Shown here: positions 1-64,000 of the stretch, piece by piece
How the letters are laid out: each line of letters starts with the position of its first letter
How positions within the stretch are numbered: position 1 is the first letter of the stretch
Origin: Raja brachyura
Lineage: Eukaryota
Length of the DNA stretch: 64,000 nucleotides
Assembly (NCBI GenBank): GCA_963514005.1
Contig: OY740786.1
Coordinates: forward strand, 68,262,001-68,326,000
Direction of reading: 5' to 3'
The notes under the pieces: model-generated
Seen by the model: only the letters and a program-made list of their open reading frames with translations
Told to the model about the DNA's origin: nothing
Databases searched by the model: none
Position numbers and translations under genes: made by a program

Positions 1-75
1 TAATCCCTCATCGTAACTCCTCATAAAATAAAGATCAAACTTCGAACAGGTAAGTTCTCGTTTAATCTCACTATT
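1..75 (+). mobile_element. 3' terminus of a second DIRS-family copy, cut by the window edge
   Basis: Near-identical to the reverse complement of 11812-11889 (3' end of the DIRS element) and to its ICR at 12041-12112. Confidence 0.8.
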
Positions 76-85
76 GCCTCAAGAT

Positions 86-1740
86 TTTAATTATCCAATA
101 AACTAAAAAGGGTAGCCTTCAGGTAGAGGAGGTGGAGAGGCTTTTCAGAGGACAAAAGAGCCGGAAATCTACAGGATCTGACAATGTTTCCCCCTCTACT
201 CTTAAGCTCTGTGCCAAACAGCTGGCACCAATCTATACAGACATTTTTAACAAGTCCCTGCAAACATGTACTGTCCTTGCCTGCTTCAAAGTCTCCACTA
301 TTGTCCCTGTACCCAAAAAGGCAAGGATTACTTATCTTAATGATTACAGGCCTGTCGCACTGACCTCTGTAGTCATGAAGACACTCGAAAGGCTCGTGCT
401 GGCCAAGCTGACAATTATCACAAACTCCCTGCTGGACCCTCGAAAGTTTTTTTATCGGGCCAATAGGTCTGTGGATGATGCAGTCAACCTGGTCCTGCAC
501 TTCATCCTACAGCACATAGACCGCCAGGGGACCTATGCGAGGATCCTCTTTGTTGATTTTAGCTCTGCATTCAACACCATTGTGCCAGAGCAACTACACT
601 CCAAACTTTCAGAGTTGACTGTGCCTGAACCCCTCTGTCAGTGGATCACCAACTTCCTGACAGACAGGAAGCAGCATGTGAGGCTGGTAAAGCACATCTC
701 GGACCCGCAAACGCTCAGCATTGGAGCACCACATGGCTGCGTACTCTCTCCTCTCCTATACTCTCTCTACACCAACGACTGCACCTCCACAGCCACTTCT
801 GTCAAACTTCTCAAGTTTGTGGACAACACAACCCTGATTGGACTGATCCAGGATGGGGAGGAATCTGCCTACAGACAGGAAGTGTCACAGCTGCCGTCCT
901 GGTGCCGTAGCAACAACATAGAGCTCAATGCTCTTAAAACAGTGGAATTGATTGTAGACTTTAGGAGAGCTCCCCCTCCCCTCACCCCACTCACCATCAA
1001 CAACACCACAGTCACATCTGTGGAGTATTTTAAGTTCCTGGGAACCATCATCTCCAAGGACCTTAAGTGGGGGGCTACCATCGACTCCACAGCCACAAAG
1101 ACACAACAGAGGATGTACTTCCTGCAGCAGTTGAGGAAGCACAATCTGCCACAGGTAATGATGGTCCAATTCTACACGGCCATCGTAGAGTCTGTTCTCA
1201 CCTCCTCCATCATGGTCTGGTTTGGTTCAGCCACCAAGCATGACTCCTGGAGGCTGCAGCGAATCATCCGATCAGCAGAGAAGATTATTGGCTGCAACCT
1301 TCTCTCTGTTGATGAACTGTACACTGCACGGGCCAGAAAGCGAGCGGGCAAGATCATCTCTGACCCCTCTCACCCTGGCCACAAACTCTTTGAATCACTT
1401 CCCTCTGGAAGGCGACTCCGGATTGGCAAAGCTGCCACAGCCAGACATAAAAACAGTTTTTATCCACGAGTAGTTGCTCTACTCAACAGCCAAAAATCTG
1501 TAGCCTCCCTTTGATCTGGTATTTTGTTGGTTCACATGCTTGATCAATGATGTTTTATCATTAATATCTTATTATTATTATTAATGTTTAGTGTTTTCTG
1601 AGTCATTCATAACTGTCACTGTATGTCATTTTGTTATTTGTGTGCGGAGCACCAAGGCAAATTCCTTGTATGTGAATACTTGGCCAATATACTTACTTAA
1701 TTACTTACTTACTAACTAACCTACTAAGTAACTAACTATT
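86..1740 (+). mobile_element. Rex1/Babar-type non-LTR retrotransposon, 5'-truncated; RT ORF 132-1514, probably inactive
   Basis: RT motifs [43 protein letters not shown] and a SFYP C-terminal motif. The catalytic FADD reads FVDN. (TTAC)n-like tail at about 1693-1740. Confidence 0.9.
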
Positions 1741-2175
1741 GTGCAGACATCCTTTTCGCTCCTCAATGGGATTAGACCCACTACAGCATCAATTGCATTC
1801 CCTGCTGAGAGTTGACTGCCTTCAATAAAGGACATTCTGTTTATAGCTCTCTGTTTATTGGCTTAAATGAGCAGCAACATAAAGGAGCCTATAAAATAGA
1901 CTAGACTAAGTGGGACCCGTCGGGTCCCATGTTCACACGGGAGGGCTGGTCCCCCAATGCAATATTCCACCTCTGCACCAATTCAAATATGGCCAGTGGG
2001 GGGGGGCTTTATGGAGTGCTAGTATGGGTGTTGTGGGCTGACAGGACTGGTTTGCAGAGGGCTAGTATAGATATTGTGGGCCGAATTGACTCAGTCACTC
2101 AAGCCTGGCGCGCTGGCAGCTCAATCACTCACTGCTGGTGGGCTGGCAGTTGACTCGTGGCTATTCATTGAAATT

Positions 2176-2431
2176 CCATTTCAAGCAGGGTGCAAGGCCA
2201 CCAAATTCAAGTGCAGTTTCTTACCACTTCAAGCAGGGTGCAAGGCCTCCAAATGCAAGTGCAGTTTCCTACCACTTCAAGCAGGGTGCAAGGCCACCAA
2301 ATTCAAGTGCAGTTTCATACCATTTCAAGCATGGTGCAAGACCACGAAATTCAAGTGCAGTTTCATACCATTTCATGAAGGGTGCAAGGCCACCAAATTC
2401 AATTCCAGTTTCATACCATTTCAAGCAGGGT
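2176..2431. repeat. 48-bp minisatellite, about 5.3 copies, inside the Helitron
   Basis: Unit CCATTTCAAGCAGGGTGCAAGGCCACCAAATTCAAGTGCAGTTTCATA starts at 2176, 2224, 2272, 2320, 2368 and 2416. Confidence 0.95.
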
Positions 2432-2776
2432 GAAAGCACCACAAAACACCACATAAAAACCACACTGACAGTTCAGTAGACATTCAGTGTGTTCAGTTGG
2501 TTCACAGCTCAGACAGTTGTAAACTCTCTCTCTCCCCCCCCCCCATCTTGCAGAGACTGAGGCATGTCCACACTTCCGGGTTATATAGACCCTCCCCCCT
2601 CCCACCAGAAGGGGCGTGGCCTTCATGGCGTGATTGACAGGAGAGAGAATCTCAACAATATTTAAACACTAATAACTTCTTTATTTTTCATTGATGGGAA
2701 AAATCCTCTGCACCTGATGAGCGGATGGGGACTCCGAGTAAAGATGGCCAAAAATCATAGCCATGAGTTTAGACTT

Positions 2777-3093
2777 GACCACTTTTTCAAATCCACCACC
2801 ACCACATTTGCTTAGCTTTTTCAAACCAATCACCACCACCACCATCACATTCACTTAGCTTTTTCAAACCAACCACCACCACCACATACGTTTAGCTTTT
2901 TCAAACCAACCACCACATCCGCTTAGCTTTTCAAACCAACCACCACCACCCACCACCACATTTGCTTTGCTTTTTCAAACAAACCAACCATCACCACATT
3001 TGCTTTGCTTTTTCAAACAAACCAACCAACCACCACCACATTTGCTTTGCTTTTTCAAACCAACCACCGCCACATTTGCTTTTTCAAACCACA
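2777..3093. repeat. Variable ~35-45-bp minisatellite inside the Helitron
   Basis: Repeated CACCACCACATTTGCTTAGCTTTTTCAAACCAAC-like units. Confidence 0.9.
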
Positions 3094-3965
3094 TTAAGGG
3101 CACTCACAGGTCAGTAAAACCACTCACAGTTTAGTAGATATGTGTTCAGTGTTATTCACAGCTCGGACTGAGAGTCGTGACTTGTCGCACCCCCATCCTG
3201 CAGTGACTGAGGCAGTCCACAATTCTGGGTTTTATAGTCCATCCCCTTCCCACTGGAATGGGCGTGGCCTTCACGGTGTGATTGACAGGAGAATCTCAAC
3301 ATTTTTAAAACATTAATAAGTATTTTATTTTTCATCGATGGGAAAAATCCTCTTGTACTGCGCAGCAGAGTGGGACTCTGAGTAAGATGGCCAAAAATCA
3401 CAGCCGTAAGTGGTAGCGTTTTTTCTAAAATCAATATGCAGTGCAAACAGGAAGTGGTCAAGATTTGAGTTTTAATTATATAGATATTAATATCAAGCTT
3501 GGTATTTTAGTACTTGAGAGAATAGGAGCACAGTGACTTCATGTGGAAGAAATAAAGAGTAAAGTCCACAAATTAGAGTGATGAAGATAGAAGATATAGC
3601 AAGGAGTTTGATCAGTACAAGTAGACACACCCATTCATCCTATATATGGAATGAGTGGACATGTTCTTCAGCGCAAACAATCTTTCAAGGTTCCAGGCTG
3701 TGTATATAGAATAAAGAAACAGGGTAATTGGTGATAAGTGGAAAGTAGATCAGGAGTGCCATGAGTATAGGCAGTTCTCTTGGCAGGGACAGGTATGGTG
3801 ATCAAAGCACGGGTAATAACATGCCAGCAATTTGTCAGCAGACTCTCTGACAGGGAATGTGTTATTTAAGCTGAAAGAGAAAACCTAGCAGTTAATTGCA
3901 GGATTTTACTGGGAATAGAAACATGCTGTCTACCGAAAGAAAAAGAGTAAACATCTCTGCCACTG

Positions 3966-4292
3966 CAGCGGCAAAGTGACACAGCTGGTAGAGCTGCTGC
4001 ATCGCTGTACCAGAGTTCAAATCTGACTTCGGGTGCTATCTGTATGTAGTTTGCACATTATTACTATGACCGCATGGGCTTCCTCTGGGTGCTCCAGTTT
4101 CCTTCCACATCCCAGAGATGTGCTAGTTTTTTGGCTCATTGGCCTCTCTAATTGGTCCCTAGTGTATACGGAGTGGATGCAAAAGTGGGTTCATGTAGAA
4201 CTTGTGTGAATGGGTGGTCTATGGTAGATGTTGACTCGGTGGGTCAAAGGCCTTGTTTCCATGCTGTATCTTTTAATAATCAATCAATCAAT
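3966..4292 (+). mobile_element. V-SINE (HE1-like tRNA-derived SINE)
   Basis: tRNA-like head, V-domain core (GTTTGCAC...GGGCTTCCTCTGGGTGCTCCAGTTTCC..CCACATCCC), CR1-like tail ending TGTTTCCATGCTGTATC plus (TCAA)n. Confidence 0.75.
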
Positions 4293-5579
4293 TGCATTAA
4301 TTCATTGAGTGTGATGTAGCAGCTTATACCTGAAGGGGAGATTGAAATCTCTTGAAGTGTCTCCATTGAGAGTGGGTGATATTAACAGATAGTTTATTGG
4401 GAGAAGTAAAGAACAAAGTAAAGGCCTTTCTTGAGTCATGGATTCACACTGCTAACTCTGGTGTCAGACAGTAAAGACAGGGTGCATAGACAGGTTGCTG
4501 CTGGTCAATGTGACAGGTAGACTGGGAAAATCAGGTTGGTACTGGACCCCAAGAAAGGGAGTTTGTGGAGTGCCTCCGTGATAGATTCTTAGAGCAGCTT
4601 GTGCTGGAGCCGACCAGGGAGAAGGCAATGTTGGATTAGTGTTGTGTAATGAACTGGATTTGATAAGGGAACTCGAGATAAAGGAGCCATTGGGAGGTAG
4701 TGACCGTAATACGATAAGTTTTAATTTACAATTTGAGAGGGAGAAAGGTAAATCGGAGGTGTTAGTATTACAGTTGAACAAAGGGGACTATGGACCCATG
4801 AGGGAAGAGCTGGCTAAAGTTGACGGGAAAGATACCCTCGCAGGAATGACAGTGGAACAACAATGGCAGGTATTTCTGGGGATAATACAGAGGGTGTAGG
4901 ATCAGTTCATTCCAAAGAGGAAGAAGGATTCCAAGGGGAGTAAGGGGCGACTATGGCTGACAAGGAAAGTCAATGACAGTATAATAATAAAAGGGAACAA
5001 GTATAATGTAGCAAAGATGAGCGGGAAGCCAGAGGATTGGGTAACTTTTAAAGAGCAACAGAAGATAACTAAAAAGGAAATAAGGGGAGAAAAGATGAGA
5101 TATGGAGGTAAGCTAGCCAAGAATATAAAGGAGGATAGTAAGAGCTTCTTTAGGTATGTGAGAGGAAAAAAAACTAGTTTAAGACCAAAGTTGGACCCTT
5201 GAACACTGAAAAAGGTGAATTAATTATGAGGAACTAGGAAATGGTAGACGAGTTGAACAGGTACTTTGGATCCGTCTTCACTAAGGAGGACACAAACAAT
5301 CTCCCTGATGTTCTAGTGGCCAGAGGATCTGGGGTGACGGAGGAACTGAAGGAAATTCACATTAGACAGGAAATGGTGTTGGGTAGACTGGTGGGACTGA
5401 AGGCTGACAAATCCCCAGGGCCTGATGGTCTGCATCCCAAGGTACTTAAAGAAGTGGCTCTAGAAATTGTAGACGCATTGGTGATCATTTTCCAATGTTC
5501 TGTAGATTCAGGATCAGTCCCTGTGGATTGGAGGGTAGCTAATGTCATCCCACTTTTTAAGAAAGGTGGGAGAGAAAAA

Positions 5580-6298
5580 ATGGAATGGAATGCCTTTTAT
5601 TGTCCTTCAAACAGCTTAGATTGAACAAAATTGCATTTTCTACAGTCTTAACAATTACAAAAAAACCCAAGACCCACACTTAACACACTTTACTCAGACA
5701 TCCATCATGGTGAATCTCCAACACCTCCTCACTGTGATGGAAGGCAAAAGTCTTATCTCTTCCCTTGTTCGTCCCCCGCCGTCCAACGGGGGACGATGGA
5801 ACCGGTGGACGATGGTAGGTCCCGCGGCCGTTAGGCCGTGCAGGGCGATGTTAGGCCTGGCTTCGAGTCATTTAAACCCCGCGGTTCCAGTGGGGGAAGT
5901 TGCTGGTGCGGGAGCTCCGAAAAGCGGTCTTCCACCAGGGACCTGCGATCTCCCGATGTTCCTGTCCACCGAGCCTGCGGACAGAGCCTCCGAAGCTCCA
6001 AAGTCGGGTCACAGCCGCACGCCACCGCAGCTCCCCCCGCGCCGAAGACGGACAGCTCCGCGATGGCAGATCCGCAGGTTCCGAGACTGGAGTGCTTAGA
6101 CCAGTTCCGGCCGGAGGCCGCCGCCAGCTCCACAATGTTAGGCCCAATGACATCGGGGATCCGACAGGGAAAAAGTCGGGTCCCCCATACAGGGAAGAGA
6201 TTTAAAACGTTTTTCCCCAACCCCCCCCCCCCCCACCTCCCACATATACACAGCTAAAAAAAAAAAAAACTAGAATCAAACATACATTTAACGAGCCA
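5580..6298 (-). mobile_element. GC/CpG-rich retroposed insertion (LINE 3' UTR or SINE-like) within the CR1
   Basis: Interrupts CR1 at GAGAGAAAA|ACAG; the uninterrupted site is seen in the sister copy at 19906-19920. Minus-strand end GACAATAAAAGGCATTCCATTCCA has a poly(A) signal plus microsatellite tail. Confidence 0.7.
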
Positions 6299-7225
6299 AA
6301 AACAGAGAATTATAGACTGATTAGCATGACATCGGTGGTGGGGAAGATGCTGGAGTCAATTATAAAATATGAAATAGCGGCACATTTGGATAGCAGTAGC
6401 AGGATCAGTCCGATTCAGCATGGATTTACAAAGGGGAAATCATGCTTGACTAATCTTCTGGATGTTTTTGAGGCTGTAGCTATGAAAATGGACAAGGGAG
6501 ACCCAGTGGATGTAGTGTACCTGGACTTTCAGACAGCATTTGATAAGGTCCCACATAGGAGATTAGTGGGTAAAATTAGAGCACATGTAGGGTGCTGACA
6601 TGGATAGAAAATTGGTTGACAGACAGGAAACAAAGAGTAGGGATTAACAGGTCCCTTTCAGAATGGCAGGCAGTGATTAGTGGGGTACCGCAAGGCTTGG
6701 TGTTGGGACCGCAGCTATTTAGAATATATATTGATTTAGATGAAAGGATTCAAAGTAACATTAGCAAATTTGCAGATGACAAAAAGCTGGGTGGCAGTGT
6801 GAACTGATAGGAGGATGCTATGAGGATGCAGGGTGACTTGGACAGATTGGGTGAGTGGGCAGATGCATGTCAGATGCAGTTTAATGTGGATAAATGTGAG
6901 GTTATCAACTTTGGTGGGAAAAACAGGAAGGCAGATTATTATCTAAATGGTGTCAAGTTGGGAAAAGGGGAAGTACAATGGGATCTGGGGGTCCTTGTTC
7001 ATCAGTCACTGAAAGTAAGCATGCAGGTACAGCAGGCAGTGACAAAAGCGAATGGCATGTTGGCCTTCATAACAAGAGGAGTTGAGTATAGGAGAAAAGA
7101 GGTCCTTCTGCAGTTGTACAGGGTCCTAGTGAGACCAAACCTGGAGTATTGTGTGCAGTTTTGGTCTCACAATTTGAAGAAGGACATTCTTGCTATTGAG
7201 GGAGTGCTGCGAAGGTACACAAGGT

Positions 7226-7365
7226 CGCCTTATTCTTGCCTTTGGTGTGCACAGCCTAAAGTTGTAGGACAACTTGTTCTATTGATCTTATTTGATTGTG
7301 CACGTCAGGTTGATTGCATTAGTTGAAACAGGGCGGATCACGTGAAGGTTGCAATCTCCCACCGT
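7226..7365 (-). mobile_element. Short retroposon with (AAG)n-type tail, nested in the CR1
   Basis: Flanked by GGT(A/T)CACAAGGT direct repeats; reverse complement matches 59591-59705. Confidence 0.75.
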
Positions 7366-7845
7366 GGTTCACAAGGTTATCCGGGATGGCGGGACTGTCA
7401 TATATTGATAGAATGGAGCGGTTGGGCTTGTATACTCTGGAATTTAGAAGAATGAAAGGGGATCTTATTGAAACATAAGATTATTAAGGGTTTGGACACG
7501 CTGGAGGCAGGAAACATGTTCCCGATGTTGGGGAGTCCAGAACCAGGGGCCACAGTTTAAGAATAAGGGGTTAGCCATTTAGAACGGAGATGAGGAAATA
7601 CTTTTTCACATGGAGAGTTGTGAGTCTGTGGAATTATCTGCATCAGAGGGCGGTGGACGCTGGTTCTCTGGATGCTTTCAAGAGAGAGTTAGATCGAGGT
7701 CTTAAAGATAGCGGATTCAAGGGATGGTGGGAGGGCAGGAACGGAGTACTGATTGTGGATGATCAGCCATGATCACATTAAATGGCAGTGCTGGCTTGAA
7801 GGGCCAAATGGCCTACTCCTGCACCCTATTGTTTATTGTCTATTG

Positions 7846-9440
7846 TCTATAAAAATGGATAAGTCTCCAGGTCCTGACAGGATATTCCCTAGGACATTGA
7901 GGGAAGTTAGTGTAGAAATAGCAGGAGTTATGACAGAAATATTTCAAATGTCATTAGAAACGGGAATAGTGCCAGAGGATTGGCGTACTGCGCATGTTGT
8001 TCCATTGTTTAAAAAGGGTTCAAAGAATAAACCTAGCAATTATAGACCTGTTAGTTTGACGTCAGTGGTGGGAAAATTAATGGAAAGGATACTTAGAGAT
8101 AATATATCTAAGCATCTGGATAAACAGGATCTGATCAGGAACAGTCAACATGGATTTGTGTCTGGAAGGTCATGTTTGACAAACCTTCTTGAATTTTTTG
8201 AAGAAGTTACTAGGGAAATTGATGAGGGTAAAGCAGTGGATGTTGTCTATATGGATTTCAGTAAGGCCTTTGACAAGGTTCCTCATGGAAGGTTGGTTAA
8301 GAAGGTTCAATCTTTGGGTGTAAATGGCGGAGTAGCAAGATGGATTCAACAGTGGCTGAATGGGAGATGCCAGAGAGTAATGGTGGATGGCTGTTTGTCA
8401 GGTTGGAAGCCAGTGACCAGTGGGGTGCCTCAGGGATCTGTGTTGGGTCCACTGTTGTTTGTCATGTACATCAATGATCTGGATGATTTGGTGGAAAATT
8501 GGATAAGTAAGTATGCAGATGATACTAAGATAGGTGGTGTTGTGGATAATGAAGTAGATTTTCAAGATCTACAGAGAGATTTGGGCCATTTGGAAAAGTG
8601 GGCTGAAAGATGGCAGATGGAGTTTAATGCTGATAACTGTGAAGTGCTACATCTTGGCAGGACAAATCAAAATAGGACGTACATGGTAAATGGTAGGGAG
8701 TTGAGGAATGCTGTGGAACAGAGGGATCTAGGAATAACTGTGCATAGTTCCCTGAAGGTGGAATCGTATGTAGATAGGGTGGTAAAGAAAGCTTTTGGTG
8801 TGCTGGCCTTTATAAATCAGAGCATTGAATATAGGAGTAGGGAAGTAATGTTAAAATTGTACAAGGCATTGGTAAGACCAATTCTGGAGTATGGTGTACA
8901 ATTTTGGTTGGCTAATTATAGGAAGGATGTCAACAAAATAGAGAGAGTACAGAGGAGATTTACTAGAATGTTGCCTGGGTTCCAGCAACTAAGTTACAGA
9001 GAAAGGTTGAACAAGTTAGGTCTTTATTCTTTGGAGCACAGAAGGTGAAGGGGGACTTGATTGAGGTCTTTAAAATGATGAAAGGGATAAACAGAGTTGA
9101 CGTGGATAAGCTTTTCCCATTGAGGGTAGGGAAGATTCAAACAAGAGGGCATGACATGAGAATTAAGGGACAGAAGTTTAGGGGTAACATGAGGGGGAAC
9201 TTCTTTACTCAGAGAGTGGTGGCTGTGTGGAATGAGCTTCCAGCAGAAGTGGTGGAGGCAGGATCAATTTTAATATTTAAAAGTAAAGTGGATAGGTATA
9301 TGGATGGGAAGGGAGTGGAGGGGTATGGTCTGAGTGCAGGTAGATGGGACTAGGGAAAAATAAATGGTCGGCATGGACTGGAAGGGCCGAGAGAGCCTGT
9401 TTCCGTGCTGTAATTGTTATATGGTTATATGGTTATATGT
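7846..9440 (+). mobile_element. Second, well-preserved CR1 LINE family, 5'-truncated
   Basis: RT open from about 7846 to 9048 (NYRPVSLTS, YMDFSKAFDKVPH, GVPQGSVLGP, KYADD), frameshifting into 9045-9353 (FFTQRVVAVWNELP). (ATATGGTT)n tail. Confidence 0.92.
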
Positions 9441-9529
9441 TACATGGTTGTTATATTCTGAATGGCCTGTCAAAGAAGAGCACTGCATCAATGATGCAAC
9501 AATTTCATAATATATTGGACTATTCACAC

Positions 9530-10262
9530 AAAGGGTGGTGGGTAGGTGGAACAAGCTGCCAGAGGAGGTAGTTGAGGCAGTGATTATTGCATTGTTTAAG
9601 AATCAATTAGACAGGTACATGGGTAGGACATGTTTGGAGGGATAAGGGTCAAAAGCAGGAACTAGTGGGACTAGTGAGATGAGACATGTTGGTCGTTCTG
9701 GGAAAGTTAGGCCAAAGGACCTGTTTTCACGCTGTGTGACTCTATGACTCTACTCACAGGCAGTTGAGAGGAGGATGTGATCACTTTGAACAAGAGGCGA
9801 TCACTTAGAGACATTTAACGAAATGTCCAGACCATCACGCAAACCGCCCTCCCTGTCATTGAATCTACGTACACCTCACAAGGCCACCAGCATAATTAAG
9901 GATGGGTCTCACACTGGTCACTCCCTCTTCTCCCCTCTCCCATCAGGCAAGAGGTACAGAAGTGTGAAAATGCATACCTCCAGATTCAAGGATAGTTTCT
10001 TCCCAGTTGTTATCAGGCAACTGAACCATTTTATCAACAACTACAGAGTGGTCCAGCCCTACCATCTACTTCATTGGAGGACCTAAGACTATATTTAATA
10101 GGACTTTATCTTGCACAAAATGTTATTCCATCCTGTAACTGAATACTCTGGGTGGCTTGATTGTAAACATGTATAATCTTATCATTGACTGGATAGCACA
10201 CAACAAAAAGCTTTTCACCATATCTCCGTATACATGACAATAATAAACTAAACTAAACTAAG
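9530..10262 (+). repeat. Old CR1 3' fragment followed by an old Rex1-like 3' fragment
   Basis: GGAACAAGCTGCCAGAGGAGG CR1 end; IIKDGSHTGHSLFSPLPSGKRYRS...DSFFP; AATAAA plus (CTAAA)n tail. Confidence 0.7.
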
Positions 10263-10619
10263 GTGGGAAGCAGTAGATTGAGCAATGGGTGTTGCATCAT
10301 CTGATAAAGAGTGCTTCATATGAAACTAACTACTTTTTTCTTTCCACAGATGCTGCCTGACCTGCTGATTGATTTGAGCATTCTCCATTTCTATTTCAGA
10401 TTTTCGCCTGCAGTGTTCTTCATTTTGTTTTTTGGCTGCATCTGGCAAAGCTGATACGGGCAAAGTTTGAGACTAGCTCTGGGAGAGAGCCGAGAGACTT
10501 CTAGTCTCCTGCTATTTACAGAACTGCTGAACGGACTGAATCAAGCATAGATTTAGCTGAATGGGATTTTCAGAATAGAGCAGTGGAAGAATAAGCAGAA
10601 GGGTGAAAATTAATATTGA

Positions 10620-11300
10620 GAAAAACCTTGCTTGAAATATTAAACCAACCAGGGAATGTTTAGATGGATATAAGGAGGTGCCCAAGATCGCCGTGGGACC
10701 TCTAGGGAACAAGTCTTGTGAATTAATAATGGGAAATAAAGAAATTACAGATATGTTAAATAAACTATTTTTTCATAGTTTTCACCATGGAGAATACTAT
10801 AAATATTCCTAAAATAAGAGATGTGCTTATTTCAAATAATAGAGAGGAGCATGTAAAGATCCTGGTCTCAAAGGATAAAGTATTAGGGAAACTAATGGGG
10901 CTATAGGGAGACAAATGATTGTGACCCATTGGCCTACACCCAAGAGTTTTAAAGGAAGCGGACTCCGTAATCAAATGAGGGCCTGGGGTACTCCACTGGT
11001 TACATTTGTTTTCTAAATGATAGCCAGTTTTCAATCAATGCTAACACACTTCCTCCAATATCTTGGGCTTACTTATTTACCAGTCAATATGTGGAACCTT
11101 GTGGACTGCCTTTTGGAAATTTAAATACAGCTGAAACCCTCTAATCCGGGCATCATTCTGGGAAACCTTTTCACCCTCTCCAAAGCCTCCATGTCCTTCC
11201 TTCAATGGGATGACCTGAACTGCACACAATACTCCAAATGTGGCCTAAACAAAGGCCTACAGAGCTGCTTCATGACTTCCTGACTCTAATATTCATTGCC
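10620..11300. repeat. Degraded CR1 fragments, + strand then - strand
   Basis: Similarity to CR1 5170-5460 (+) and to the reverse complement of the CR1 RT/C-terminal region (GAACTGCACACAATACTCCA). Confidence 0.6.
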
Positions 11301-12299
11301 CCTTACTGAAGGATTCTGACAGCTGCATGCAAGTTCAGGGTTCAGATCTGCGCTCTGCTGCTAATTCCCTGACTATGCTCCATTGCTGGAATCTGCAGTC
11401 AGATGCAGCAGAAGCTTGCTGAGATTTCCAAGGTAGGCTTTCTTACGCAGATTCTGAGGCAGGTTAGACTTGGCACAGAATCGATGACCCTGGTTATCTG
11501 AATGACGATTCAATCTTGCCTTTGCTACACCGTGACTAACTTGCACTCTGCCATGATTGAGAGTAAAGATAATCACCTGCTGGATGCCTTTATCTGCCAC
11601 CATTCATGTGTTCATGTGTATAGGAGTAAATAGAAAGGTCACGCGGAGTTGGTGTTTGAAGTAACAAGTGATTTATTAAAACTGGTGCGCATCAGGAGAC
11701 CAGCGAAAGCTGAACTGCCTAGTACGACTTTGTTACAGCTTCTATATTCTCAGTTGACAAGATTACACAGAAATTTGATCAACAGTAAAACGAGGTCTTG
11801 ATTACAGAATAAAATAGTAAGATTAAACGAGAACTTACCAGTTTGAAGTTTGATCATTATTTTATGAGGAGTTACGATGAGGGATTACATGAAGAAGGCC
11901 ATCCCCACGCATTCGCGTCAATCTTGAAAGCAACGGTGTGAAGTCACAGATAACCGTTGTTGAACTAACATAGTAAGATTATAGATAACTAGAACTACCA
12001 GATGATCATTAAGTTACGAGGGTAGGGAGCGGAAGGCACGTAATCCCTCAACATAACTCCTCAAAAAATAATGATCAAACTTCAAATTGGTAGGTTCTCA
12101 TTTAATCTTACTTCGGAGTCACGTGAGTGACTACGTGAAGACTTTGAAGGTCTGTGATTTCATGCCGAGGAATGAATCCATGCATCACAGCTGCATCAAT
12201 TGACAAGGACGAGTAAGAAAAATGAATGCATTCAAACATTACATTTTTTAACAATAGTAATGGTTTAATAACAGAAAGAAAAACAAACAGTGACCCCTC

Positions 12300-13237
12300 T
12301 CACCCAGGGGGAAACTGTGAAACAGAACTTAAAACAGAGTCAGCAAAACCCCTGGATCTGGCGACAGGCTTATTATAAATCCTCTGGTACGTCCTCTCAT
12401 TCCACCCTCCCACAGCCGCAAGAATTTGGTCAAGAGGTACGTCCATGTCCCTTGCTGCTGACGTCGATGCAGCCCTGGTGGAATGAGGTTTAAAAATGTC
12501 AGTGTCCACTCCTGCACATGCCATACCTGTTTGATCCACCTAGAGATGGTCTGCACCGTAACCTGTTTGTGAGGTTTGGTGTAGCTGACAAAAAAGGAGA
12601 GTTCCGAGCCTCTCAAGCTCCTAGTGACCTTAATGTAATGGGTTATGGGTGATACGACACACACTCGTGGATCTGAAGGATATGCCATGAAACTCAACTT
12701 GAGCCCTAGTACCCCTGGCCTACTCTATTTGACGAGATCCCGAACGAAAAAGGTGACATTATTGCCAGACGAACTTATACTGTCCAGTCTGAGTTTATGT
12801 AGTGTTTGGACCCGTTGTGCTGAGGCCAGGGCCATGAGCATAACTACTTTCAATGTCAGATGGTGTAGTGAAAGAGATGAAACTGGTGCCCACTGACGGG
12901 GCAGCGTGAGGACCACGCTGACATCCCATATATGAGTGTACCTGGGTCTAGGTGGAGTGGAATTAAAGACGCCCTTCATAAATTTAGTTATTAAAGGGTG
13001 GGACCCTACCATGTAATGTGTTGACCCCAACTGTAAATAATTGGACAAAGCACTGCGGGCACTGTTAATGGCACTATAACTCAGTTTGCTATCGTGATAG
13101 AGTGATGATAGAAACTCCAAAACATCAGTGATTGTAGCTGTGTGGTATGAAATGTGAGAGCGGGAACAGTACATCTCCCATTTTCTTATGTGAGAGATGT
13201 ACTGTTTCTGAGTGCTCTTCCACAGTGATGACATCAA
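12300..13237 (-). pseudogene. DIRS tyrosine recombinase, frameshifted
   Basis: KLSYSAINSARSALS, LASAQRVQTL, FKPHSTRAASTS...GW...TYQRIYNK (R, HxxR, W, Y catalytic pattern). Confidence 0.88.
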
Positions 13238-13276
13238 CGGTACGCTCTGAAAGCCCGAGCCCCAGGAACGGTCTCT

Positions 13277-14483
13277 TCAGAATCTGCAAACCAACAAATT
13301 TATACAGTCATGAAGAGGGTGGCTTTCCCCTGTCACTGGCTGTACCAGCAGATTTCTGTTCTTTGGCATTACCATAAAAGGCTGTGTGATTAAGGCTAGC
13401 ACCAGAGGGAACCAATTCTGAGTAGGCCAGTCTGGCACTATCAGAATACCAGTGGCGGAATCTTGCTGGATTTTTGCCACACATCGAGTAATGAGGCAGA
13501 ATGGGGGAAATACATATACAAATTTACCACCCCAATGTAGCGAGCATGCATCCACCGGTACTGCCCCTGGGTCTAGCTCCCATGACACATAAATTGGTAA
13601 CTGATGATTAAGCCGGGAAGCAAACAGATCAATATCCGGCACACCATAATGAAGGACAATATCATTGAACACTTCGTGATTTAACATCCATTCTTTGTTA
13701 TCATTGAACTCTCGTGACCTGGTGTCTGCCACTGTGTTATACCTTCCTGGTGAATAGATAGCTGAAACCCAGATGTTTCTTGCAATACACCAGTGCCAGA
13801 GGAGATTGGCCAACCTATCACAGGATACAGACTTACTGCCACCCATGTGATTAATGTACGCTACCGTGGTATTATTGTCAATCTGAATTTGGACATGTAC
13901 ATGATGCCTGTTGGTACTAAAAGCCTTTAACCCATTAGAGTCAACAACTCTAAATAGTTAATGCCGTGTGATTGAAGCATGGATGCTTCCTGCAGATCCC
14001 ATCTGCCACCGCAGCTTGAGACGGTATCAGTAGCACCCCAACCTAGTGCACTGGCATCAGTCTGCAGGATAATAGATGGTGTATTGACTAGAATAGTACC
14101 AGAGCAGCACTGAATATTGGCTATCCACCATTGTAACTCAGTTAGAGCGTCAGCTGGTAGCTGCATGGGTCTATCGAGATGACCTCTCTGAAAGTTAAGT
14201 GCTTGTTCCTTTGCACGCTGTAAATTTTGGTAGTGCAAAGGCCCGAATTGAGCAGTTGGGAATGCTGCCACTAATTTTCCTGACTCTTTACCCGAGCCAC
14301 ATGTCTAATAGAAGGGTGATCATCAACAATGAGTTTTCTGCTGGCTTCAATTAAATCTAATTGCTTACCCTGAGGCAGAGTCACTGACATGTGTACTGAG
14401 TTAATGGTGAACCCCAAATAGTCAATTATCTTAGATGGCACCAATTTAGACAACTGGATGGATAATGAATCCAATCTTTTCAA
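13277..14483 (-). pseudogene. DIRS RNase H plus DNA N6-adenine-methyltransferase-like domain, frameshifted
   Basis: RNase H motifs LQTDASALGWGA, INYLELL and NTVAD; MT motifs IDLFASRLN, YVFPPF and LIVPDWPTQNWF. Confidence 0.85.
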
Positions 14484-14540
14484 AAATGAGGTTTGTAGCT
14501 GACACAGATAATTCAGCTAATTCAAAAGTCCTCCTAATGA

Positions 14541-15041
14541 CTAAAATGTCATCCAAATATGCCATGACAATATGATTCTGAGTAACCCCAGGACTGGTTT
14601 GAGCAATTTTGTGAATAGTCTGGGAGTCAAAGTTAATCCGTTAGACAATGCTTTAAACTGCCAGAACTGATCCATCCAGTTAAACTTCAAAAACTTTCTG
14701 TGCTGCTCATGAATGGCCACTGAATAGTAAGCATCTTTGAGGTCAATGCTTGCCATATAACATCCCCTGGAAAGCAGTTGTTTAGCTGTGACAAAAGTTT
14801 CCATTTTGAAATGTTTATACTGCACAAAAGTGTTAAGCTCTGTCAAATCTGGGATAATTCTATATCCTCCATCCTTTTTTGGACTCGTAAAGATATTGGA
14901 CACAAACTGATAAGACTCACACCTTGCCCTTTCAATTACACCTTTTTTGAACAAAGAGTCTAGCTCTTTTTGTGCACTAATACACTCCTGTTGTGAAAAC
15001 ACAAACGTACGACCAGGTGTGTGCTGAGTAGGTGGAGGCAA
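14541..15041 (-). pseudogene. DIRS reverse transcriptase fragment
   Basis: SNIFTSPKKDGGYR, HFKMET, SIDLKDAYY, PRLFTKLLKP. Confidence 0.9.
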
Positions 15042-15199
15042 GTTGGAAATTAACTCAATTTGAAAACCTTGAGTACTATGCAGTATAAACGGGTTAGATG
15101 TTATCCACTGCCATTCATGTAAGAAAAATTACAATCTCCCCCCAACTTGTAATGTATCCATCGCAGTCGCACCTACCTTAGGATTTACCGGCGGTAACG

Positions 15200-16932
15200 T
15201 CACTGCTTCTGCCCCCGAGGTCTGGGGGGTAGGACTGCTGGAGGACGCCGCATCTTGAACATGGCCCGGCTCAGGCCCTGCCACGAACCGTGCTCCACAC
15301 CACGTCCACCATAGCCAGTGAACCGTTTGGCATGCACATGAGGGTAGGGGTACAGTCTGCGGAAAGATGGCACCTTCATGAGACCGACAGTCTTAGACTC
15401 TTTGTCCAATTCTTTCACCTGTTTAGTCAGGTTTTCTCCAAACAGGAGGTCTGGGGGTTGAACAGTCCCCGGTTTACAAAGTCCAGCAAATTTAGGGTTA
15501 ATGGCAGGACGGATGGCATTTTTCCTTATACAATTAATTTCAAAATGTGCATTGCACATGAATGCCATCCCGTCCTCCTCACTATTCGAGAGCGGCCCCC
15601 CCTCCACTGACCTTGCAAAGGCCGTGATGCCCGAGGCGAGTAGCCGGAGTACTTTTTGCAATTTTACCACCTGGGCTCTGACGACCCCTCCAAAGTGCCC
15701 CCATATAGATTGGTTTACTATGGGGACACTCAGTGACAGTTCTGTGGAGTATTGCACCTGGCAGTGGTCTCCTCCATCGTCTGTTCTAGCATATAATTTA
15801 TATTCTCGGCGAGCTCTGAATCCAATGGCTCACCGGTGAGGGCTGGGACCGCAAATCTGGATGCAATGGACAATACACCCGATGGTCCCTCTAGCCCAAC
15901 TGTGCTTCCGTACTCTGGGTCAGCATAGCACTGACCTCGTACGCTCCCGTCATCTGACAAGGAGATATCACACAGCCCTGACACAGCCGCTGCTGCCTCG
16001 GGTTCAATAAACTCCCCGGGCTCCGATAGCTCCGTCCTCTGGAGCGTATCGTGCTGGAGTAACCTCTCCACAAGGCTTTCCAGATGGGCCAGCCTGCCGG
16101 TAACACTGCCCTTAGGAGGGAACTCGTCCACCTCCTGGCCCGACTCCTCAGAGTCCAGGGCCCTTCCGACAGGTGTCCTAAACTTCCTGAGGCACAACTT
16201 CCATCATTGTTCAGCTTCTGTCAAGGAGAAGCTGTATTTCACCCTCGTTAGACCTCATCTGGACTACGCAGTTGCAGCTTGGGACCCATACACAGATAAA
16301 AACATTTCATCCATCGAACGTGTCCAAAGACAGGCCACTCGATTTGTTACTAACACCTACGAGAGAGAAGCGAGAGTCACCAAAGTTCTGAATTCTCTGG
16401 GGTGGAACCCTCTCCAAGACAGACGTGAAGCTCACTGTTTGACCTGTTTTTACAAAATGTTAAATGGACAGCTAGACATAGATCACAAGACCTACACCAA
16501 CCCCAAACCAATTAGGAGCCGACGAGGGCATTCGATCCAATTTGTGGTCCCAGCCACAAAGACAGATGTGTACAGCAATTCGTTCTTTCCACGCACTATT
16601 AAAGCATGGAATAATCTCCACCAAGCCACGGTTGCCCAGCCAGATGCAACTAAATTTAAAGTGGCACTTTCTTCCCAATAACCCTCTCTGGCTTAACCTC
16701 TCCCTTCACCACCTCCAGTTTAAATTCCAGTTGGAATATTTTGGAGGACCAAGAAACCAAGAACCAAGACTTTTTGGTGGCTTTTCTCCCCCGTGGAGTA
16801 GCCAAGGTGCACCAAGTCTGTGGCTGCTGGCTGCCACAGCTCAATAGGTGAATACGGCGGTCGCACGCTGCCCGCAAACCCGTGGTCTTCTGCAGCCGGT
16901 TTGGTCGCGGCTCGCCTCTTCACCTTAGACAT
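15200..16932 (-). pseudogene. DIRS gag-like ORF1, frameshifted and split by a LINE fragment
   Basis: Position upstream of RT; VNQSIW, LQKVLR, IRKNAIRP and LLFGENL motifs. The N-terminus MSKVKRR...SHQK rejoins FRTPVGR once 16183-16769 is removed. Confidence 0.7.
16183..16769 (+). mobile_element. 3' fragment of a divergent CR1-superfamily LINE inserted in DIRS gag
   Basis: Translates FLRHNFHHCSASVKEKLYFTLVRPHLDYAVAAWDPY...IERVQRQATRFV...NSFFPRTIKAWNNL; (CCAAGAA)n tail. Confidence 0.85.
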
Positions 16933-18924
16933 ATTTGCACACAATCCGAAGTTAATGTATTCTTGAATAAACACACTCCAGACCGGGAGCAATGACTTCA
17001 GCTAAAGCTGTTTGAAAAAACACTTATCTGGATCTTTTAAACTTACCCGCTGGAAGGAGCGACGCGCCTGCCAGTCGGTCGTTGCGCAATGCGTCAGACG
17101 TAAAATGACGGCATGCATGGAGTCGGCCTTCTTCACGTAGTCACTCACGTGACTCCGAAGTAAAATAATTATCCACAAGTCTAACTTTGACAGTAGAACC
17201 AATCTTCTGTCAAAATAATGTCAGGCTATACCATCATCAATGAAGTTCCTGAAACTTGGGTGTCGTCACTGCTGCATTCCATGTCTCTACTTGTCTGTGG
17301 TTCCCTCTCACCACATGAGCACAATCCACATCCCTATTTATTAGTTATCAGCCCTTTGGAGTGTGGGAACAAACTGGAGCTCGGGGAAACCCCACGGTCA
17401 CAGGAGAATGTACGAACTCCTTACTGACAGCACCCATACTCAGGATCGAATCTGGGTCGCTATAAGGCAGCCACTCTACTGCTGCTTCTGATTTCTGTGT
17501 TAATGAATTGTACGTCGATGTCTGGTAGCAGGATATGTAAGTATAAACTGAGTTAACATTCTCATGTGTTAATGAAGGAGTATTGCATTATTAAAAACCC
17601 TTAAGTTGAAACATTAAACCAGTCTTTTTTGACATGATTAAACCCCTGGGGCTCCAGTGTGTCAACTTACACTCCTCACTAAATCACCATCAACAGGATG
17701 CCAAATCAATTCATTGGTGACGTCAGTACAAAATGGCCCCTGTGTTTACTTACACATTCCATTACTAACTGGGTCATTCCAACCCAAAAAATAATAAAAG
17801 TGCAAAATGCTTTGCGACAGTTTAATAACGAATAGGTACCGTGGAAATCTACGTTCAATAGAGGTGGGTGGAAAGTAGACACACAAAATCCAGGATGAGG
17901 TCAGAATTTATTAAAATAGGAAGGAATGTGTGGGCCGATTTGTGTAAAGAGATAAAAACCATAGAATCGTACAGCAAGAAATGGGCCTTCCAACAACTTC
18001 CCTACCACTGATGTAAGGCTCATCAGACAGTAGCTTTCTATTCATGTTCCTATAGCTTCAATTGTTATTAGTTTTGTCAAACTTTATTTTCACTGGTTTG
18101 AACTTTCAGTTATAACTCAGATTGTGGGTTTCTCCTCTTATGTTACAGTAACTTCATATATCTATATCATAAGACATATGAGCTGAATTAGGCTATTTGG
18201 CACTTTGGGTCTGCTCCATTCGATCATGGCTGATCTATTTTTCTCAATTAATCCCATTTTCCCGTCTTCTCCCCATAATCTTTGATACCCTTACTAATCA
18301 AGAACCTATCAATCTCCGCATTAAATGTCACGTCTTAACTTCTTAATAAAAATAACTGGTTGAGATAACATATGGGGCTTCAAATTTTTATCGGTTGATT
18401 TCTAATTTCCACCGAATTCCAGCCTTAGTAATATCAAGTTTTAATAAAGTACTATCTTCGATTTTAAATGATGCACATTTTCCCTAACCAGTTTTTCCCC
18501 TAGGGGGCATTGATGTAACATCAGTGTAAATCACTATCATTGTTTCAATACCGAGCAACAAAAAGAATATAAAATATGCTGAAGGCTTCTCTCTTTCTTC
18601 AGTCTACTTAACATACGACGGCTCTAAATAAGTGTTAAGATTCTTCATTTTCAGTTTTTAAGAAAATTCCGTTTTCATTTCAAAGAATGAAAAGGCAAGA
18701 TAATTTTGTGTTCCTTCATCTGCAGTATATGTCTTATAGGTTTTGTTAGTACTCATCACAATCAATATCAGTAACAATTAGTCACAATCAGTATCTGGCA
18801 AAAGCTTTATGCAAACATTTCTGTTGAATTATCATAAACACCTTATCCTTCCCATGCACTGAAGCTTGAAATGGTAATCTAGTCTTTGCTTGAGATATCA
18901 CAACCACAGATTTAAACCACATAA

Positions 18925-19070
18925 GAAAGAACTGCAGATGTTGGCTTACACCAAAGATAGACACAAAATAGATAGATTGGGTCTGAAGATGGGTCTCGAC
19001 CCGAAACGTCATCTATTCCTTTTCTCTAGAGATGCTGCCTGACCTGCTGAGTTTCCCTAGCATTTTATGT
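18925..19070. mobile_element. Penelope-derived repeat (inverted pair) with a hammerhead-ribozyme core at 18979-19014
   Basis: GGGT-CTGAAGA-T-GGGTCTCGACCC-GAAA-CGTC-ATCT, flanked by the approximate direct repeat CACAGAT(T/A)TAAACCA. Confidence 0.75.
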
Positions 19071-20789
19071 CTATCACAGATATAAACCAGACTGGTAGAT
19101 TGCTTTTGAGTAATCCATCTTCTTTAATGTTTTCATCATCCTTTAGACAACATATTTCAGATTTCACCGCATTTTGGATGAAAACAAAGTACCCAAAGAT
19201 GTCTATGATCCTTCTTCCAATTAACAGTCTGGAATGGGCCAGTCGGCAACATTCCCTGATGGACATTCCAAAGAGGAAGAAAGATTCCGAGGGGAGTAAG
19301 GGGCAGCCGTGGCTGACAAGGGACGTCAGGGTCAGTATAAAAATAAAAGAGAAGTAGCAAAGATGAGCGGGAAGCAAGAGGATTGGGTAATGTTTAAAGA
19401 GCAACAGAAGATAACTAACAAGGCAATATGTGGAGAAAAGATGAGGTACGAATGTAAACTAGCCAATAAAATAAAGGAGGATAATAAAAGTTTCTTTAGG
19501 TATGTGAAGAGGAAAAAATAGCTAAGACCAAAGTTGGACCCTTGAAGACTGAAAAAGGTGAATTTATTATAGGGAACAAGGAAATGGCAGATGAGTTGAA
19601 CAGGTACTTTGGATCCGTCTTCACTAAGGAGGACACAAACAATCTTATATACTAGTGGCCAGAGGATCTGGGGTGACGGAAGAACTGAAGGAAATCCGTC
19701 AGGCAGGAAATGGTGCTGGGTAGGCTGATGGGACTGAAGGCTGATAAATCCTCTGGGCCTAATGGTCTGCATCCCATGGTACTTAAGGAAGTGGCTCTAG
19801 AAATCATGGATGCATTGGCAATAATTTTCCAATGTTCTACAGATTCAGGATCAGTTCCTGTGGATTGGGGGGTAGCTAATGTTATCCCACTTTTTAAGAA
19901 AGGCGGGAGAGAAAACAGGGAATTATAGACCAGTTAGCCTGATGTCGGTGGTGGGGAAGATGCTGGAGTCAATTATAAAAGATGAAATAGCGGCACATTT
20001 GGATTGCAGTAACAGGATCAGTCCGAGTCAGCATGGATTTACGAAGGGGAAATCATGCTTGACTAATCTTCTGAAGTTTTTTGAGGATGTATATAGGAAA
20101 ATGGACAAGGGAGAGCCAGTGGATGTAGTGTACCTGGACTTTCAGAAAGCATTTGAAAAGGTCCCACATCGGAGGTTAGTGAGCAAAATTAGGGCATATG
20201 GTAGAGTGCTGACATGGATAGAAAATTGGTTGGACGACAGGAAACAAAGAGGAGGAATTAACGGGTCCCTTTCAGAATGGCAGGCAGTGACTAATGGGGT
20301 ACCACAAGGCTCAGTGGTGGGACCACAGCTATTTACAATATACCTCAATGATTTAGATGAAGGGATTCAAAGTAACATTACCAAATTTGCAGATGACACA
20401 AAGCTGGGTGGCAGTGTAAACTGTGAGGAGGATGCTATGAGGATGCAGGGTGACTTGGACAGGTTGGGGAGTGGGCAGATGCATGGCAGATGCAGTTTAA
20501 TGTGGATAAATGTGAAGTTATCCACTTTGGTACAAAAGCAGGAAGGCAGATTACTATATAAATGGTGTCAAGTTGGGAAAAGGGTAAGTACAATGGGATC
20601 TGAGAGTCCTTGTTCATCAGTCAATGAAAGTAAGCATGCAGGTACAACAGGCAGTGAAGAAAGCGAATGGCATGTTGGCCTTTATAACAAGAGGATTTGA
20701 AGGATGAGAGGGGATCTTATTGAAACATATAAGATTATTAAGGGTTTGGACACGCTAGAGGCAGGAAACATGTTCCCGATGTAAGAATA

Positions 20790-21015
20790 AACTGCGATGC
20801 CTGCTGGCGCACGCAGGTATCAAACCCTGCGTTCAGAAGCTGTGGTCACGTGATTCGGGAGGGGCTGCCGATTTTGTGCGGTTTCGTTTTCGCGCAGAAA
20901 TTGTTTTGCTGACCACCGTTGTGATCAGACGTGTATGCATAGACCTGTTGACTAAGGGGCGAGTGGTTAATAAAGATCGTTCAGAAAACTTAGTATCGTC
21001 TCTGCATCCGCTAAA
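20790..21015 (+). repeat. 5' LTR
   Basis: Direct repeat of 25024-25250; contains AATAAA; ends GCTAAA. Confidence 0.9.
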
Positions 21016-21016
21016 T

Positions 21017-21029
21017 TGGTGACCCCGAC
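21017..21029 (+). promoter_or_regulatory. Primer-binding site, tRNA-Trp type
   Basis: TGGTGACCCCGAC directly after the LTR, complementary to the 3' end of vertebrate tRNA-Trp. Confidence 0.8.
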
Positions 21030-21264
21030 TTGTCTAGCCGTCGTTAGACAGGGATCATGCAGGAGGACTACGTCCCCGCAGAATCGGCCGGCATGAGGCA
21101 AGGCTCACCGGGTTTCAAGCTGCCCTTGTTTTGGCCCGATCAACTGCAGGTGTGGTTCGCCCATGTAGAGGCACAGTTTCATCTGCACAGGATCGTAGCG
21201 GATGAGACGATGTATTTTCACGTGGTGGGAGCTTTACCACAGGACTGTGCCGCGTGGTTACTGA

Positions 21265-23210
21265 ATCATAACTGAAGCTGCTTGTTGGTGGGAAACACAA
21301 GCGAAGATGTTAAACAGATCGAGGTGTGCCTTCCAAGAAGCAAGTGCCAAAGGTACTTACGTCAAATGCAGAATGCAACACCTGAAATCCAAGGGATCTC
21401 TGGTAATGAAGCCTATCTTTTCACAGGACGGAACCCATACCAAAGTCCACACTGGACAAAATGAGGAACATACATTTTAGTTACAGGAGCATCAAAACCC
21501 TACTACAGGTTATCTCTGGGAAAACCAAGGCATCGCAACTCACCAGAAATAACTGGAGCTAACGACGATTGAGAACCAAGCTGGACTCCTTTTTGCATTG
21601 TGACTGGATTCACCAGAAGGGCAAAGCCAGAGGAAAGATGTCAAATAGCCTGATCAGCACGGGGAGGACTCTGCTAGCAAGGCAGAATCTCCAGGAATAA
21701 TGCGTCTTTTTGACTGAAGATGGAGCCATCACCAATTTAACACTGAACAAAAGAAAATACCAGTGAAGACGAGGAGGAAAAGACCCATCCAGGACCAAAC
21801 AGGAGAGCATGAACATCATAACTGAAGCTGCTTGTTGGTGGGAAACACAAGCGAAGATGTTAAAGAGATCAAGGTGTGTCCTTCAAGAGAGGATTTGGCA
21901 GCTGAAGACGGGCCCACGGTGGGTACCGGAGGTTGGACTTACCCCGTGGTGGGTACCGGAAAGAAGTGGAGAAGAGGAGCAATTAGCAAATATAGTTATG
22001 ACAAATTACCCAATTTCGTCACCCAAGTGAGATGGATCAAGAGAGTGAGCTGCGCACTCAGGGAGCCAGGAAGACGGACGGAGCCATCCCAGCGAGGACT
22101 CGATAGCTGAAGACGGGCCCTCAATGGGTTCCAGAGGTCAAAGAGAAGACGAAGAGGAGCAAGTGTCAATGGTAGGTACGTCAAATGCAGAATGCAACAC
22201 CTGAAATCCATGGGATCTCTGGTAATGTAGCCTATCTTTGTCACAGGATGGAACCCACACCAAAGTCCACACTGGACAAAATGAGGAACATACATTTTAG
22301 TTACAGGAGCATCAAAACCCTGCTACAGGTTGTCTCTGGGAAAACCAAGGCATCACAACTCACAGGAAATAACTGGTGCTAACGACGATTGAGAACCAAT
22401 ATGGACTCCATTTTCCATTGTCATTGGATTCATCAGAAGGGCAAATTCAGAGGAAAGATGTCAAATAGCCTGACCAGCACGGGGAGGACTCTGCTAGCAA
22501 GGCAGAATCTCCAGGAATTATGCATCTTTTTGACTGAAGATGGAGCCATCACCAATTTAACACTTAACAAAAGAAATTACCAGTGATGATGAGGAGGAAA
22601 AGACCCATCCAAGACCAAACAGGAGAGCATGAGCATCATAACTTAAGCTCCTTGTTGGTGGGAAACACAAGCGAAGATGTTGAAGAGATCAAGGTGTGCC
22701 CTACAAGAGAGGATTTGGCAGCTGAAGACGGGCCCGCGGTGGGTGCCGGAGGTTGGACTTGCCCCTTGGTGGGTATCGTAAAGAAGATGGAGAAGAGGGG
22801 CAAGTGGCAAATACAGTTATGACAAATTAAACAATTTTGCCACCCAAGCGAGACGGATCAAGAGAGTGAGCTGGGCCCTCAGGGAGCGAGGAAGACGGAC
22901 GGAGCCATCTCAGCGAGGACTCGATAGCTGAAGACGGGCCCTCGGTGGGTTCTGGAGGTCAAAGAGAAGACGGAGAGAAGCAAGTGTCAATGGTAGTTAC
23001 GTCAAATGCAGAAAGCAACATCTGAACTCCAAGGTATATCTGGTAATGAAGCCTATCTTTGTCACAGGACAGCACCCACAGCAAAGTCAACACTGGACAA
23101 AATGAGGAACATACATTTTAGGAACAGGAGCATCAAAACCCTACTGCAGATTGTCTCTGGGAAAACCAAGGCATCGCAACTCACCAGAAGTAACTGGAGT
23201 TAACGACGAT
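21265..23210 (+). repeat. Tandem array of an ~820-bp unit (550 + 820 + 576 bp) inside the Gypsy element
   Basis: ATCATAACT(G/T)AAGCT...TTGTTGGTGGGAAACACAAGCGAAGATGTT recurs at 21265, 21815 and 22635. Confidence 0.92.
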
Positions 23211-25023
23211 TCAGGAGTTAACGAGGGCATCAGTCCCCACGGCTCTTACCATGGACGCGTCGGACGTCGCGGTGGGTGCTGTCCTCGAGCAGTGGGTAGG
23301 TAACCGCTGGCAGCCGCTGGCGTTTTTCAGGAGGCAGCTACGGGCCCTGGAGATTAAGTACAGCGCTTTTTATCGGGAGCTCCTCACCTTTACCCAGCGA
23401 TCAGGCATTTCCGTTATTTCCGTGAGGGCCGCACGTTCACTGCATTCATGGACCACAAGCTGCTCACGTTCGTATTGAATAAAGTAATCAACCCCTGGTC
23501 TGCTAGGCAACAGCGGCACCTCGCCTACATATCTGAATTCACGTCTGACATTCAGCATGTGACGGGGAAGATGAACGTTGTGGCCGATATGCTATCCCGT
23601 CCGGCGGTCCCTGAGGTTTCCATTTTAAACCTAGGTGTGGATTACGCAGAGCTGGCAGCAGCTCAAAGGGCTGATGCCGGCATGGGGGATTACCGCAATG
23701 CTGAATCGGGACTCAAACTGACTGAAGTGCCTTGTGGCGCTGTAGGCATGCGGGTCATTTGCGACGTTTTAACCGGTAAAGCCCGCCCGTTCGTCCCGAT
23801 TGCCTGGAGGCGACAAATTTTCAACACCATCCACAGCCTAGCTCACCCATCCATCCACGCCACCTCTGCCCTGGTTGGATCCAAGTTCGTCTGGCACGGG
23901 TTACAAAAGCAGGTTGCAGCATGGGCCCACGCTTGTATCCCGTCAGACTTCCAAGGTGCAGAGGCTTGTGCACCCGCCGAGCAGGATTTTGCTGTTCCTG
24001 CACATCCATGTTGACCTGGTGGGTCCCTTACCATGTTCGCGCGGGGCCATGCACTTACTCACTATCGTGGAAAGGTTCACCGGGTGGGCAGAGGCAATAC
24101 CGATGATCAATACCTCTGCCGAGGCTTGTGCCCGCACTATTGTCTCCAATTGGATGCCTCATTTCGGGGTCCCTTCAGATATCACTACCGACCGTGGGGC
24201 CCAGTTTACGTCGTCCCTATGGTGTGGTATGACGCAGCTGTATGGCGCAAAGCTGCACCAGACCACTGCTTATCATCCAGAGGCGAACAGTTTAGTCGAG
24301 TGGTTTGACACCTTAAGTCGGTGGTGAAGGCCCGGCTCACCTGCCCCGATTGGGTCGACCAGTTGCCCTGGGTTCTCCTAGGCATCAGAACCACGCCTAA
24401 GGAAGACCTCGACGCCTCCTCGGCCAAGCTGGTTTACGGTTCGGTTTTGCGGGTACCTGGGGAATTTTTACCCGCCACCCGCGATCAGGAGGTCCCGGTT
24501 TCGGCGGTGCTAGCTGACCTTCGCGAGTGGGCGGTCGCGTTGGTCCCAGTTCCCACCTCCTGCCATGGGTCGTCCGCGGTGCATGTGCCTACTATGTTAC
24601 GGGATTGTGCTTATGCTTTTCTTCGTAGGGACGCTCACCGCTCGCCGTTACAGCGGGTGTACGAAGGACCGTACAAGGTGTTAGCGACTGGTACCTCAAC
24701 GTTTACGTTGGACATGGGTGGCAGGGAGGAGTTCATCTCCGTCAGCTGCCTTAAGCCAGCACACGTTGACGAGGATAGCCCGGTGGCTGTGGCCACTCCA
24801 TGGCGTAGAGGGCATCCGTCGGCCGTTTTGCTGCCCTCTGCACCTGTTACCCCCATTTTTTTTTCACCGGTCCCCTTTGTTAGACCTGTCTCGTTCACGT
24901 TTGTCGCGTCCCTCCGGTTCGGTTTTGCCGGTCCCAAATGTTACGCTTGCCCTGCGACCTCAGACTACGCGTTCCGGTCGAACTGTCCGGTTACCCGTGT
25001 GTTTCCAATTATGGGGGGGGCCA

Positions 25024-25250
25024 TGAAGCGGCACCCGCTGGCGCATGCAGGTGTCGAACCTGCCATTCAGAACCCGCGGTCACGTGACTCGGGAGGAGCT
25101 GCTGTTTTGATGCGGTTTCGTTTTCGCACGGCAGTTGTTTTGCTGACCACCGTTGTGATCAGACGTGTATGCATAGACCTGTTGACTAAGGAGCGAGTGG
25201 TTAATAAAGATCGTTCAGAAAACTTAGTCGTCGTCTCTGCTTACGCTAAA
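25024..25250 (+). repeat. 3' LTR preceded by a polypurine tract (25013-25020)
   Basis: GGGGGGGG-CCA then TG; matches the 5' LTR. Confidence 0.9.
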
Positions 25251-27879
25251 GGGGAGCCATTTAGAACGGGGACAAGGAAACACTTTTTCTCACAGAGAGT
25301 TGTGGCTGCGGAATTCTCTGCCTCAGAAGGCGGTGGAGGCCAGTTCTCTGGATACTTTCAAGATAGTGCTAGATCGGGCTCTTAAAGATAGCGGAGCCAG
25401 GGGATATGGGGAGAAGGCAGGAAAGGGGTACTGATTGGGGATGATCAGCCATGATCACATTGAATGACGGTGCCGGCTTGAAGGGACGAATGGCCTACTC
25501 CTGCATCTCTTGTCTATTGTCTATTGTCTATCTCGTTCTGCTGGGAGATCAACAAGTTTCGGGCAGACTAAGCTGATTAATAAATTGATAATTTGTAAAA
25601 GATTATCTTCCAATAGGACTTGATGTCCGCCTCCAAATTTATCCCTGGGAACTGTTCGTAAATCAGTGAGTCCTCTGTTACGGAGTTGTTCACGATAAAC
25701 TGGGACAAGGACCCTTATATCATTCACCGGACTCTCTTCGCAAATCCACATTATGTGAAGAAGTGGGCAACCGTCTCATCTCCAGAGTAGCTGTTTGAGG
25801 GCACGTGCACTGGTAGTAAGATTCTGACGGTACAGGAAGGTTCTGACTGGGAGGGTCCCACTCACCGCCAGCTAAGCCAGGTCTTGTGCTTGTTGGTGAG
25901 TTCTGGCGATGAGGCATTTTGCCAGACAAGCAAGGCATGCATAGTGTATTATGCCATGTAATTCAATGTTTTATTCTGCTTTGGGTTGCTGTGGTGTTGG
26001 CAGCCAGCAGTTAATCTGCAGTTGAGAGATATGCTCCACTTTCATCATCACAGAGTTATCTGCAAATCAACTGTTCCACGTTTGATAAACATAGTCCATA
26101 GAATTAAAATTAGTTACAGCAAATTATTTGTTTTATTGCAGAATGGCAATTCATGGTTGAGATACAGAAGAGAATATTCAAATAAAGTTTGTGATATAGA
26201 GTGCTGCATAATCTGCTTCCTGTGTTACCACCCACCTAAAACTACATGGCCCATTTTGAAGAGGTCCTGTCATGTTTAGCTAGATTACTAGATAATGTGT
26301 TTAGTTTCTGTAAAAAGCAAAACCTATTTCCCCCGAACAGTCACTTTTGATACTCTAACATAGACTCAGATTAGCAACACCTTCCCAGATGTCTGACTTC
26401 AAACTGTATTGTCTTCCGATTTTCAATGGGTTGTATTGGCAGAAAGAGAAATAAGGCAAAATCTCAATAAAAATTGAATATTTCAGGATTCATTTTTAAA
26501 CATTTTGTTAATGTGATGTGTGTGTCGAGCATTAAAGCTTGTGCTAGGAAGTAATCATCCTTTTAAGTTGATATTGATTTCCAAATGTTGATTACCATAA
26601 GGATAAAATATTAAAAATATGGACGATTCTTCAAAAATAACTGATAAAGTGAATTGTTAAGCATCTGAATAAATAACCTGTCATGACAATAAGGCAGTGT
26701 TTTGCTGAATAATTTAAACTACATTGGTTATAATTTTGCACAGTATTTGAATCACATTGAAGAATTACTGTATCATGCATCTCATCCAGAAAGATGGAGT
26801 AGAATTGTTATTTTCCTTCTCTATCAATTCCTGTCCAGTTATTTCTTCAGATGTCAAACTGTTGATATCTTCTTCAATCAAGGTTGCTACAAATAATTAA
26901 GAGCATATTTCAGAAGGTGGACATTTTCAAGACCTGCAAGATTCTAATTATAATAAGCATATGTATTATTTTTTTATTATTTTACCATTTTATGGTTATG
27001 CAAACGAATTAGTTGAATTTTGAAACTGTTAATCACATGAATTCATGCTTGTTCAAAGATGCAAGAAGCTGGCTGAACAAAACACTGATGGAAATGTTCT
27101 TCAGACAGTCAATAAGGAAATAAGTACAACACAAATTGCTGGAGTAACAGCGGGTCAGACAACATCTCGGGATGACGTGGTTAGATGACATTTTGTGTTG
27201 GAACCCTTCTTCAGACTGATTATAGTAGGTGGAGGAAGCTGCAAAAGGGTGGGGTGGCTTTGTCCCGCCCCTGGTTTTCTTCCCTCTACGTCGCCTACCC
27301 ATGCCCATGCATGTCCTCCAGAGATGCTGCCTGACCTGCTGAGTTACTCTGGTACTTAGTGTCAAGATTCCAGTTCCTTGTGTCTCCAAGGAAAGGAGGT
27401 GAAACGGAACGTCTTTAGTCAGAGGGTAGCTCTTCTGTGGAAATCATTGCCACAGAGGACTGTGGAAGCAAAGTCAGTGGATATTTTTAAGGCAGAGAGA
27501 GACACATTTTTGATTAGAACAGGTGTCGAGGGTTATGGGGAGAAGGCAGGAAAATGGGATTAGGAGGTAGAGATTAGCCATGATTGAATGGCGGAGTAGA
27601 CTCTTTGGGCCAAATTGCCTAATTCTACTCCCATAATTTGTGAACGTGAACTTGTGAAATAGGTTGGGCAGAGCAGGGTTTGAATCCTGAGAATAAGATG
27701 GTCTGAATATCTAAGATGAATCAGGTCTCCAACTTATACCTACAGAATAAATATAGAACATAGAAAAGTACAGTATTGGAACAGACCCTTCGGCCCACAA
27801 TGTCTGTGCCGAACATGATGCCAAGAGAAACTAATCTCATCTGCTTTCTTCTTCCCGCTCCTCCCACCTACACATCAGT

Positions 27880-29226
27880 CTCCCTCCAGACTTCGACCAC
27901 CACCAGTTCGCCTATCGCCCAAACAGGTCCACAGAAGACGCCATCACCGTAGCTCTCCACTCTGTGCTGAGCCACCTGGAGCAGGGGCAGAGCTACGTTC
28001 GGATGCTCTTTGTGGATTACAGCTCAGCTTTCAATACTATCATTCCGGACATTCTCATCGACAAACTGGTCACTCTCGGCCTCCCCACTCTCACATGTGC
28101 CTGGATAAAGGACTTCCTCACCAACCGGCCCCAGACTGTGAGACTCGGCCCCCACCTCTCCTCCACTCGCATGTTGAGTACCGGCTCCCCGCAGGGCTGT
28201 GTGCTAAGCCCCCTCCTATACTGTCTCTACACCCACGACTGTAGTCCGGCCCACAACAACAACCGAATCGTCAAGTTTGCTGACGACACTACAGTAGTCG
28301 GACTCATCTCAAGGGGAGATGAGGCAGCCTACAGAGAGGAAGTCCTGACGTTGACAGCCTGGTGCTCAGAAAACAACCCGGCTCTGAACACCAAGAAAAC
28401 CAAAGAGCTCATTGTCGACTTCAGGAAGCACAGCACCGACTTAGCCCCCTTATACATCAACGGCGAGTGTGTGGAGAGGGTCCACACCTTCCGGTTTCTC
28501 GGCGTCCTCATCTCCGCTGACATCTCCTGGGCAGACAACATCACAGCGGTCATCAAGAAGGCTCAGCAGCGGCTGCACTTCCTGAGGGTCCTCAGGAAGC
28601 ACAACCTGGACTCCAACCTGCTGCTGACCTTCTACCGCTCGTCCATTGAGAGCCTGTTGACATACTGCATTACAGCATGGTACGGCAGCTGCACCATGGC
28701 AGACAGGGAGAGGCTTCACAGGGTAGTCAGGGCAGCACAGAAGATCATCGGCTGCCCTCTCCCCTCTCTGATGGACATTTACACCTCCTGCTGCCTTAGC
28801 AGGGCGAAGAACATTATCAAGGACAGCTCCCATCCTGCATTTGGCCTGTTCAACCTGCTACCCTCAGGGAGGCGCTATAGGTGCATCAGCACAAGGACAA
28901 ATAGACTCAAGAACAGTTTCTTTCCAAAATCCATCATCTCCCTGAACTCACACACGCACTGACTTCACAGCCTAACCCCCGGACTTTCATCTATCCACCT
29001 ACTGTAATTTGTACTGTAACTGTAACCCATACTGGATATAGGAATCCTATTATCCATTCTATTTATCCATTGTCTTTTTGTAGATATGTATATAGCGCTG
29101 CAGAAACTGTGCACCTTATCCCCCCCCCCCCCTTTTTTGTCTTGTTTTTGCACTGAGTAGGAGCAGTTTTTAATCTCACTGTACATGTGTATAGTGACAA
29201 TAAAAGGCATTCTGATTCTGATTCTG
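27880..29226 (+). mobile_element. Rex1/Babar-type LINE, 5'-truncated, with open RT ORF 27964-28962
   Basis: [26 protein letters not shown], intact KFADD, NSFFP; AATAAA plus (ATTCTG)n tail. Confidence 0.92.
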
Positions 29227-30669
29227 TCTGAAGAAGGGTCTCAACCCGAAACGTCACCTATTCCTTTGCTCCATAGATGCTGCCTCACCCGCTGAGTTTC
29301 TCCAGAATTCCGTCTACCCAAGAGAAACTAATCTCATCTGCCTGCACATGATCCATATCCTTCTATTTCCTGAATATCAATTTGTCTATCTAAAATGCTC
29401 TTGTATTTGCCTCCACCACCACCCCTGGCAGCACATCCCAGGCACCCAACATCCTCTGTGTAAAAAAAAAACATGCCCTGCGCATCTCCTTTAACAATGC
29501 TACGATTTAAATGGAAAGATGATTCAAAGAGATCCCATTCGGATTACCCCATTTCATAGCATAATGATTAGTTAAACCACTGAGAAATTATTGTAGATAC
29601 AGATTGGTAACAAGAAATTTAAGGATGACAAGTAACAAATTAGAGAAGTTTATATTAATAGAAAACTGTGGAGATATTAACCTTGAAAAATTATTGAAAA
29701 TGGAAAACAGACAAAGACCCATGTTACAAAAGGAAACAAAAAAAACAAAAAAATGCCAAACATTGCAAATTTAGTATACCTTTACAGATAACAAAATATT
29801 TATTTAATAGAATGTATTCAAGGAAAAAGTGCATGGTTCTGTAAATGATGCACCATGCAATAGGTTGTCACAGCCCTCGTATTTTACACTGAATCCATTT
29901 CTTGTATCCATCATTTGATCCTTAAACACATTGGAACATTTGTTATTGTCATCAGTAATTAAATCAAATAAATCTGAAGTAGAATTCCTATTAGGTAAAT
30001 TTTTCATTCAGCATTCTTTTTTGTAATTACCCGTGAAGCGCGTTGAAACATTTTTAAACACTAAAGCCAAAGTATATATGCACTCTTAGCATCTTGCAAA
30101 GAGATAAGTGATGGTATATAGCATATTATCCACAAGTGTTTTGAGTTTGTAGGTTCCAGGAGAGTGATTTAATGTTCGATCCACACAATCAATCTTGCTT
30201 TGTTGCAACATAGAGTCATACAGCTTGGAAACAGGCCCTTTGGCACAACTTGCCCATGCTGAACAACAAGGCCTATCTCCACTGGGGGTTACACAAAAAG
30301 CTGGAGAAACTGAGCGGGTGCAGCAGCATCTAAGGAGTGAAGGAAATAGGCGACGTTTCGGTTCGAGACCCTTCTTCAGACTGATCCCACCTACCTGTGT
30401 TTGGCCCATATCCCTCTAAACTTATCTTATCCATGTAGCTGTCTAAATGTTTCTTAAATGTTGTGATAGCCACTGTCTCAACTACCTCCTCCGGCAACTC
30501 GTTCCATACACCAACCACCTTTTGTGTAAAAAAAAGCTGCCCCTCGTGTTCCTATTAAATCTCAACCCCCCCCCCCCCCCCTCACCTTAAACATATGTCG
30601 TCAGAGCTATGATAATGGTTTCTTCCTTTTCTGTTGCTGTGGAAATGCTGCTGATATTTGGTTACCTAA

Positions 30670-30707
30670 TTATCTTGATTTTGCCTGGGCAAGGTTTTCT
30701 TGCCCAA
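30670..30707 (-). CDS. Candidate terminal coding exon of the coiled-coil gene (LGQENLAQAKSR*)
   Basis: CATCTTTAG acceptor; phase 1 matches the preceding exon. Alternative acceptors exist, e.g. at 30060. Confidence 0.35.
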
Positions 30708-30862
30708 CTAAAGATGGTCACTAAGCAGACATTTTCTTTGAGGGAAAAAAAACCCTTGATATATGATGCTACATTCAAAAACAATTTAATAAATATCTTC
30801 CAGAACAATGCAGAATCTTTGCTATTGACAAACACAGATCCAAACATTACATGCTTACTTAC

Positions 30863-30896
30863 GTTTTATCTTGACCACAAGATCAGTAATTGATGC
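30863..30896 (-). CDS. Small exon of the coiled-coil gene (ASITDLVVKIK)
   Basis: TTCCCTATCAG acceptor, GTAAGT donor, phase 0 in and phase 1 out. Confidence 0.6.
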
Positions 30897-31127
30897 CTGA
30901 TAGGGAATTTTGCAAAGAAAGGTGAATCAGAAGAGGAAATAATAGATTTTTTCACATATTTCTCATTTGCACTCATAATTTTACACACATGCCACATTAT
31001 GTTCATCTGATTCAGGCTATTAGTAACTTAATGAACTGTTGGTCATTTTTAATACTTGAAACAATACATCTCAACTTATGAATTTGGGGCAATAATTATG
31101 ATTGTAAATAACCATTAGTTCCTTCCA

Positions 31128-31432
31128 TTTAGTTTAGTTTAGATTTCCAGCATGTGAAACGGTCCTTTGGCCCACACTGACCATCAATCACCCTTTCACA
31201 CTAGTTCTATGTTATCCCACTTTCCCATCCACTCCCCACACACTGGGGCAATTTACAGGGGGCAATTAACCTACAAACTCGCACATCTTTGGGATGTGGG
31301 AGGAAACCAGAGCAGCAGGAGGAAGCCCATGTCGTCACAGGGAGATTGTGCAAACAGCAGAATATGATGTCAGTATTAACCTGGGTCTCTGGTGCTCTGA
31401 GGCAGCAGCTCTATCAGTTGTGCCACTGTGCC
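31128..31432 (-). mobile_element. V-SINE (HE1-like); further copies at about 17350-17485(-), 43805-44170(-), 44590-44770(-), 50005-50275(-), 53872-54176(+) and 60168-60400(+)
   Basis: Shared V-domain core (GATGTGGGAGGAAACC..AGCA on the minus strand) and (TTTAG)n tail. Confidence 0.75.
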
Positions 31433-31645
31433 ACTTCATGCATGAAAACCACATGAACTGTTTCTCTTTGCATAACTCACCTGTATATTAAAAAAACCTA
31501 ATGAGCTACATTCATTAAGGATGCTGGAATTGATTCCTGATTAATAAAGCTAATAGAATTGATCTGTACTGATTCTGCTGTAATGTCACAATATTTCAAA
31601 TAGTTGAAGATAATGGATTCCCAAAAGGATAGATTCTACTTTTAC

Positions 31646-31757
31646 CTTTACATTTTTGTTGTATTTTTGCGCTTCAGAATTTTCAGTAATCTGTTCAGTG
31701 CCAGAGGATGTAGGTTCCACAAGCTCAGTGGAGACAGCCATAGGTTTAATGGATAAA
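31646..31757 (-). CDS. Exon of the coiled-coil gene (SLSIKPMAVSTELVEPTSSGTEQITENSEAQKYNKNVK)
   Basis: TTATTTGTGCAG acceptor, AAG|GTAAAA donor; phase 2 start matches the giant-exon donor; open frame. Confidence 0.75.
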
Positions 31758-33902
31758 CTGCACAAATAATATTAACAAATCAACATGTTAATTTATGTAC
31801 ACACAACGCACAGTAAAGTTTACAGTGCTAATAAGTCTTCTAATGCTGTGCAATCAACCACAGAATAAAAAATAGATAGTAATTTTACACCAGTATTGCA
31901 TTGTTACATTGTTGTGATTTAGTATATTGTAAACTGAGGCACTGCAAATTGTTTTTTGCAATTAATGATCTAAGTGATGATTTTTCAATTGTTTAGATTT
32001 AAACTTACATCTAATTGGAGGACCAATCTATATTACAATTCATATTTCTCAAATGATCAACATGTAAGAACATTTTTCATAGTTGCAATAATTATTGTGG
32101 GGGAAACATAATGTAGCATCTGGAGAGAATATTGAAGTTTATAATCAAAGGGAAAGATATATTTTAATGTGGACAGCTTTATATTATTTGTAGAATAGAG
32201 ATAAAAGAGCTGTAAAATTCTCAGTATGATTTTTGAAAAATAACACCATTCAAATATGTCTCCATGTTTGCAACGCATATATTATAGTGGAGATATTTTA
32301 ATTTATATATTCAAAACAATAAACTATTTAATTTAAAGTTGGCGCCACCTTCTCCTCACTTGGCAGTATTTATTACAGATTCCTCATTAATGGATAAAAA
32401 TTTATTTAACTTTCATATTAGTAACATTTTCACAAAAGATCTGCTGTATTCGAACTTGTCAGTTCCCTAGTGCAGGTCTGCTATGTGAATTATTTTGTAG
32501 TTAAAAAAGTACTAAAAATAGACATAATTTGCTGTTTTCCATAGTTTTGTCTTTCCAAGCAAGTATCCATCAAACAGAGGAATAAGAAGGAAGACCACCA
32601 ATCTTGGTGGAGGAGAAGAAGGATAATAAGGAAAAATGGGAAGGAAATATTGATTAGAATAAGACAGCAGCAAGAATGACTAGTGCACTGAACATTTACT
32701 GATTGTACTTTCACTTTCACCCTAAATTAGTTCACTGTCCCTACATTTTTTCTGAACATGTACTTGGTCACCCTGATTGGGAATCCAGGCTCTTTATTAT
32801 CTAGATGGAGGTAGATGATGATGCTAACCAACTAGCATTTGAAGACTTGCTGTGACTAAAGTCTTGTTCTGTTTTTCATGGATTGGCCCTACAGATTTTC
32901 AAAACACTTTGATAACAGGCTGGCCTACTTCCACCTGGTTTCTGCTATTGCGGCAGCCTACTTGCAGGCAAGTTAGGTTGGTCAGATGTGAACACACCCT
33001 AGGTGTCTATGTGAATGTAAACTCCTCTCCACCTTCAAAAACGTAAATGTTATCAACAACTTCTCACGGCAATCATCACAACAACTCAAAATCAGAACCA
33101 ATGGCCAATTGCAAATTCAAGTCCCGGAGGCATAATTCACCTTGATAACCAACAGACTGCTTATGTGTAATTGTTCTTTGTCCCAGGAGTTCCTTCCAGT
33201 GTAAGGTGTGTTTTTATTAGCCAGAGAGTATACATGTTGGAGAATAATCTCAAGATGTGGCCAGTCATTTAGAATTGAAATGAGGAGAAATATCTTCCTG
33301 GAAATTGTTGGAATTCTCTTTCTCCAAGATCCATGGATGCCTGCTTGTTAAGTACATTCAATGTTATGGTTAATGGGGTTTTGGACATTCAGGGAAATTT
33401 TGGATAAGGGGATTGGGTACTAAACTGGACTTGAAGCACAGAATCAGCCGTGAACCATGAATGAAGGCACAAGTCGAGAGGCATACATATTTAAAATCTT
33501 ACATATTTTTCTTATTCTCTTATGTGCTTGTAGTTTAATTAAATTATAGAGGATGCAATCTCAATTAGGGCTGAACCATGAATCATGCTGATGGTGTGTC
33601 CCTATCTCACTCTTCCTCATGTTCAAAGGTCTTAGGTGTCACCTCCATTTAATTTTATTAATTAGGTGCCATGCTTCACCTGTCCTTGGTTTTTGACTGT
33701 TTTAACCTTACTCTTTAAAAAATAGATGTAGGAAGTAACTGCAGATGCTGGTTTATACCCAAGATAGACACAAAATGCTAGAGTAACTCAGCGGATCAGG
33801 CTAATTCGAACCATAAATAGGAATAAACCCTGTATTCACAACCAGGTGAAATATACAGATAATCAGGCTTGACGAGAGACAAATAGCATCTTTAATTTCT
33901 AC

Positions 33903-36900
33903 CTCTGATCAATGTAATCTTTATCCGTAAGTTCATCCTCCCAAAGTTTGGTCTCTTGATGATCGAGAGTTGCTTTGACCAATTCTTTGTCTTCTTGATG
34001 ATTTAGAGTGATCCTATTTTGCTCCTGCACCCTCTTTGACAATGGTACGGATTTTGCCTGTTGACAGGTGCCCTTAATGTATATAATTGGAGACTCAATG
34101 GCACAAACTGATGTTGTTCTTTCAGTATCAGCAATTTTTTCTATTCCTGTGTATTGTTGCTTGGGATCTCCAGCTAGCAATGTGCCTTGCCCTCTCATAA
34201 TATTTCCTATTTCTGGATATCCCATACTGTTTGTTGATTCAGATGTTTCCTGCAGCCATGTATTCCTTACTTCAGATTCAGTACAATTTTGAAAGTCACA
34301 CTTACAGTTAGTTTTAAGATTGTAGTCCTCATCGGCTACATTTAAATGTGCACAAGTTGAAAAAGTGTTCTTCTCCTTGGCTTGTTGATTTCTGTCTTGG
34401 AAATTAATTATTAATTTATTTATTGTTTCACTTTCTGTATTATTTCTCTTAGTTTTATAGATACTTAGTTGGTTTTCTGAAATTGGACCTGGACAAAATG
34501 TGGACACTTCTGGAGTACTTATTTCTCCCGCTAGGTTCCCAAGAGCCATAACTACCAATTCTGTCTCTTGCATTGTCCATTTCAAGTCTTCCTCATTCTC
34601 TGGTTGAAAGTGAATTTTAGTTGAGGTCAAATGTTCTTCTGTGGGCTCACTATCTATTAATTTAGCTTTTTTATCTACTAAACTTTCATTTTGTGAATGA
34701 TGACTTTCTGGTGGGTTTTTCATAACATTTTGTTGGTAACTGTTCTCAGAGGAAGGATCCATAGTCTGCGAATGTTCCAGTAATGCAAAACTAAAATTGT
34801 GCTCTTCTAATATTTTATCATGCAAATTACCAGTGGTTTTCACAAACATTATTCTACCATTTTCAGTGTTATCAATGGTTTGGTGCGATCTCGTTTCACT
34901 GTTTTGAAGTTCATCACCTGTTTCAAGAACGTGGTTCATAACTGCAGGAAGCATTGTATCCTTGTCTACTTCAGTAAGAGCTGCAAGGAAATTCATCATA
35001 GTGTTCTCAGATCCTGTTAATTTGTTTGGTGGGTCAGCAGCTTGAGATGAACTCCCTTGCTTTACTTTGTAACTGCAGCATGCCTCATCTATTTTCATTC
35101 CATCATTTAGCTCAGTGATTTTAATCTTTAACAGTTTTTTTTCTTGCTCAAGATTATCAATTGAAACTTGAAATCTTGAGATGTCATTCAACAATTCAGC
35201 GATCATATCATGGCAATTATTATTCTGATTTCCTAATATCTTGCTTTTGTTTTTTAGATAAACTGTCAAGTTATTGCAGGCATGTTGCTCAGCATCTATC
35301 CTTCCTTTGTGGTGAGTCACATTTAATTCAAGCATTTTTTTCTCTCTGTCAGTCTTTTCCATGGCCTTTTGTATGTTTTCATTACTGTTCTGTGATTCCT
35401 TGACTGACTCTAGATGTTGAATGTTTTGTAAATTTAAGATTTTGCTTTTATTCTTTTCTTTCAACGGCTGAACATATGATTCCAAGTCTTTTCTGCTGTC
35501 TGGGTGAATTTTAGGATGTTTTCCAGAGAAATCTGGGTTTATTAAGTTACACCGAAGGTGCACAGGTTCCATTGATACTGTACTGCTCACCTGACTTTCT
35601 GAACTATAAATGTTACTGATCTGACTCCTTTCTGTGGACTGATTAAGAATCTCCAGAAATTTTGAGCTGTCACATGTCAGAGCATTCAGCTTTTCCTGAA
35701 GTCGTTCTATTTTTTCATCAACTTCCTTTAAATCATTTGTGAGATTAGCACTTGTCCTGCAGTACATTTGCTGATTTCTGAGTAGAATTTTAAACTTTAA
35801 TAGAGACTCTTTTTCTAATTTATACTTCTCGATCAATTTATGTTGTCTTCTTGTCTCTTCCAGTGTTTTCGCGTCATCTTGTACTTCAATAGTTTCACAC
35901 ACTTCTTCTGGCTCAGAAATGTTAGCTTCATGTTCATTGAAATAGTGTTGCATTTTAAGATCACAGTCCATTTCATCTTCTGTGAGCTGTAGCAACATTT
36001 TATCTACATCAACAGATAAAGTCATGTTTCCATCCAATAGATCATCGGCCATATTTTCTAACTGGCATTTTTGCTTTTCAATTATCTGGATTTCATATTT
36101 GATGAGTCTTTGCATTTCACAGGCATTTTTCTGTTCCAGAGAAAGACAATTCTCTTTCTCAATCAGACTAGTTTCTAACAATTTCTTCTCATGTTTGTGT
36201 TTTTTAATAGACATTTCTAATTCTTCATTCTTAGTCTGGAGATCTTTAACTTTGTTTTGAAGTTGATTATTTTCTGCATCAGATTTCTCCTTCTGTACCT
36301 CCATTTGAACAGCAGGTCTGCTACAATCAAAATCATCTAATGATGCATTTCCCCCCAATTCATTAACAATGTTATCCAATGCATTTTCATGATCGAAAAG
36401 TCGTGTGTTTTCATTTTCCACAGGATCAATAATTATTGGAATATCTTTGGAAAAGTTATTCATCATTTGTGACTCACTTTTATGGACCTGTTGTTGCAAT
36501 TCCGTCAGGTTTAGTTTCAGTTCACAAACTTCAACTGTCAGCCAGTATTTTTCTTCCATAAGATTCTCAATGTATGCCGTAAGTTCTTTGTTATACTCCA
36601 TCAGTTCATTGGGCATTTTCTGCATCTGAAATTTTTCAGAGACATCTAATGTTGATGGAATAGATATATCTGATCTTTCACTTCCCAAGTGATATAACAC
36701 CTTATCAGTAAGTGGTATATTTAATACAAGATCTGGTATATTTAATACAAGGTTTACAAGATCTGTCGTTGTCTCTGCATTTTCAACAGCAATATGCACC
36801 TCACAATCTTTATCGGACTTGTCCATCAGTTCCTCTAGTAAGGCCTCAGGGCAATTTTTCCCATCATTATTTATTGCCTTCTCTTCAATTTGACGGACTT

Positions 36901-39499
36901 CCTCATCAAAGAATAGATTTTCCTCTGTTAGTTTTGGCTTTTGCTTGTTCCTTGTATTCTCAGGAAGATCTGGAACTCCTTCAAATTCCTCCATGCTTCT
37001 TGTGAGTTTGATGTTATTTTTTTGCACTGTTTTACTTTTCTTGTACAATCTACTGTTGGAAGACTCTGCATGCAACTGGTCAACCTGCTGACTCTTTGTA
37101 TTTAACTTCTCTGATTTTAAATTGGATTGCAGTTCAGATACTGTAGTTTGTAGGTGAACTTTCTCTTGGACAAGTATCTCAACTATTTCTTTAAGATTTG
37201 TATTTTCCGCAACCATTTCTGATAACACACCTTGTAGATGTTCAATATGTTTGATATATATCTTCCACTGCCAGTTTAATTTGACTTCTTTTTCACTAAA
37301 TTGTACCTGTTCCTCTCTGAGAATATTTTTTAAAGCAGCAAGTTGGACACCCAATACTTCATTACGTCCCAGAGTCCAATTAATTGTATTTTCAAGTTCC
37401 AGATTATTACTCAAAAGTTCTATTATTAATTTTTGCAATTTTTTATTTTCAGAATAAGCTGTGTGTTGTTGACCCTTGATTTGAGCTTCAATTTCATTTG
37501 TGAAGGATATTTCATTGACTAGGTTTTTATCAAGTTCAGATATCTTTTGTTGCAGGGGTGCTTTCTCATATTCTTGGTTCTCAAGTGAATATTTATGCTC
37601 CTTCAGCTGCTGAACAATTTCTTGAAGGGTGCCCACTTCTGAATTTAACAAGCCATCCTTATGTAACTGCATCTTAAGCTCAAGATCAAAAATTGAAGCC
37701 TGAAGATGTCTGGTTTCGATCCCAATTTTCTCAATGGAGACCACAATGTCTTTGCTAATCTTTATAACTTTAAGGATCATATGAAAAAGAGAGCTTTCTG
37801 TGGAGGCTGTTAACCTTGTAAATGGTGATTCTAACATGGTCTCGAGCTCTGAAATACTGACCATTCCATCTTGATAATGTTTCTTGTCCTGACAGATCAC
37901 TGGACTACATTGGTTTTGTGCTTCTCTGATGCCTGACATATAAATGTTGTCTTGCAATTCCAAAACATTTAAGCTAAACTGATGGCTATTATTTTGTAGT
38001 TCAGTTACTAACTGGTGAAGAGAAGTGATTCTTCTCTGTAGTTTCAAAATGTTACCTCGAGACTCCAAAATATGTTCCTGCTGTTCAGAGATGGTTACCT
38101 GAAGTTTCTCCTTGATTGCAGCAGTGATGGCTAATATATCTATCACTGTCTGCAGCTCTGCTTCAAACTGGTATTTATTCCCACTCACTTCTGCAATTGT
38201 AGTTTGGGGTCTTGTATATCCGTGTAACTCTACTGCAGTTTTCTGACGATGATTTATATTTTGCTGCACTTGCAAAAGATATTCTTCCAAAGAGTTATTT
38301 TTCTCTGCAAGTACGATGATTTTGACGTTTAATTCTGCATTCCTTCCAAGGAGTTCTTGGGCAAGACATCGTAGCCGTTTGTTTTGTAAGTCAGCACCCT
38401 CTAACATTAATGCTTTACTTTGTAGTTCTGAAATCATTGTTAACAGTTTGTTTTTATAGCTTTGAAGGCCACAATAATTTTTTTGTAGATTAATATTTTC
38501 ACCTTCAAGCTTGATGATAGCGTTTGTATATTCACTACTTTTGTCCTGAAGATCGAATATCTTGTATTGGAGCTTTTGACTGTCAAATTTACTAGCCTCA
38601 AGCTGAAAAACCTTTGCATTTAATGTTGATAGGGAGCTTTCAAGCCAGCTCTTATTTTTGCAAAGCTCTGACATTTTGTCCTGCAGCTTCCAGTTCTCAT
38701 GCCGCAGGTTTAAGTAATTTTCTGTCATATGTTGCAGCTCTGAAAATGCACCACATTGCACATTGTGGGGAATAGCTGCCTGCAGTTTGGCAATATTTCT
38801 TTGTAGGCCTGATGCCAAATCCTCAAATTGGCATTTTTTCTCATAAAGTTCTGAGATGATGGTTTGCACTTTTTTATTTCCTTGCTGTAATTTTTCAACA
38901 ACAGCCTGAAACTGACCAATATGTTCCTGTATTTGTGAATGTAATGTTCCTTGGCAGCTTTGTTTTTTATCTAAGTCCATGATCATAGTTTTCAGCTGAT
39001 TATTTTGTTCATATAGTTTTAAGATCCTGAGATGAAGTTCCTCATCTTCAGTTCCTGCCTTTTCACAAAGCTTGTCCCTCACAGATTCATCAGCGGGCCG
39101 AACATTGCCCTGCGGTTCCATAATAATAGAGTTAATTTGCAAATGCAATTCAGAAATCATGGAATGTAGTTTGCTGTTTTCTTCTTTTATCTCATCTATT
39201 GCAGTTTTTATATTGATAATTGATTCCTGCACTTTGGCCACTTGGCTCCAATTCTTGTAATTCTTTTCAGTCAGATCTGCAACCGTAGATTGCAATTTTG
39301 CAATCTTTTCTTGAAACTGCAGATGCTGCACATTCTTAGAATTGCAATTGTGCAGTTCAGCATCTCTATCCACATTCGTTGGAGAAAACTGATCCTTTAC
39401 ACACTGAAACTCTTCAACAGCTGTCTGCAAGTGTTCACTTTTCCGGTGTACTTCAGATATTTCTGCCTGCATTGTGTTTGTCCTCAGATGATCTTGGAG
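33903..39499 (-). CDS. Giant 5,597-nt coding exon of a large coiled-coil protein (possible CEP85-family gene)
   Basis: Over 1,860 codons open and TE-free in a TE-dense region; L/E/Q/K/N-rich heptad-like sequence. TCCATTTAG acceptor at 39500, AG|GTAGAA donor at 33902, phase 0 in and phase 2 out. Confidence 0.88.
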
Positions 39500-41734
39500 C
39501 TAAATGGACAATAATATAAAATAACAAGGTTTGTGAATAAGATGGCACACAGAATAACATTCACATTGATGACTCCTAAGTAATCAAGGCCATCCTCTTC
39601 GGCATGCTTTGTGGCACCAATAGTTACATTAACAATAACTGGGATTTAGACACAAAGTGCTGGAATAATTCAGTGAGTGAGGCAGCATCTCTGGAGAGCA
39701 TGGGTAGGTGACGTTTTGGGTTGGCACCCTTCTTCAGACAGATTATGGGAAAGGGGAGGAGATGGAGGGAGAAGAAAGCCAGGAAAGAGGAGAGGCAGGA
39801 CAAAGCACGGCAGGTGATAGGTGAAAGCAGGCAAGGGGGGTTTTGATAGGCAGATGAACGGAACAAAGACCAGATATTAAAACAGGTGTGAGACAAAAAC
39901 GATTGATGACTTGTGAATTATAAAGCCAGAGGAAGGAATGTGGGTGGAGGGGCAGTGGTGAAATAAGTGCGAGTTCAGGTGGGGCATGGGGGGAGGTGTA
40001 TGTGTGTGTGTTTGGGGGGGGGGGGGGGGGGGAGGTAGAGGGAAGGAAAGGGTAGAGGTTGTTAGAGGTTAACCAGCATCTGCAGTTTCTTGTTTCTACA
40101 AGAATTGGAATTTACCTGACTTCCATCCTCACCCCTTCCTGAGCCCCGAATCTCCTTTTGTTTATGTGTTTTATCACTTTACTAGTCCAGTTTTAGTCAA
40201 TCTGAAACTTCAATTGTGCCCGTTATATCCACAAGTTCCGTTTAAGTTCCACAAAACTGTTGAGTTTTTCCAGCAATTTCCAAATTTCTCCAGAAACTAC
40301 AGTTTTTTATTTTACTTCTAAATTCTTCAATGACCCAAACTTATAAGAGACTTAAGGGACCTGCTTGCCATGATTATTTCCTGCTGACCAAATTATTTCA
40401 TGAATTGCATTTAAATTCTACAGCTGCTGAGATGGATTTGAATTTGGCATCTGGATTGTTCACCCAGGCTTTTGACTATTAGTCCAGTAATTTAGCTATT
40501 ATGCTACCATTCTCATGTTTATTATTTTACTTCCACCCTTTAATAAACGTGGTTTTGAAAATCCAATGTTCCAATTTGACAATTTCTTGCCAAACCTGGC
40601 AGACTTGAATTGTGATGGTGGAAACCTACGCTATCTATAAATGACTTCAATCAGCTGACACATAGGATCCAGGCTGCTATCATCAGATCATTAAATCCTT
40701 CCCTACATTCCATGTGAGCCATCAAATTCTTGGCTATAAACAAGTGCTGAGCTGGAATAGAATTTTAAATGGTCATAATTTCTTGATCCGGCCGTTTAAA
40801 TCCAAATAGCATTCAGTCCAGCAGGCTGCCTCGTGTTCATGCTGGAGGAACACAGCAGGTCAGGCAGCATCTGTGGAGGGAACGGACAGACAGTTTTCAG
40901 GTCGAGACACTAACTCCACAGACTCTGCATGACTGGCTGAGTTCCTACCAGCACTTTGTGTTTTGCTCAAGATTCCAGTACCTGCAGTTCCTTGTATTTT
41001 GATTGTGTTCAGTATACTCAGTTCAAATAAAAACTTGCTAACCAACATGAACCAAAGTAGACTCAACCATCAGTGAGTGATTTATGAGTGCTTGATTGAC
41101 GTAGGTGTGCTCATAATGTGAAGAAAGGATTTACAGAGTTTGTTGCAGCTGCTAGAAAGCACTTTCCAAAAGCACCATTAACTATTTAAAAGGTAGAGAG
41201 GAATGCTGGAGAAACTCAGCGGGTGAGGCAGCATCTATGGAGCGAAGGAATAGGCGTCGTTGCGGGTCGAGATCCTTCTTCTGATGTCGGGGGGGGGGGG
41301 GGGAGGGGGGGAAAGGAAGGGAAGAGGCGGAAAAAGTAGGCTTGTGGGAGAGCTGGGAAGGGGAGGGGAAGCAGGAAGAAAGCAAGGACTACCTGAAATT
41401 GGAGAATATCATTGGGGCTGTCAAGTGTCAAGTGGGCACCTCCCTTCACTGGTGTTTCATTGAATTAGGCTCACAACACCTCGAGTAGGCTTAACAGTTA
41501 GTTCTGGCATCCCAGAACCATCCCCCCTCAATACCTGCTCTCACCACCTATGCTACCAGTATGCAGTAAGTCAGTAACCCAGTAAGCAGCTAACTATGTA
41601 AATTTCTACTAAGTGACATTAAGTCTATAGTTTTCAAATCTTGAATATACTCCCAGTGCTCTATTCTGTCCCAGTTTTACTAGTTGACCCGTTTTGAAAT
41701 GTCTTTGAATATATGTATTTGGCCCCTTACTCAC

Positions 41735-41822
41735 CAATGGTGTGTTGGTTCTCTGCAGTGTATTATACAGTTGAACGTCATGTTCCTGGGCTTTCCATTG
41801 TTGCCTCTGCTCATGCTTCTGC
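41735..41822 (-). CDS. Exon of the coiled-coil gene (R|QKHEQRQQWKAQEHDVQLYNTLQRTNTPL)
   Basis: TTCTTACTGTTTAG acceptor, TTG|GTGAGT donor; phase 2 in and phase 0 out links the neighbouring exons exactly. Confidence 0.8.
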
Positions 41823-44170
41823 CTAAACAGTAAGAACATTCCATTTCTGATGAAAGGTCATTGATCTGAAATGCTTATTCCATTTCTCTCTCCATGAATG
41901 CTGCCTAACCTATAGAGTATTTTCAGTATTTTGTGTTTTTATTTCAGACTTCCAACATGGAGCAGATTATCACTTTTAGAAGAAAAGTTCACATATGTCT
42001 TAATTAAATCTATTATACTTATTTAAGGTAGTGCATTGATTATACCCACATCAGAAATAGCAAGTAAGACGACTGATCTTCTCCCTTAGAATTTGGTTGA
42101 TGGGATAGGTATTATGTGGATTTGTTTTTCTGGATGGTGCTAAGCTTCTTCAGAGTTGATAAAACAACATCAATCCAGACAAACGGAAAGTATTCCTTTG
42201 CAATCTAGATTTGTGTCTTAAAGATGGTGGTAGGGCACTGTGGCGTTAGGAAGTGTGTATCCTCTGGCCTGCCCTTCTAGCCACCAAATATATAGGGATG
42301 GTGCACTTAAGTTTCTGTTCAATGTTAAGCTAATATATTGAGGAAGGGAAACCTAGTGATTTATAATGTAATCAAAAATCTACAGATGCTAGACGTCAAA
42401 AATAAAAATAGAATGTTGAAAATACTTAGCACGTTAGGCTGCATATGTGGGAAGAGAAACATCCTCAACCTGAAATGTTAACTCTGTTTCTCTTCCCACA
42501 GATGCAACCTCACCTGTCAAATATTTCCAGCATTTTCAGTTTTTATTGACAATGAAAATGCCATTTAAGTCCAGGGAAGGTGGTTCGGCTTTCTCTTGTT
42601 AGAGATCATCTTTGGTTAGCACTTTTGTGGCACAAATGGTACTTGCTGCTTCTCAGCCTATGACTGTATTTTGTTTTGGTCTTGCAGCATAAGGCACAGA
42701 CTGCTTCATTTGGTGAGGAGTTGTGAATGGAATAGAACCGAGTAATAATCCACAAATATCCATCTTTCTCACCTCTTATTTGGCTGTTGGATTACTTCTC
42801 TTTGATGTAAAGGACCCGGAATTAAAGTTCCTTTTGTGGACTTTGATGCAAAATTCAAGATGTTATTTAGATTCTGTCCCTAAAGGTGAAAGTGCCATTT
42901 TTTCAACACGATGTTAAACTATCATTATTCAGAGATATGCAATCTGGGTCCCCCAACAGCCTGCCAATATTTATACTTCAAACAACATCATCCAAAAACA
43001 AATTACTTTTTAATCTATATTCACTTAGGTGGCACAATGGTGCAGCGGTAGAGTTGCTGTCTTACTATTTCCTATTTCCACGCTGCAGCTCTAAAACTAA
43101 AACAATTGTGATTAACAGGACAACTTCACTTTTTACAGTCAAATTTCCAACCAGAATTAGCATCCTGATATAAAGATTTAATTGATCCTCATTCCGATGA
43201 TATGTTCATGATTAATGAAGTTTTGCGACCCGGTAAAGGGATATGGGTTCTCTGTATTCAACATCTTTAACAACAGATGTTTATTCAACCTGAATAAACA
43301 ACCTTAAACAACCAGATGTTTATTTTTTTGGTTGTTATGCTTGAATTGGTGTCCATTTAAAAAAAAAAAACATGTCCTGCTATTAGCATTGGTAAACTGA
43401 GGATTGGAAACAGGGAAGGTTCATTATCATTAAGTTAAAATACATTTGCCTCCATCCCAATCATACTTGACTGATTATACTTGTACTTGGTAAATCCTTG
43501 CATCCTTTTACAAAAGCTGGCTCAATATCTTTACTTTCAACTGTATCTTCGATTTACCATTATAATATCTTTATTTGTATCCATCTATCCCTGAGCTTAG
43601 ATACTGTTTGGAGATATTTGCTGAATGCACAAAGTCCACATAAACATGCGATGATAAATTAGATAATTTGCAAAAGTCTGGAAGTGCTATTTAAGTTCGG
43701 TTTCAAGCCTACCTAGATTGTGTTTATCAAGAGTGTTTATGTAGTGCATTTCATGGTTAAATTGTTTTGCAGTTAGAGGTACATATGAAGTGTTTCCACT
43801 GTTATAGTTTAGTTTAGTTTTAGAGATACAGCATGGAAACAGATCCTTCAGCCCATCGGGTCCATGCCGACCAGTGATCACTCGTGCACCAGTTCTATCC
43901 TACAAACTAGGGACAATTTACAGAAGCCAATTAACCTACCAACCTGCATGTCTTTGGAATATGGGAGGAAACGAGAGCACCCAGAGAAAACCCACGCGGT
44001 CACAAGGAGAACATACAAAATCTTCAGGCAACACCTGCAGTCAGGTATGATCTGGGTCTCTGGTGCTGTAACGCAGCAACTCTATCTTCCATACACTAGT
44101 CACCCATACACTAATTCTATCCTACAAACTAGGGACTACTTACAGAAGCCAATTAACCTATAAACCCACA

Positions 44171-44526
44171 TGTAGGAGCTATTTAGGTTTAGGCTAGCTA
44201 CTGTTGGCATATTATATTATTTTGTCTAGATATTTCTAGCGGTATTATTTTGAACACTTGGGGGCGGGCACTTGATGCATAGTAGGGCGTTACATATAGC
44301 GTAGCCACATGGAGTGACCAGATCAGACCAGGCACGGGAGCAAGAGTACACATTTCTTACCAGATGGGAGAGAACGGAAAGTAACAGCTTGTATGAGAAT
44401 AAGGAGTACCTGGTATGAATCATCTCTTTGTTTGTACAACTACTTCAATAAAGAATCAATTAAACTCGAAATAACGACTGGAAGATCCATTCTTTTCTAA
44501 TCTGCATAAGATCACTTCTACCTACC
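44171..44526 (+). mobile_element. Possible solo LTR next to a SINE
   Basis: Starts TGTAGGAG, has AATAAA at about 44447 and ends in an imperfect inverse (CTTCTACC/CCTACC). No clear TSD. Confidence 0.35.
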
Positions 44527-45336
44527 TGTGTAGTAATGGCAACGGAAAGTTGGACATTGAAAATGAAAGAAATTACCATTACATCTCATGTATTTGGAAT
44601 GTGGGAGAAACCGAAGCACCCAGAGGAAACTCACGAGATCACATCAGATCATACAAACATATGAGGGAGAACATACAAGCTCCATACAGATGGTACCCAA
44701 GAGCAGGATCCAACCCAGGCCTCTGGAGCTGTAAACCAACAACCCTACCACTGTGCCACTGTACCACCCCCATAGTCTTCATATGGGGCAGAATTGGGAA
44801 GCTTTAATTCTTTTGTGGATTTGCTACCATTTTGGACTGTATTTTCTTTATTGTTGGTTTTTCCAATACTTTTAATTGCACAGTTTTTATGTTGTCATTA
44901 CATCCCAAAAGAGTGCCCATTTATGGCTGAGTAGATAAAAAAATAATTTTTACTTTGAGTATAGTCTATTGTCACATGTACCTAGGTACAGTGAAAAGCT
45001 TTTGTTGTGTGCTCACCAGTCAGCGGAAAGACGATACCTGATTATAATTGAGCCATCCACAGTGTACAGATATATTATAAAAGGAATAATGTAATAACGT
45101 TTAGTGTAAGATAAAGCCAGTAATTTGCAAAGTCCTACGGCATGAAACAACTGAATGTATGATTGGTGACGGGAGAAGGTCTTACTGTCTCCCAAATAAA
45201 TCATTTCATGATTGCTTTAAAGCAGAGTGCACTGGCCACTGTTATATAATGTCAGCAATAATATATTCAGAATTTGATACATCTGCCTATGAGGTCAACT
45301 ACATCTGCAGAGTCAAGTATCCAGTTACTGAAATCA

Positions 45337-45812
45337 AGTGAGGGTTTTGCAGGGATGAGTTAACCAGGGAGTTGCAGAGGGAACAGTCTCTGCGGAAGGT
45401 GGAGAGGGGTGGTGATGGGAAGATGTGACTCCATTCCCATCCAAACCACCCCCTCCCATATTTCGCTTGGGCAGCTTACAGCACAGTGGTATGAATATTG
45501 ATTTCTCTAACTTCAAGTAACCCCTGCATTCCCTCGCTCTCCATTCCTCCCCCACCCAAGTCACACCTAGTAAACAATGACCGTTTCCTTTATCATATTT
45601 ACTTTTTTGCATATATTTAATTCATTTGTTCTATATCTCTCTACATCACCGTCTATGTCTCTTGTTTCCCTTTCCCCCGACTCTGAGTCTGAAGGGCCTC
45701 GACCCGAATGTCACCCATTCCTTCTCTCCAGAGATGCTGCCTGTCTCGCTGAGTTACCCCAGCATTTTGTGTTTATCTTCGGTTTAAACCAGCATCTGCA
45801 GTTCCTTCCTAC
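45337..45812. mobile_element. Penelope-like element fragment with an inverted 5' segment
   Basis: Minus strand gives HIFPSPPLSTFRRDCSLCNSLV (PLE linker). Plus strand 45458-45520 gives IFRLGSLQHSGMNIDFSNFK* (GIY-YIG C-terminus), followed by the repeat with a degraded hammerhead core at about 45686-45716. Confidence 0.85.
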
Positions 45813-46314
45813 ACTTAACAACCAGGTTCAGTCGACAACTCTACTGCTGAGCTGCCCCATGTTTTAGAAATGCACTACCAAAATATCCTATGTGTATTAT
45901 TTTTAACGTGTGCAAATTATATATCAAAGAGATATAATTAGTAATCATATTCAAACAGATTAAAAACACAATTTAATTGTGCCCCATTGTAAAGAAGTTG
46001 ATATAAAGTGAATTGAGAATGTTAATAAATTAAGGTGAAATATCTGATTTATGTTATCCCTGTATTTTGTGATATCAATATTAATGCTTTTAAATTTCAA
46101 AGTATTGGACTTTATCAGATTTCAATGTTATATCCTGCACTAAATGTTGTACCCTTTATCCTTTATCTGTGCACTGTGAATGGCTTGATTATATTCATGT
46201 ATAGTCTTTTCTTTGACTGAATAGTACGCATGCAAAAGCTTTTCACTGTAATTTCATACATGTGACAATAATAATAAAACTGAACTAAACTAAACGTAGA
46301 AAAAATGTTCTTAC

Positions 46315-46409
46315 CTATTCAAGAGGATCTTCAGCTCTTGAATTTCAGTCTCATTTTCTTGAAGTAGCTTGATATGCTTGTCACTGTGTTTCCATTGCAC
46401 AGTTTCAAT
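46315..46409 (-). CDS. Exon of the coiled-coil gene (IETVQWKHSDKHIKLLQENETEIQELKILLN-R)
   Basis: TTTCATCACAG acceptor, AG|GTAAG donor; only one frame is open; phase 2 end matches the 41822 exon. Confidence 0.78.
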
Positions 46410-48699
46410 CTGTGATGAAACATATGGTCTAATAAAATTGTTCCTCTTTCATATTCTTTGTCTTTATATTAAGTTCATTGTCCTTATTGTAGCTCACTGA
46501 CCTACATAGGGGTTTTGTTCTGCAAGAATCTGATTTCAATGTAAACATTCATAAAATGTTGGGGTCTTTGGCAAGACTAACATTTAATGCCTCATTGGCA
46601 TTAATCCAAATGGCTTTCAATACCATTTAAAGATGACTGCATTGAAAGTGAATCTTGAATTACCTGTATCTAAAGCCCATAATGTGTTGCAAATTTCCTT
46701 CCCTAAGGAATTTGGTGATCAAATGGGATTTTTCAATAACCCTACTGTTCCCTGGAGACTATTACTGATACCAAGGGCTAGAAATTGCATGACTACATTT
46801 TATTTACATTGAGACAATATGTCACCTTAATGCTTTTGCAAGGATTGCACTAAATCTTCTATCGTGAATGCAGTCTGAAGAATGGTCCTGACCTGAACCG
46901 TGACCTATCCACGTGTAGGAGGGAACTACTGATGCTGATAATACGGAGATAGACACAAAATGCTGGAGTAACTCAGCGGGCCAGGCAGCAACTCAGGAGA
47001 AAAGGGATAGGTGATGTTTTGGGTCGGGACCCTTCTTCAGACTGAAAGGTAGAGGTTGGTGGGGGGGTGGGGGGGGGGGTGCTTTCAGCCTGAAGAAGGA
47101 TCCTGACCCAAAATGTCAGCAATCCATTTTCTCTAGATGCTGCCTGAATCGCTGTGTTCCTCCGGTACGTTGGGTCTTTATTTTCCTATTTGTGTTTTTG
47201 CGGAAATGAAATGAGGGGCTGAGTGGCCTACAAGGACATTGTACATTTTCTGGGTTATTGCTTTTCTTCCTCCTCCCATGGATGGAGCTTAGCCAAAGTG
47301 CGTGGCTGAGAGCAGGTCTGGAAGCTCCAGCTAAGCTGCAAGAGAGCTGGCAGAACAGACGTGACAGGAACTTAATGCCAGCCTTGCTGTCCAATTTTCT
47401 GTCACCCTATTCAAAATTACTGAGGTATGGACAAAATCAGTACATTAGCACAGGGGGTTCTAAATATGATTTCATATATTTAGAGTGATGGCTTGGGAGA
47501 GGTTGATCTCTGGCATTTATATGTATACCTTACTTAGAAACAGAAATGAGAGTGAACACTGACAGTTCCAGGTGTGGAGTCTGCATTCCCATTCAGAAAA
47601 TTTGACCCCAGTCTTACAGAATTTCCCTTACGTTTAAGAAGTGAGCTTCATGGATGTTGATAAAGAAATTCACGGCAACAGGGCACCCTATTCATCAAAG
47701 AACACAGGTTGTAGAGAGATTTGCAAAATAAAACTATCATGATTATCGGATAGACTACCTTAAGCTTTTTTGTATATTATCTTCTGACACAACAATAGCA
47801 GGTAACAAGGAGGAACTACATCAGTATTGCTTTTAGCAGAATATGTGCTGCTAAGCAGTAATGTCAAGGGCAATGTAACTTCAGATGGTAAAGTATAACA
47901 GTAATATTACACTTGTGGATTTTGAAGTATGATGGAAACAGTTTACTGTTCCTGACCAACTGTTGTCTTGAAAGGTTTCATGTCAGAGCAAATGTCTAGT
48001 CTTGCATGCTTCCATCAAAATGTATAAATAGCTTAATCTCTCAGATGTAAATATGTAAGGAATGAGACCATCTGAAAGATGAGAAGATGGTCAGTGCAAG
48101 CACTTAGGAGAAGCACCAAGAGTAAAAATAGAACATGTTTAATTACTCAAACTCCCAAAAAAATGGATAAGCAAAGAATAAATTAGAAGAAAATTCTAAT
48201 TTCAAGTTTTTAATTTCAAGTTTTCTTTCTATTCCAGCCCTTCAGTACGTTACGTGCAAAATCTAAAACTTAAATGGTTGCAGTAATTGTATCAAGATTT
48301 GAACATCTGCCAAGCTTGCTATATTTAACAAAGATGCATCTTAACACATGTTGCCAAATTATACTTTAGTTTCCTTCTGAAAATGGTTCCAGGCCTATTG
48401 CCTTACTTGCAGTTATTGAAAGCTGGAGCTCTCAATCAGTCCTTCAAAAGTTATTTATGTCGGTTACATGGATTATAGAACATTGTCACTGTTTTTTCTT
48501 AAAACTGAGCCTATCATAATCCCTGCACTAAATCTGAATGAAACACATTCTGTTGATTATTTTGAAAGCTTGTCAAAACGATTTGTTTTTCAAAGGAGAA
48601 ATTAAGGAATGTGTGCATACATTTTGTTTAGGCAATGTATGCTCTTTCCCGTTGTGAAACTGGGTTCCTCAAAGTTGATGCTGAACTTGGAAAAGTATA

Positions 48700-49520
48700 A
48701 ATGGTTTAGGTTTATTATTGTTAGGTGGACCATGGTACACTGAAGAGCTTTGTTTTGTTATCCAATCAGATCAGATAATACTTTACATAAATACAAGCAA
48801 GTACAATTGGTCGAGCAAAGGGAAAGATAACCAGTGTGAATATATTTCTCAACATTGCAACATTAGAAGTTAATTGGACAGTACCCGCCTAGCTTATGGA
48901 AGGACCGTTCAGAAGCCTGATAACAAAAGGGAACAAGCTGTTCCTGTGTCTGGTGGTGCACACTTTCAAGCTTCTGTACCTTCTGCCACATTGGAACAGG
49001 GAGTTGAAGGAATGATTGGGGTGGGACCAGTCTTTGATTACGCTGGCTGCTTTTCTGAGGCAGCGTGAAGTGTAGATGGAGTTAATGGTGCGTTGTCTGG
49101 TATGAGTGATGGACTGGGCTACAGTCACAACTCTGTAATTTCTTGGACAGAGCTGTTCCCAAACCAACCTGACAACATGCTATCTATGGTGCATTTGTAG
49201 AAGTTTGTCAGAGTTATTGAAGACATGCCAAATTTCCGCAGTCCTCTAAGGATGTAGAGGCACTGGTCTACCTTATTGGCTGTTGCTTCAATTTAGATGG
49301 CCGACGACAGATTGTGGTAATATTAACGGCAAAACACATGAAATTTTTAATAATTTTCACTCTAGCACCATTGATGATTGGATCCGTCTCATCATTGTTT
49401 ATGATCTTGTCCACCACAGTTGTGTGATCTGCAAACTTGCAGATGGAGTTTGAGGCGTATTTGCACGCACAGTCGTGAGTGTACAGGGAATAGAGTAGGG
49501 GATTACAATGCATCCTTGAG
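48700..49520 (-). repeat. Old Rex1-like LINE fragment
   Basis: PLLYSLYTHDC..KFADHTTVV and IYTSRCLRKAASVIKDWSHP...GRRYRS...NSLFP. Confidence 0.75.
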
Positions 49521-52500
49521 AATTATTGCTATTTAAAAGGGACCTGACCTTACCCAGGTCGCTGATGGGGAGTCTGAGGTGCCCGTATTATTTTGGATAC
49601 TTTATAATAGCTCCCACCTCCCATGCTGCCAATTTCCTCAGACTTCATCCTCTCGCCTTTGATATCCACCACTCCCCCTACTGCTGATCATTTTCTGAAT
49701 TGATCCTTACCTTCTAAGTGTTTAGCTTCCTTCCTCCCACAATCATCTCACTCCTGTTGTATTTCCATTCAGCAAACACCCATTTCTTCACCCAAATCAA
49801 GTGAGAGCTTTCAGCTATCTGAAAGAAGATCATCAGGATGGTCTCATGGTGAGGGAACTAGCCAACCAAGAAGGACAGGTATAAATCAATACAACCCACT
49901 CTCCACCCAGCCCTAAATCAATTGGCCAACTGATTTCCATGGTGAGCTCGCCACTCGCCTTCATGTAAGCTCATGGAGGCAAAGCCTTTTGTGAGCCTCC
50001 TCATAGTTTAGTTTGGAGATAGAGCATGTAAACAGGCCCTCTGGGTCCATGCTGACCAACAATCTCCCATGCACTAGTAATATTCTACACACTAGGGACA
50101 ATTTACAGATGCCAATTAACCTACAAACCCGCACGTCTTTGGAATGTGGGAGGAAACCGGGCACTCAGAGGAAGTCCACATGGTCACAGAGAGAAGGTAC
50201 AAACTCCACACAGAGAGCACCCAAGGTCAAGATCGAACCAGGGTCTCTGGTACTGTAGCCTACTGTGCTACCCCAAACATGAGCTATTCTATTGTTCATG
50301 ATGTTTCATGGCCTCTGCGCAATAGATCCTCAGTGCTGCCTTGTACAAAATGGATGCAGGCTCCTTATGTATTGCTGCTTTAGCTCATTGACTACAAACG
50401 TTCCAAAGCTGGATATTAAAACCATTCTATATCACTGGTTAGGTGTCATCTGGAACAGTGCTGGCCACTGCAAGGATGGAACATGGCCTGATAAAGTTGA
50501 CCAGAATGATACAAGGGATGAGGAGCTTTAGCAATGTGGGAAAGGCTGTTGTCCTTGGAGCAAAAGGAGAACTTCTTTGATGCACTGCCTGAACCTTGGC
50601 GGTAATCAAAAATCGAATGAGATGCATACTTGAAATGGGTACTTTCTCATGTCTTTCAGGAGGGCAGGGAAGTGGAACTGAAATAAAAACAGAAAATGTT
50701 GTAAATACTCAGAAGGGAAACAGAGTCAATTCTTTCTGGTCATTTATCCTTTGTCAGAATTGGGAAGTGGAATTAATTGCAAAGTGCTTTCAAAAGACGT
50801 TATAGTTGGATTAATAATCTCCCTCTGGATATATGATTCCAAGTCCCTGATATATTTGTTAAAATGGGATGGATATAAACTAAACAATTTCAAAGCTGCC
50901 GCAATGAGGAAGACCTCACAGAGTAGAGACGGGGATGATGGAGATTTTTGCATATCTTTCATTCATTTGTTCTATATCTTTCTATATCACCGTCTATATA
51001 TCTTGTTTCCCTTTCCCCCGACTCTCAGTCTGAAGAAGGGTCTCGACCAGAAACGTTACCTACTTCTTTTCCCCAGAGAAGCTGCCGGACTCGCTGAGTT
51101 ACTACAGGTTTTTGTGTCTATCCTTCAAGCAAGTGGGTTGTATTGGGCAAATACTACGTCACAATCAGAGGAGATTCATAAAGAAAACATCTCACATTAG
51201 CTTTATACACACATATGAAGTCCTTTCTCTTCACCAACAGACGTCAACAACTTTATGTAATTAGCTGTAACTACAAACTGAACCACTGAAAGTGGCTGTC
51301 AAAGTCACTATGACCATCCAGAGGCCCCCTTTCAGCTTGCATTAGGTAACATCAGCCACATCCCACAACACTCAGACATATCCAAGATCAAAGCTCTCCT
51401 CCCAAGGAGAAACATCCACATCTTTCTCCATGAATAGTGCAAAGCAAGATGAGAGAGTACAAAGTTTCACCGCCAAACCTTTACATGGTCCGGATTATCA
51501 GGACCATGCTATCTATATCCATCTGAAAAGAATTCCACTCCTCCACCCCAACCTGAAACATCATCTATCCATGTTCTCCAGGGATGCTGTGTTACTCCAG
51601 CACTATAATATATACAATGATATTCAGTATGCACTTGGTGCTGCAGGCCAAAGATGAATTTCTTCCCCTTTCCATTTTTAAACATTCCGTACGGCTATTT
51701 AATAACTTTCTCTATCATCGGCAAAGACCTGTGGAGATAAAGCTCAACACTTCCTATTCTTTCAACCCGATAACATTGTACCAACTAATTTATTTTACTT
51801 ACTAATTCTTTCTACAAAAATGAATAATTTCATATGCGTAGAAAGGAACTGCAGATGCTTGTTTATACTGAAGATAGACACAAAGTGTTGGAGTAACTCA
51901 GCGGGTCAGGTAGCATCTCTGGAGAAAAAGGATTAGCATCTATCGGAATCATTTCATACTTTGTTTTAAATTTGAACTGCACGTTTCACCCTTTTTTATA
52001 TAATTCTACAACTTCTTGAGTTATTTCGCATTTCCAAGTTTCATAAAACGTAACTAAATGGTAGTAAAAATAGAAGGTACTAAAATTAAAAGAGAACTGG
52101 TCACAAATGAACATGCATCCAGTTATAGCCAGGAATGAGTAGGTTAACATATGATGAGGGTTTGACGGCACTGGGCCTGTACTTGCTAGAGTTTAGAAGA
52201 ATGAGGGGGGACCTCATTGAAACGTACAGAATAGTGAAAGGCTTGGATAGATGTTTAATAGTTAGCACAGACAATGGGCTGAATAACCTTTTTCCGTGCT
52301 GTATTATTATCTGGCCGTATGGTTGTATATTTACTGCAATAGCAGTTGCCATGATCATGGCATCTCCATGCTTTATATAAGAAGGGGTCGGAAGATAATT
52401 TCTTCCTGCTAGTTCTTCCTTGAATGGAGTTATGTGCCAGTACCTCCTGCAAGAAAGGCGTGGGGTAGTGGGATCCTTGCAAAATGGTTGGATAAAACAG

Positions 52501-52786
52501 CTGTCAATACAGAATAGCTGATTATCCATGTTTGAGATGGAAGCGTTCTACGTTATGAAGAGGAGATGTAATGAATTATGGAACAGAGATTGCTGGATTA
52601 GGAGCGGAACCGAGAAAGGAAAAGTTGGCGATAGCCGTCATTGAGAATGGATGTGGTTCATCACTGTGCAGCTGGTTTGAGAGCTATTTTTTCACCTTAA
52701 TGACTGGTAAGATTTCTCATGGTCTTACAACCATGTTCCGGGCAGTGTAATGTTTAGTCGCTTCTTTGCACTACAGGTGAAACTAA

Positions 52787-53088
52787 AGGGCCTGTCCAAC
52801 TTGGCCATCATTTGCGCGTCACGAAGATGGCGCGCAAAGATTTTGTACATCACAAAATACATTTACGCGTCAGGACGCACATGATGCGCGCATGGTGCGC
52901 ATTACGCGCGCATGGTGCGTGGTGACAGGCAGTGACGCGCGGTCGCGCGTGGCGTGCAACCGCGTGTCACTGCCTGTCACCACGCACCATGTCCGCGTAA
53001 TGCGCACCTGCGCACATCATGTGCGTCTTGACACGTAAATGATGTCGGGTAAATTACGCGCAAATGACGGCCAAGCGGGACAGGCCCT
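52787..53088. mobile_element. PIF/Harbinger-type (Tourist-like) fold-back MITE
   Basis: TIRs AGGGCCTGTCC..CTTGGCC.TCATTTGCGCGT, TAA TSD (52784-52786 and 53089-53091), almost entirely self-complementary. Confidence 0.85.
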
Positions 53089-53245
53089 TAATGCTAAGTG
53101 GACTTGGTCTAATGAGGGGAGGAGGCTGTTTCAATGCATCTGCACAGCCATATCAGGGACTTCCCAAGTGTCCTGGTGCCTGCTTCACTACCTCCTTCTT
53201 AGGCTGTTTCTTCGGTGCAAGTTCATCCTGACACTGCGCTTCACC

Positions 53246-53403
53246 TGTAAATTATATGGACTTGAAGCTTGTATTAATTCTACCATTCGGTGATTTACGC
53301 AACTTAAGGTTTGGACTGATGGCAGATGCCTTCTGTCTAAACCTTAGTTGTGTAAATCACTGAATGGTAGAGCTATTACGTGCTGCAAGTCCATATAATT
53401 ACA
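53246..53403. repeat. 158-bp imperfect palindrome/hairpin of unknown origin
   Basis: ~77-nt arms TGTAAATTATATGGACTTG...GGCA / TGCC...CAAGTCCATATAATTACA with a minimal loop. Confidence 0.85.
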
Positions 53404-54214
53404 ATCAAGAGCCAGCTTGCAAATTGCCCGCTGCGTGAGTTAGCATCAGCTGACGTGTGAAGTACATGACTCAGCTGCTGAAATACGGGCCTGGCTTCAA
53501 CTGGATTTTAGGTTGGAGTTTCTTCCAGAAGCAAAAGACAGTGAATCCGTATGGTCAAGTCACAGCAAGGTAGATGTTTTCATTCCATTAGTATGTGATG
53601 ATTATTTTAACCAGCAATGTGCAAACTTGAGAAGGCTACATAGCAGGCATAGCAAATATATCAGCACACAATGACAGGTGTCAGCATGGACATGTGCAAG
53701 AAGCAGAGTGCTGGATTCGATTCAAAGTCAAAGGAACTAGAAGTAAGAGTTTGCAACTGCAAACACTTTATTTGTCCCTTGAAAAAATATAATTTCAGCT
53801 AAGTGGTATAAAAATCAAGGTTTTCCACAAATCTAGAGACACATATCCACTTGAACCCATTAATCACTTGTGGGTGGCACAGTGGCACAAAGTTAGCGAT
53901 GTTGCCTTACAGCACCAGAAACCGGGGTTCAATCCTGACTATAGGTTCTGTCCGTACGGAGTTTATATGTTCTCCCTGTGACAGCGTGGGTTTTCTCTGT
54001 GTGCTCCAGTTTCCTCCCGAATTCCAAAGGTGTTAAGGTTTGTAGGTTAGTTGGCTTCTATAAATTGTTCCTAGGGTGTAGGGTAGAACTAGTGCATGGG
54101 TGATTTTTGGTTAGCGCAAACTTGGTGGGCTGAAGGGCTTGTTTCCACACTGTATCTCTAAAATAAAATAAACTAAATCAGGTGCTTGATATTTCATCAA
54201 ATAATTGACAGGAC

Positions 54215-56530
54215 CATAATGTAAACCTCTCTCAATTAAGCATTTTCTGTACTCCATTAAACATTCCTCGGCCCACTTGCCCAGCTGATGAAGATCATGT
54301 TGCAATTCTTGATAACCATCTTCACTGTCTCATACCACCTATTTTTGTGTAATCTGCAAATGTATTAATCATGCCTTGTGCAATCTTATCCAAATTGTTG
54401 ACATAGATGACATACAAAATGGGCCCAACACCAATCCCTGAGGCACACCACTAGACACAGGACACCAGAATGAAAAATGACTTTTGACACCATCCTCTGC
54501 TTTCTATGATGAAGACAATTTTGTATCCAGTTAGCTAGCTTTACCTGGATCCCAAGTGATCTTACTTCCAGATCAACCTACTGTGTGAATCCTTACCAAA
54601 GGCCTTACTAAAGTCCATATAGACTACATGTACCACCCTAACTTAATTAACCTTCTTGGTTACTTCTTCAACCAGTTTGTAAGACATGATCTCCCATAAA
54701 CAAAACCATACTGATTATCCCTAATCAACCCGTCTGACCAATGCACGTACATCCTATCCTTCAGAATCCTTTTCAGTAACTTTCCTAGCACAGATATCTA
54801 CCTTTCTTCTATACCTTTCCATAATGTCCTTGGATATATCTGATCAGGCCTGGGAAATTGATCTAACTTCATATGTCTTAAAACATCTATTACCTCCTGG
54901 ACTGTCTTACAGATTATTTTCAAGACAGCCCCATTAACTGTCCAAGTCCCCTCAGCTTTATTTCTTTCTAAATGGAACAAGAACATGCATACTTTGAACT
55001 TTTACTATCATCCTTTAAAAAGCACTCCACTCTTTGGCTGTTCCTTTGCCCACAAACAATCTATCCCAATCGACCATTGCATGTTCCTGTCTAATACTAT
55101 TAAAGTTGGCCTTGCCCCAATTTTTAACTTTTACTTATGGACCAGCCCTGTCCTTATCCATTACTATTTCGCAACTAATAGAACTGAGCTCGCAGGTCCC
55201 AAGAGGCTCACCGATTAACATTTCAGCCACTTACCCTAAAAGTAGGCCCTCTCCGTTGTAAGGTGCTCTACATATTGCCTGAGGAAACCTTCCTGAACAC
55301 ACTTGATAAATTCCACCCCATTAAGCTCTTGGCACCGTGGCAGACTCAGTCTATATTGGGAAAGTTAAAATCCCCAACTCTGTCAACCTTATTAGTCTTG
55401 CAGCTGTCTGCAACCTCCCAGCATATATGTTCCCCTAATTCCAATTGACTATTTGTGGGCCTATCGTACAATCCCAATAAGGTGATCATCCCCTTTTTAT
55501 TTTTCATCTCCACTCATATAACCTCACAGAATGATATTTGAGTAATGCCATCTCGGACTACTGCCAAGATGTTTTCCTTAATCAATAAAGCAAGTTCTCC
55601 CTCCTCTATTAACCCCCACCGCTATCTCCACCTTGCCTATAGCTCCTGTACCTTGGAACATTAGCTGCCATAGTTTCTCATATAATTTTATAAACTTCTG
55701 TCACAGCTCCCTTCAGTCTATAGAGCTCCAGAAACAACAATCCAAGTTTGTTCAATCTCTTCTTCTAGTTAATACACTCTGATCCAGGCAGCATCGTGGT
55801 AAACTTTTTTGCACTCTCTCCAAAGCCTCCACAGCATTCCTGTAAAGGAGCAACCAGAACTGCACACAATACACCAAATGCAGCTTTACCAAAGTTTTGT
55901 AAAGTGGCAACAATATTTGCTGATTCTTATGCTCAAATGCCCTGGCCCAGTAAGGCAAGTATGTCACACGCCTTCTTACTCACTCTTATGTATCTTGTGT
56001 TGCTACTTTCAGGGAGTTATGGACATGGACCCCAAGATCCCTCTGCCCACCAATGCTGTTGGGGGTCCTGCCATTAACTGTATACTTTCCCCTTACTTTT
56101 GACCTCCCAAAGTTCAACACCTCACACTTGTGACATCTACCATTTCATCCATATCCATAATTGATCTATATCTTGCAGTATCCTTTGAAAGACTTCATTG
56201 TCTGCAACTCGACTAATCTTGGTGTCATCTGCAAACATACCAACTAACCCACCTGCATCTAAGTCATTTATTGAAATATCACAAACAACAGGGGTTCCAG
56301 CAATGATCTTTGTTGAACACTACTACACAGCACACAGATCTCCACAAAATAATCCCCTTCCAATACCCTCTGCCTATGCAAAGCAGTACTTAATCTTCTA
56401 TTGAGATCCAAGCATCTTAATCTTCTGAGTCAGCCTACCACAAGGGACCTTTACTAAAGTCCATGTAGACAATATCCATTGCCCTATCTTAATCAATTAT
56501 ACTCTTCACACTCTCAAAAAATGCAATTGA
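54215..56530 (-). repeat. Degraded CR1 LINE fragments (at least two copies)
   Basis: LYKTLVKLHLVYCVQFW...ALERVQ, KLDQFPRPDQIYPRTLW, DLHQLGKWAEE; duplicated TTACTAAAGTCCAT motif. Confidence 0.75.
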
Positions 56531-57057
56531 GTTTGTAAGACTTGAATTTACTCTTGAACTTCTGCAGCTGTCTGGCTGAGAGCAGCCTTGTTCGGCAACT
56601 TAAATGTCCAGGAATCAAGAAGATTACAAAAAGTGGTGGACATCACCCGGTCCCTCATTGCACTCCTACCATTGGGAGTAAGGTATATGAGTCTAAAAAA
56701 CACAACCACCAGGTTCAAGAATAGCTTCTTCCCAACAACAATCAGTCTTTTGAAAACTACAGAATACTAACCTCAATTATGAACTATGGACTGGCTGTCT
56801 TTGGTTGCACTAAGACATCTGGCTTTTTTGCACTAGTATTGGGATTATTAATTCATTGAATTGTCTCGACCCGAAATGTCACCCATTCCTTCTCTCCAGA
56901 GTTGCTGCCTGTCCCGCTGAGTTACTCCAGCATTTTGTGTTTATCTATTTGTATAGTGTTTGCAGGCTGTTATGCTGCTCCAAGTAAGAATTTAATTGTT
57001 TTGTTTATGACAATTAAACACTCATGACTTGACTCTTGACATGACCTGCCCCACGTA

Positions 57058-58697
57058 TAGTACCTGCCATAATGTTTGGGACAAAGACCCATCATTTATT
57101 TATTTGCCTCTGTACTCCACAATTTGAGATTTGTAATAGAAAAAAACCACATGTGCTTAAAGTGCACATTGTCAGATTTTAATAAAGGCCATTTTTATAC
57201 ATTTTAGTTTCACCATGTAGAAATTGCAGCTGTGTTTATACATAGTCCCCCCATTTCAGGACACCATAATGTTGGGGACACATGGCTTCACAGGCGTTTG
57301 TAATTGCTCAGGTGTGTTTAATTGCCTCCTTAATGCAGGTATAAGAGAGCTCTCAACACCCAGTCTTTCCATCACCTGTGGAAACTTTTATTGCTGTTTA
57401 TCAACATGAGGATCAAAGTTGTGCCAATGAAAGTCAAAGAAGCTGTTATGAGACTGGGAAACAAGAATAAAACTGTTGGAGACATCAGCCAAACCTTAGG
57501 CTTACCAAAATCAACTGTTTGGAACATCATTAAGAAGAAAGAGAGCACTGGGGACCTTACTAATCGCAGATGGACTGGCAGGCCAAGGAAGATCTCCACA
57601 GCCAATAACAGAAGAATTCTCTCTTTTATAAAGAAAACTCCCTCAAACACCTGTCCGACAGATCAGAAGCACTCTTCAGGAGTCAGGTGTGGATTTGACA
57701 ATGACCACTGTCCACAGACGACTACATACACAGAAATACAGAGGCTACACTGCAAGATGCAAACCACTGGTTAGCCGCAAAAATAGGATGGCCAGGTTAC
57801 AGTTTGCTAAAAAGAACTTAACAGGGCAACCACAGTTCTGGAACAAGATCTCGTGGACAGAAGAGACGAAGATTAACTTCTATCAGAGTGATGGCAAGAA
57901 CAAAGTATGGAGGAGAGAGGGAACTGCCCAAGATCCAAAGCATACCACCTCATCTTTGAAACACGGTGGTGGAGGTGTTATGGCCTGGGCATGTATGACT
58001 GCTGAAGGTACTGGCTCACTTATCTTCATTGATGACACAACTGCTGATGGTTGTAACATAATGAATTCTGAAGCGTATAGACACATCCTATCTGCTCAAG
58101 TTCTAACAAATGCCCCAAAACCCATTGACCGGTGGTTCATTCTACAGCAAGACAATTATCCAAAACATACTGCTGAAGCAACAAAAGAGTTTTTCAAAGC
58201 TAAAAAATTGTCAATTCTTGAGTGGTCAAGTATATCACCCAATCTGAACACAATTGAGCATACCTTTTGTATGCTGAAGAGAAAACTGTAAGGGATTGGC
58301 CCACAAAACAAGCATAAGCTAAAGATGGCTGCAGTACAGGCCTGGCAGAGCATCGCCAGAGAAGACACCCAGCAACTGGTGATGTCCATGAATTGCAGAC
58401 TTCACGCAGTCATTGCATGCAAAGGATATGCAACAAAATACTAAACATGACTACTTTCATTTACATGACATTGCTGTGTCCCAAACATTATGGTGCCCTG
58501 AAATGGGGAGACTATGTATAAACACTGCTGTAATTTCTACATGGTGAAATCAAAATGTATAAAAAGGCCTTTATTAAAATCTGACAATGTGCACTTTAAC
58601 CACATGTGATTTATTCTATTACAAATCTCAAATTGTAGAGTACAGATGCAAATAAAGAAATAATGGGTCTTTGTCCCAAACATTATGGTGGGCACTG
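57058..58697 (+). mobile_element. Tc1-family DNA transposon, full length (1.64 kb), with long IR/DR TIRs
   Basis: TA flanks; ~220-bp TIRs (CAGTGCCCACCATAATGTTTGGGACAAAGACCC, intact at the right end); inner direct repeat CCATAATGTT.GGGACA at about 57265 and 58475-58492. Confidence 0.95.
57406..58444 (+). pseudogene. Tc1 transposase, frameshifted with a damaged catalytic triad
   Basis: HTH and GRPRK in 57391-57774; WTEETK (D to E), KHGGGGVMAW, QQDNYPKH and SPNLNTIEH in 57689-58291. Confidence 0.9.
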
Positions 58698-59590
58698 TAA
58701 AATCATAGATAGACACAAAATGATGGAGTAACTCAGCGGAACAGGCAGCATCTCTGGTATGGGCGACGTTTCGGGTCTAGACCTTTCTTCAGATATAAAA
58801 TCTTTGGTTTTAACCAGCATCTGCAGTTCCTTCCTTCACATAAAATCATGTTGACTGCCCCATTTTAGTCCATTCTCTTCCAAATGTGAGTAAATCTTAT
58901 CGCTAAGAATCCTCTCCGATAGCTTCCCGACCATGGATGCTCTGTAATTTTCTGAGTTATCCACATTTCCTTTCACGCGGTAGCCATGCTGCACACAAAA
59001 TCTTCCAAAAATATATATTTTTATTGAATAGTGCTGTAAAACATGCTCTGGAGCCACAATCTGAAATTACCCTACTTCAATTTGACCTAGTGCAGGACAT
59101 AAAATTGGAACCCCCATCTTTTTATCACCCAAACAATAGCAGCCTTGCTACTGAAGGCTTATCATGCATCCAGGAGGTCCAAATTTGTGTGCAGCTATCA
59201 CCATTTCTAGTAGGTGAAACCAAGTGGTGTCTATAGCGCTATCAACATTTATGGATCAAATCATGAGGCAGTGTTTGTTGACCGAGGTCTCAGCTTCTAT
59301 TGCAGCGCAAGTAAAATATATTCAAATGGTGCAGTGGAGGTCCAGACATTTGCTTTGTGAAATCAGCTTTGTTCTATTAAAGCTCAGACTGCTGAGATCA
59401 CAAATCTATACCACTGCACAAAACAAGCATTGTGGATATCACAGCAATCCACCTGTCTCTGGTATAGCTAGGGAACAACCAGGTGACTGGTAATTTATTT
59501 GTGGAACACACATCCAACATCCTTTCTTGGTTGTCATCATTTATAATTCCACCAGTGTCCACGCATGTAAGTGCCTATCAACTAGTCCCA

Positions 59591-59705
59591 GGGGTGGTCT
59601 GCCCTGTTTCGACTAATGCAATCAACTCGACGTGCACAAATGGAAGATCAAATAGAACAAGTTGTCCAACAACTTTAGGCTGTGCACGCCACACGAAAGA
59701 AGAAG
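59591..59705 (+). mobile_element. Short retroposon with (AAG)n tail and 11-bp TSD
   Basis: TSD AACTAGTCCCA at 59580-59590 and 59706-59716; homologous to 7226-7365. Confidence 0.8.
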
Positions 59706-60525
59706 AACTAGTCCCACTTGTGACAAGGCGGTGCAGTCTGACCTAAATCTTCGAGCTTAAGAGCAGCTCATGGTTGACCTCACTTTCTGCCTCCCCAACT
59801 TCAAGAAAGTCACATTTCACCTCCTCTACTGTAGCAAATGCAAGAGTATCGAGTAGAATGTTGCAGGTGAAAGCAAAGGCAGGCATACTCTAGATATACA
59901 TCATTTGCAAAGACTAAATGGTCAGTGATTGTTTGCTATTGATCTTGTTAGGATGCATAAAAATGATTGAAAGCGCGATGATTTGGTTAGGTCTAGTTTA
60001 CATTAGTATGAAATGAAATACAACGAAAGTAAACTAGGAAATGCAGTGGAATGGGGAATTTACAAAATATCTCATTCATGGGGTGAGGTGCTCTATCTGG
60101 CCAGCATTTCATGAGGGTTCCTCATTGCCCTTGAGAAGTTGATGCAGTGTTGTCATCTTAAACCACTGGGCGACACTGTGGTGCAGCAAAAGAGCTGCTG
60201 CCTCACAGCGCCAATGTCCCGGGTTCGATCCTGACAATGGGTGCTGTCTGTGTGTAATTTGCATATTCATCCTGTGACCACGTGGGTTTCCTCCAAGTGT
60301 TCCGGTTTCCTCCCACATCCCAAAGACATGCAGATTTGTAGGTTAATTGGCCCTCTGGACTCGAGGGGCTGAAGGGCTGTTTCCATGCTGTATCTTTGAA
60401 CTAATTATAATATTGAACAAATCAAGACTTACCTATCGGATTTGAACATTAACAATATTATCCCACGGTTGCAGAGTATTTGAATGACATTTACTGCATA
60501 ATGCCTGAGGTTATTCTTCCCAGAT

Positions 60526-60620
60526 CAGTCTGAAGAAGGGTCTCGACCCGAAACATCACCTATTCCTTCGCTCCATAGATGCTGCCTCACCCGCTGAGTT
60601 TCTCCAGCATTTTTGTCTAC
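60526..60620 (+). mobile_element. Penelope-derived repeat with a hammerhead-like core; other copies near 27185(-), 29226(+), 30349(-), 39708(-), 41253(-), 46872(+), 47010(-), 47088(+), 51027(+), 56863(+) and 58761(-)
   Basis: CAGT-CTGAAGA-A-GGGTCTCGACCC-GAAA-CATC-ACC followed by the shared AGATGCTGCCT..CC.GCTGAGTT.CTCCAGCATTTT tail. Confidence 0.8.
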
Positions 60621-63541
60621 CATGCATTTCTCTTTGAAAGCTACCTTTATTTGGTGCACACCACACAAAATACTGTCCTCCTGGAGCAAGTAATACCTTG
60701 ATTAGCCTTGGCCACACATTGCTAATCATGTTGATTAGCAGGCAATGCAACACTCAGACCCTAACACCATTAGAAATAACAGGTGCAAATCAATTTCACG
60801 TTGATATCAGGGGGCATATTTTTGGGGACTATTGCATTTAAAAGTTGTGTTTGTCAATCTTAGTTTTAAGATTTCAGACCAGTTATATGAAGGATAAAAC
60901 TCACACATGATCCTTAACCTTTGGAAAACTTAAAACTCTTTTAAAATTATGTTTTAATAGTTAGTAATTTTTATTATGTACATTATTGAAAAATGTATCT
61001 GAATTAATATATATTTTAATTTTCTGTTCCATTTTCTGCTTTGACTATTTAGTGATACAGACTCTTTATTAAAGTTAAAAGCACCATGTATATATTTGAA
61101 CAACAATTATGCAGAGAACTACCAATCCTATGGACCCATCCCACTGAGTGACATGTCTTACTTGTGACATCATTGCTTTTATTGCCAGAAAGTTGGTGCT
61201 CTCCTTTCTCCTAGACTACTTAGATCCCACACGGAGATTCTCTGCCCAGACAGCACTTGAAGACACACAGCGAGAGAACCTGTGGCCAGGAGAGGCATTA
61301 ATATCTGCAAAATTTAGATAATTTGTTCAAAAAGGTAAAGAATGAAGTGCATGTTTGTGAAGTAATATGTCAAATGGCAGGAAATTTCTTTACAGGCTTT
61401 TCAAATGTGTGCATTTGTTTTTGAATTATTTAAACGTAGCAAATGTACAATAATTATTAGACAGCTGTTTCATTTATTGGAATAAATATAATCACCATGT
61501 ATCAGACAAAGATTCAAATATTATTTTGTTTGGGATTTCTGAGCTTCCTACCATTAGCTTTCGGATATTATCTTTCAAGAACTAAAGTTAGGAGTCAAAC
61601 TTCTAAATTCACTCATTATATCAATACGTAACGTGACATTATTTTTTGTCAACATCTTGCAATTCTGGATGTGTGGTTCTTTGCCATTTACTATTTATTA
61701 ATAACAGTGAATATTATCCATAACATTACAGATTCATTTTATATCCTCGCCATAGCTGGTGTATTTTTATGTATTTCCTTTGAACCAAATGTTTTTGTCA
61801 TTTTAAATAATGTTGGATTAATTTGTTTTAAAAAATTCACCAATATCATGGAGAGAATTAGATTTTGCCAATTCAAAAATCAGACAATTTTAGTCCTTAA
61901 ATATCTAAGAACATTTAATATTCAAAGATCGAACTTTGTTCCAAAATAATTAAGGCTTTTCCACAGAAAAAAAATATATACAGGTTTTCCGTGCTTCGAT
62001 GCTTTAAAAACATTTAATGCTTTAAATATGTGGCTTAATGGAACAAATATTTCATGTCACTTGCATTCAAATACCCCATCTGAATAAAAGTGTGCTTGAA
62101 GCATTAAATATACTTACTTTCTTGAGTTGACAGTAATCCTAGCCATAAATAGTAAATATGTCTGCGTAATCTCAAATAGAAAATAAATCATTATTAATAT
62201 CTTACTATTTGTTATAGCTCCTTTTCTTATTTTAATTTGCAAACGGATACTAGGATTTTGAATGACCAAAATAAGCTCTGAAGTAATAAAGCTGATGAGT
62301 TAGATTATATCAATTAGTGTTAGCATCAAGCCTATTTTTAGACCATGGATTTAAAGTTGGTCTGATATCCATCTCTCCAAAACATTTGCTGTCGGCAATG
62401 GTGTTCGTAACAAGCTTAAATCTAGCTTCTTTGTAAACTGATAGTCAACCACTTTAAAGTTACAGAGCACAGTCCAAAAATACAGTATAGAGACTAAACT
62501 ATCAAAATTGATTGTAATCATGTATATTGTGCGTGGCTATGTAAGAAAATACTCCAGTGCAACAGTTATGCAGTTAGTTTGTCACTATTAAGAATTAAGT
62601 TTCAGGGCTGTAAATATAACTGAAGAAACAGTTTGACCCCAGGCTTCTGTACTGTCAGTTGATGACCGTTACTAAAATATCGCTGTTAGGTTACAAATAT
62701 AATAAATATAGCACACTTCAGTTCTTTCAATTTCCAGGTAACTAACTGCAGTAAAGATACAATATTTTATTTTTTGGCATATGTTTGAGCTTACCAGGGA
62801 GTACACAGGGTTCCTTACACTCAGTTTATTTGGAAATTTGATGAGCAGTGCCAGGTTTTACATAAAGCAATTCAGAAGCAGAGCTAACTTCTATGTTACA
62901 TGTAGTTAATAGCATTCTAGCAATATGCCTCGGATCCAACGTCTGAAGATCAACCAAAGCTTTAACTATTTTTTTTTTCCTTTTCAACACTACTGATCCT
63001 GAGAACTGCTGATTAAGAATTTAAATTTGACGGCCAACTATGAGCAATTTTACGCTGTGGCTGCACTTAATCTGTGGATGTTATCCAAGGTCACTTCAGA
63101 CAGGATTCCTGGAACCAACTGAGAAATGTGAGAGTGCCACTTCATTGGCTTGGGTGAATCAGGTCCCACAAATGAAAAAGAAACGTGCTTGCTTACACAT
63201 TATGCTTTACAGTCAACTACAATTAACATTTTCAACATTAGAACACATTCTATTACGTAGGACAGGTCAGGAGATATGTTTTCAATGGCATTTTGCTTCT
63301 TTTTAACATGGCAACTGTTGAAACCTAACTTTCGCAATTTAATAATTAATGTTTCTACTAGAATGCTCTAGAGATAACAAACGAGAAAGATCTGTGCAAT
63401 CTTTATTTCAGAAAACCTAACGGTATAAGGCGTGTGGCGGAGTAAAGTTCAGCTGCTGTTGTTCTGAAGTGTTGGCTCATCGGAAGTGATCTGTTACCGT
63501 GGAACTGGTTGTGTCATCCTGCTCCCTTAGCCGCTGCAGCC

Positions 63542-63637
63542 ATGGATAAATCCACACAAGAGCTCTTCTTGAACTTTATGGTGGTTTTGATGACCGTGCT
63601 ACTTATGTGGCTACTTGTTAAGTCCTATCAGGAGTGA
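63542..63637 (+). CDS. SLN: Sarcolipin, SERCA-regulating micropeptide (31 aa)
   Basis: [31 protein letters not shown]: canonical length, STQELFxNF start, hydrophobic TM segment ending MWLLV and (R/K)SYQ tail. Strong Kozak GCAGCCATGG; upstream acceptor-like TCTTTATTTCAG ending at 63411. Confidence 0.97.
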
Positions 63638-63669
63638 GGCACTGTCTTCAATGTAAAACCAGCTTTTAC

Positions 63670-63675
63670 AATAAA
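63670..63675 (+). promoter_or_regulatory. Candidate proximal polyadenylation signal of SLN
   Basis: AATAAA 33 nt after the stop, followed by GT-rich TTGTGGGAGTTTGTC; could be incidental. Confidence 0.35.
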
Positions 63676-64000
63676 TTGTGGGAGTTTGTCATGGCTCTGC
63701 TCCTCTTTTACCATCCAGTGGCTGCCGTCAGATAATTTAACCTGGGCAATCACTTGCTTGAATTCTGGTTTATTTTCCACATTTCATCTTTTGCCTGATG
63801 CTCTATTTTTACCCCCTGAAATGTATCTGAAAGGGCATGTGTCACCCCTTCATGATTTAGGAGCACAATTGTGAAGTATGAAATTCCCAGTCATGAACAA
63901 AGTCCCTCCACAGTATCAGCTTTGTAGCTCTATGCACAACTACAATGGTTGTGTATCATGGGCGACAATTTAATATATTCTCACCATTTGTGAATCTGCA

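Follow-up and report, generated by a model that had tools for sequence, protein, structure and literature searches.

Our analysis of a 64,000-nt stretch of the Raja brachyura genome (the window) revealed that sarcolipin (SLN) is, by gene model, nested antisense in the first intron of a long coiled-coil gene. This host gene is probably a highly derived third CEP85 ohnolog, with a micropeptide nesting that would predate both genome duplications of vertebrates. The reading of the host as a third family member had been proposed in a first-pass annotation, and it is supported by locus geometry, intron phases, residue register and the CaaX end, while sequence similarity alone between the host and the CEP85 family is not significant.

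The host gene lies on the minus strand and comprises seven coding exons, encoding a protein of 2,219 aa with the terminal CaaX box CMIQ. Its first coding exon is located outside the window, at 82763-82152 in extended coordinates (C6:68344763-68344152; 612 nt, 204 codons, donor seen), and is followed by a phase-0 intron of 35,742 nt (46410-82151, of which 46410-64000 belongs to the window) that holds SLN. As had been proposed, the exons at 46409-46315, 41822-41735 and 39499-33903 have AG/GT ends and join in frame without a stop codon. They represent exon 2 (95 nt, phase 0 to 2, ending in a split Arg codon), exon 3 (88 nt, phase 2 to 0, with Gln as its first whole codon) and exon 4 (5,597 nt), which is a single open frame of about 1,866 codons. 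The gene proved to be larger than the stretch from 30670 onward to which it had been confined, with three further exons at 31757-31646 (exon 5, 112 nt, phase 2 to 0), 30896-30863 (exon 6, 34 nt, phase 0 to 1) and 26886-26765 (last coding exon, starting in phase 1), the last of which ends with CMIQ and a stop codon; AATAAA occurs nearby at 26137 and 25975. An exon-like stretch near 30670 was rejected as a host exon, being absent from every protein model, and no annotated N-terminus maps convincingly to upstream exon candidates within 46410-63500.

The long exon is 41-91% identical to annotated skate and shark proteins, most of which have matches to the two small exons too, and thus the host exons are not due to chance. 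The best-conserved part of the gene is exon 2 (69-81%, skate versus sharks), while exon 1 shares 91% identity with residues 1-201 of the Leucoraja protein P0007. Exon 1 corresponds to the large 5' exon of CEP85 and CEP85L; it is mostly predicted to be disordered, with a helical 3' end, and AlphaFold2 predicts for the N-terminal 299 aa a single long helix at 167-269 (mean pLDDT 55). The first approximately 1,400 residues of exon 4, which occupies the place of several short coiled-coil exons in CEP85, appear coiled-coil-like by a crude heptad score. Internal repeats were not found in the host protein by self-BLASTP at E 0.01, and a PDB sequence search with the long exon gave no matches.

Concerning gene order, the arrangement RAB39A-SLC35F2-host/SLN mirrors SLC35F1-CEP85L/PLN, in agreement with the synteny anticipated in the first-pass annotation. 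All ten SLC35F exon matches fall on two contigs, on the plus strand at C6:68.218-68.241 Mb and C5:49.998-50.112 Mb. The host and CEP85L, both on the minus strand, end 48 kb and 105 kb downstream of their respective SLC35F genes, each being tail-to-tail with its neighbor. In this same genome PLN (plus strand, C5:50,324,666) is antisense within CEP85L, in the phase-0 intron that follows that gene's large 5' exon. This intron, of 84,471 nt, is the counterpart of host intron 1, and SLN has the corresponding place in its host. The paralogous neighbors SLC35F1/F2 and PLN/SLN have the same order and orientation in both blocks, and RAB39A is found about 43 kb from SLC35F2. The location of PLN within CEP85L has already been published for mammals (PMC13619452).

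The introns after the large 5' exon follow the phases 0, 2 and 0 in the host, CEP85 and CEP85L, and the last intron is in phase 1 in all three genes. The counterparts of host exon 2 measure 131 nt in both CEP85 and CEP85L (phase 0 to 2), and those of exon 3 measure 118 nt in CEP85 and 109 nt in CEP85L (phase 2 to 0). The phase-2 intron in R/QK, put forward earlier as a point of comparison, is indeed shared by the host with CEP85 and CEP85L, in register before the Q. Its position is exact, and the two flanking phase-0 introns fit only with 2-codon shifts allowed. Among the ten CEP85 introns tested, this one, specified beforehand by the first-pass annotation, was alone in falling on a host intron. 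A register profile covering the surroundings of the phase-2 codon, for which 36 CEP85/CEP85L proteins were the sole source, scored best at the host phase-2 codon in six of the seven host proteins and second in the seventh (1,005-2,256 positions each); when nine choices of profile bounds were tried on six proteins, this codon ranked between 1 and 16 with the CEP85 profile and between 1 and 36 with the joint profile, the bounds having been set once the alignments had been seen and the orthologs not being independent. In the reverse slide the true register came first in just 12 of the 36 family proteins. An all-against-all ungapped scan placed the anchored match third (21 aa) or fifth (28 aa), below ordinary heptad matches, and with a gapped joint-family profile the window's own protein peaks at residues 320-400, away from the anchor.

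A CEP85 profile match, also anticipated, appeared only in pairwise comparison, where hhalign places the same phase-2 codons in register (E 8.6e-4, probability 23.6%), and not at the database level: a blind profile search of 1.84 billion proteins returned four matches, all host orthologs and no CEP85, and an Atlas search with residues 46-150 of host protein P0006 returned generic coiled-coil clusters only. The match from the end of exon 1 to exon 3 falls inside the Nek2A-binding region of human CEP85 (residues 257-433; PMC4582193), and this block, of about 90 alignable residues, scores higher against CEP85 than against elasmobranch CEP85L. Its score exceeded all 1,363 decoys in three of seven host proteins with the CEP85 profile and in none of the seven with the joint profile and composition correction; against a CEP85L-only profile the window's own protein reached -4.5 bits, with 1,358 of the 1,363 decoys scoring as high. 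Profiles detected in the host neither the centrosome-localisation region of CEP85 (434-476; PMC4582193) nor CC4, which binds STIL (PMC5928214). Host proteins score 2.2 bits at most with a full-length CEP85 HMM. Pfam CC4_CEP85 (PF24555) has no match in the host, no family is over cut-off in exon 4, a genome search for CC4_CEP85 gave six matches with none on C6, and exon-wise CEP85 profiles yielded no consistent CC4 site in the host. A partial CC4 look-alike at host residues 648-675 ranks 8th-9th. A search of 138 kb upstream of host exon 2 gave no match to the conserved N-terminal exon-2 motif of CEP85 (DSGDT), with a score of 75 bits for the C31 control.

Other candidate resemblances were set aside. 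Several collinear look-alikes of later CEP85 coils in the long exon were indistinguishable from heptad matches, and the K-x-S-S motif of exon 1, similar to one in CEP85/CEP85L, was no better than reversed controls. A CEP85-like match on C7 is a copy of a single CEP85L exon with flanking intron; since no other exon lies within 80 kb, it was not accepted as a fourth family member.

Regarding the C-terminus, six of 14 host proteins, from four species, end in CMIQ or CMVQ. C-x-T-Q ends are present in 71 of 78 full-length CEP85 proteins and CITQ in 17 of 18 CEP85L proteins, and the CEP85 and CEP85L genes set against the host for their introns both end in CITQ. The residues preceding the CaaX box gave no alignment between the host and CEP85/CEP85L. 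CEP85 and CEP85L have both been reported as farnesylated, and CENPF is listed as farnesylated as well (PMC12315405).

It is improbable that the host is instead an unrelated coiled-coil gene, which arose or landed around SLN in the stem of cartilaginous fish and resembles CEP85 through heptad noise. Phase 0 and AG/G splits are common among introns and CaaX ends are easily evolved; these points speak for such a gene, as do the missing database match to the CEP85 family and the failure of the anchored match to top the all-against-all scan. However, chance would have to account for the strand and the slot between an SLC35F gene and the micropeptide, for the peptide residing in the same phase-0 intron past a large disordered 5' exon, for the 0-2-0 phases with a best-of-2,000 register exactly at the phase-2 codon, and for the phase-1 last intron and C-x-x-Q end.

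The searches yielded relatives of the host in sharks, rays and a chimaera and in no other group, in line with the retention in cartilaginous fish that had been proposed. The annotation list and the absent protein matches suggest that the host was lost in mammals, which, according to the same list, still have SLN in this position but no host annotated around it. For the paralogon assignment, as for farnesylation and the domain roles of CEP85, we rely on published work. In paralogon 12, MAN1A1 is in quad A, MAN1C1 and CNKSR1 are in B and RAB39A is in D, with 1R corresponding to (A,B) versus (C,D) (PMC8040251), and in a little-skate table 1R separates LER6 from LER5/8/26 (PMC10115646). In R. brachyura, exons of the MAN1 and CNKSR families occur at 0.5 Mb from PLN and at 0.2-1.1 Mb from CEP85, their paralog names being inferred from position. 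Based on the published maps, the SLN and PLN loci belong to different quadruplicates of paralogon 12/CLG-K, separated at the first genome duplication, and this dating suggests that the nesting is older than the vertebrate genome duplications.

A host derived from CEP85L by segmental copying of SLC35F, CEP85L and peptide after or between the duplications, with a nesting only as old as the PLN/SLN split, appears very improbable. It would be favored by the definition of the block through just three linked gene pairs, by the nature of skate chromosome 6 as several fused ancestral groups, and by CEP85 itself, whose short intron carries no peptide and which has no SLC35F neighbor. Nevertheless, RAB39A represents quad D of the very paralogon that holds MAN1A1 and CNKSR1, and the closeness of the host block to CEP85 rather than elasmobranch CEP85L is not expected of a recent CEP85L copy.

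The SLN ORF (63542-63637, plus strand, 31 aa and a stop codon) matches Pfam Sarcolipin (PF05366; E 1e-18, 67.1 bits versus a cut-off of 26.4) and is the sole SLN match in the genome. The first-pass annotation correctly placed the coiled-coil gene antisense to SLN, but not in merely facing it: the first coding exon, which it had considered might lie beyond SLN, was found 18.5 kb past it, so that SLN is inside intron 1 by gene model. The splice across SLN is taken from database models of four species (Leucoraja, two catsharks and Callorhinchus), all of which connect exons 1 and 2 at one and the same residue with the frame intact; exon 1 is absent from the models of Amblyraja and Rhinoraja. Over its final 40 residues exon 1 shows 62-72% conservation to catshark and chimaera, and AlphaFold2 predicts one helix for this end together with exons 2-3. 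It is likewise very improbable that the exon past SLN is part of another transcript (e.g., a KBTBD3 read-through), with the coiled-coil gene itself beginning in the interval that separates exon 2 from SLN. The Amblyraja, Rhinoraja and several shark models starting at or near exon 2 with unrelated N-termini could imply this, as could the Scyliorhinus torazame models filed as kbtbd3 isoforms, but the shared in-frame join, the conserved end of exon 1 with its predicted helix and the dissimilarity of the N-termini of the shorter models to one another speak against it. Most likely, SLN has its own promoter and simply stayed in place, and a functional link to the host is not needed.

Under the third-ohnolog reading, an SLC35F gene would have been tail-to-tail with a CEP85 gene before 1R, and the intron following the large 5' exon of that CEP85 gene would have carried, on the opposite strand, a micropeptide regulating SERCA. 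1R would have produced an SLC35F2/host/SLN block and an SLC35F1/CEP85L/PLN block, and 2R would have split the latter into CEP85L and CEP85, the CEP85 copy then losing peptide and transporter. The host would have been retained, heavily remodelled, in cartilaginous fish. Its protein could, tentatively, be a rod of about 1,400 coiled-coil residues tethered to membranes via a farnesylated C-terminus. The N-terminal helix may retain part of the Nek2A-binding region, while the host may no longer recruit STIL and may therefore act as a spacer or scaffold, outside centriole duplication. CENP-F is a comparable long coiled-coil rod with a C-x-x-Q tail, a comparison of possible working that makes no claim on descent.

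The date of the PLN/SLN split and its ancestral location are hard to settle because neither peptide is long enough to give dependable trees or similarity searches, and a common host intron would place the split at the first genome duplication. We lean somewhat towards the view that the CEP85 intron is the ancestral home of PLN and SLN, that the two are 1R ohnologs, and that the third CEP85 copy took on a new role in cartilaginous fish as a farnesylated rod of 2,200 residues. If true, a pre-vertebrate peptide should still lie antisense in the same CEP85 intron of lamprey, hagfish, amphioxus or beyond, and the host intron is the exact place to seek it in jawless fish and invertebrate chordates. 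Furthermore, the unnamed 2,200-aa protein of sharks, rays and chimaera would be a retained ohnolog missed by similarity-based screens, and SLN a nested gene that survived its host in mammals.

Compared with known systems, the mammalian SLN locus has RAB39A-like, SLC35F2, SLN, ELMOD1-like and ALKBH8 in the same order and on the same relative strands as the skate. The mouse order is Rab39-Slc35f2-Sln-Elmod1 (PMC3338648). In the mouse list, Slc35f2, Sln and Elmod1 follow one another with no gene in between, whereas the skate interval contains the host and a KBTBD3-like gene. CEP85 (CCDC21) provides the best sequence match for the block from the end of exon 1 to exon 3, but its 478-nt intron has no peptide-like antisense ORF and it lacks an SLC35F neighbor. 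CEP85L differs from the host in length (about 800 versus 2,219 aa) and in having several short exons instead of one of 5.6 kb, and the host has no CC4 match and a weak sequence score, especially in skate proteins. Nevertheless, at both the CEP85L/PLN and the SLN locus the host lies on the strand opposite the peptide, which it holds in a phase-0 intron, and runs tail-to-tail with an SLC35F gene, and CEP85L shares with the host of SLN the 0-2-0 phases, the phase-1 last intron and the CaaX end.

The minus-strand gene around sarcolipin (SLN), here called the host, is a real and conserved gene with SLN nested inside it. The three exons put forward in the first-pass annotation (46409-46315, 41822-41735 and the long exon 4 of 5,597 nt, 39499-33903) proved correct in coordinates, with AG/GT ends and in-frame joins, and SLN lies on the plus strand at 63542-63637. 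The window itself spans C6:68262001-68326000. Scoring of 7,996 candidates against the long exon yielded six relatives, all from skates and sharks (41-91% identity), which databases label uninformatively ('kinesin-related protein 4-like' or 'uncharacterized', for example), and their clusters bring in Leucoraja and a second catshark. Mapping the relatives back onto the window revealed three further 3' exons, with a stop after CMIQ at 26765. The complete model has seven coding exons encoding 2,219 aa, with zero internal stops. The protein ends in CMIQ or CMVQ in six of the 14 host proteins, the other eight being shorter or differently ended. The Scyliorhinus canicula models P0010, P0012 and P0013 finish with exon 6 and lack the CaaX tail, unlike those of S. 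torazame, which retain it; an alternative 3' end or a model artefact is possible. Relatives range over skates, an electric ray, four shark genera and a chimaera. None from bony vertebrates appeared among the protein matches, in what was a protein-level search for a fast-changing gene. Skate-shark identity is 34-60% in the long exon, compared with 74% for CEP85.

In the longest models (P0007 from Leucoraja, P0012 and P0004), residues 1-200 found no counterpart inside the window. They map to a single exon beyond it, at 82763-82152 in window numbering continued past 64,000, which is 91% identical to P0007 and closes with a phase-0 GT donor. SLN thus sits in the first intron of the host (35,742 nt), with 18.5 kb separating it from exon 1 and 17.1 kb from exon 2. 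The evidence for nesting consists of gene models, the join of exons 1 and 2 being found in those of Leucoraja erinacea, Scyliorhinus canicula, S. torazame and Callorhinchus milii, while the position of SLN itself was read in Raja brachyura. A KBTBD3-like BTB-BACK-Kelch gene (C6:68370221-68371840), on the minus strand like the host, lies upstream of host exon 1 at a distance of about 25 kb. The S. torazame host models are catalogued by NCBI as kbtbd3 isoforms, and a shared 5' exon or read-through between the two genes is possible. A splice-acceptor-like site also occurs 37 nt ahead of the host ATG. In addition, positions 1-29000 and 57300-58300 are dense with broken mobile elements. From motifs in the ORFs, we take these to include LINE-type reverse transcriptase frames (102-1511, 7753-9045 and 27835-28959). 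By the same motifs an integrase region at about 23200-25400 looks Gypsy-like, an element on the minus strand at about 12300-16200 DIRS-like and a transposase at 57334-58288 Tc1-like.

The same genome carries phospholamban (PLN), the SLN paralog, at C5:50,324,666 on the plus strand, flanked on both sides by minus-strand CEP85L exons. PLN lies in the 84,471-nt phase-0 intron that follows the large 5' exon of CEP85L, the position which SLN occupies in the host. CEP85 is located on C31. The ten SLC35F matches are all on the plus strand and confined to C5 and C6, where they stand tail-to-tail with CEP85L and the host, respectively. The order on C6 is RAB39A-like (-), SLC35F2 (+), host (-) with SLN (+), KBTBD3-like (-), ELMOD1-like (-) and ALKBH8 (+). 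Pfam supports the Ras, BTB-BACK-Kelch and ALKBH8_N identities; the ELMOD1 label and the assignment to particular paralogs are our presumption from position and motifs. In mouse the SLN neighbourhood comprises Rab39, Slc35f2, Sln and Elmod1, no host appearing in that list (PMC3338648), and in mammals PLN has been described inside CEP85L (PMC13619452). A weak phospholamban-profile match on C16 (54723381-54723494, E 0.59), which contains a stop, is probably due to chance.

Regarding homology with CEP85, the results of the sequence tests are mixed. With hhalign, the N-terminal host alignment (six sequences) matched 25 family proteins (E 8.6e-4, probability 23.6%, 87 columns), placing the phase-2 codons of host and family, in the host a split Arg codon at the exon 2/exon 3 junction, in register. 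An ungapped profile of 36 family proteins, centred on their own phase-2 codon, scored highest at the host phase-2 codon in six of seven proteins and second in the other (z 3.5-4.7). Over nine windows and six proteins the register ranked 1-16 with the CEP85 profile, 1-36 with the joint and 1-199 with the CEP85L profile. With the CEP85 sub-profile, no decoy window (1,363, cut from these proteins themselves) and none of 2,100 shuffles scored as high as the true window in three of seven proteins; 3-16 decoys outscored it in the remaining four. The phase-2 intron singled out by the first-pass annotation is indeed common to host and CEP85, being the only one of ten CEP85 introns that falls on a host intron; simple arithmetic puts the chance of this coincidence at ~1 in 2,200 when the intron is specified beforehand and at ~1 in 80 when any pair of equal phase may count. 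Other tests speak against homology. The full CEP85 HMM gave at most 2.2 bits against host proteins, the four matches of a blind profile search among 1.84 billion proteins were all host orthologs, and an Atlas search with the host returned generic coils. Furthermore, the anchored match was just third or fifth in an all-against-all scan, and the window's own host protein peaks away from the anchor with the gapped joint profile and scores poorly against the CEP85L-only profile. In the reverse slide the true register came first in just 12 of 36 family proteins, and among the top three in 27. Given these results, homology is not proven by sequence alone; position, architecture and register together carry most weight. 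CC4_CEP85, the domain defining the family in Pfam, was sought in the host and not found, and we therefore class the host as a derived variant rather than an ordinary family member. Taking the whole history together, we consider it likely that the host is a remodelled third CEP85 ohnolog.

The timing of this history has been approached through paralogon 12 of Lamb, in which MAN1A1 (human 6:119.2 Mb) belongs to quad A, MAN1C1 and CNKSR1 (human 1:25.6 and 26.2 Mb) to quad B and RAB39A (human 11:107.9 Mb) to quad D, (A,B) having parted from (C,D) by 1R; SLC35F and CEP85 are absent from the portion of its tables examined (PMC8040251). In our genome PLN has MAN1-family exons at a distance of 0.5 Mb; CEP85 has them at 1.1 Mb, together with a CNKSR exon at 0.2 Mb. 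In little skate, Rab39a is on chromosome 6 and Cep85 on chromosome 26, with LER6 under 1-alpha and LER5/8/26 under 2-alpha/beta, LER26 being question-marked (PMC10115646). The quads and the little-skate groups thus suggest that CEP85L and CEP85 are 2R sisters and that the host split off at 1R. Nesting, being common to quads A and D, would therefore predate 1R and have been lost later from the CEP85 copy, where the counterpart intron is 478 nt. SLN, PLN and the insect sarcolambans have been reported to share one common ancestral gene (10.1101/2020.07.19.211243). No published description of the host or of SLN nesting was found in the literature covered, which excludes most subscription papers; the 19 ohnologs listed as retained only in cartilaginous fish may bear on its novelty (PMC10115646).

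Compared with its presumed relatives, the host has intron phases 0,2,0,2,0,1, against 0,2,0,0,0,2,0,0,0,1 in CEP85; CEP85L agrees with CEP85 in all placed exons, one short exon being missing from the placement. Exons 2 and 3 measure 95/88 nt in the host, 131/118 nt in CEP85 and 131/109 nt in CEP85L. The CEP85L phase-2 split codon encodes Ser, not Arg, in this skate (C5:50263304 / 50249762) and several sharks, and elasmobranch CEP85L and CEP85 share just 38% identity. Judged from frame only, one CEP85 exon apparently uses a GC donor (C31:27512135), and one CEP85L exon end (C5:50220823) is likewise placed at a GC site. One CEP85L exon recurs in isolation at C7:12402912-12403085 (minus strand), accompanied by part of its flanking intron and beside retroelement remains, with no further CEP85L exons within 80 kb. 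At the C-terminus, the host CMIQ/CMVQ compares with C-x-T-Q in 71 of 78 full-length CEP85 proteins (from the best 120 of 270 matches) and CITQ in 17 of 18 CEP85L proteins, and farnesyltransferase inhibition strips label from both CEP85 and CEP85L (PMC12315405). The simplest model, which we offer tentatively and hold to be rather doubtful, is that the host protein would be a long coiled-coil rod, with a farnesylated tail as membrane anchor and a CEP85-derived helix displayed at its far end, having no part in centriole duplication. The STIL-binding CC4 of CEP85 (PMC5928214) is undetectable in the host. The conserved host block, from the end of exon 1 through exon 3, is predicted to form one helix and would correspond to the central part of the Nek2A-binding region in human CEP85 (residues 257-433; PMC4582193), which is also the area of Plk1 phosphorylation (PMC6317306).

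Follow-up and report, generated by a model that had tools for sequence, protein, structure and literature searches.

The 31-residue open reading frame (ORF) at positions 63542 to 63637 on the forward strand of the window, by which we mean the whole 64-kb stretch of DNA analysed here, raises a question that reaches beyond this locus: do sarcolipins (SLN) with a KSYQE luminal tail inhibit or uncouple SERCA, and is SLN-based muscle heat a mammalian invention? Inhibition and uncoupling by KSYQE sarcolipins have already been posed as a question (PMC6011225; PMC6170647; PMC5684175), and the KSYQE/Q tail of birds is debated with opposite conclusions (PMC5684175 vs PMC6170647). That SLN takes part in the heat production of birds and fishes has been described as unproved (PMC9300183), and a comparison of 131 vertebrate SLNs is cited in PMC7711957. 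Sarcolipin comprises a transmembrane helix from residue 7 to 26 plus a luminal tail (residues 27-31), and it occupies the M2/M6/M9 groove of SERCA with contacts between Asn11 and Thr805 and between Tyr29 and Phe88; the tail positions the helix, and its removal abolishes inhibition (PMC8396278). Deletion of Tyr31 is reported to have a slight effect and deletion of residues 29-31 a larger one, with uncoupling abolished by deletion of residues 5-7 (PMC8626070). PMC6011225 states that Arg27 and Tyr31 occur in mammals only, other vertebrates having Lys27 and Glu31 or Asp31, and relays, citing Gorski 2013, the proposal that these two mammalian residues are essential for inhibition. The same source gives Phe9 as the ancestral state and reports Ser4 and/or Thr5 from fish to mammals, calling their phosphorylation ancient and conserved. 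Nothing on shark SLN appears in the accessible portions of PMC5585156 and PMC6430904, and our searches of the open-access literature showed no functional test of a KSYQE or an elasmobranch SLN.

The ORF runs uninterrupted from an ATG through 30 further sense codons to a TGA, and the opposite strand of the same interval is broken by a stop. Its translation matches the Pfam Sarcolipin family (PF05366) at 67.1 bits (cut-off 26.4, E 1e-18) over profile positions 1-30 of 31. The sarcolipin chains 1JDM and 3W5A/4H1W are the two best of six PDB sequences (E 4.6e-10 and 7.4e-10), the four phospholamban sequences reaching only E 0.5-1.1. A homologue search gave 34/34 candidates including the query peptide itself, and each of the other 33/33 has the PF05366 domain and goes by the name sarcolipin or sarcolipin-like. 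The layout is likewise that of sarcolipin, with about 31 residues, a short cytoplasmic N-terminus, one transmembrane helix and a short luminal tail, and not the phospholamban type of about 52 residues with a cytoplasmic phosphorylation domain. At the level of sequence, Asn11, Glu7 and the phospho-acceptor residues Ser4/Thr5 are all present; the luminal tail is KSYQE and not the mammalian-type RSYQY. Among 390 small ATG ORFs of the window this one is the most hydrophobic, yet its lead is narrow (2.61 against 2.58 for the next), and hydrophobicity by itself is insufficient to single it out. No second sarcolipin or regulin copy was found among 2126 six-frame segments of the window searched with the profile of our sarcolipin alignment (A1), the next best segment having E 0.27; as that profile includes the query, it is circular for the ORF match, but it does bear on whether a second copy is absent. 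Judged from its sequence, the ORF is the sarcolipin of a skate-like elasmobranch, intact, ordinary and present as a single copy in the window. The features of the gene are as follows.

63542-63637, forward strand: sarcolipin coding sequence, 31 amino acids plus TGA (translation, Pfam, PDB, homologues).
63542-63562, forward strand: predicted cytoplasmic N-terminus, residues 1-7, with Asp2, Ser4, Thr5, Gln6 and Glu7 (translation; roles inferred from mammalian work, PMC6011225 and PMC8626070).
63563-63619, forward strand: predicted transmembrane helix, residues 8-26, with Phe9, Asn11 and Met17 (best 19-residue hydropathy window, from residue 8, mean 2.61).
63620-63634, forward strand: predicted luminal tail KSYQE, residues 27-31 (translation and alignment).
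63397-63541, forward strand: predicted 3' splice sites and start context (AG ending at 63411, 63530 or 63539).
61332-61340, forward strand: AG/GTR candidate donor of a speculative non-coding first exon (one of three sites).
63670-63675, forward strand: AATAAA, predicted polyadenylation hexamer, the sole canonical one from the stop codon to where the window ends.

These results bear out much of the preliminary description, which had recognised the ORF as a sarcolipin rather than another regulin: Pfam, PDB and all named relatives agree. Thr5, Asn11, Phe9 in place of Cys9 and the KSYQE ending all read in the translation as it had claimed. A cartilaginous-fish origin also holds, as the nearest peptides all come from sharks and rays and the gene beside the ORF shows 91% identity with a skate protein. 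The ORF had been called hidden, which is true insofar as it is real and was missed by the ORF track, but it is not hidden from databases: the identical 31 residues are present in NCBI and in NCBI nr, on 7 contigs. The peptide is thus already databased, and every feature that had been flagged is already described in print.

The surroundings of the ORF are compatible with a gene whose coding sequence lies in a single exon, an arrangement of non-coding exon 1 and coding exon 2 having been described for horse SLN (PMC6430904). Pyrimidines make up 10, 12 and 10 of the 14 bases preceding the candidate acceptors at 63411, 63530 and 63539, respectively; none is followed by an ATG before the start at 63542, which has G at both -3 and +4. 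A scan of 60650-63560 for the AG/GTR pattern gave three candidate donor sites (GT at 60783, 61335 and 62738). In the 9 kb upstream, three different kinds among the MEF2, CArG, E-box, TATA and MCAT motifs never fell together within 300 bases, a result uninformative as to a muscle promoter. Of 22 sequencing runs listed, 20 contain part of 63400-64000; none is recorded as RNA and 14 of them are guessed to be RNA (share of words 0.36-0.69), which speaks neither for expression nor against it. The window ends 363 bases past the stop codon.

Several database entries present sarcolipin as a longer protein. The "long sarcolipins" P0035, P0095, P0039, P0048 and others consist of the 31-residue ORF plus its flanks, with TGA read as Trp. 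P0035 and P0095 (170 and 180 amino acids) are the SLN of a close relative treated in this way, and they are collinear with window positions 63467-64000 without a splice joint; over 178 codons the flanks of the two genomes align free of gaps at 94%. We considered a longer protein or stop read-through on the strength of these two entries and rejected it because the window has stops at the corresponding places and the same pattern recurs in the fish entries P0039 and P0048. Entries of this type are likely gene-caller artefacts. A different composite, P0082, is a predicted fusion of an SLC35F piece with a mammalian-type sarcolipin, which suggests that SLC35F and SLN are neighbours in that genome, the fusion itself probably being a gene-model or read-through artefact. 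A tblastn search of the window with the 66-residue SLC35F piece, allowing E values up to 1, gave no match, a weak test of mammalian-type synteny.

The neighbouring gene lies about 17 kb upstream of SLN and points away from it.

26768-46424, reverse strand: gene in five blocks encoding some 2000 amino acids, coiled-coil-like by eye.
Blocks at about 46424-46305, 41836-41681, 39499-33875, 31759-31616 and 26887-26768, all on the reverse strand.

Its main exon (33875-39499, reverse strand) spans about 5.6 kb and 1866 codons, and shows 91% identity with a protein of Amblyraja radiata, 86% with that of another skate, 54% with that of a stingray and 41-58% with those of sharks. These identities suggest a rajid skate as the source of the window. 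All 6 homologues found among the best 7996 candidates are elasmobranch (6/6), and no Pfam family scores above cut-off. The automatic names of these homologues are inconsistent ('kinesin-related protein 4-like', 'kbtbd3 isoform X2' without a BTB or kelch match, 'uncharacterized'). This gene, which is less understood than the sarcolipin ORF, may be specific to cartilaginous fishes, and the data are consistent with its linkage to SLN in the batoids Amblyraja radiata and Hemitrygon akajei, where the longest contig recorded for either gene has one and the same length (104,925,409 and 202,954,487, respectively). The majority of the remaining long ORFs resemble relics of transposons, with a Tc1-type transposase recognised by Pfam and reverse-transcriptase-like frames by eye. 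The following elements were noted.

57056-58699 (approximate): Tc1-type DNA transposon with terminal inverted repeats (pieces 88-93% complementary) and a transposase split over two frames.
12329-15829, reverse strand: successive frames that resemble, by eye, a DIRS-type retrotransposon in decay (with reverse transcriptase, RNase H and tyrosine recombinase).
52894-53008: near-perfect hairpin, 56-nt arms, 91% complementary, 3-nt gap, CpG-rich; probably a miniature inverted-repeat element.
53250-53400: near-perfect hairpin, 62-nt arms, 82% complementary; probably a miniature inverted-repeat element.

Comparison with other sarcolipins places the peptide within a highly uniform group. The elasmobranch sequences in NCBI, from the batoids Leucoraja erinacea, Amblyraja radiata, Hypanus sabinus, Hemitrygon akajei and Pristis pectinata and from the sharks Carcharodon carcharias/Chiloscyllium punctatum, Stegostoma tigrinum/Rhincodon typus and Cetorhinus maximus, have a 31-residue core like that of the skate peptide, the basking-shark (Cetorhinus maximus) entry bearing two extra N-terminal residues. 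All 8/8 share Thr5, Phe9, Asn11 and KSYQE with it; seven differ by one residue and one by two, the substitutions seen being K3R, L24M, M17I, Q6K, D2N and D2S. The sarcolipins of birds, reptiles, amphibians and holosteans (e.g. P0016) have the same KSYQE, Phe9 and Asn11 but differ by 3-7 substitutions, always with Ile17 and not Met17 and sometimes with Ser, Ala or Val for Thr5. Mammalian sarcolipin (1JDM; 3W5A/4H1W with SERCA1a) shares length, topology, Thr5, Glu7, Asn11, Trp23 and Ser28-Tyr29-Gln30, and the skate peptide differs from it in having Lys27 for Arg27, Glu31 for Tyr31, Met13 for Thr13 and Met17 for Ile17. At position 9 the skate peptide has Phe, as does the 1JDM chain, and not the Cys of the 3W5A chain. 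Phospholamban (PF04272) has a homologous transmembrane helix, in which its Asn34 matches sarcolipin Asn11 (PMC8396278), and is set apart by its long cytoplasmic phosphorylation domain, which the skate peptide lacks, and by the luminal tail that the skate peptide possesses.

The 33 relatives in alignment A1 were grouped by the names of their sources, and counts within it refer to non-mammals only, as the word-based search gave no mammal. On that basis KSYQE is found in 8/8 elasmobranch, 11/11 non-mammalian tetrapod, 2/2 holostean and 1/12 teleost relatives, the other teleosts having Asp31 variants. Glu7, Asn11, Trp23 and Lys27 are invariant in the alignment, with Phe9, Asn11 and Lys27 in 34/34 rows; Ser4 is present in 33/34 (one row is partial) and Thr5 in 20/34, including 8/8 elasmobranch relatives. 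The sole residue enriched in elasmobranchs is Met17 (63590-63592), found in 7/8 elasmobranch and 0/25 bony-vertebrate relatives, and by its sequence this is a conservative change within the helix. An unfiltered homologue search added mammalian-type sequences and gave 49 representatives, of which 48 were tallied for tail and position 9. Thr13, Arg27 and Tyr31 occur together in 11/49, Tyr31 never appears without the other two, and the two Tyr31 representatives checked by name are rodents. Among the 11 RSYQY-ending sequences (48 tallied), 8 have Phe9 and 3 have Cys9, and with 1JDM also carrying Phe9 this residue is evidently common in the mammalian type too. The distribution over groups makes it likely, by parsimony, that KSYQE is ancestral and RSYQY a mammalian derivation, with a change in net charge of the luminal tail from neutral to +1.

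Arg27 was also seen in the catfishes Ameiurus melas, Silurus asotus and Silurus meridionalis and in the bonefish Albula goreensis (P0038, P0042, P0047 and P0060), as well as in the unnamed P0045 and P0049. In this sample, then, Arg27 is not confined to mammals, contrary to the published detail, and of the two residues Tyr31 marks mammals better. The catfish and bonefish sequences are natural intermediates with which the roles of Arg27 and Tyr31 could be separated.

Parts of the preliminary description need to be modified in the light of these comparisons. It had set KSYQE against the mammalian RSYQY, whose terminal tyrosines contribute to SERCA inhibition; the tail does differ, but only Arg27 and Tyr31 are changed and Tyr29 is retained. 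Nor do the comparisons support this copy being specially informative through its tail or Phe9, since KSYQE is the general non-mammalian tail and Phe9 is widespread. It had further held a cartilaginous-fish SLN to be informative for the evolution of muscle Ca2+ handling and thermogenic uncoupling; the sequences do not follow endothermy. White sharks are lamnids; bamboo sharks and skates are ectotherms. One and the same peptide (P0004) is common to the white shark Carcharodon carcharias and the bamboo shark Chiloscyllium punctatum, and another (P0016) is common to chicken, pigeon and a cluster represented by Xenopus. The core of the basking-shark entry (P0002) is the same as the white and bamboo shark peptide. 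Lamnid sharks are regional endotherms (PMC9300183), and given the peptides shared by white and bamboo shark and by chicken and frog, the sarcolipin coding sequence bears no mark of endothermy. Any role of SLN in the regional endothermy of sharks would have to come from its expression or from SERCA.

By analogy with the SLN of mammals, an mRNA of muscle and atria would be spliced and then translated into a tail-anchored peptide of the SR/ER, whose helix would sit in the M2/M6/M9 groove of SERCA with Asn11 touching M6 and Tyr29 touching M2. There the peptide would reduce the apparent Ca2+ affinity or turnover of the pump, an effect that phosphorylation of Ser4/Thr5 would relieve; S-acylation at position 9 would not be possible. 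Its job would most likely be the tuning of Ca2+ re-uptake and relaxation, and not heat production. We consider it highly probable that this is an ordinary skate-like sarcolipin which binds and inhibits SERCA, possibly more weakly than the mammalian form; binding and inhibition are expected because Glu7, Asn11, Tyr29 and Gln30 are retained and only Tyr31 and Arg27 differ. Taken at face value, the published claims for Arg27 and Tyr31 and for tail removal (PMC6011225; PMC8396278) mean that a KSYQE peptide may inhibit poorly.

The most serious competitor is a true sarcolipin whose KSYQE form does bind SERCA but neither inhibits nor uncouples it to any appreciable degree; strong inhibition or slippage would then have arisen in mammals together with Tyr31 (and Arg27 and Thr13). 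Binding without inhibition has been argued for non-mammalian SLN (PMC6011225; PMC5684175), and it fits both the restriction of Tyr31 to the 11/49 representatives that also have Thr13 and Arg27 and the neutral charge of a tail that carries +1 in mammals. Against it stand the retention of Tyr29, Asn11 and Glu7, the slight effect of Tyr31 deletion (PMC8626070) and the occurrence of Arg27 outside mammals (three catfishes, one bonefish); a peptide that hardly varies between skates and birds, moreover, implies a strongly selected function, and a non-mammalian SLN may suit its own SERCA (PMC6170647). On balance we regard it as improbable. A second alternative, that the peptide helps the muscles of cartilaginous fishes to generate heat in a regulated way, like that proposed for mammals and opah, draws on the acidic residues at positions 2 and 7, which have been proposed to drive uncoupling (PMC6011225; PMC6170647), and on an SLN:SERCA ratio said to be higher in the red muscle of opah, cited second-hand in PMC7499911. 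That source also reports that SLN is not upregulated in warm tuna muscle, and the lamnid white shark has the same peptide as the ectothermic bamboo shark. Skates themselves are ectothermic, and such a role is very improbable here; it is possible for it to be set by expression level.

That the ORF could be another, phospholamban-like regulin, a retrogene or pseudogene that is silent, or a hydrophobic frame arisen by chance might be argued from its intronless coding sequence and from a weak match to phospholamban (PF04272, E 0.0036). This match is confined to the transmembrane part and scores 17.2 bits, below the cut-off of 25, and a weak cross-match of the same kind occurs in all 34/34 rows of alignment A1, which marks it as a trait of the sarcolipin family. 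The reading frame is unbroken and scarcely varies, there are candidate splice acceptors a short way upstream, the flanks are collinear with those of a close relative over the 178 codons mentioned above, and none of the 2126 segments holds a second copy, all of which makes this explanation scarcely credible.

A broader reading, which joins several of these strands, takes the elasmobranch peptide to be near the ancestral jawed-vertebrate SLN and to bind SERCA without strong inhibition or uncoupling, so that slippage heat would be a mammalian gain arising from Tyr31 (with Thr13) and not from Arg27; the electric organ of a skate, being derived from muscle, might also have silenced the gene or put it to another use. 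As a whole we hold this reading to be unlikely, and prefer that of an ordinary sarcolipin. If it were true, its weak-inhibition part would hold for all non-mammalian sarcolipins and not for this locus alone. The locus itself therefore matters little to the question with which we began, which a chicken or frog SLN with the same tail would test equally well.
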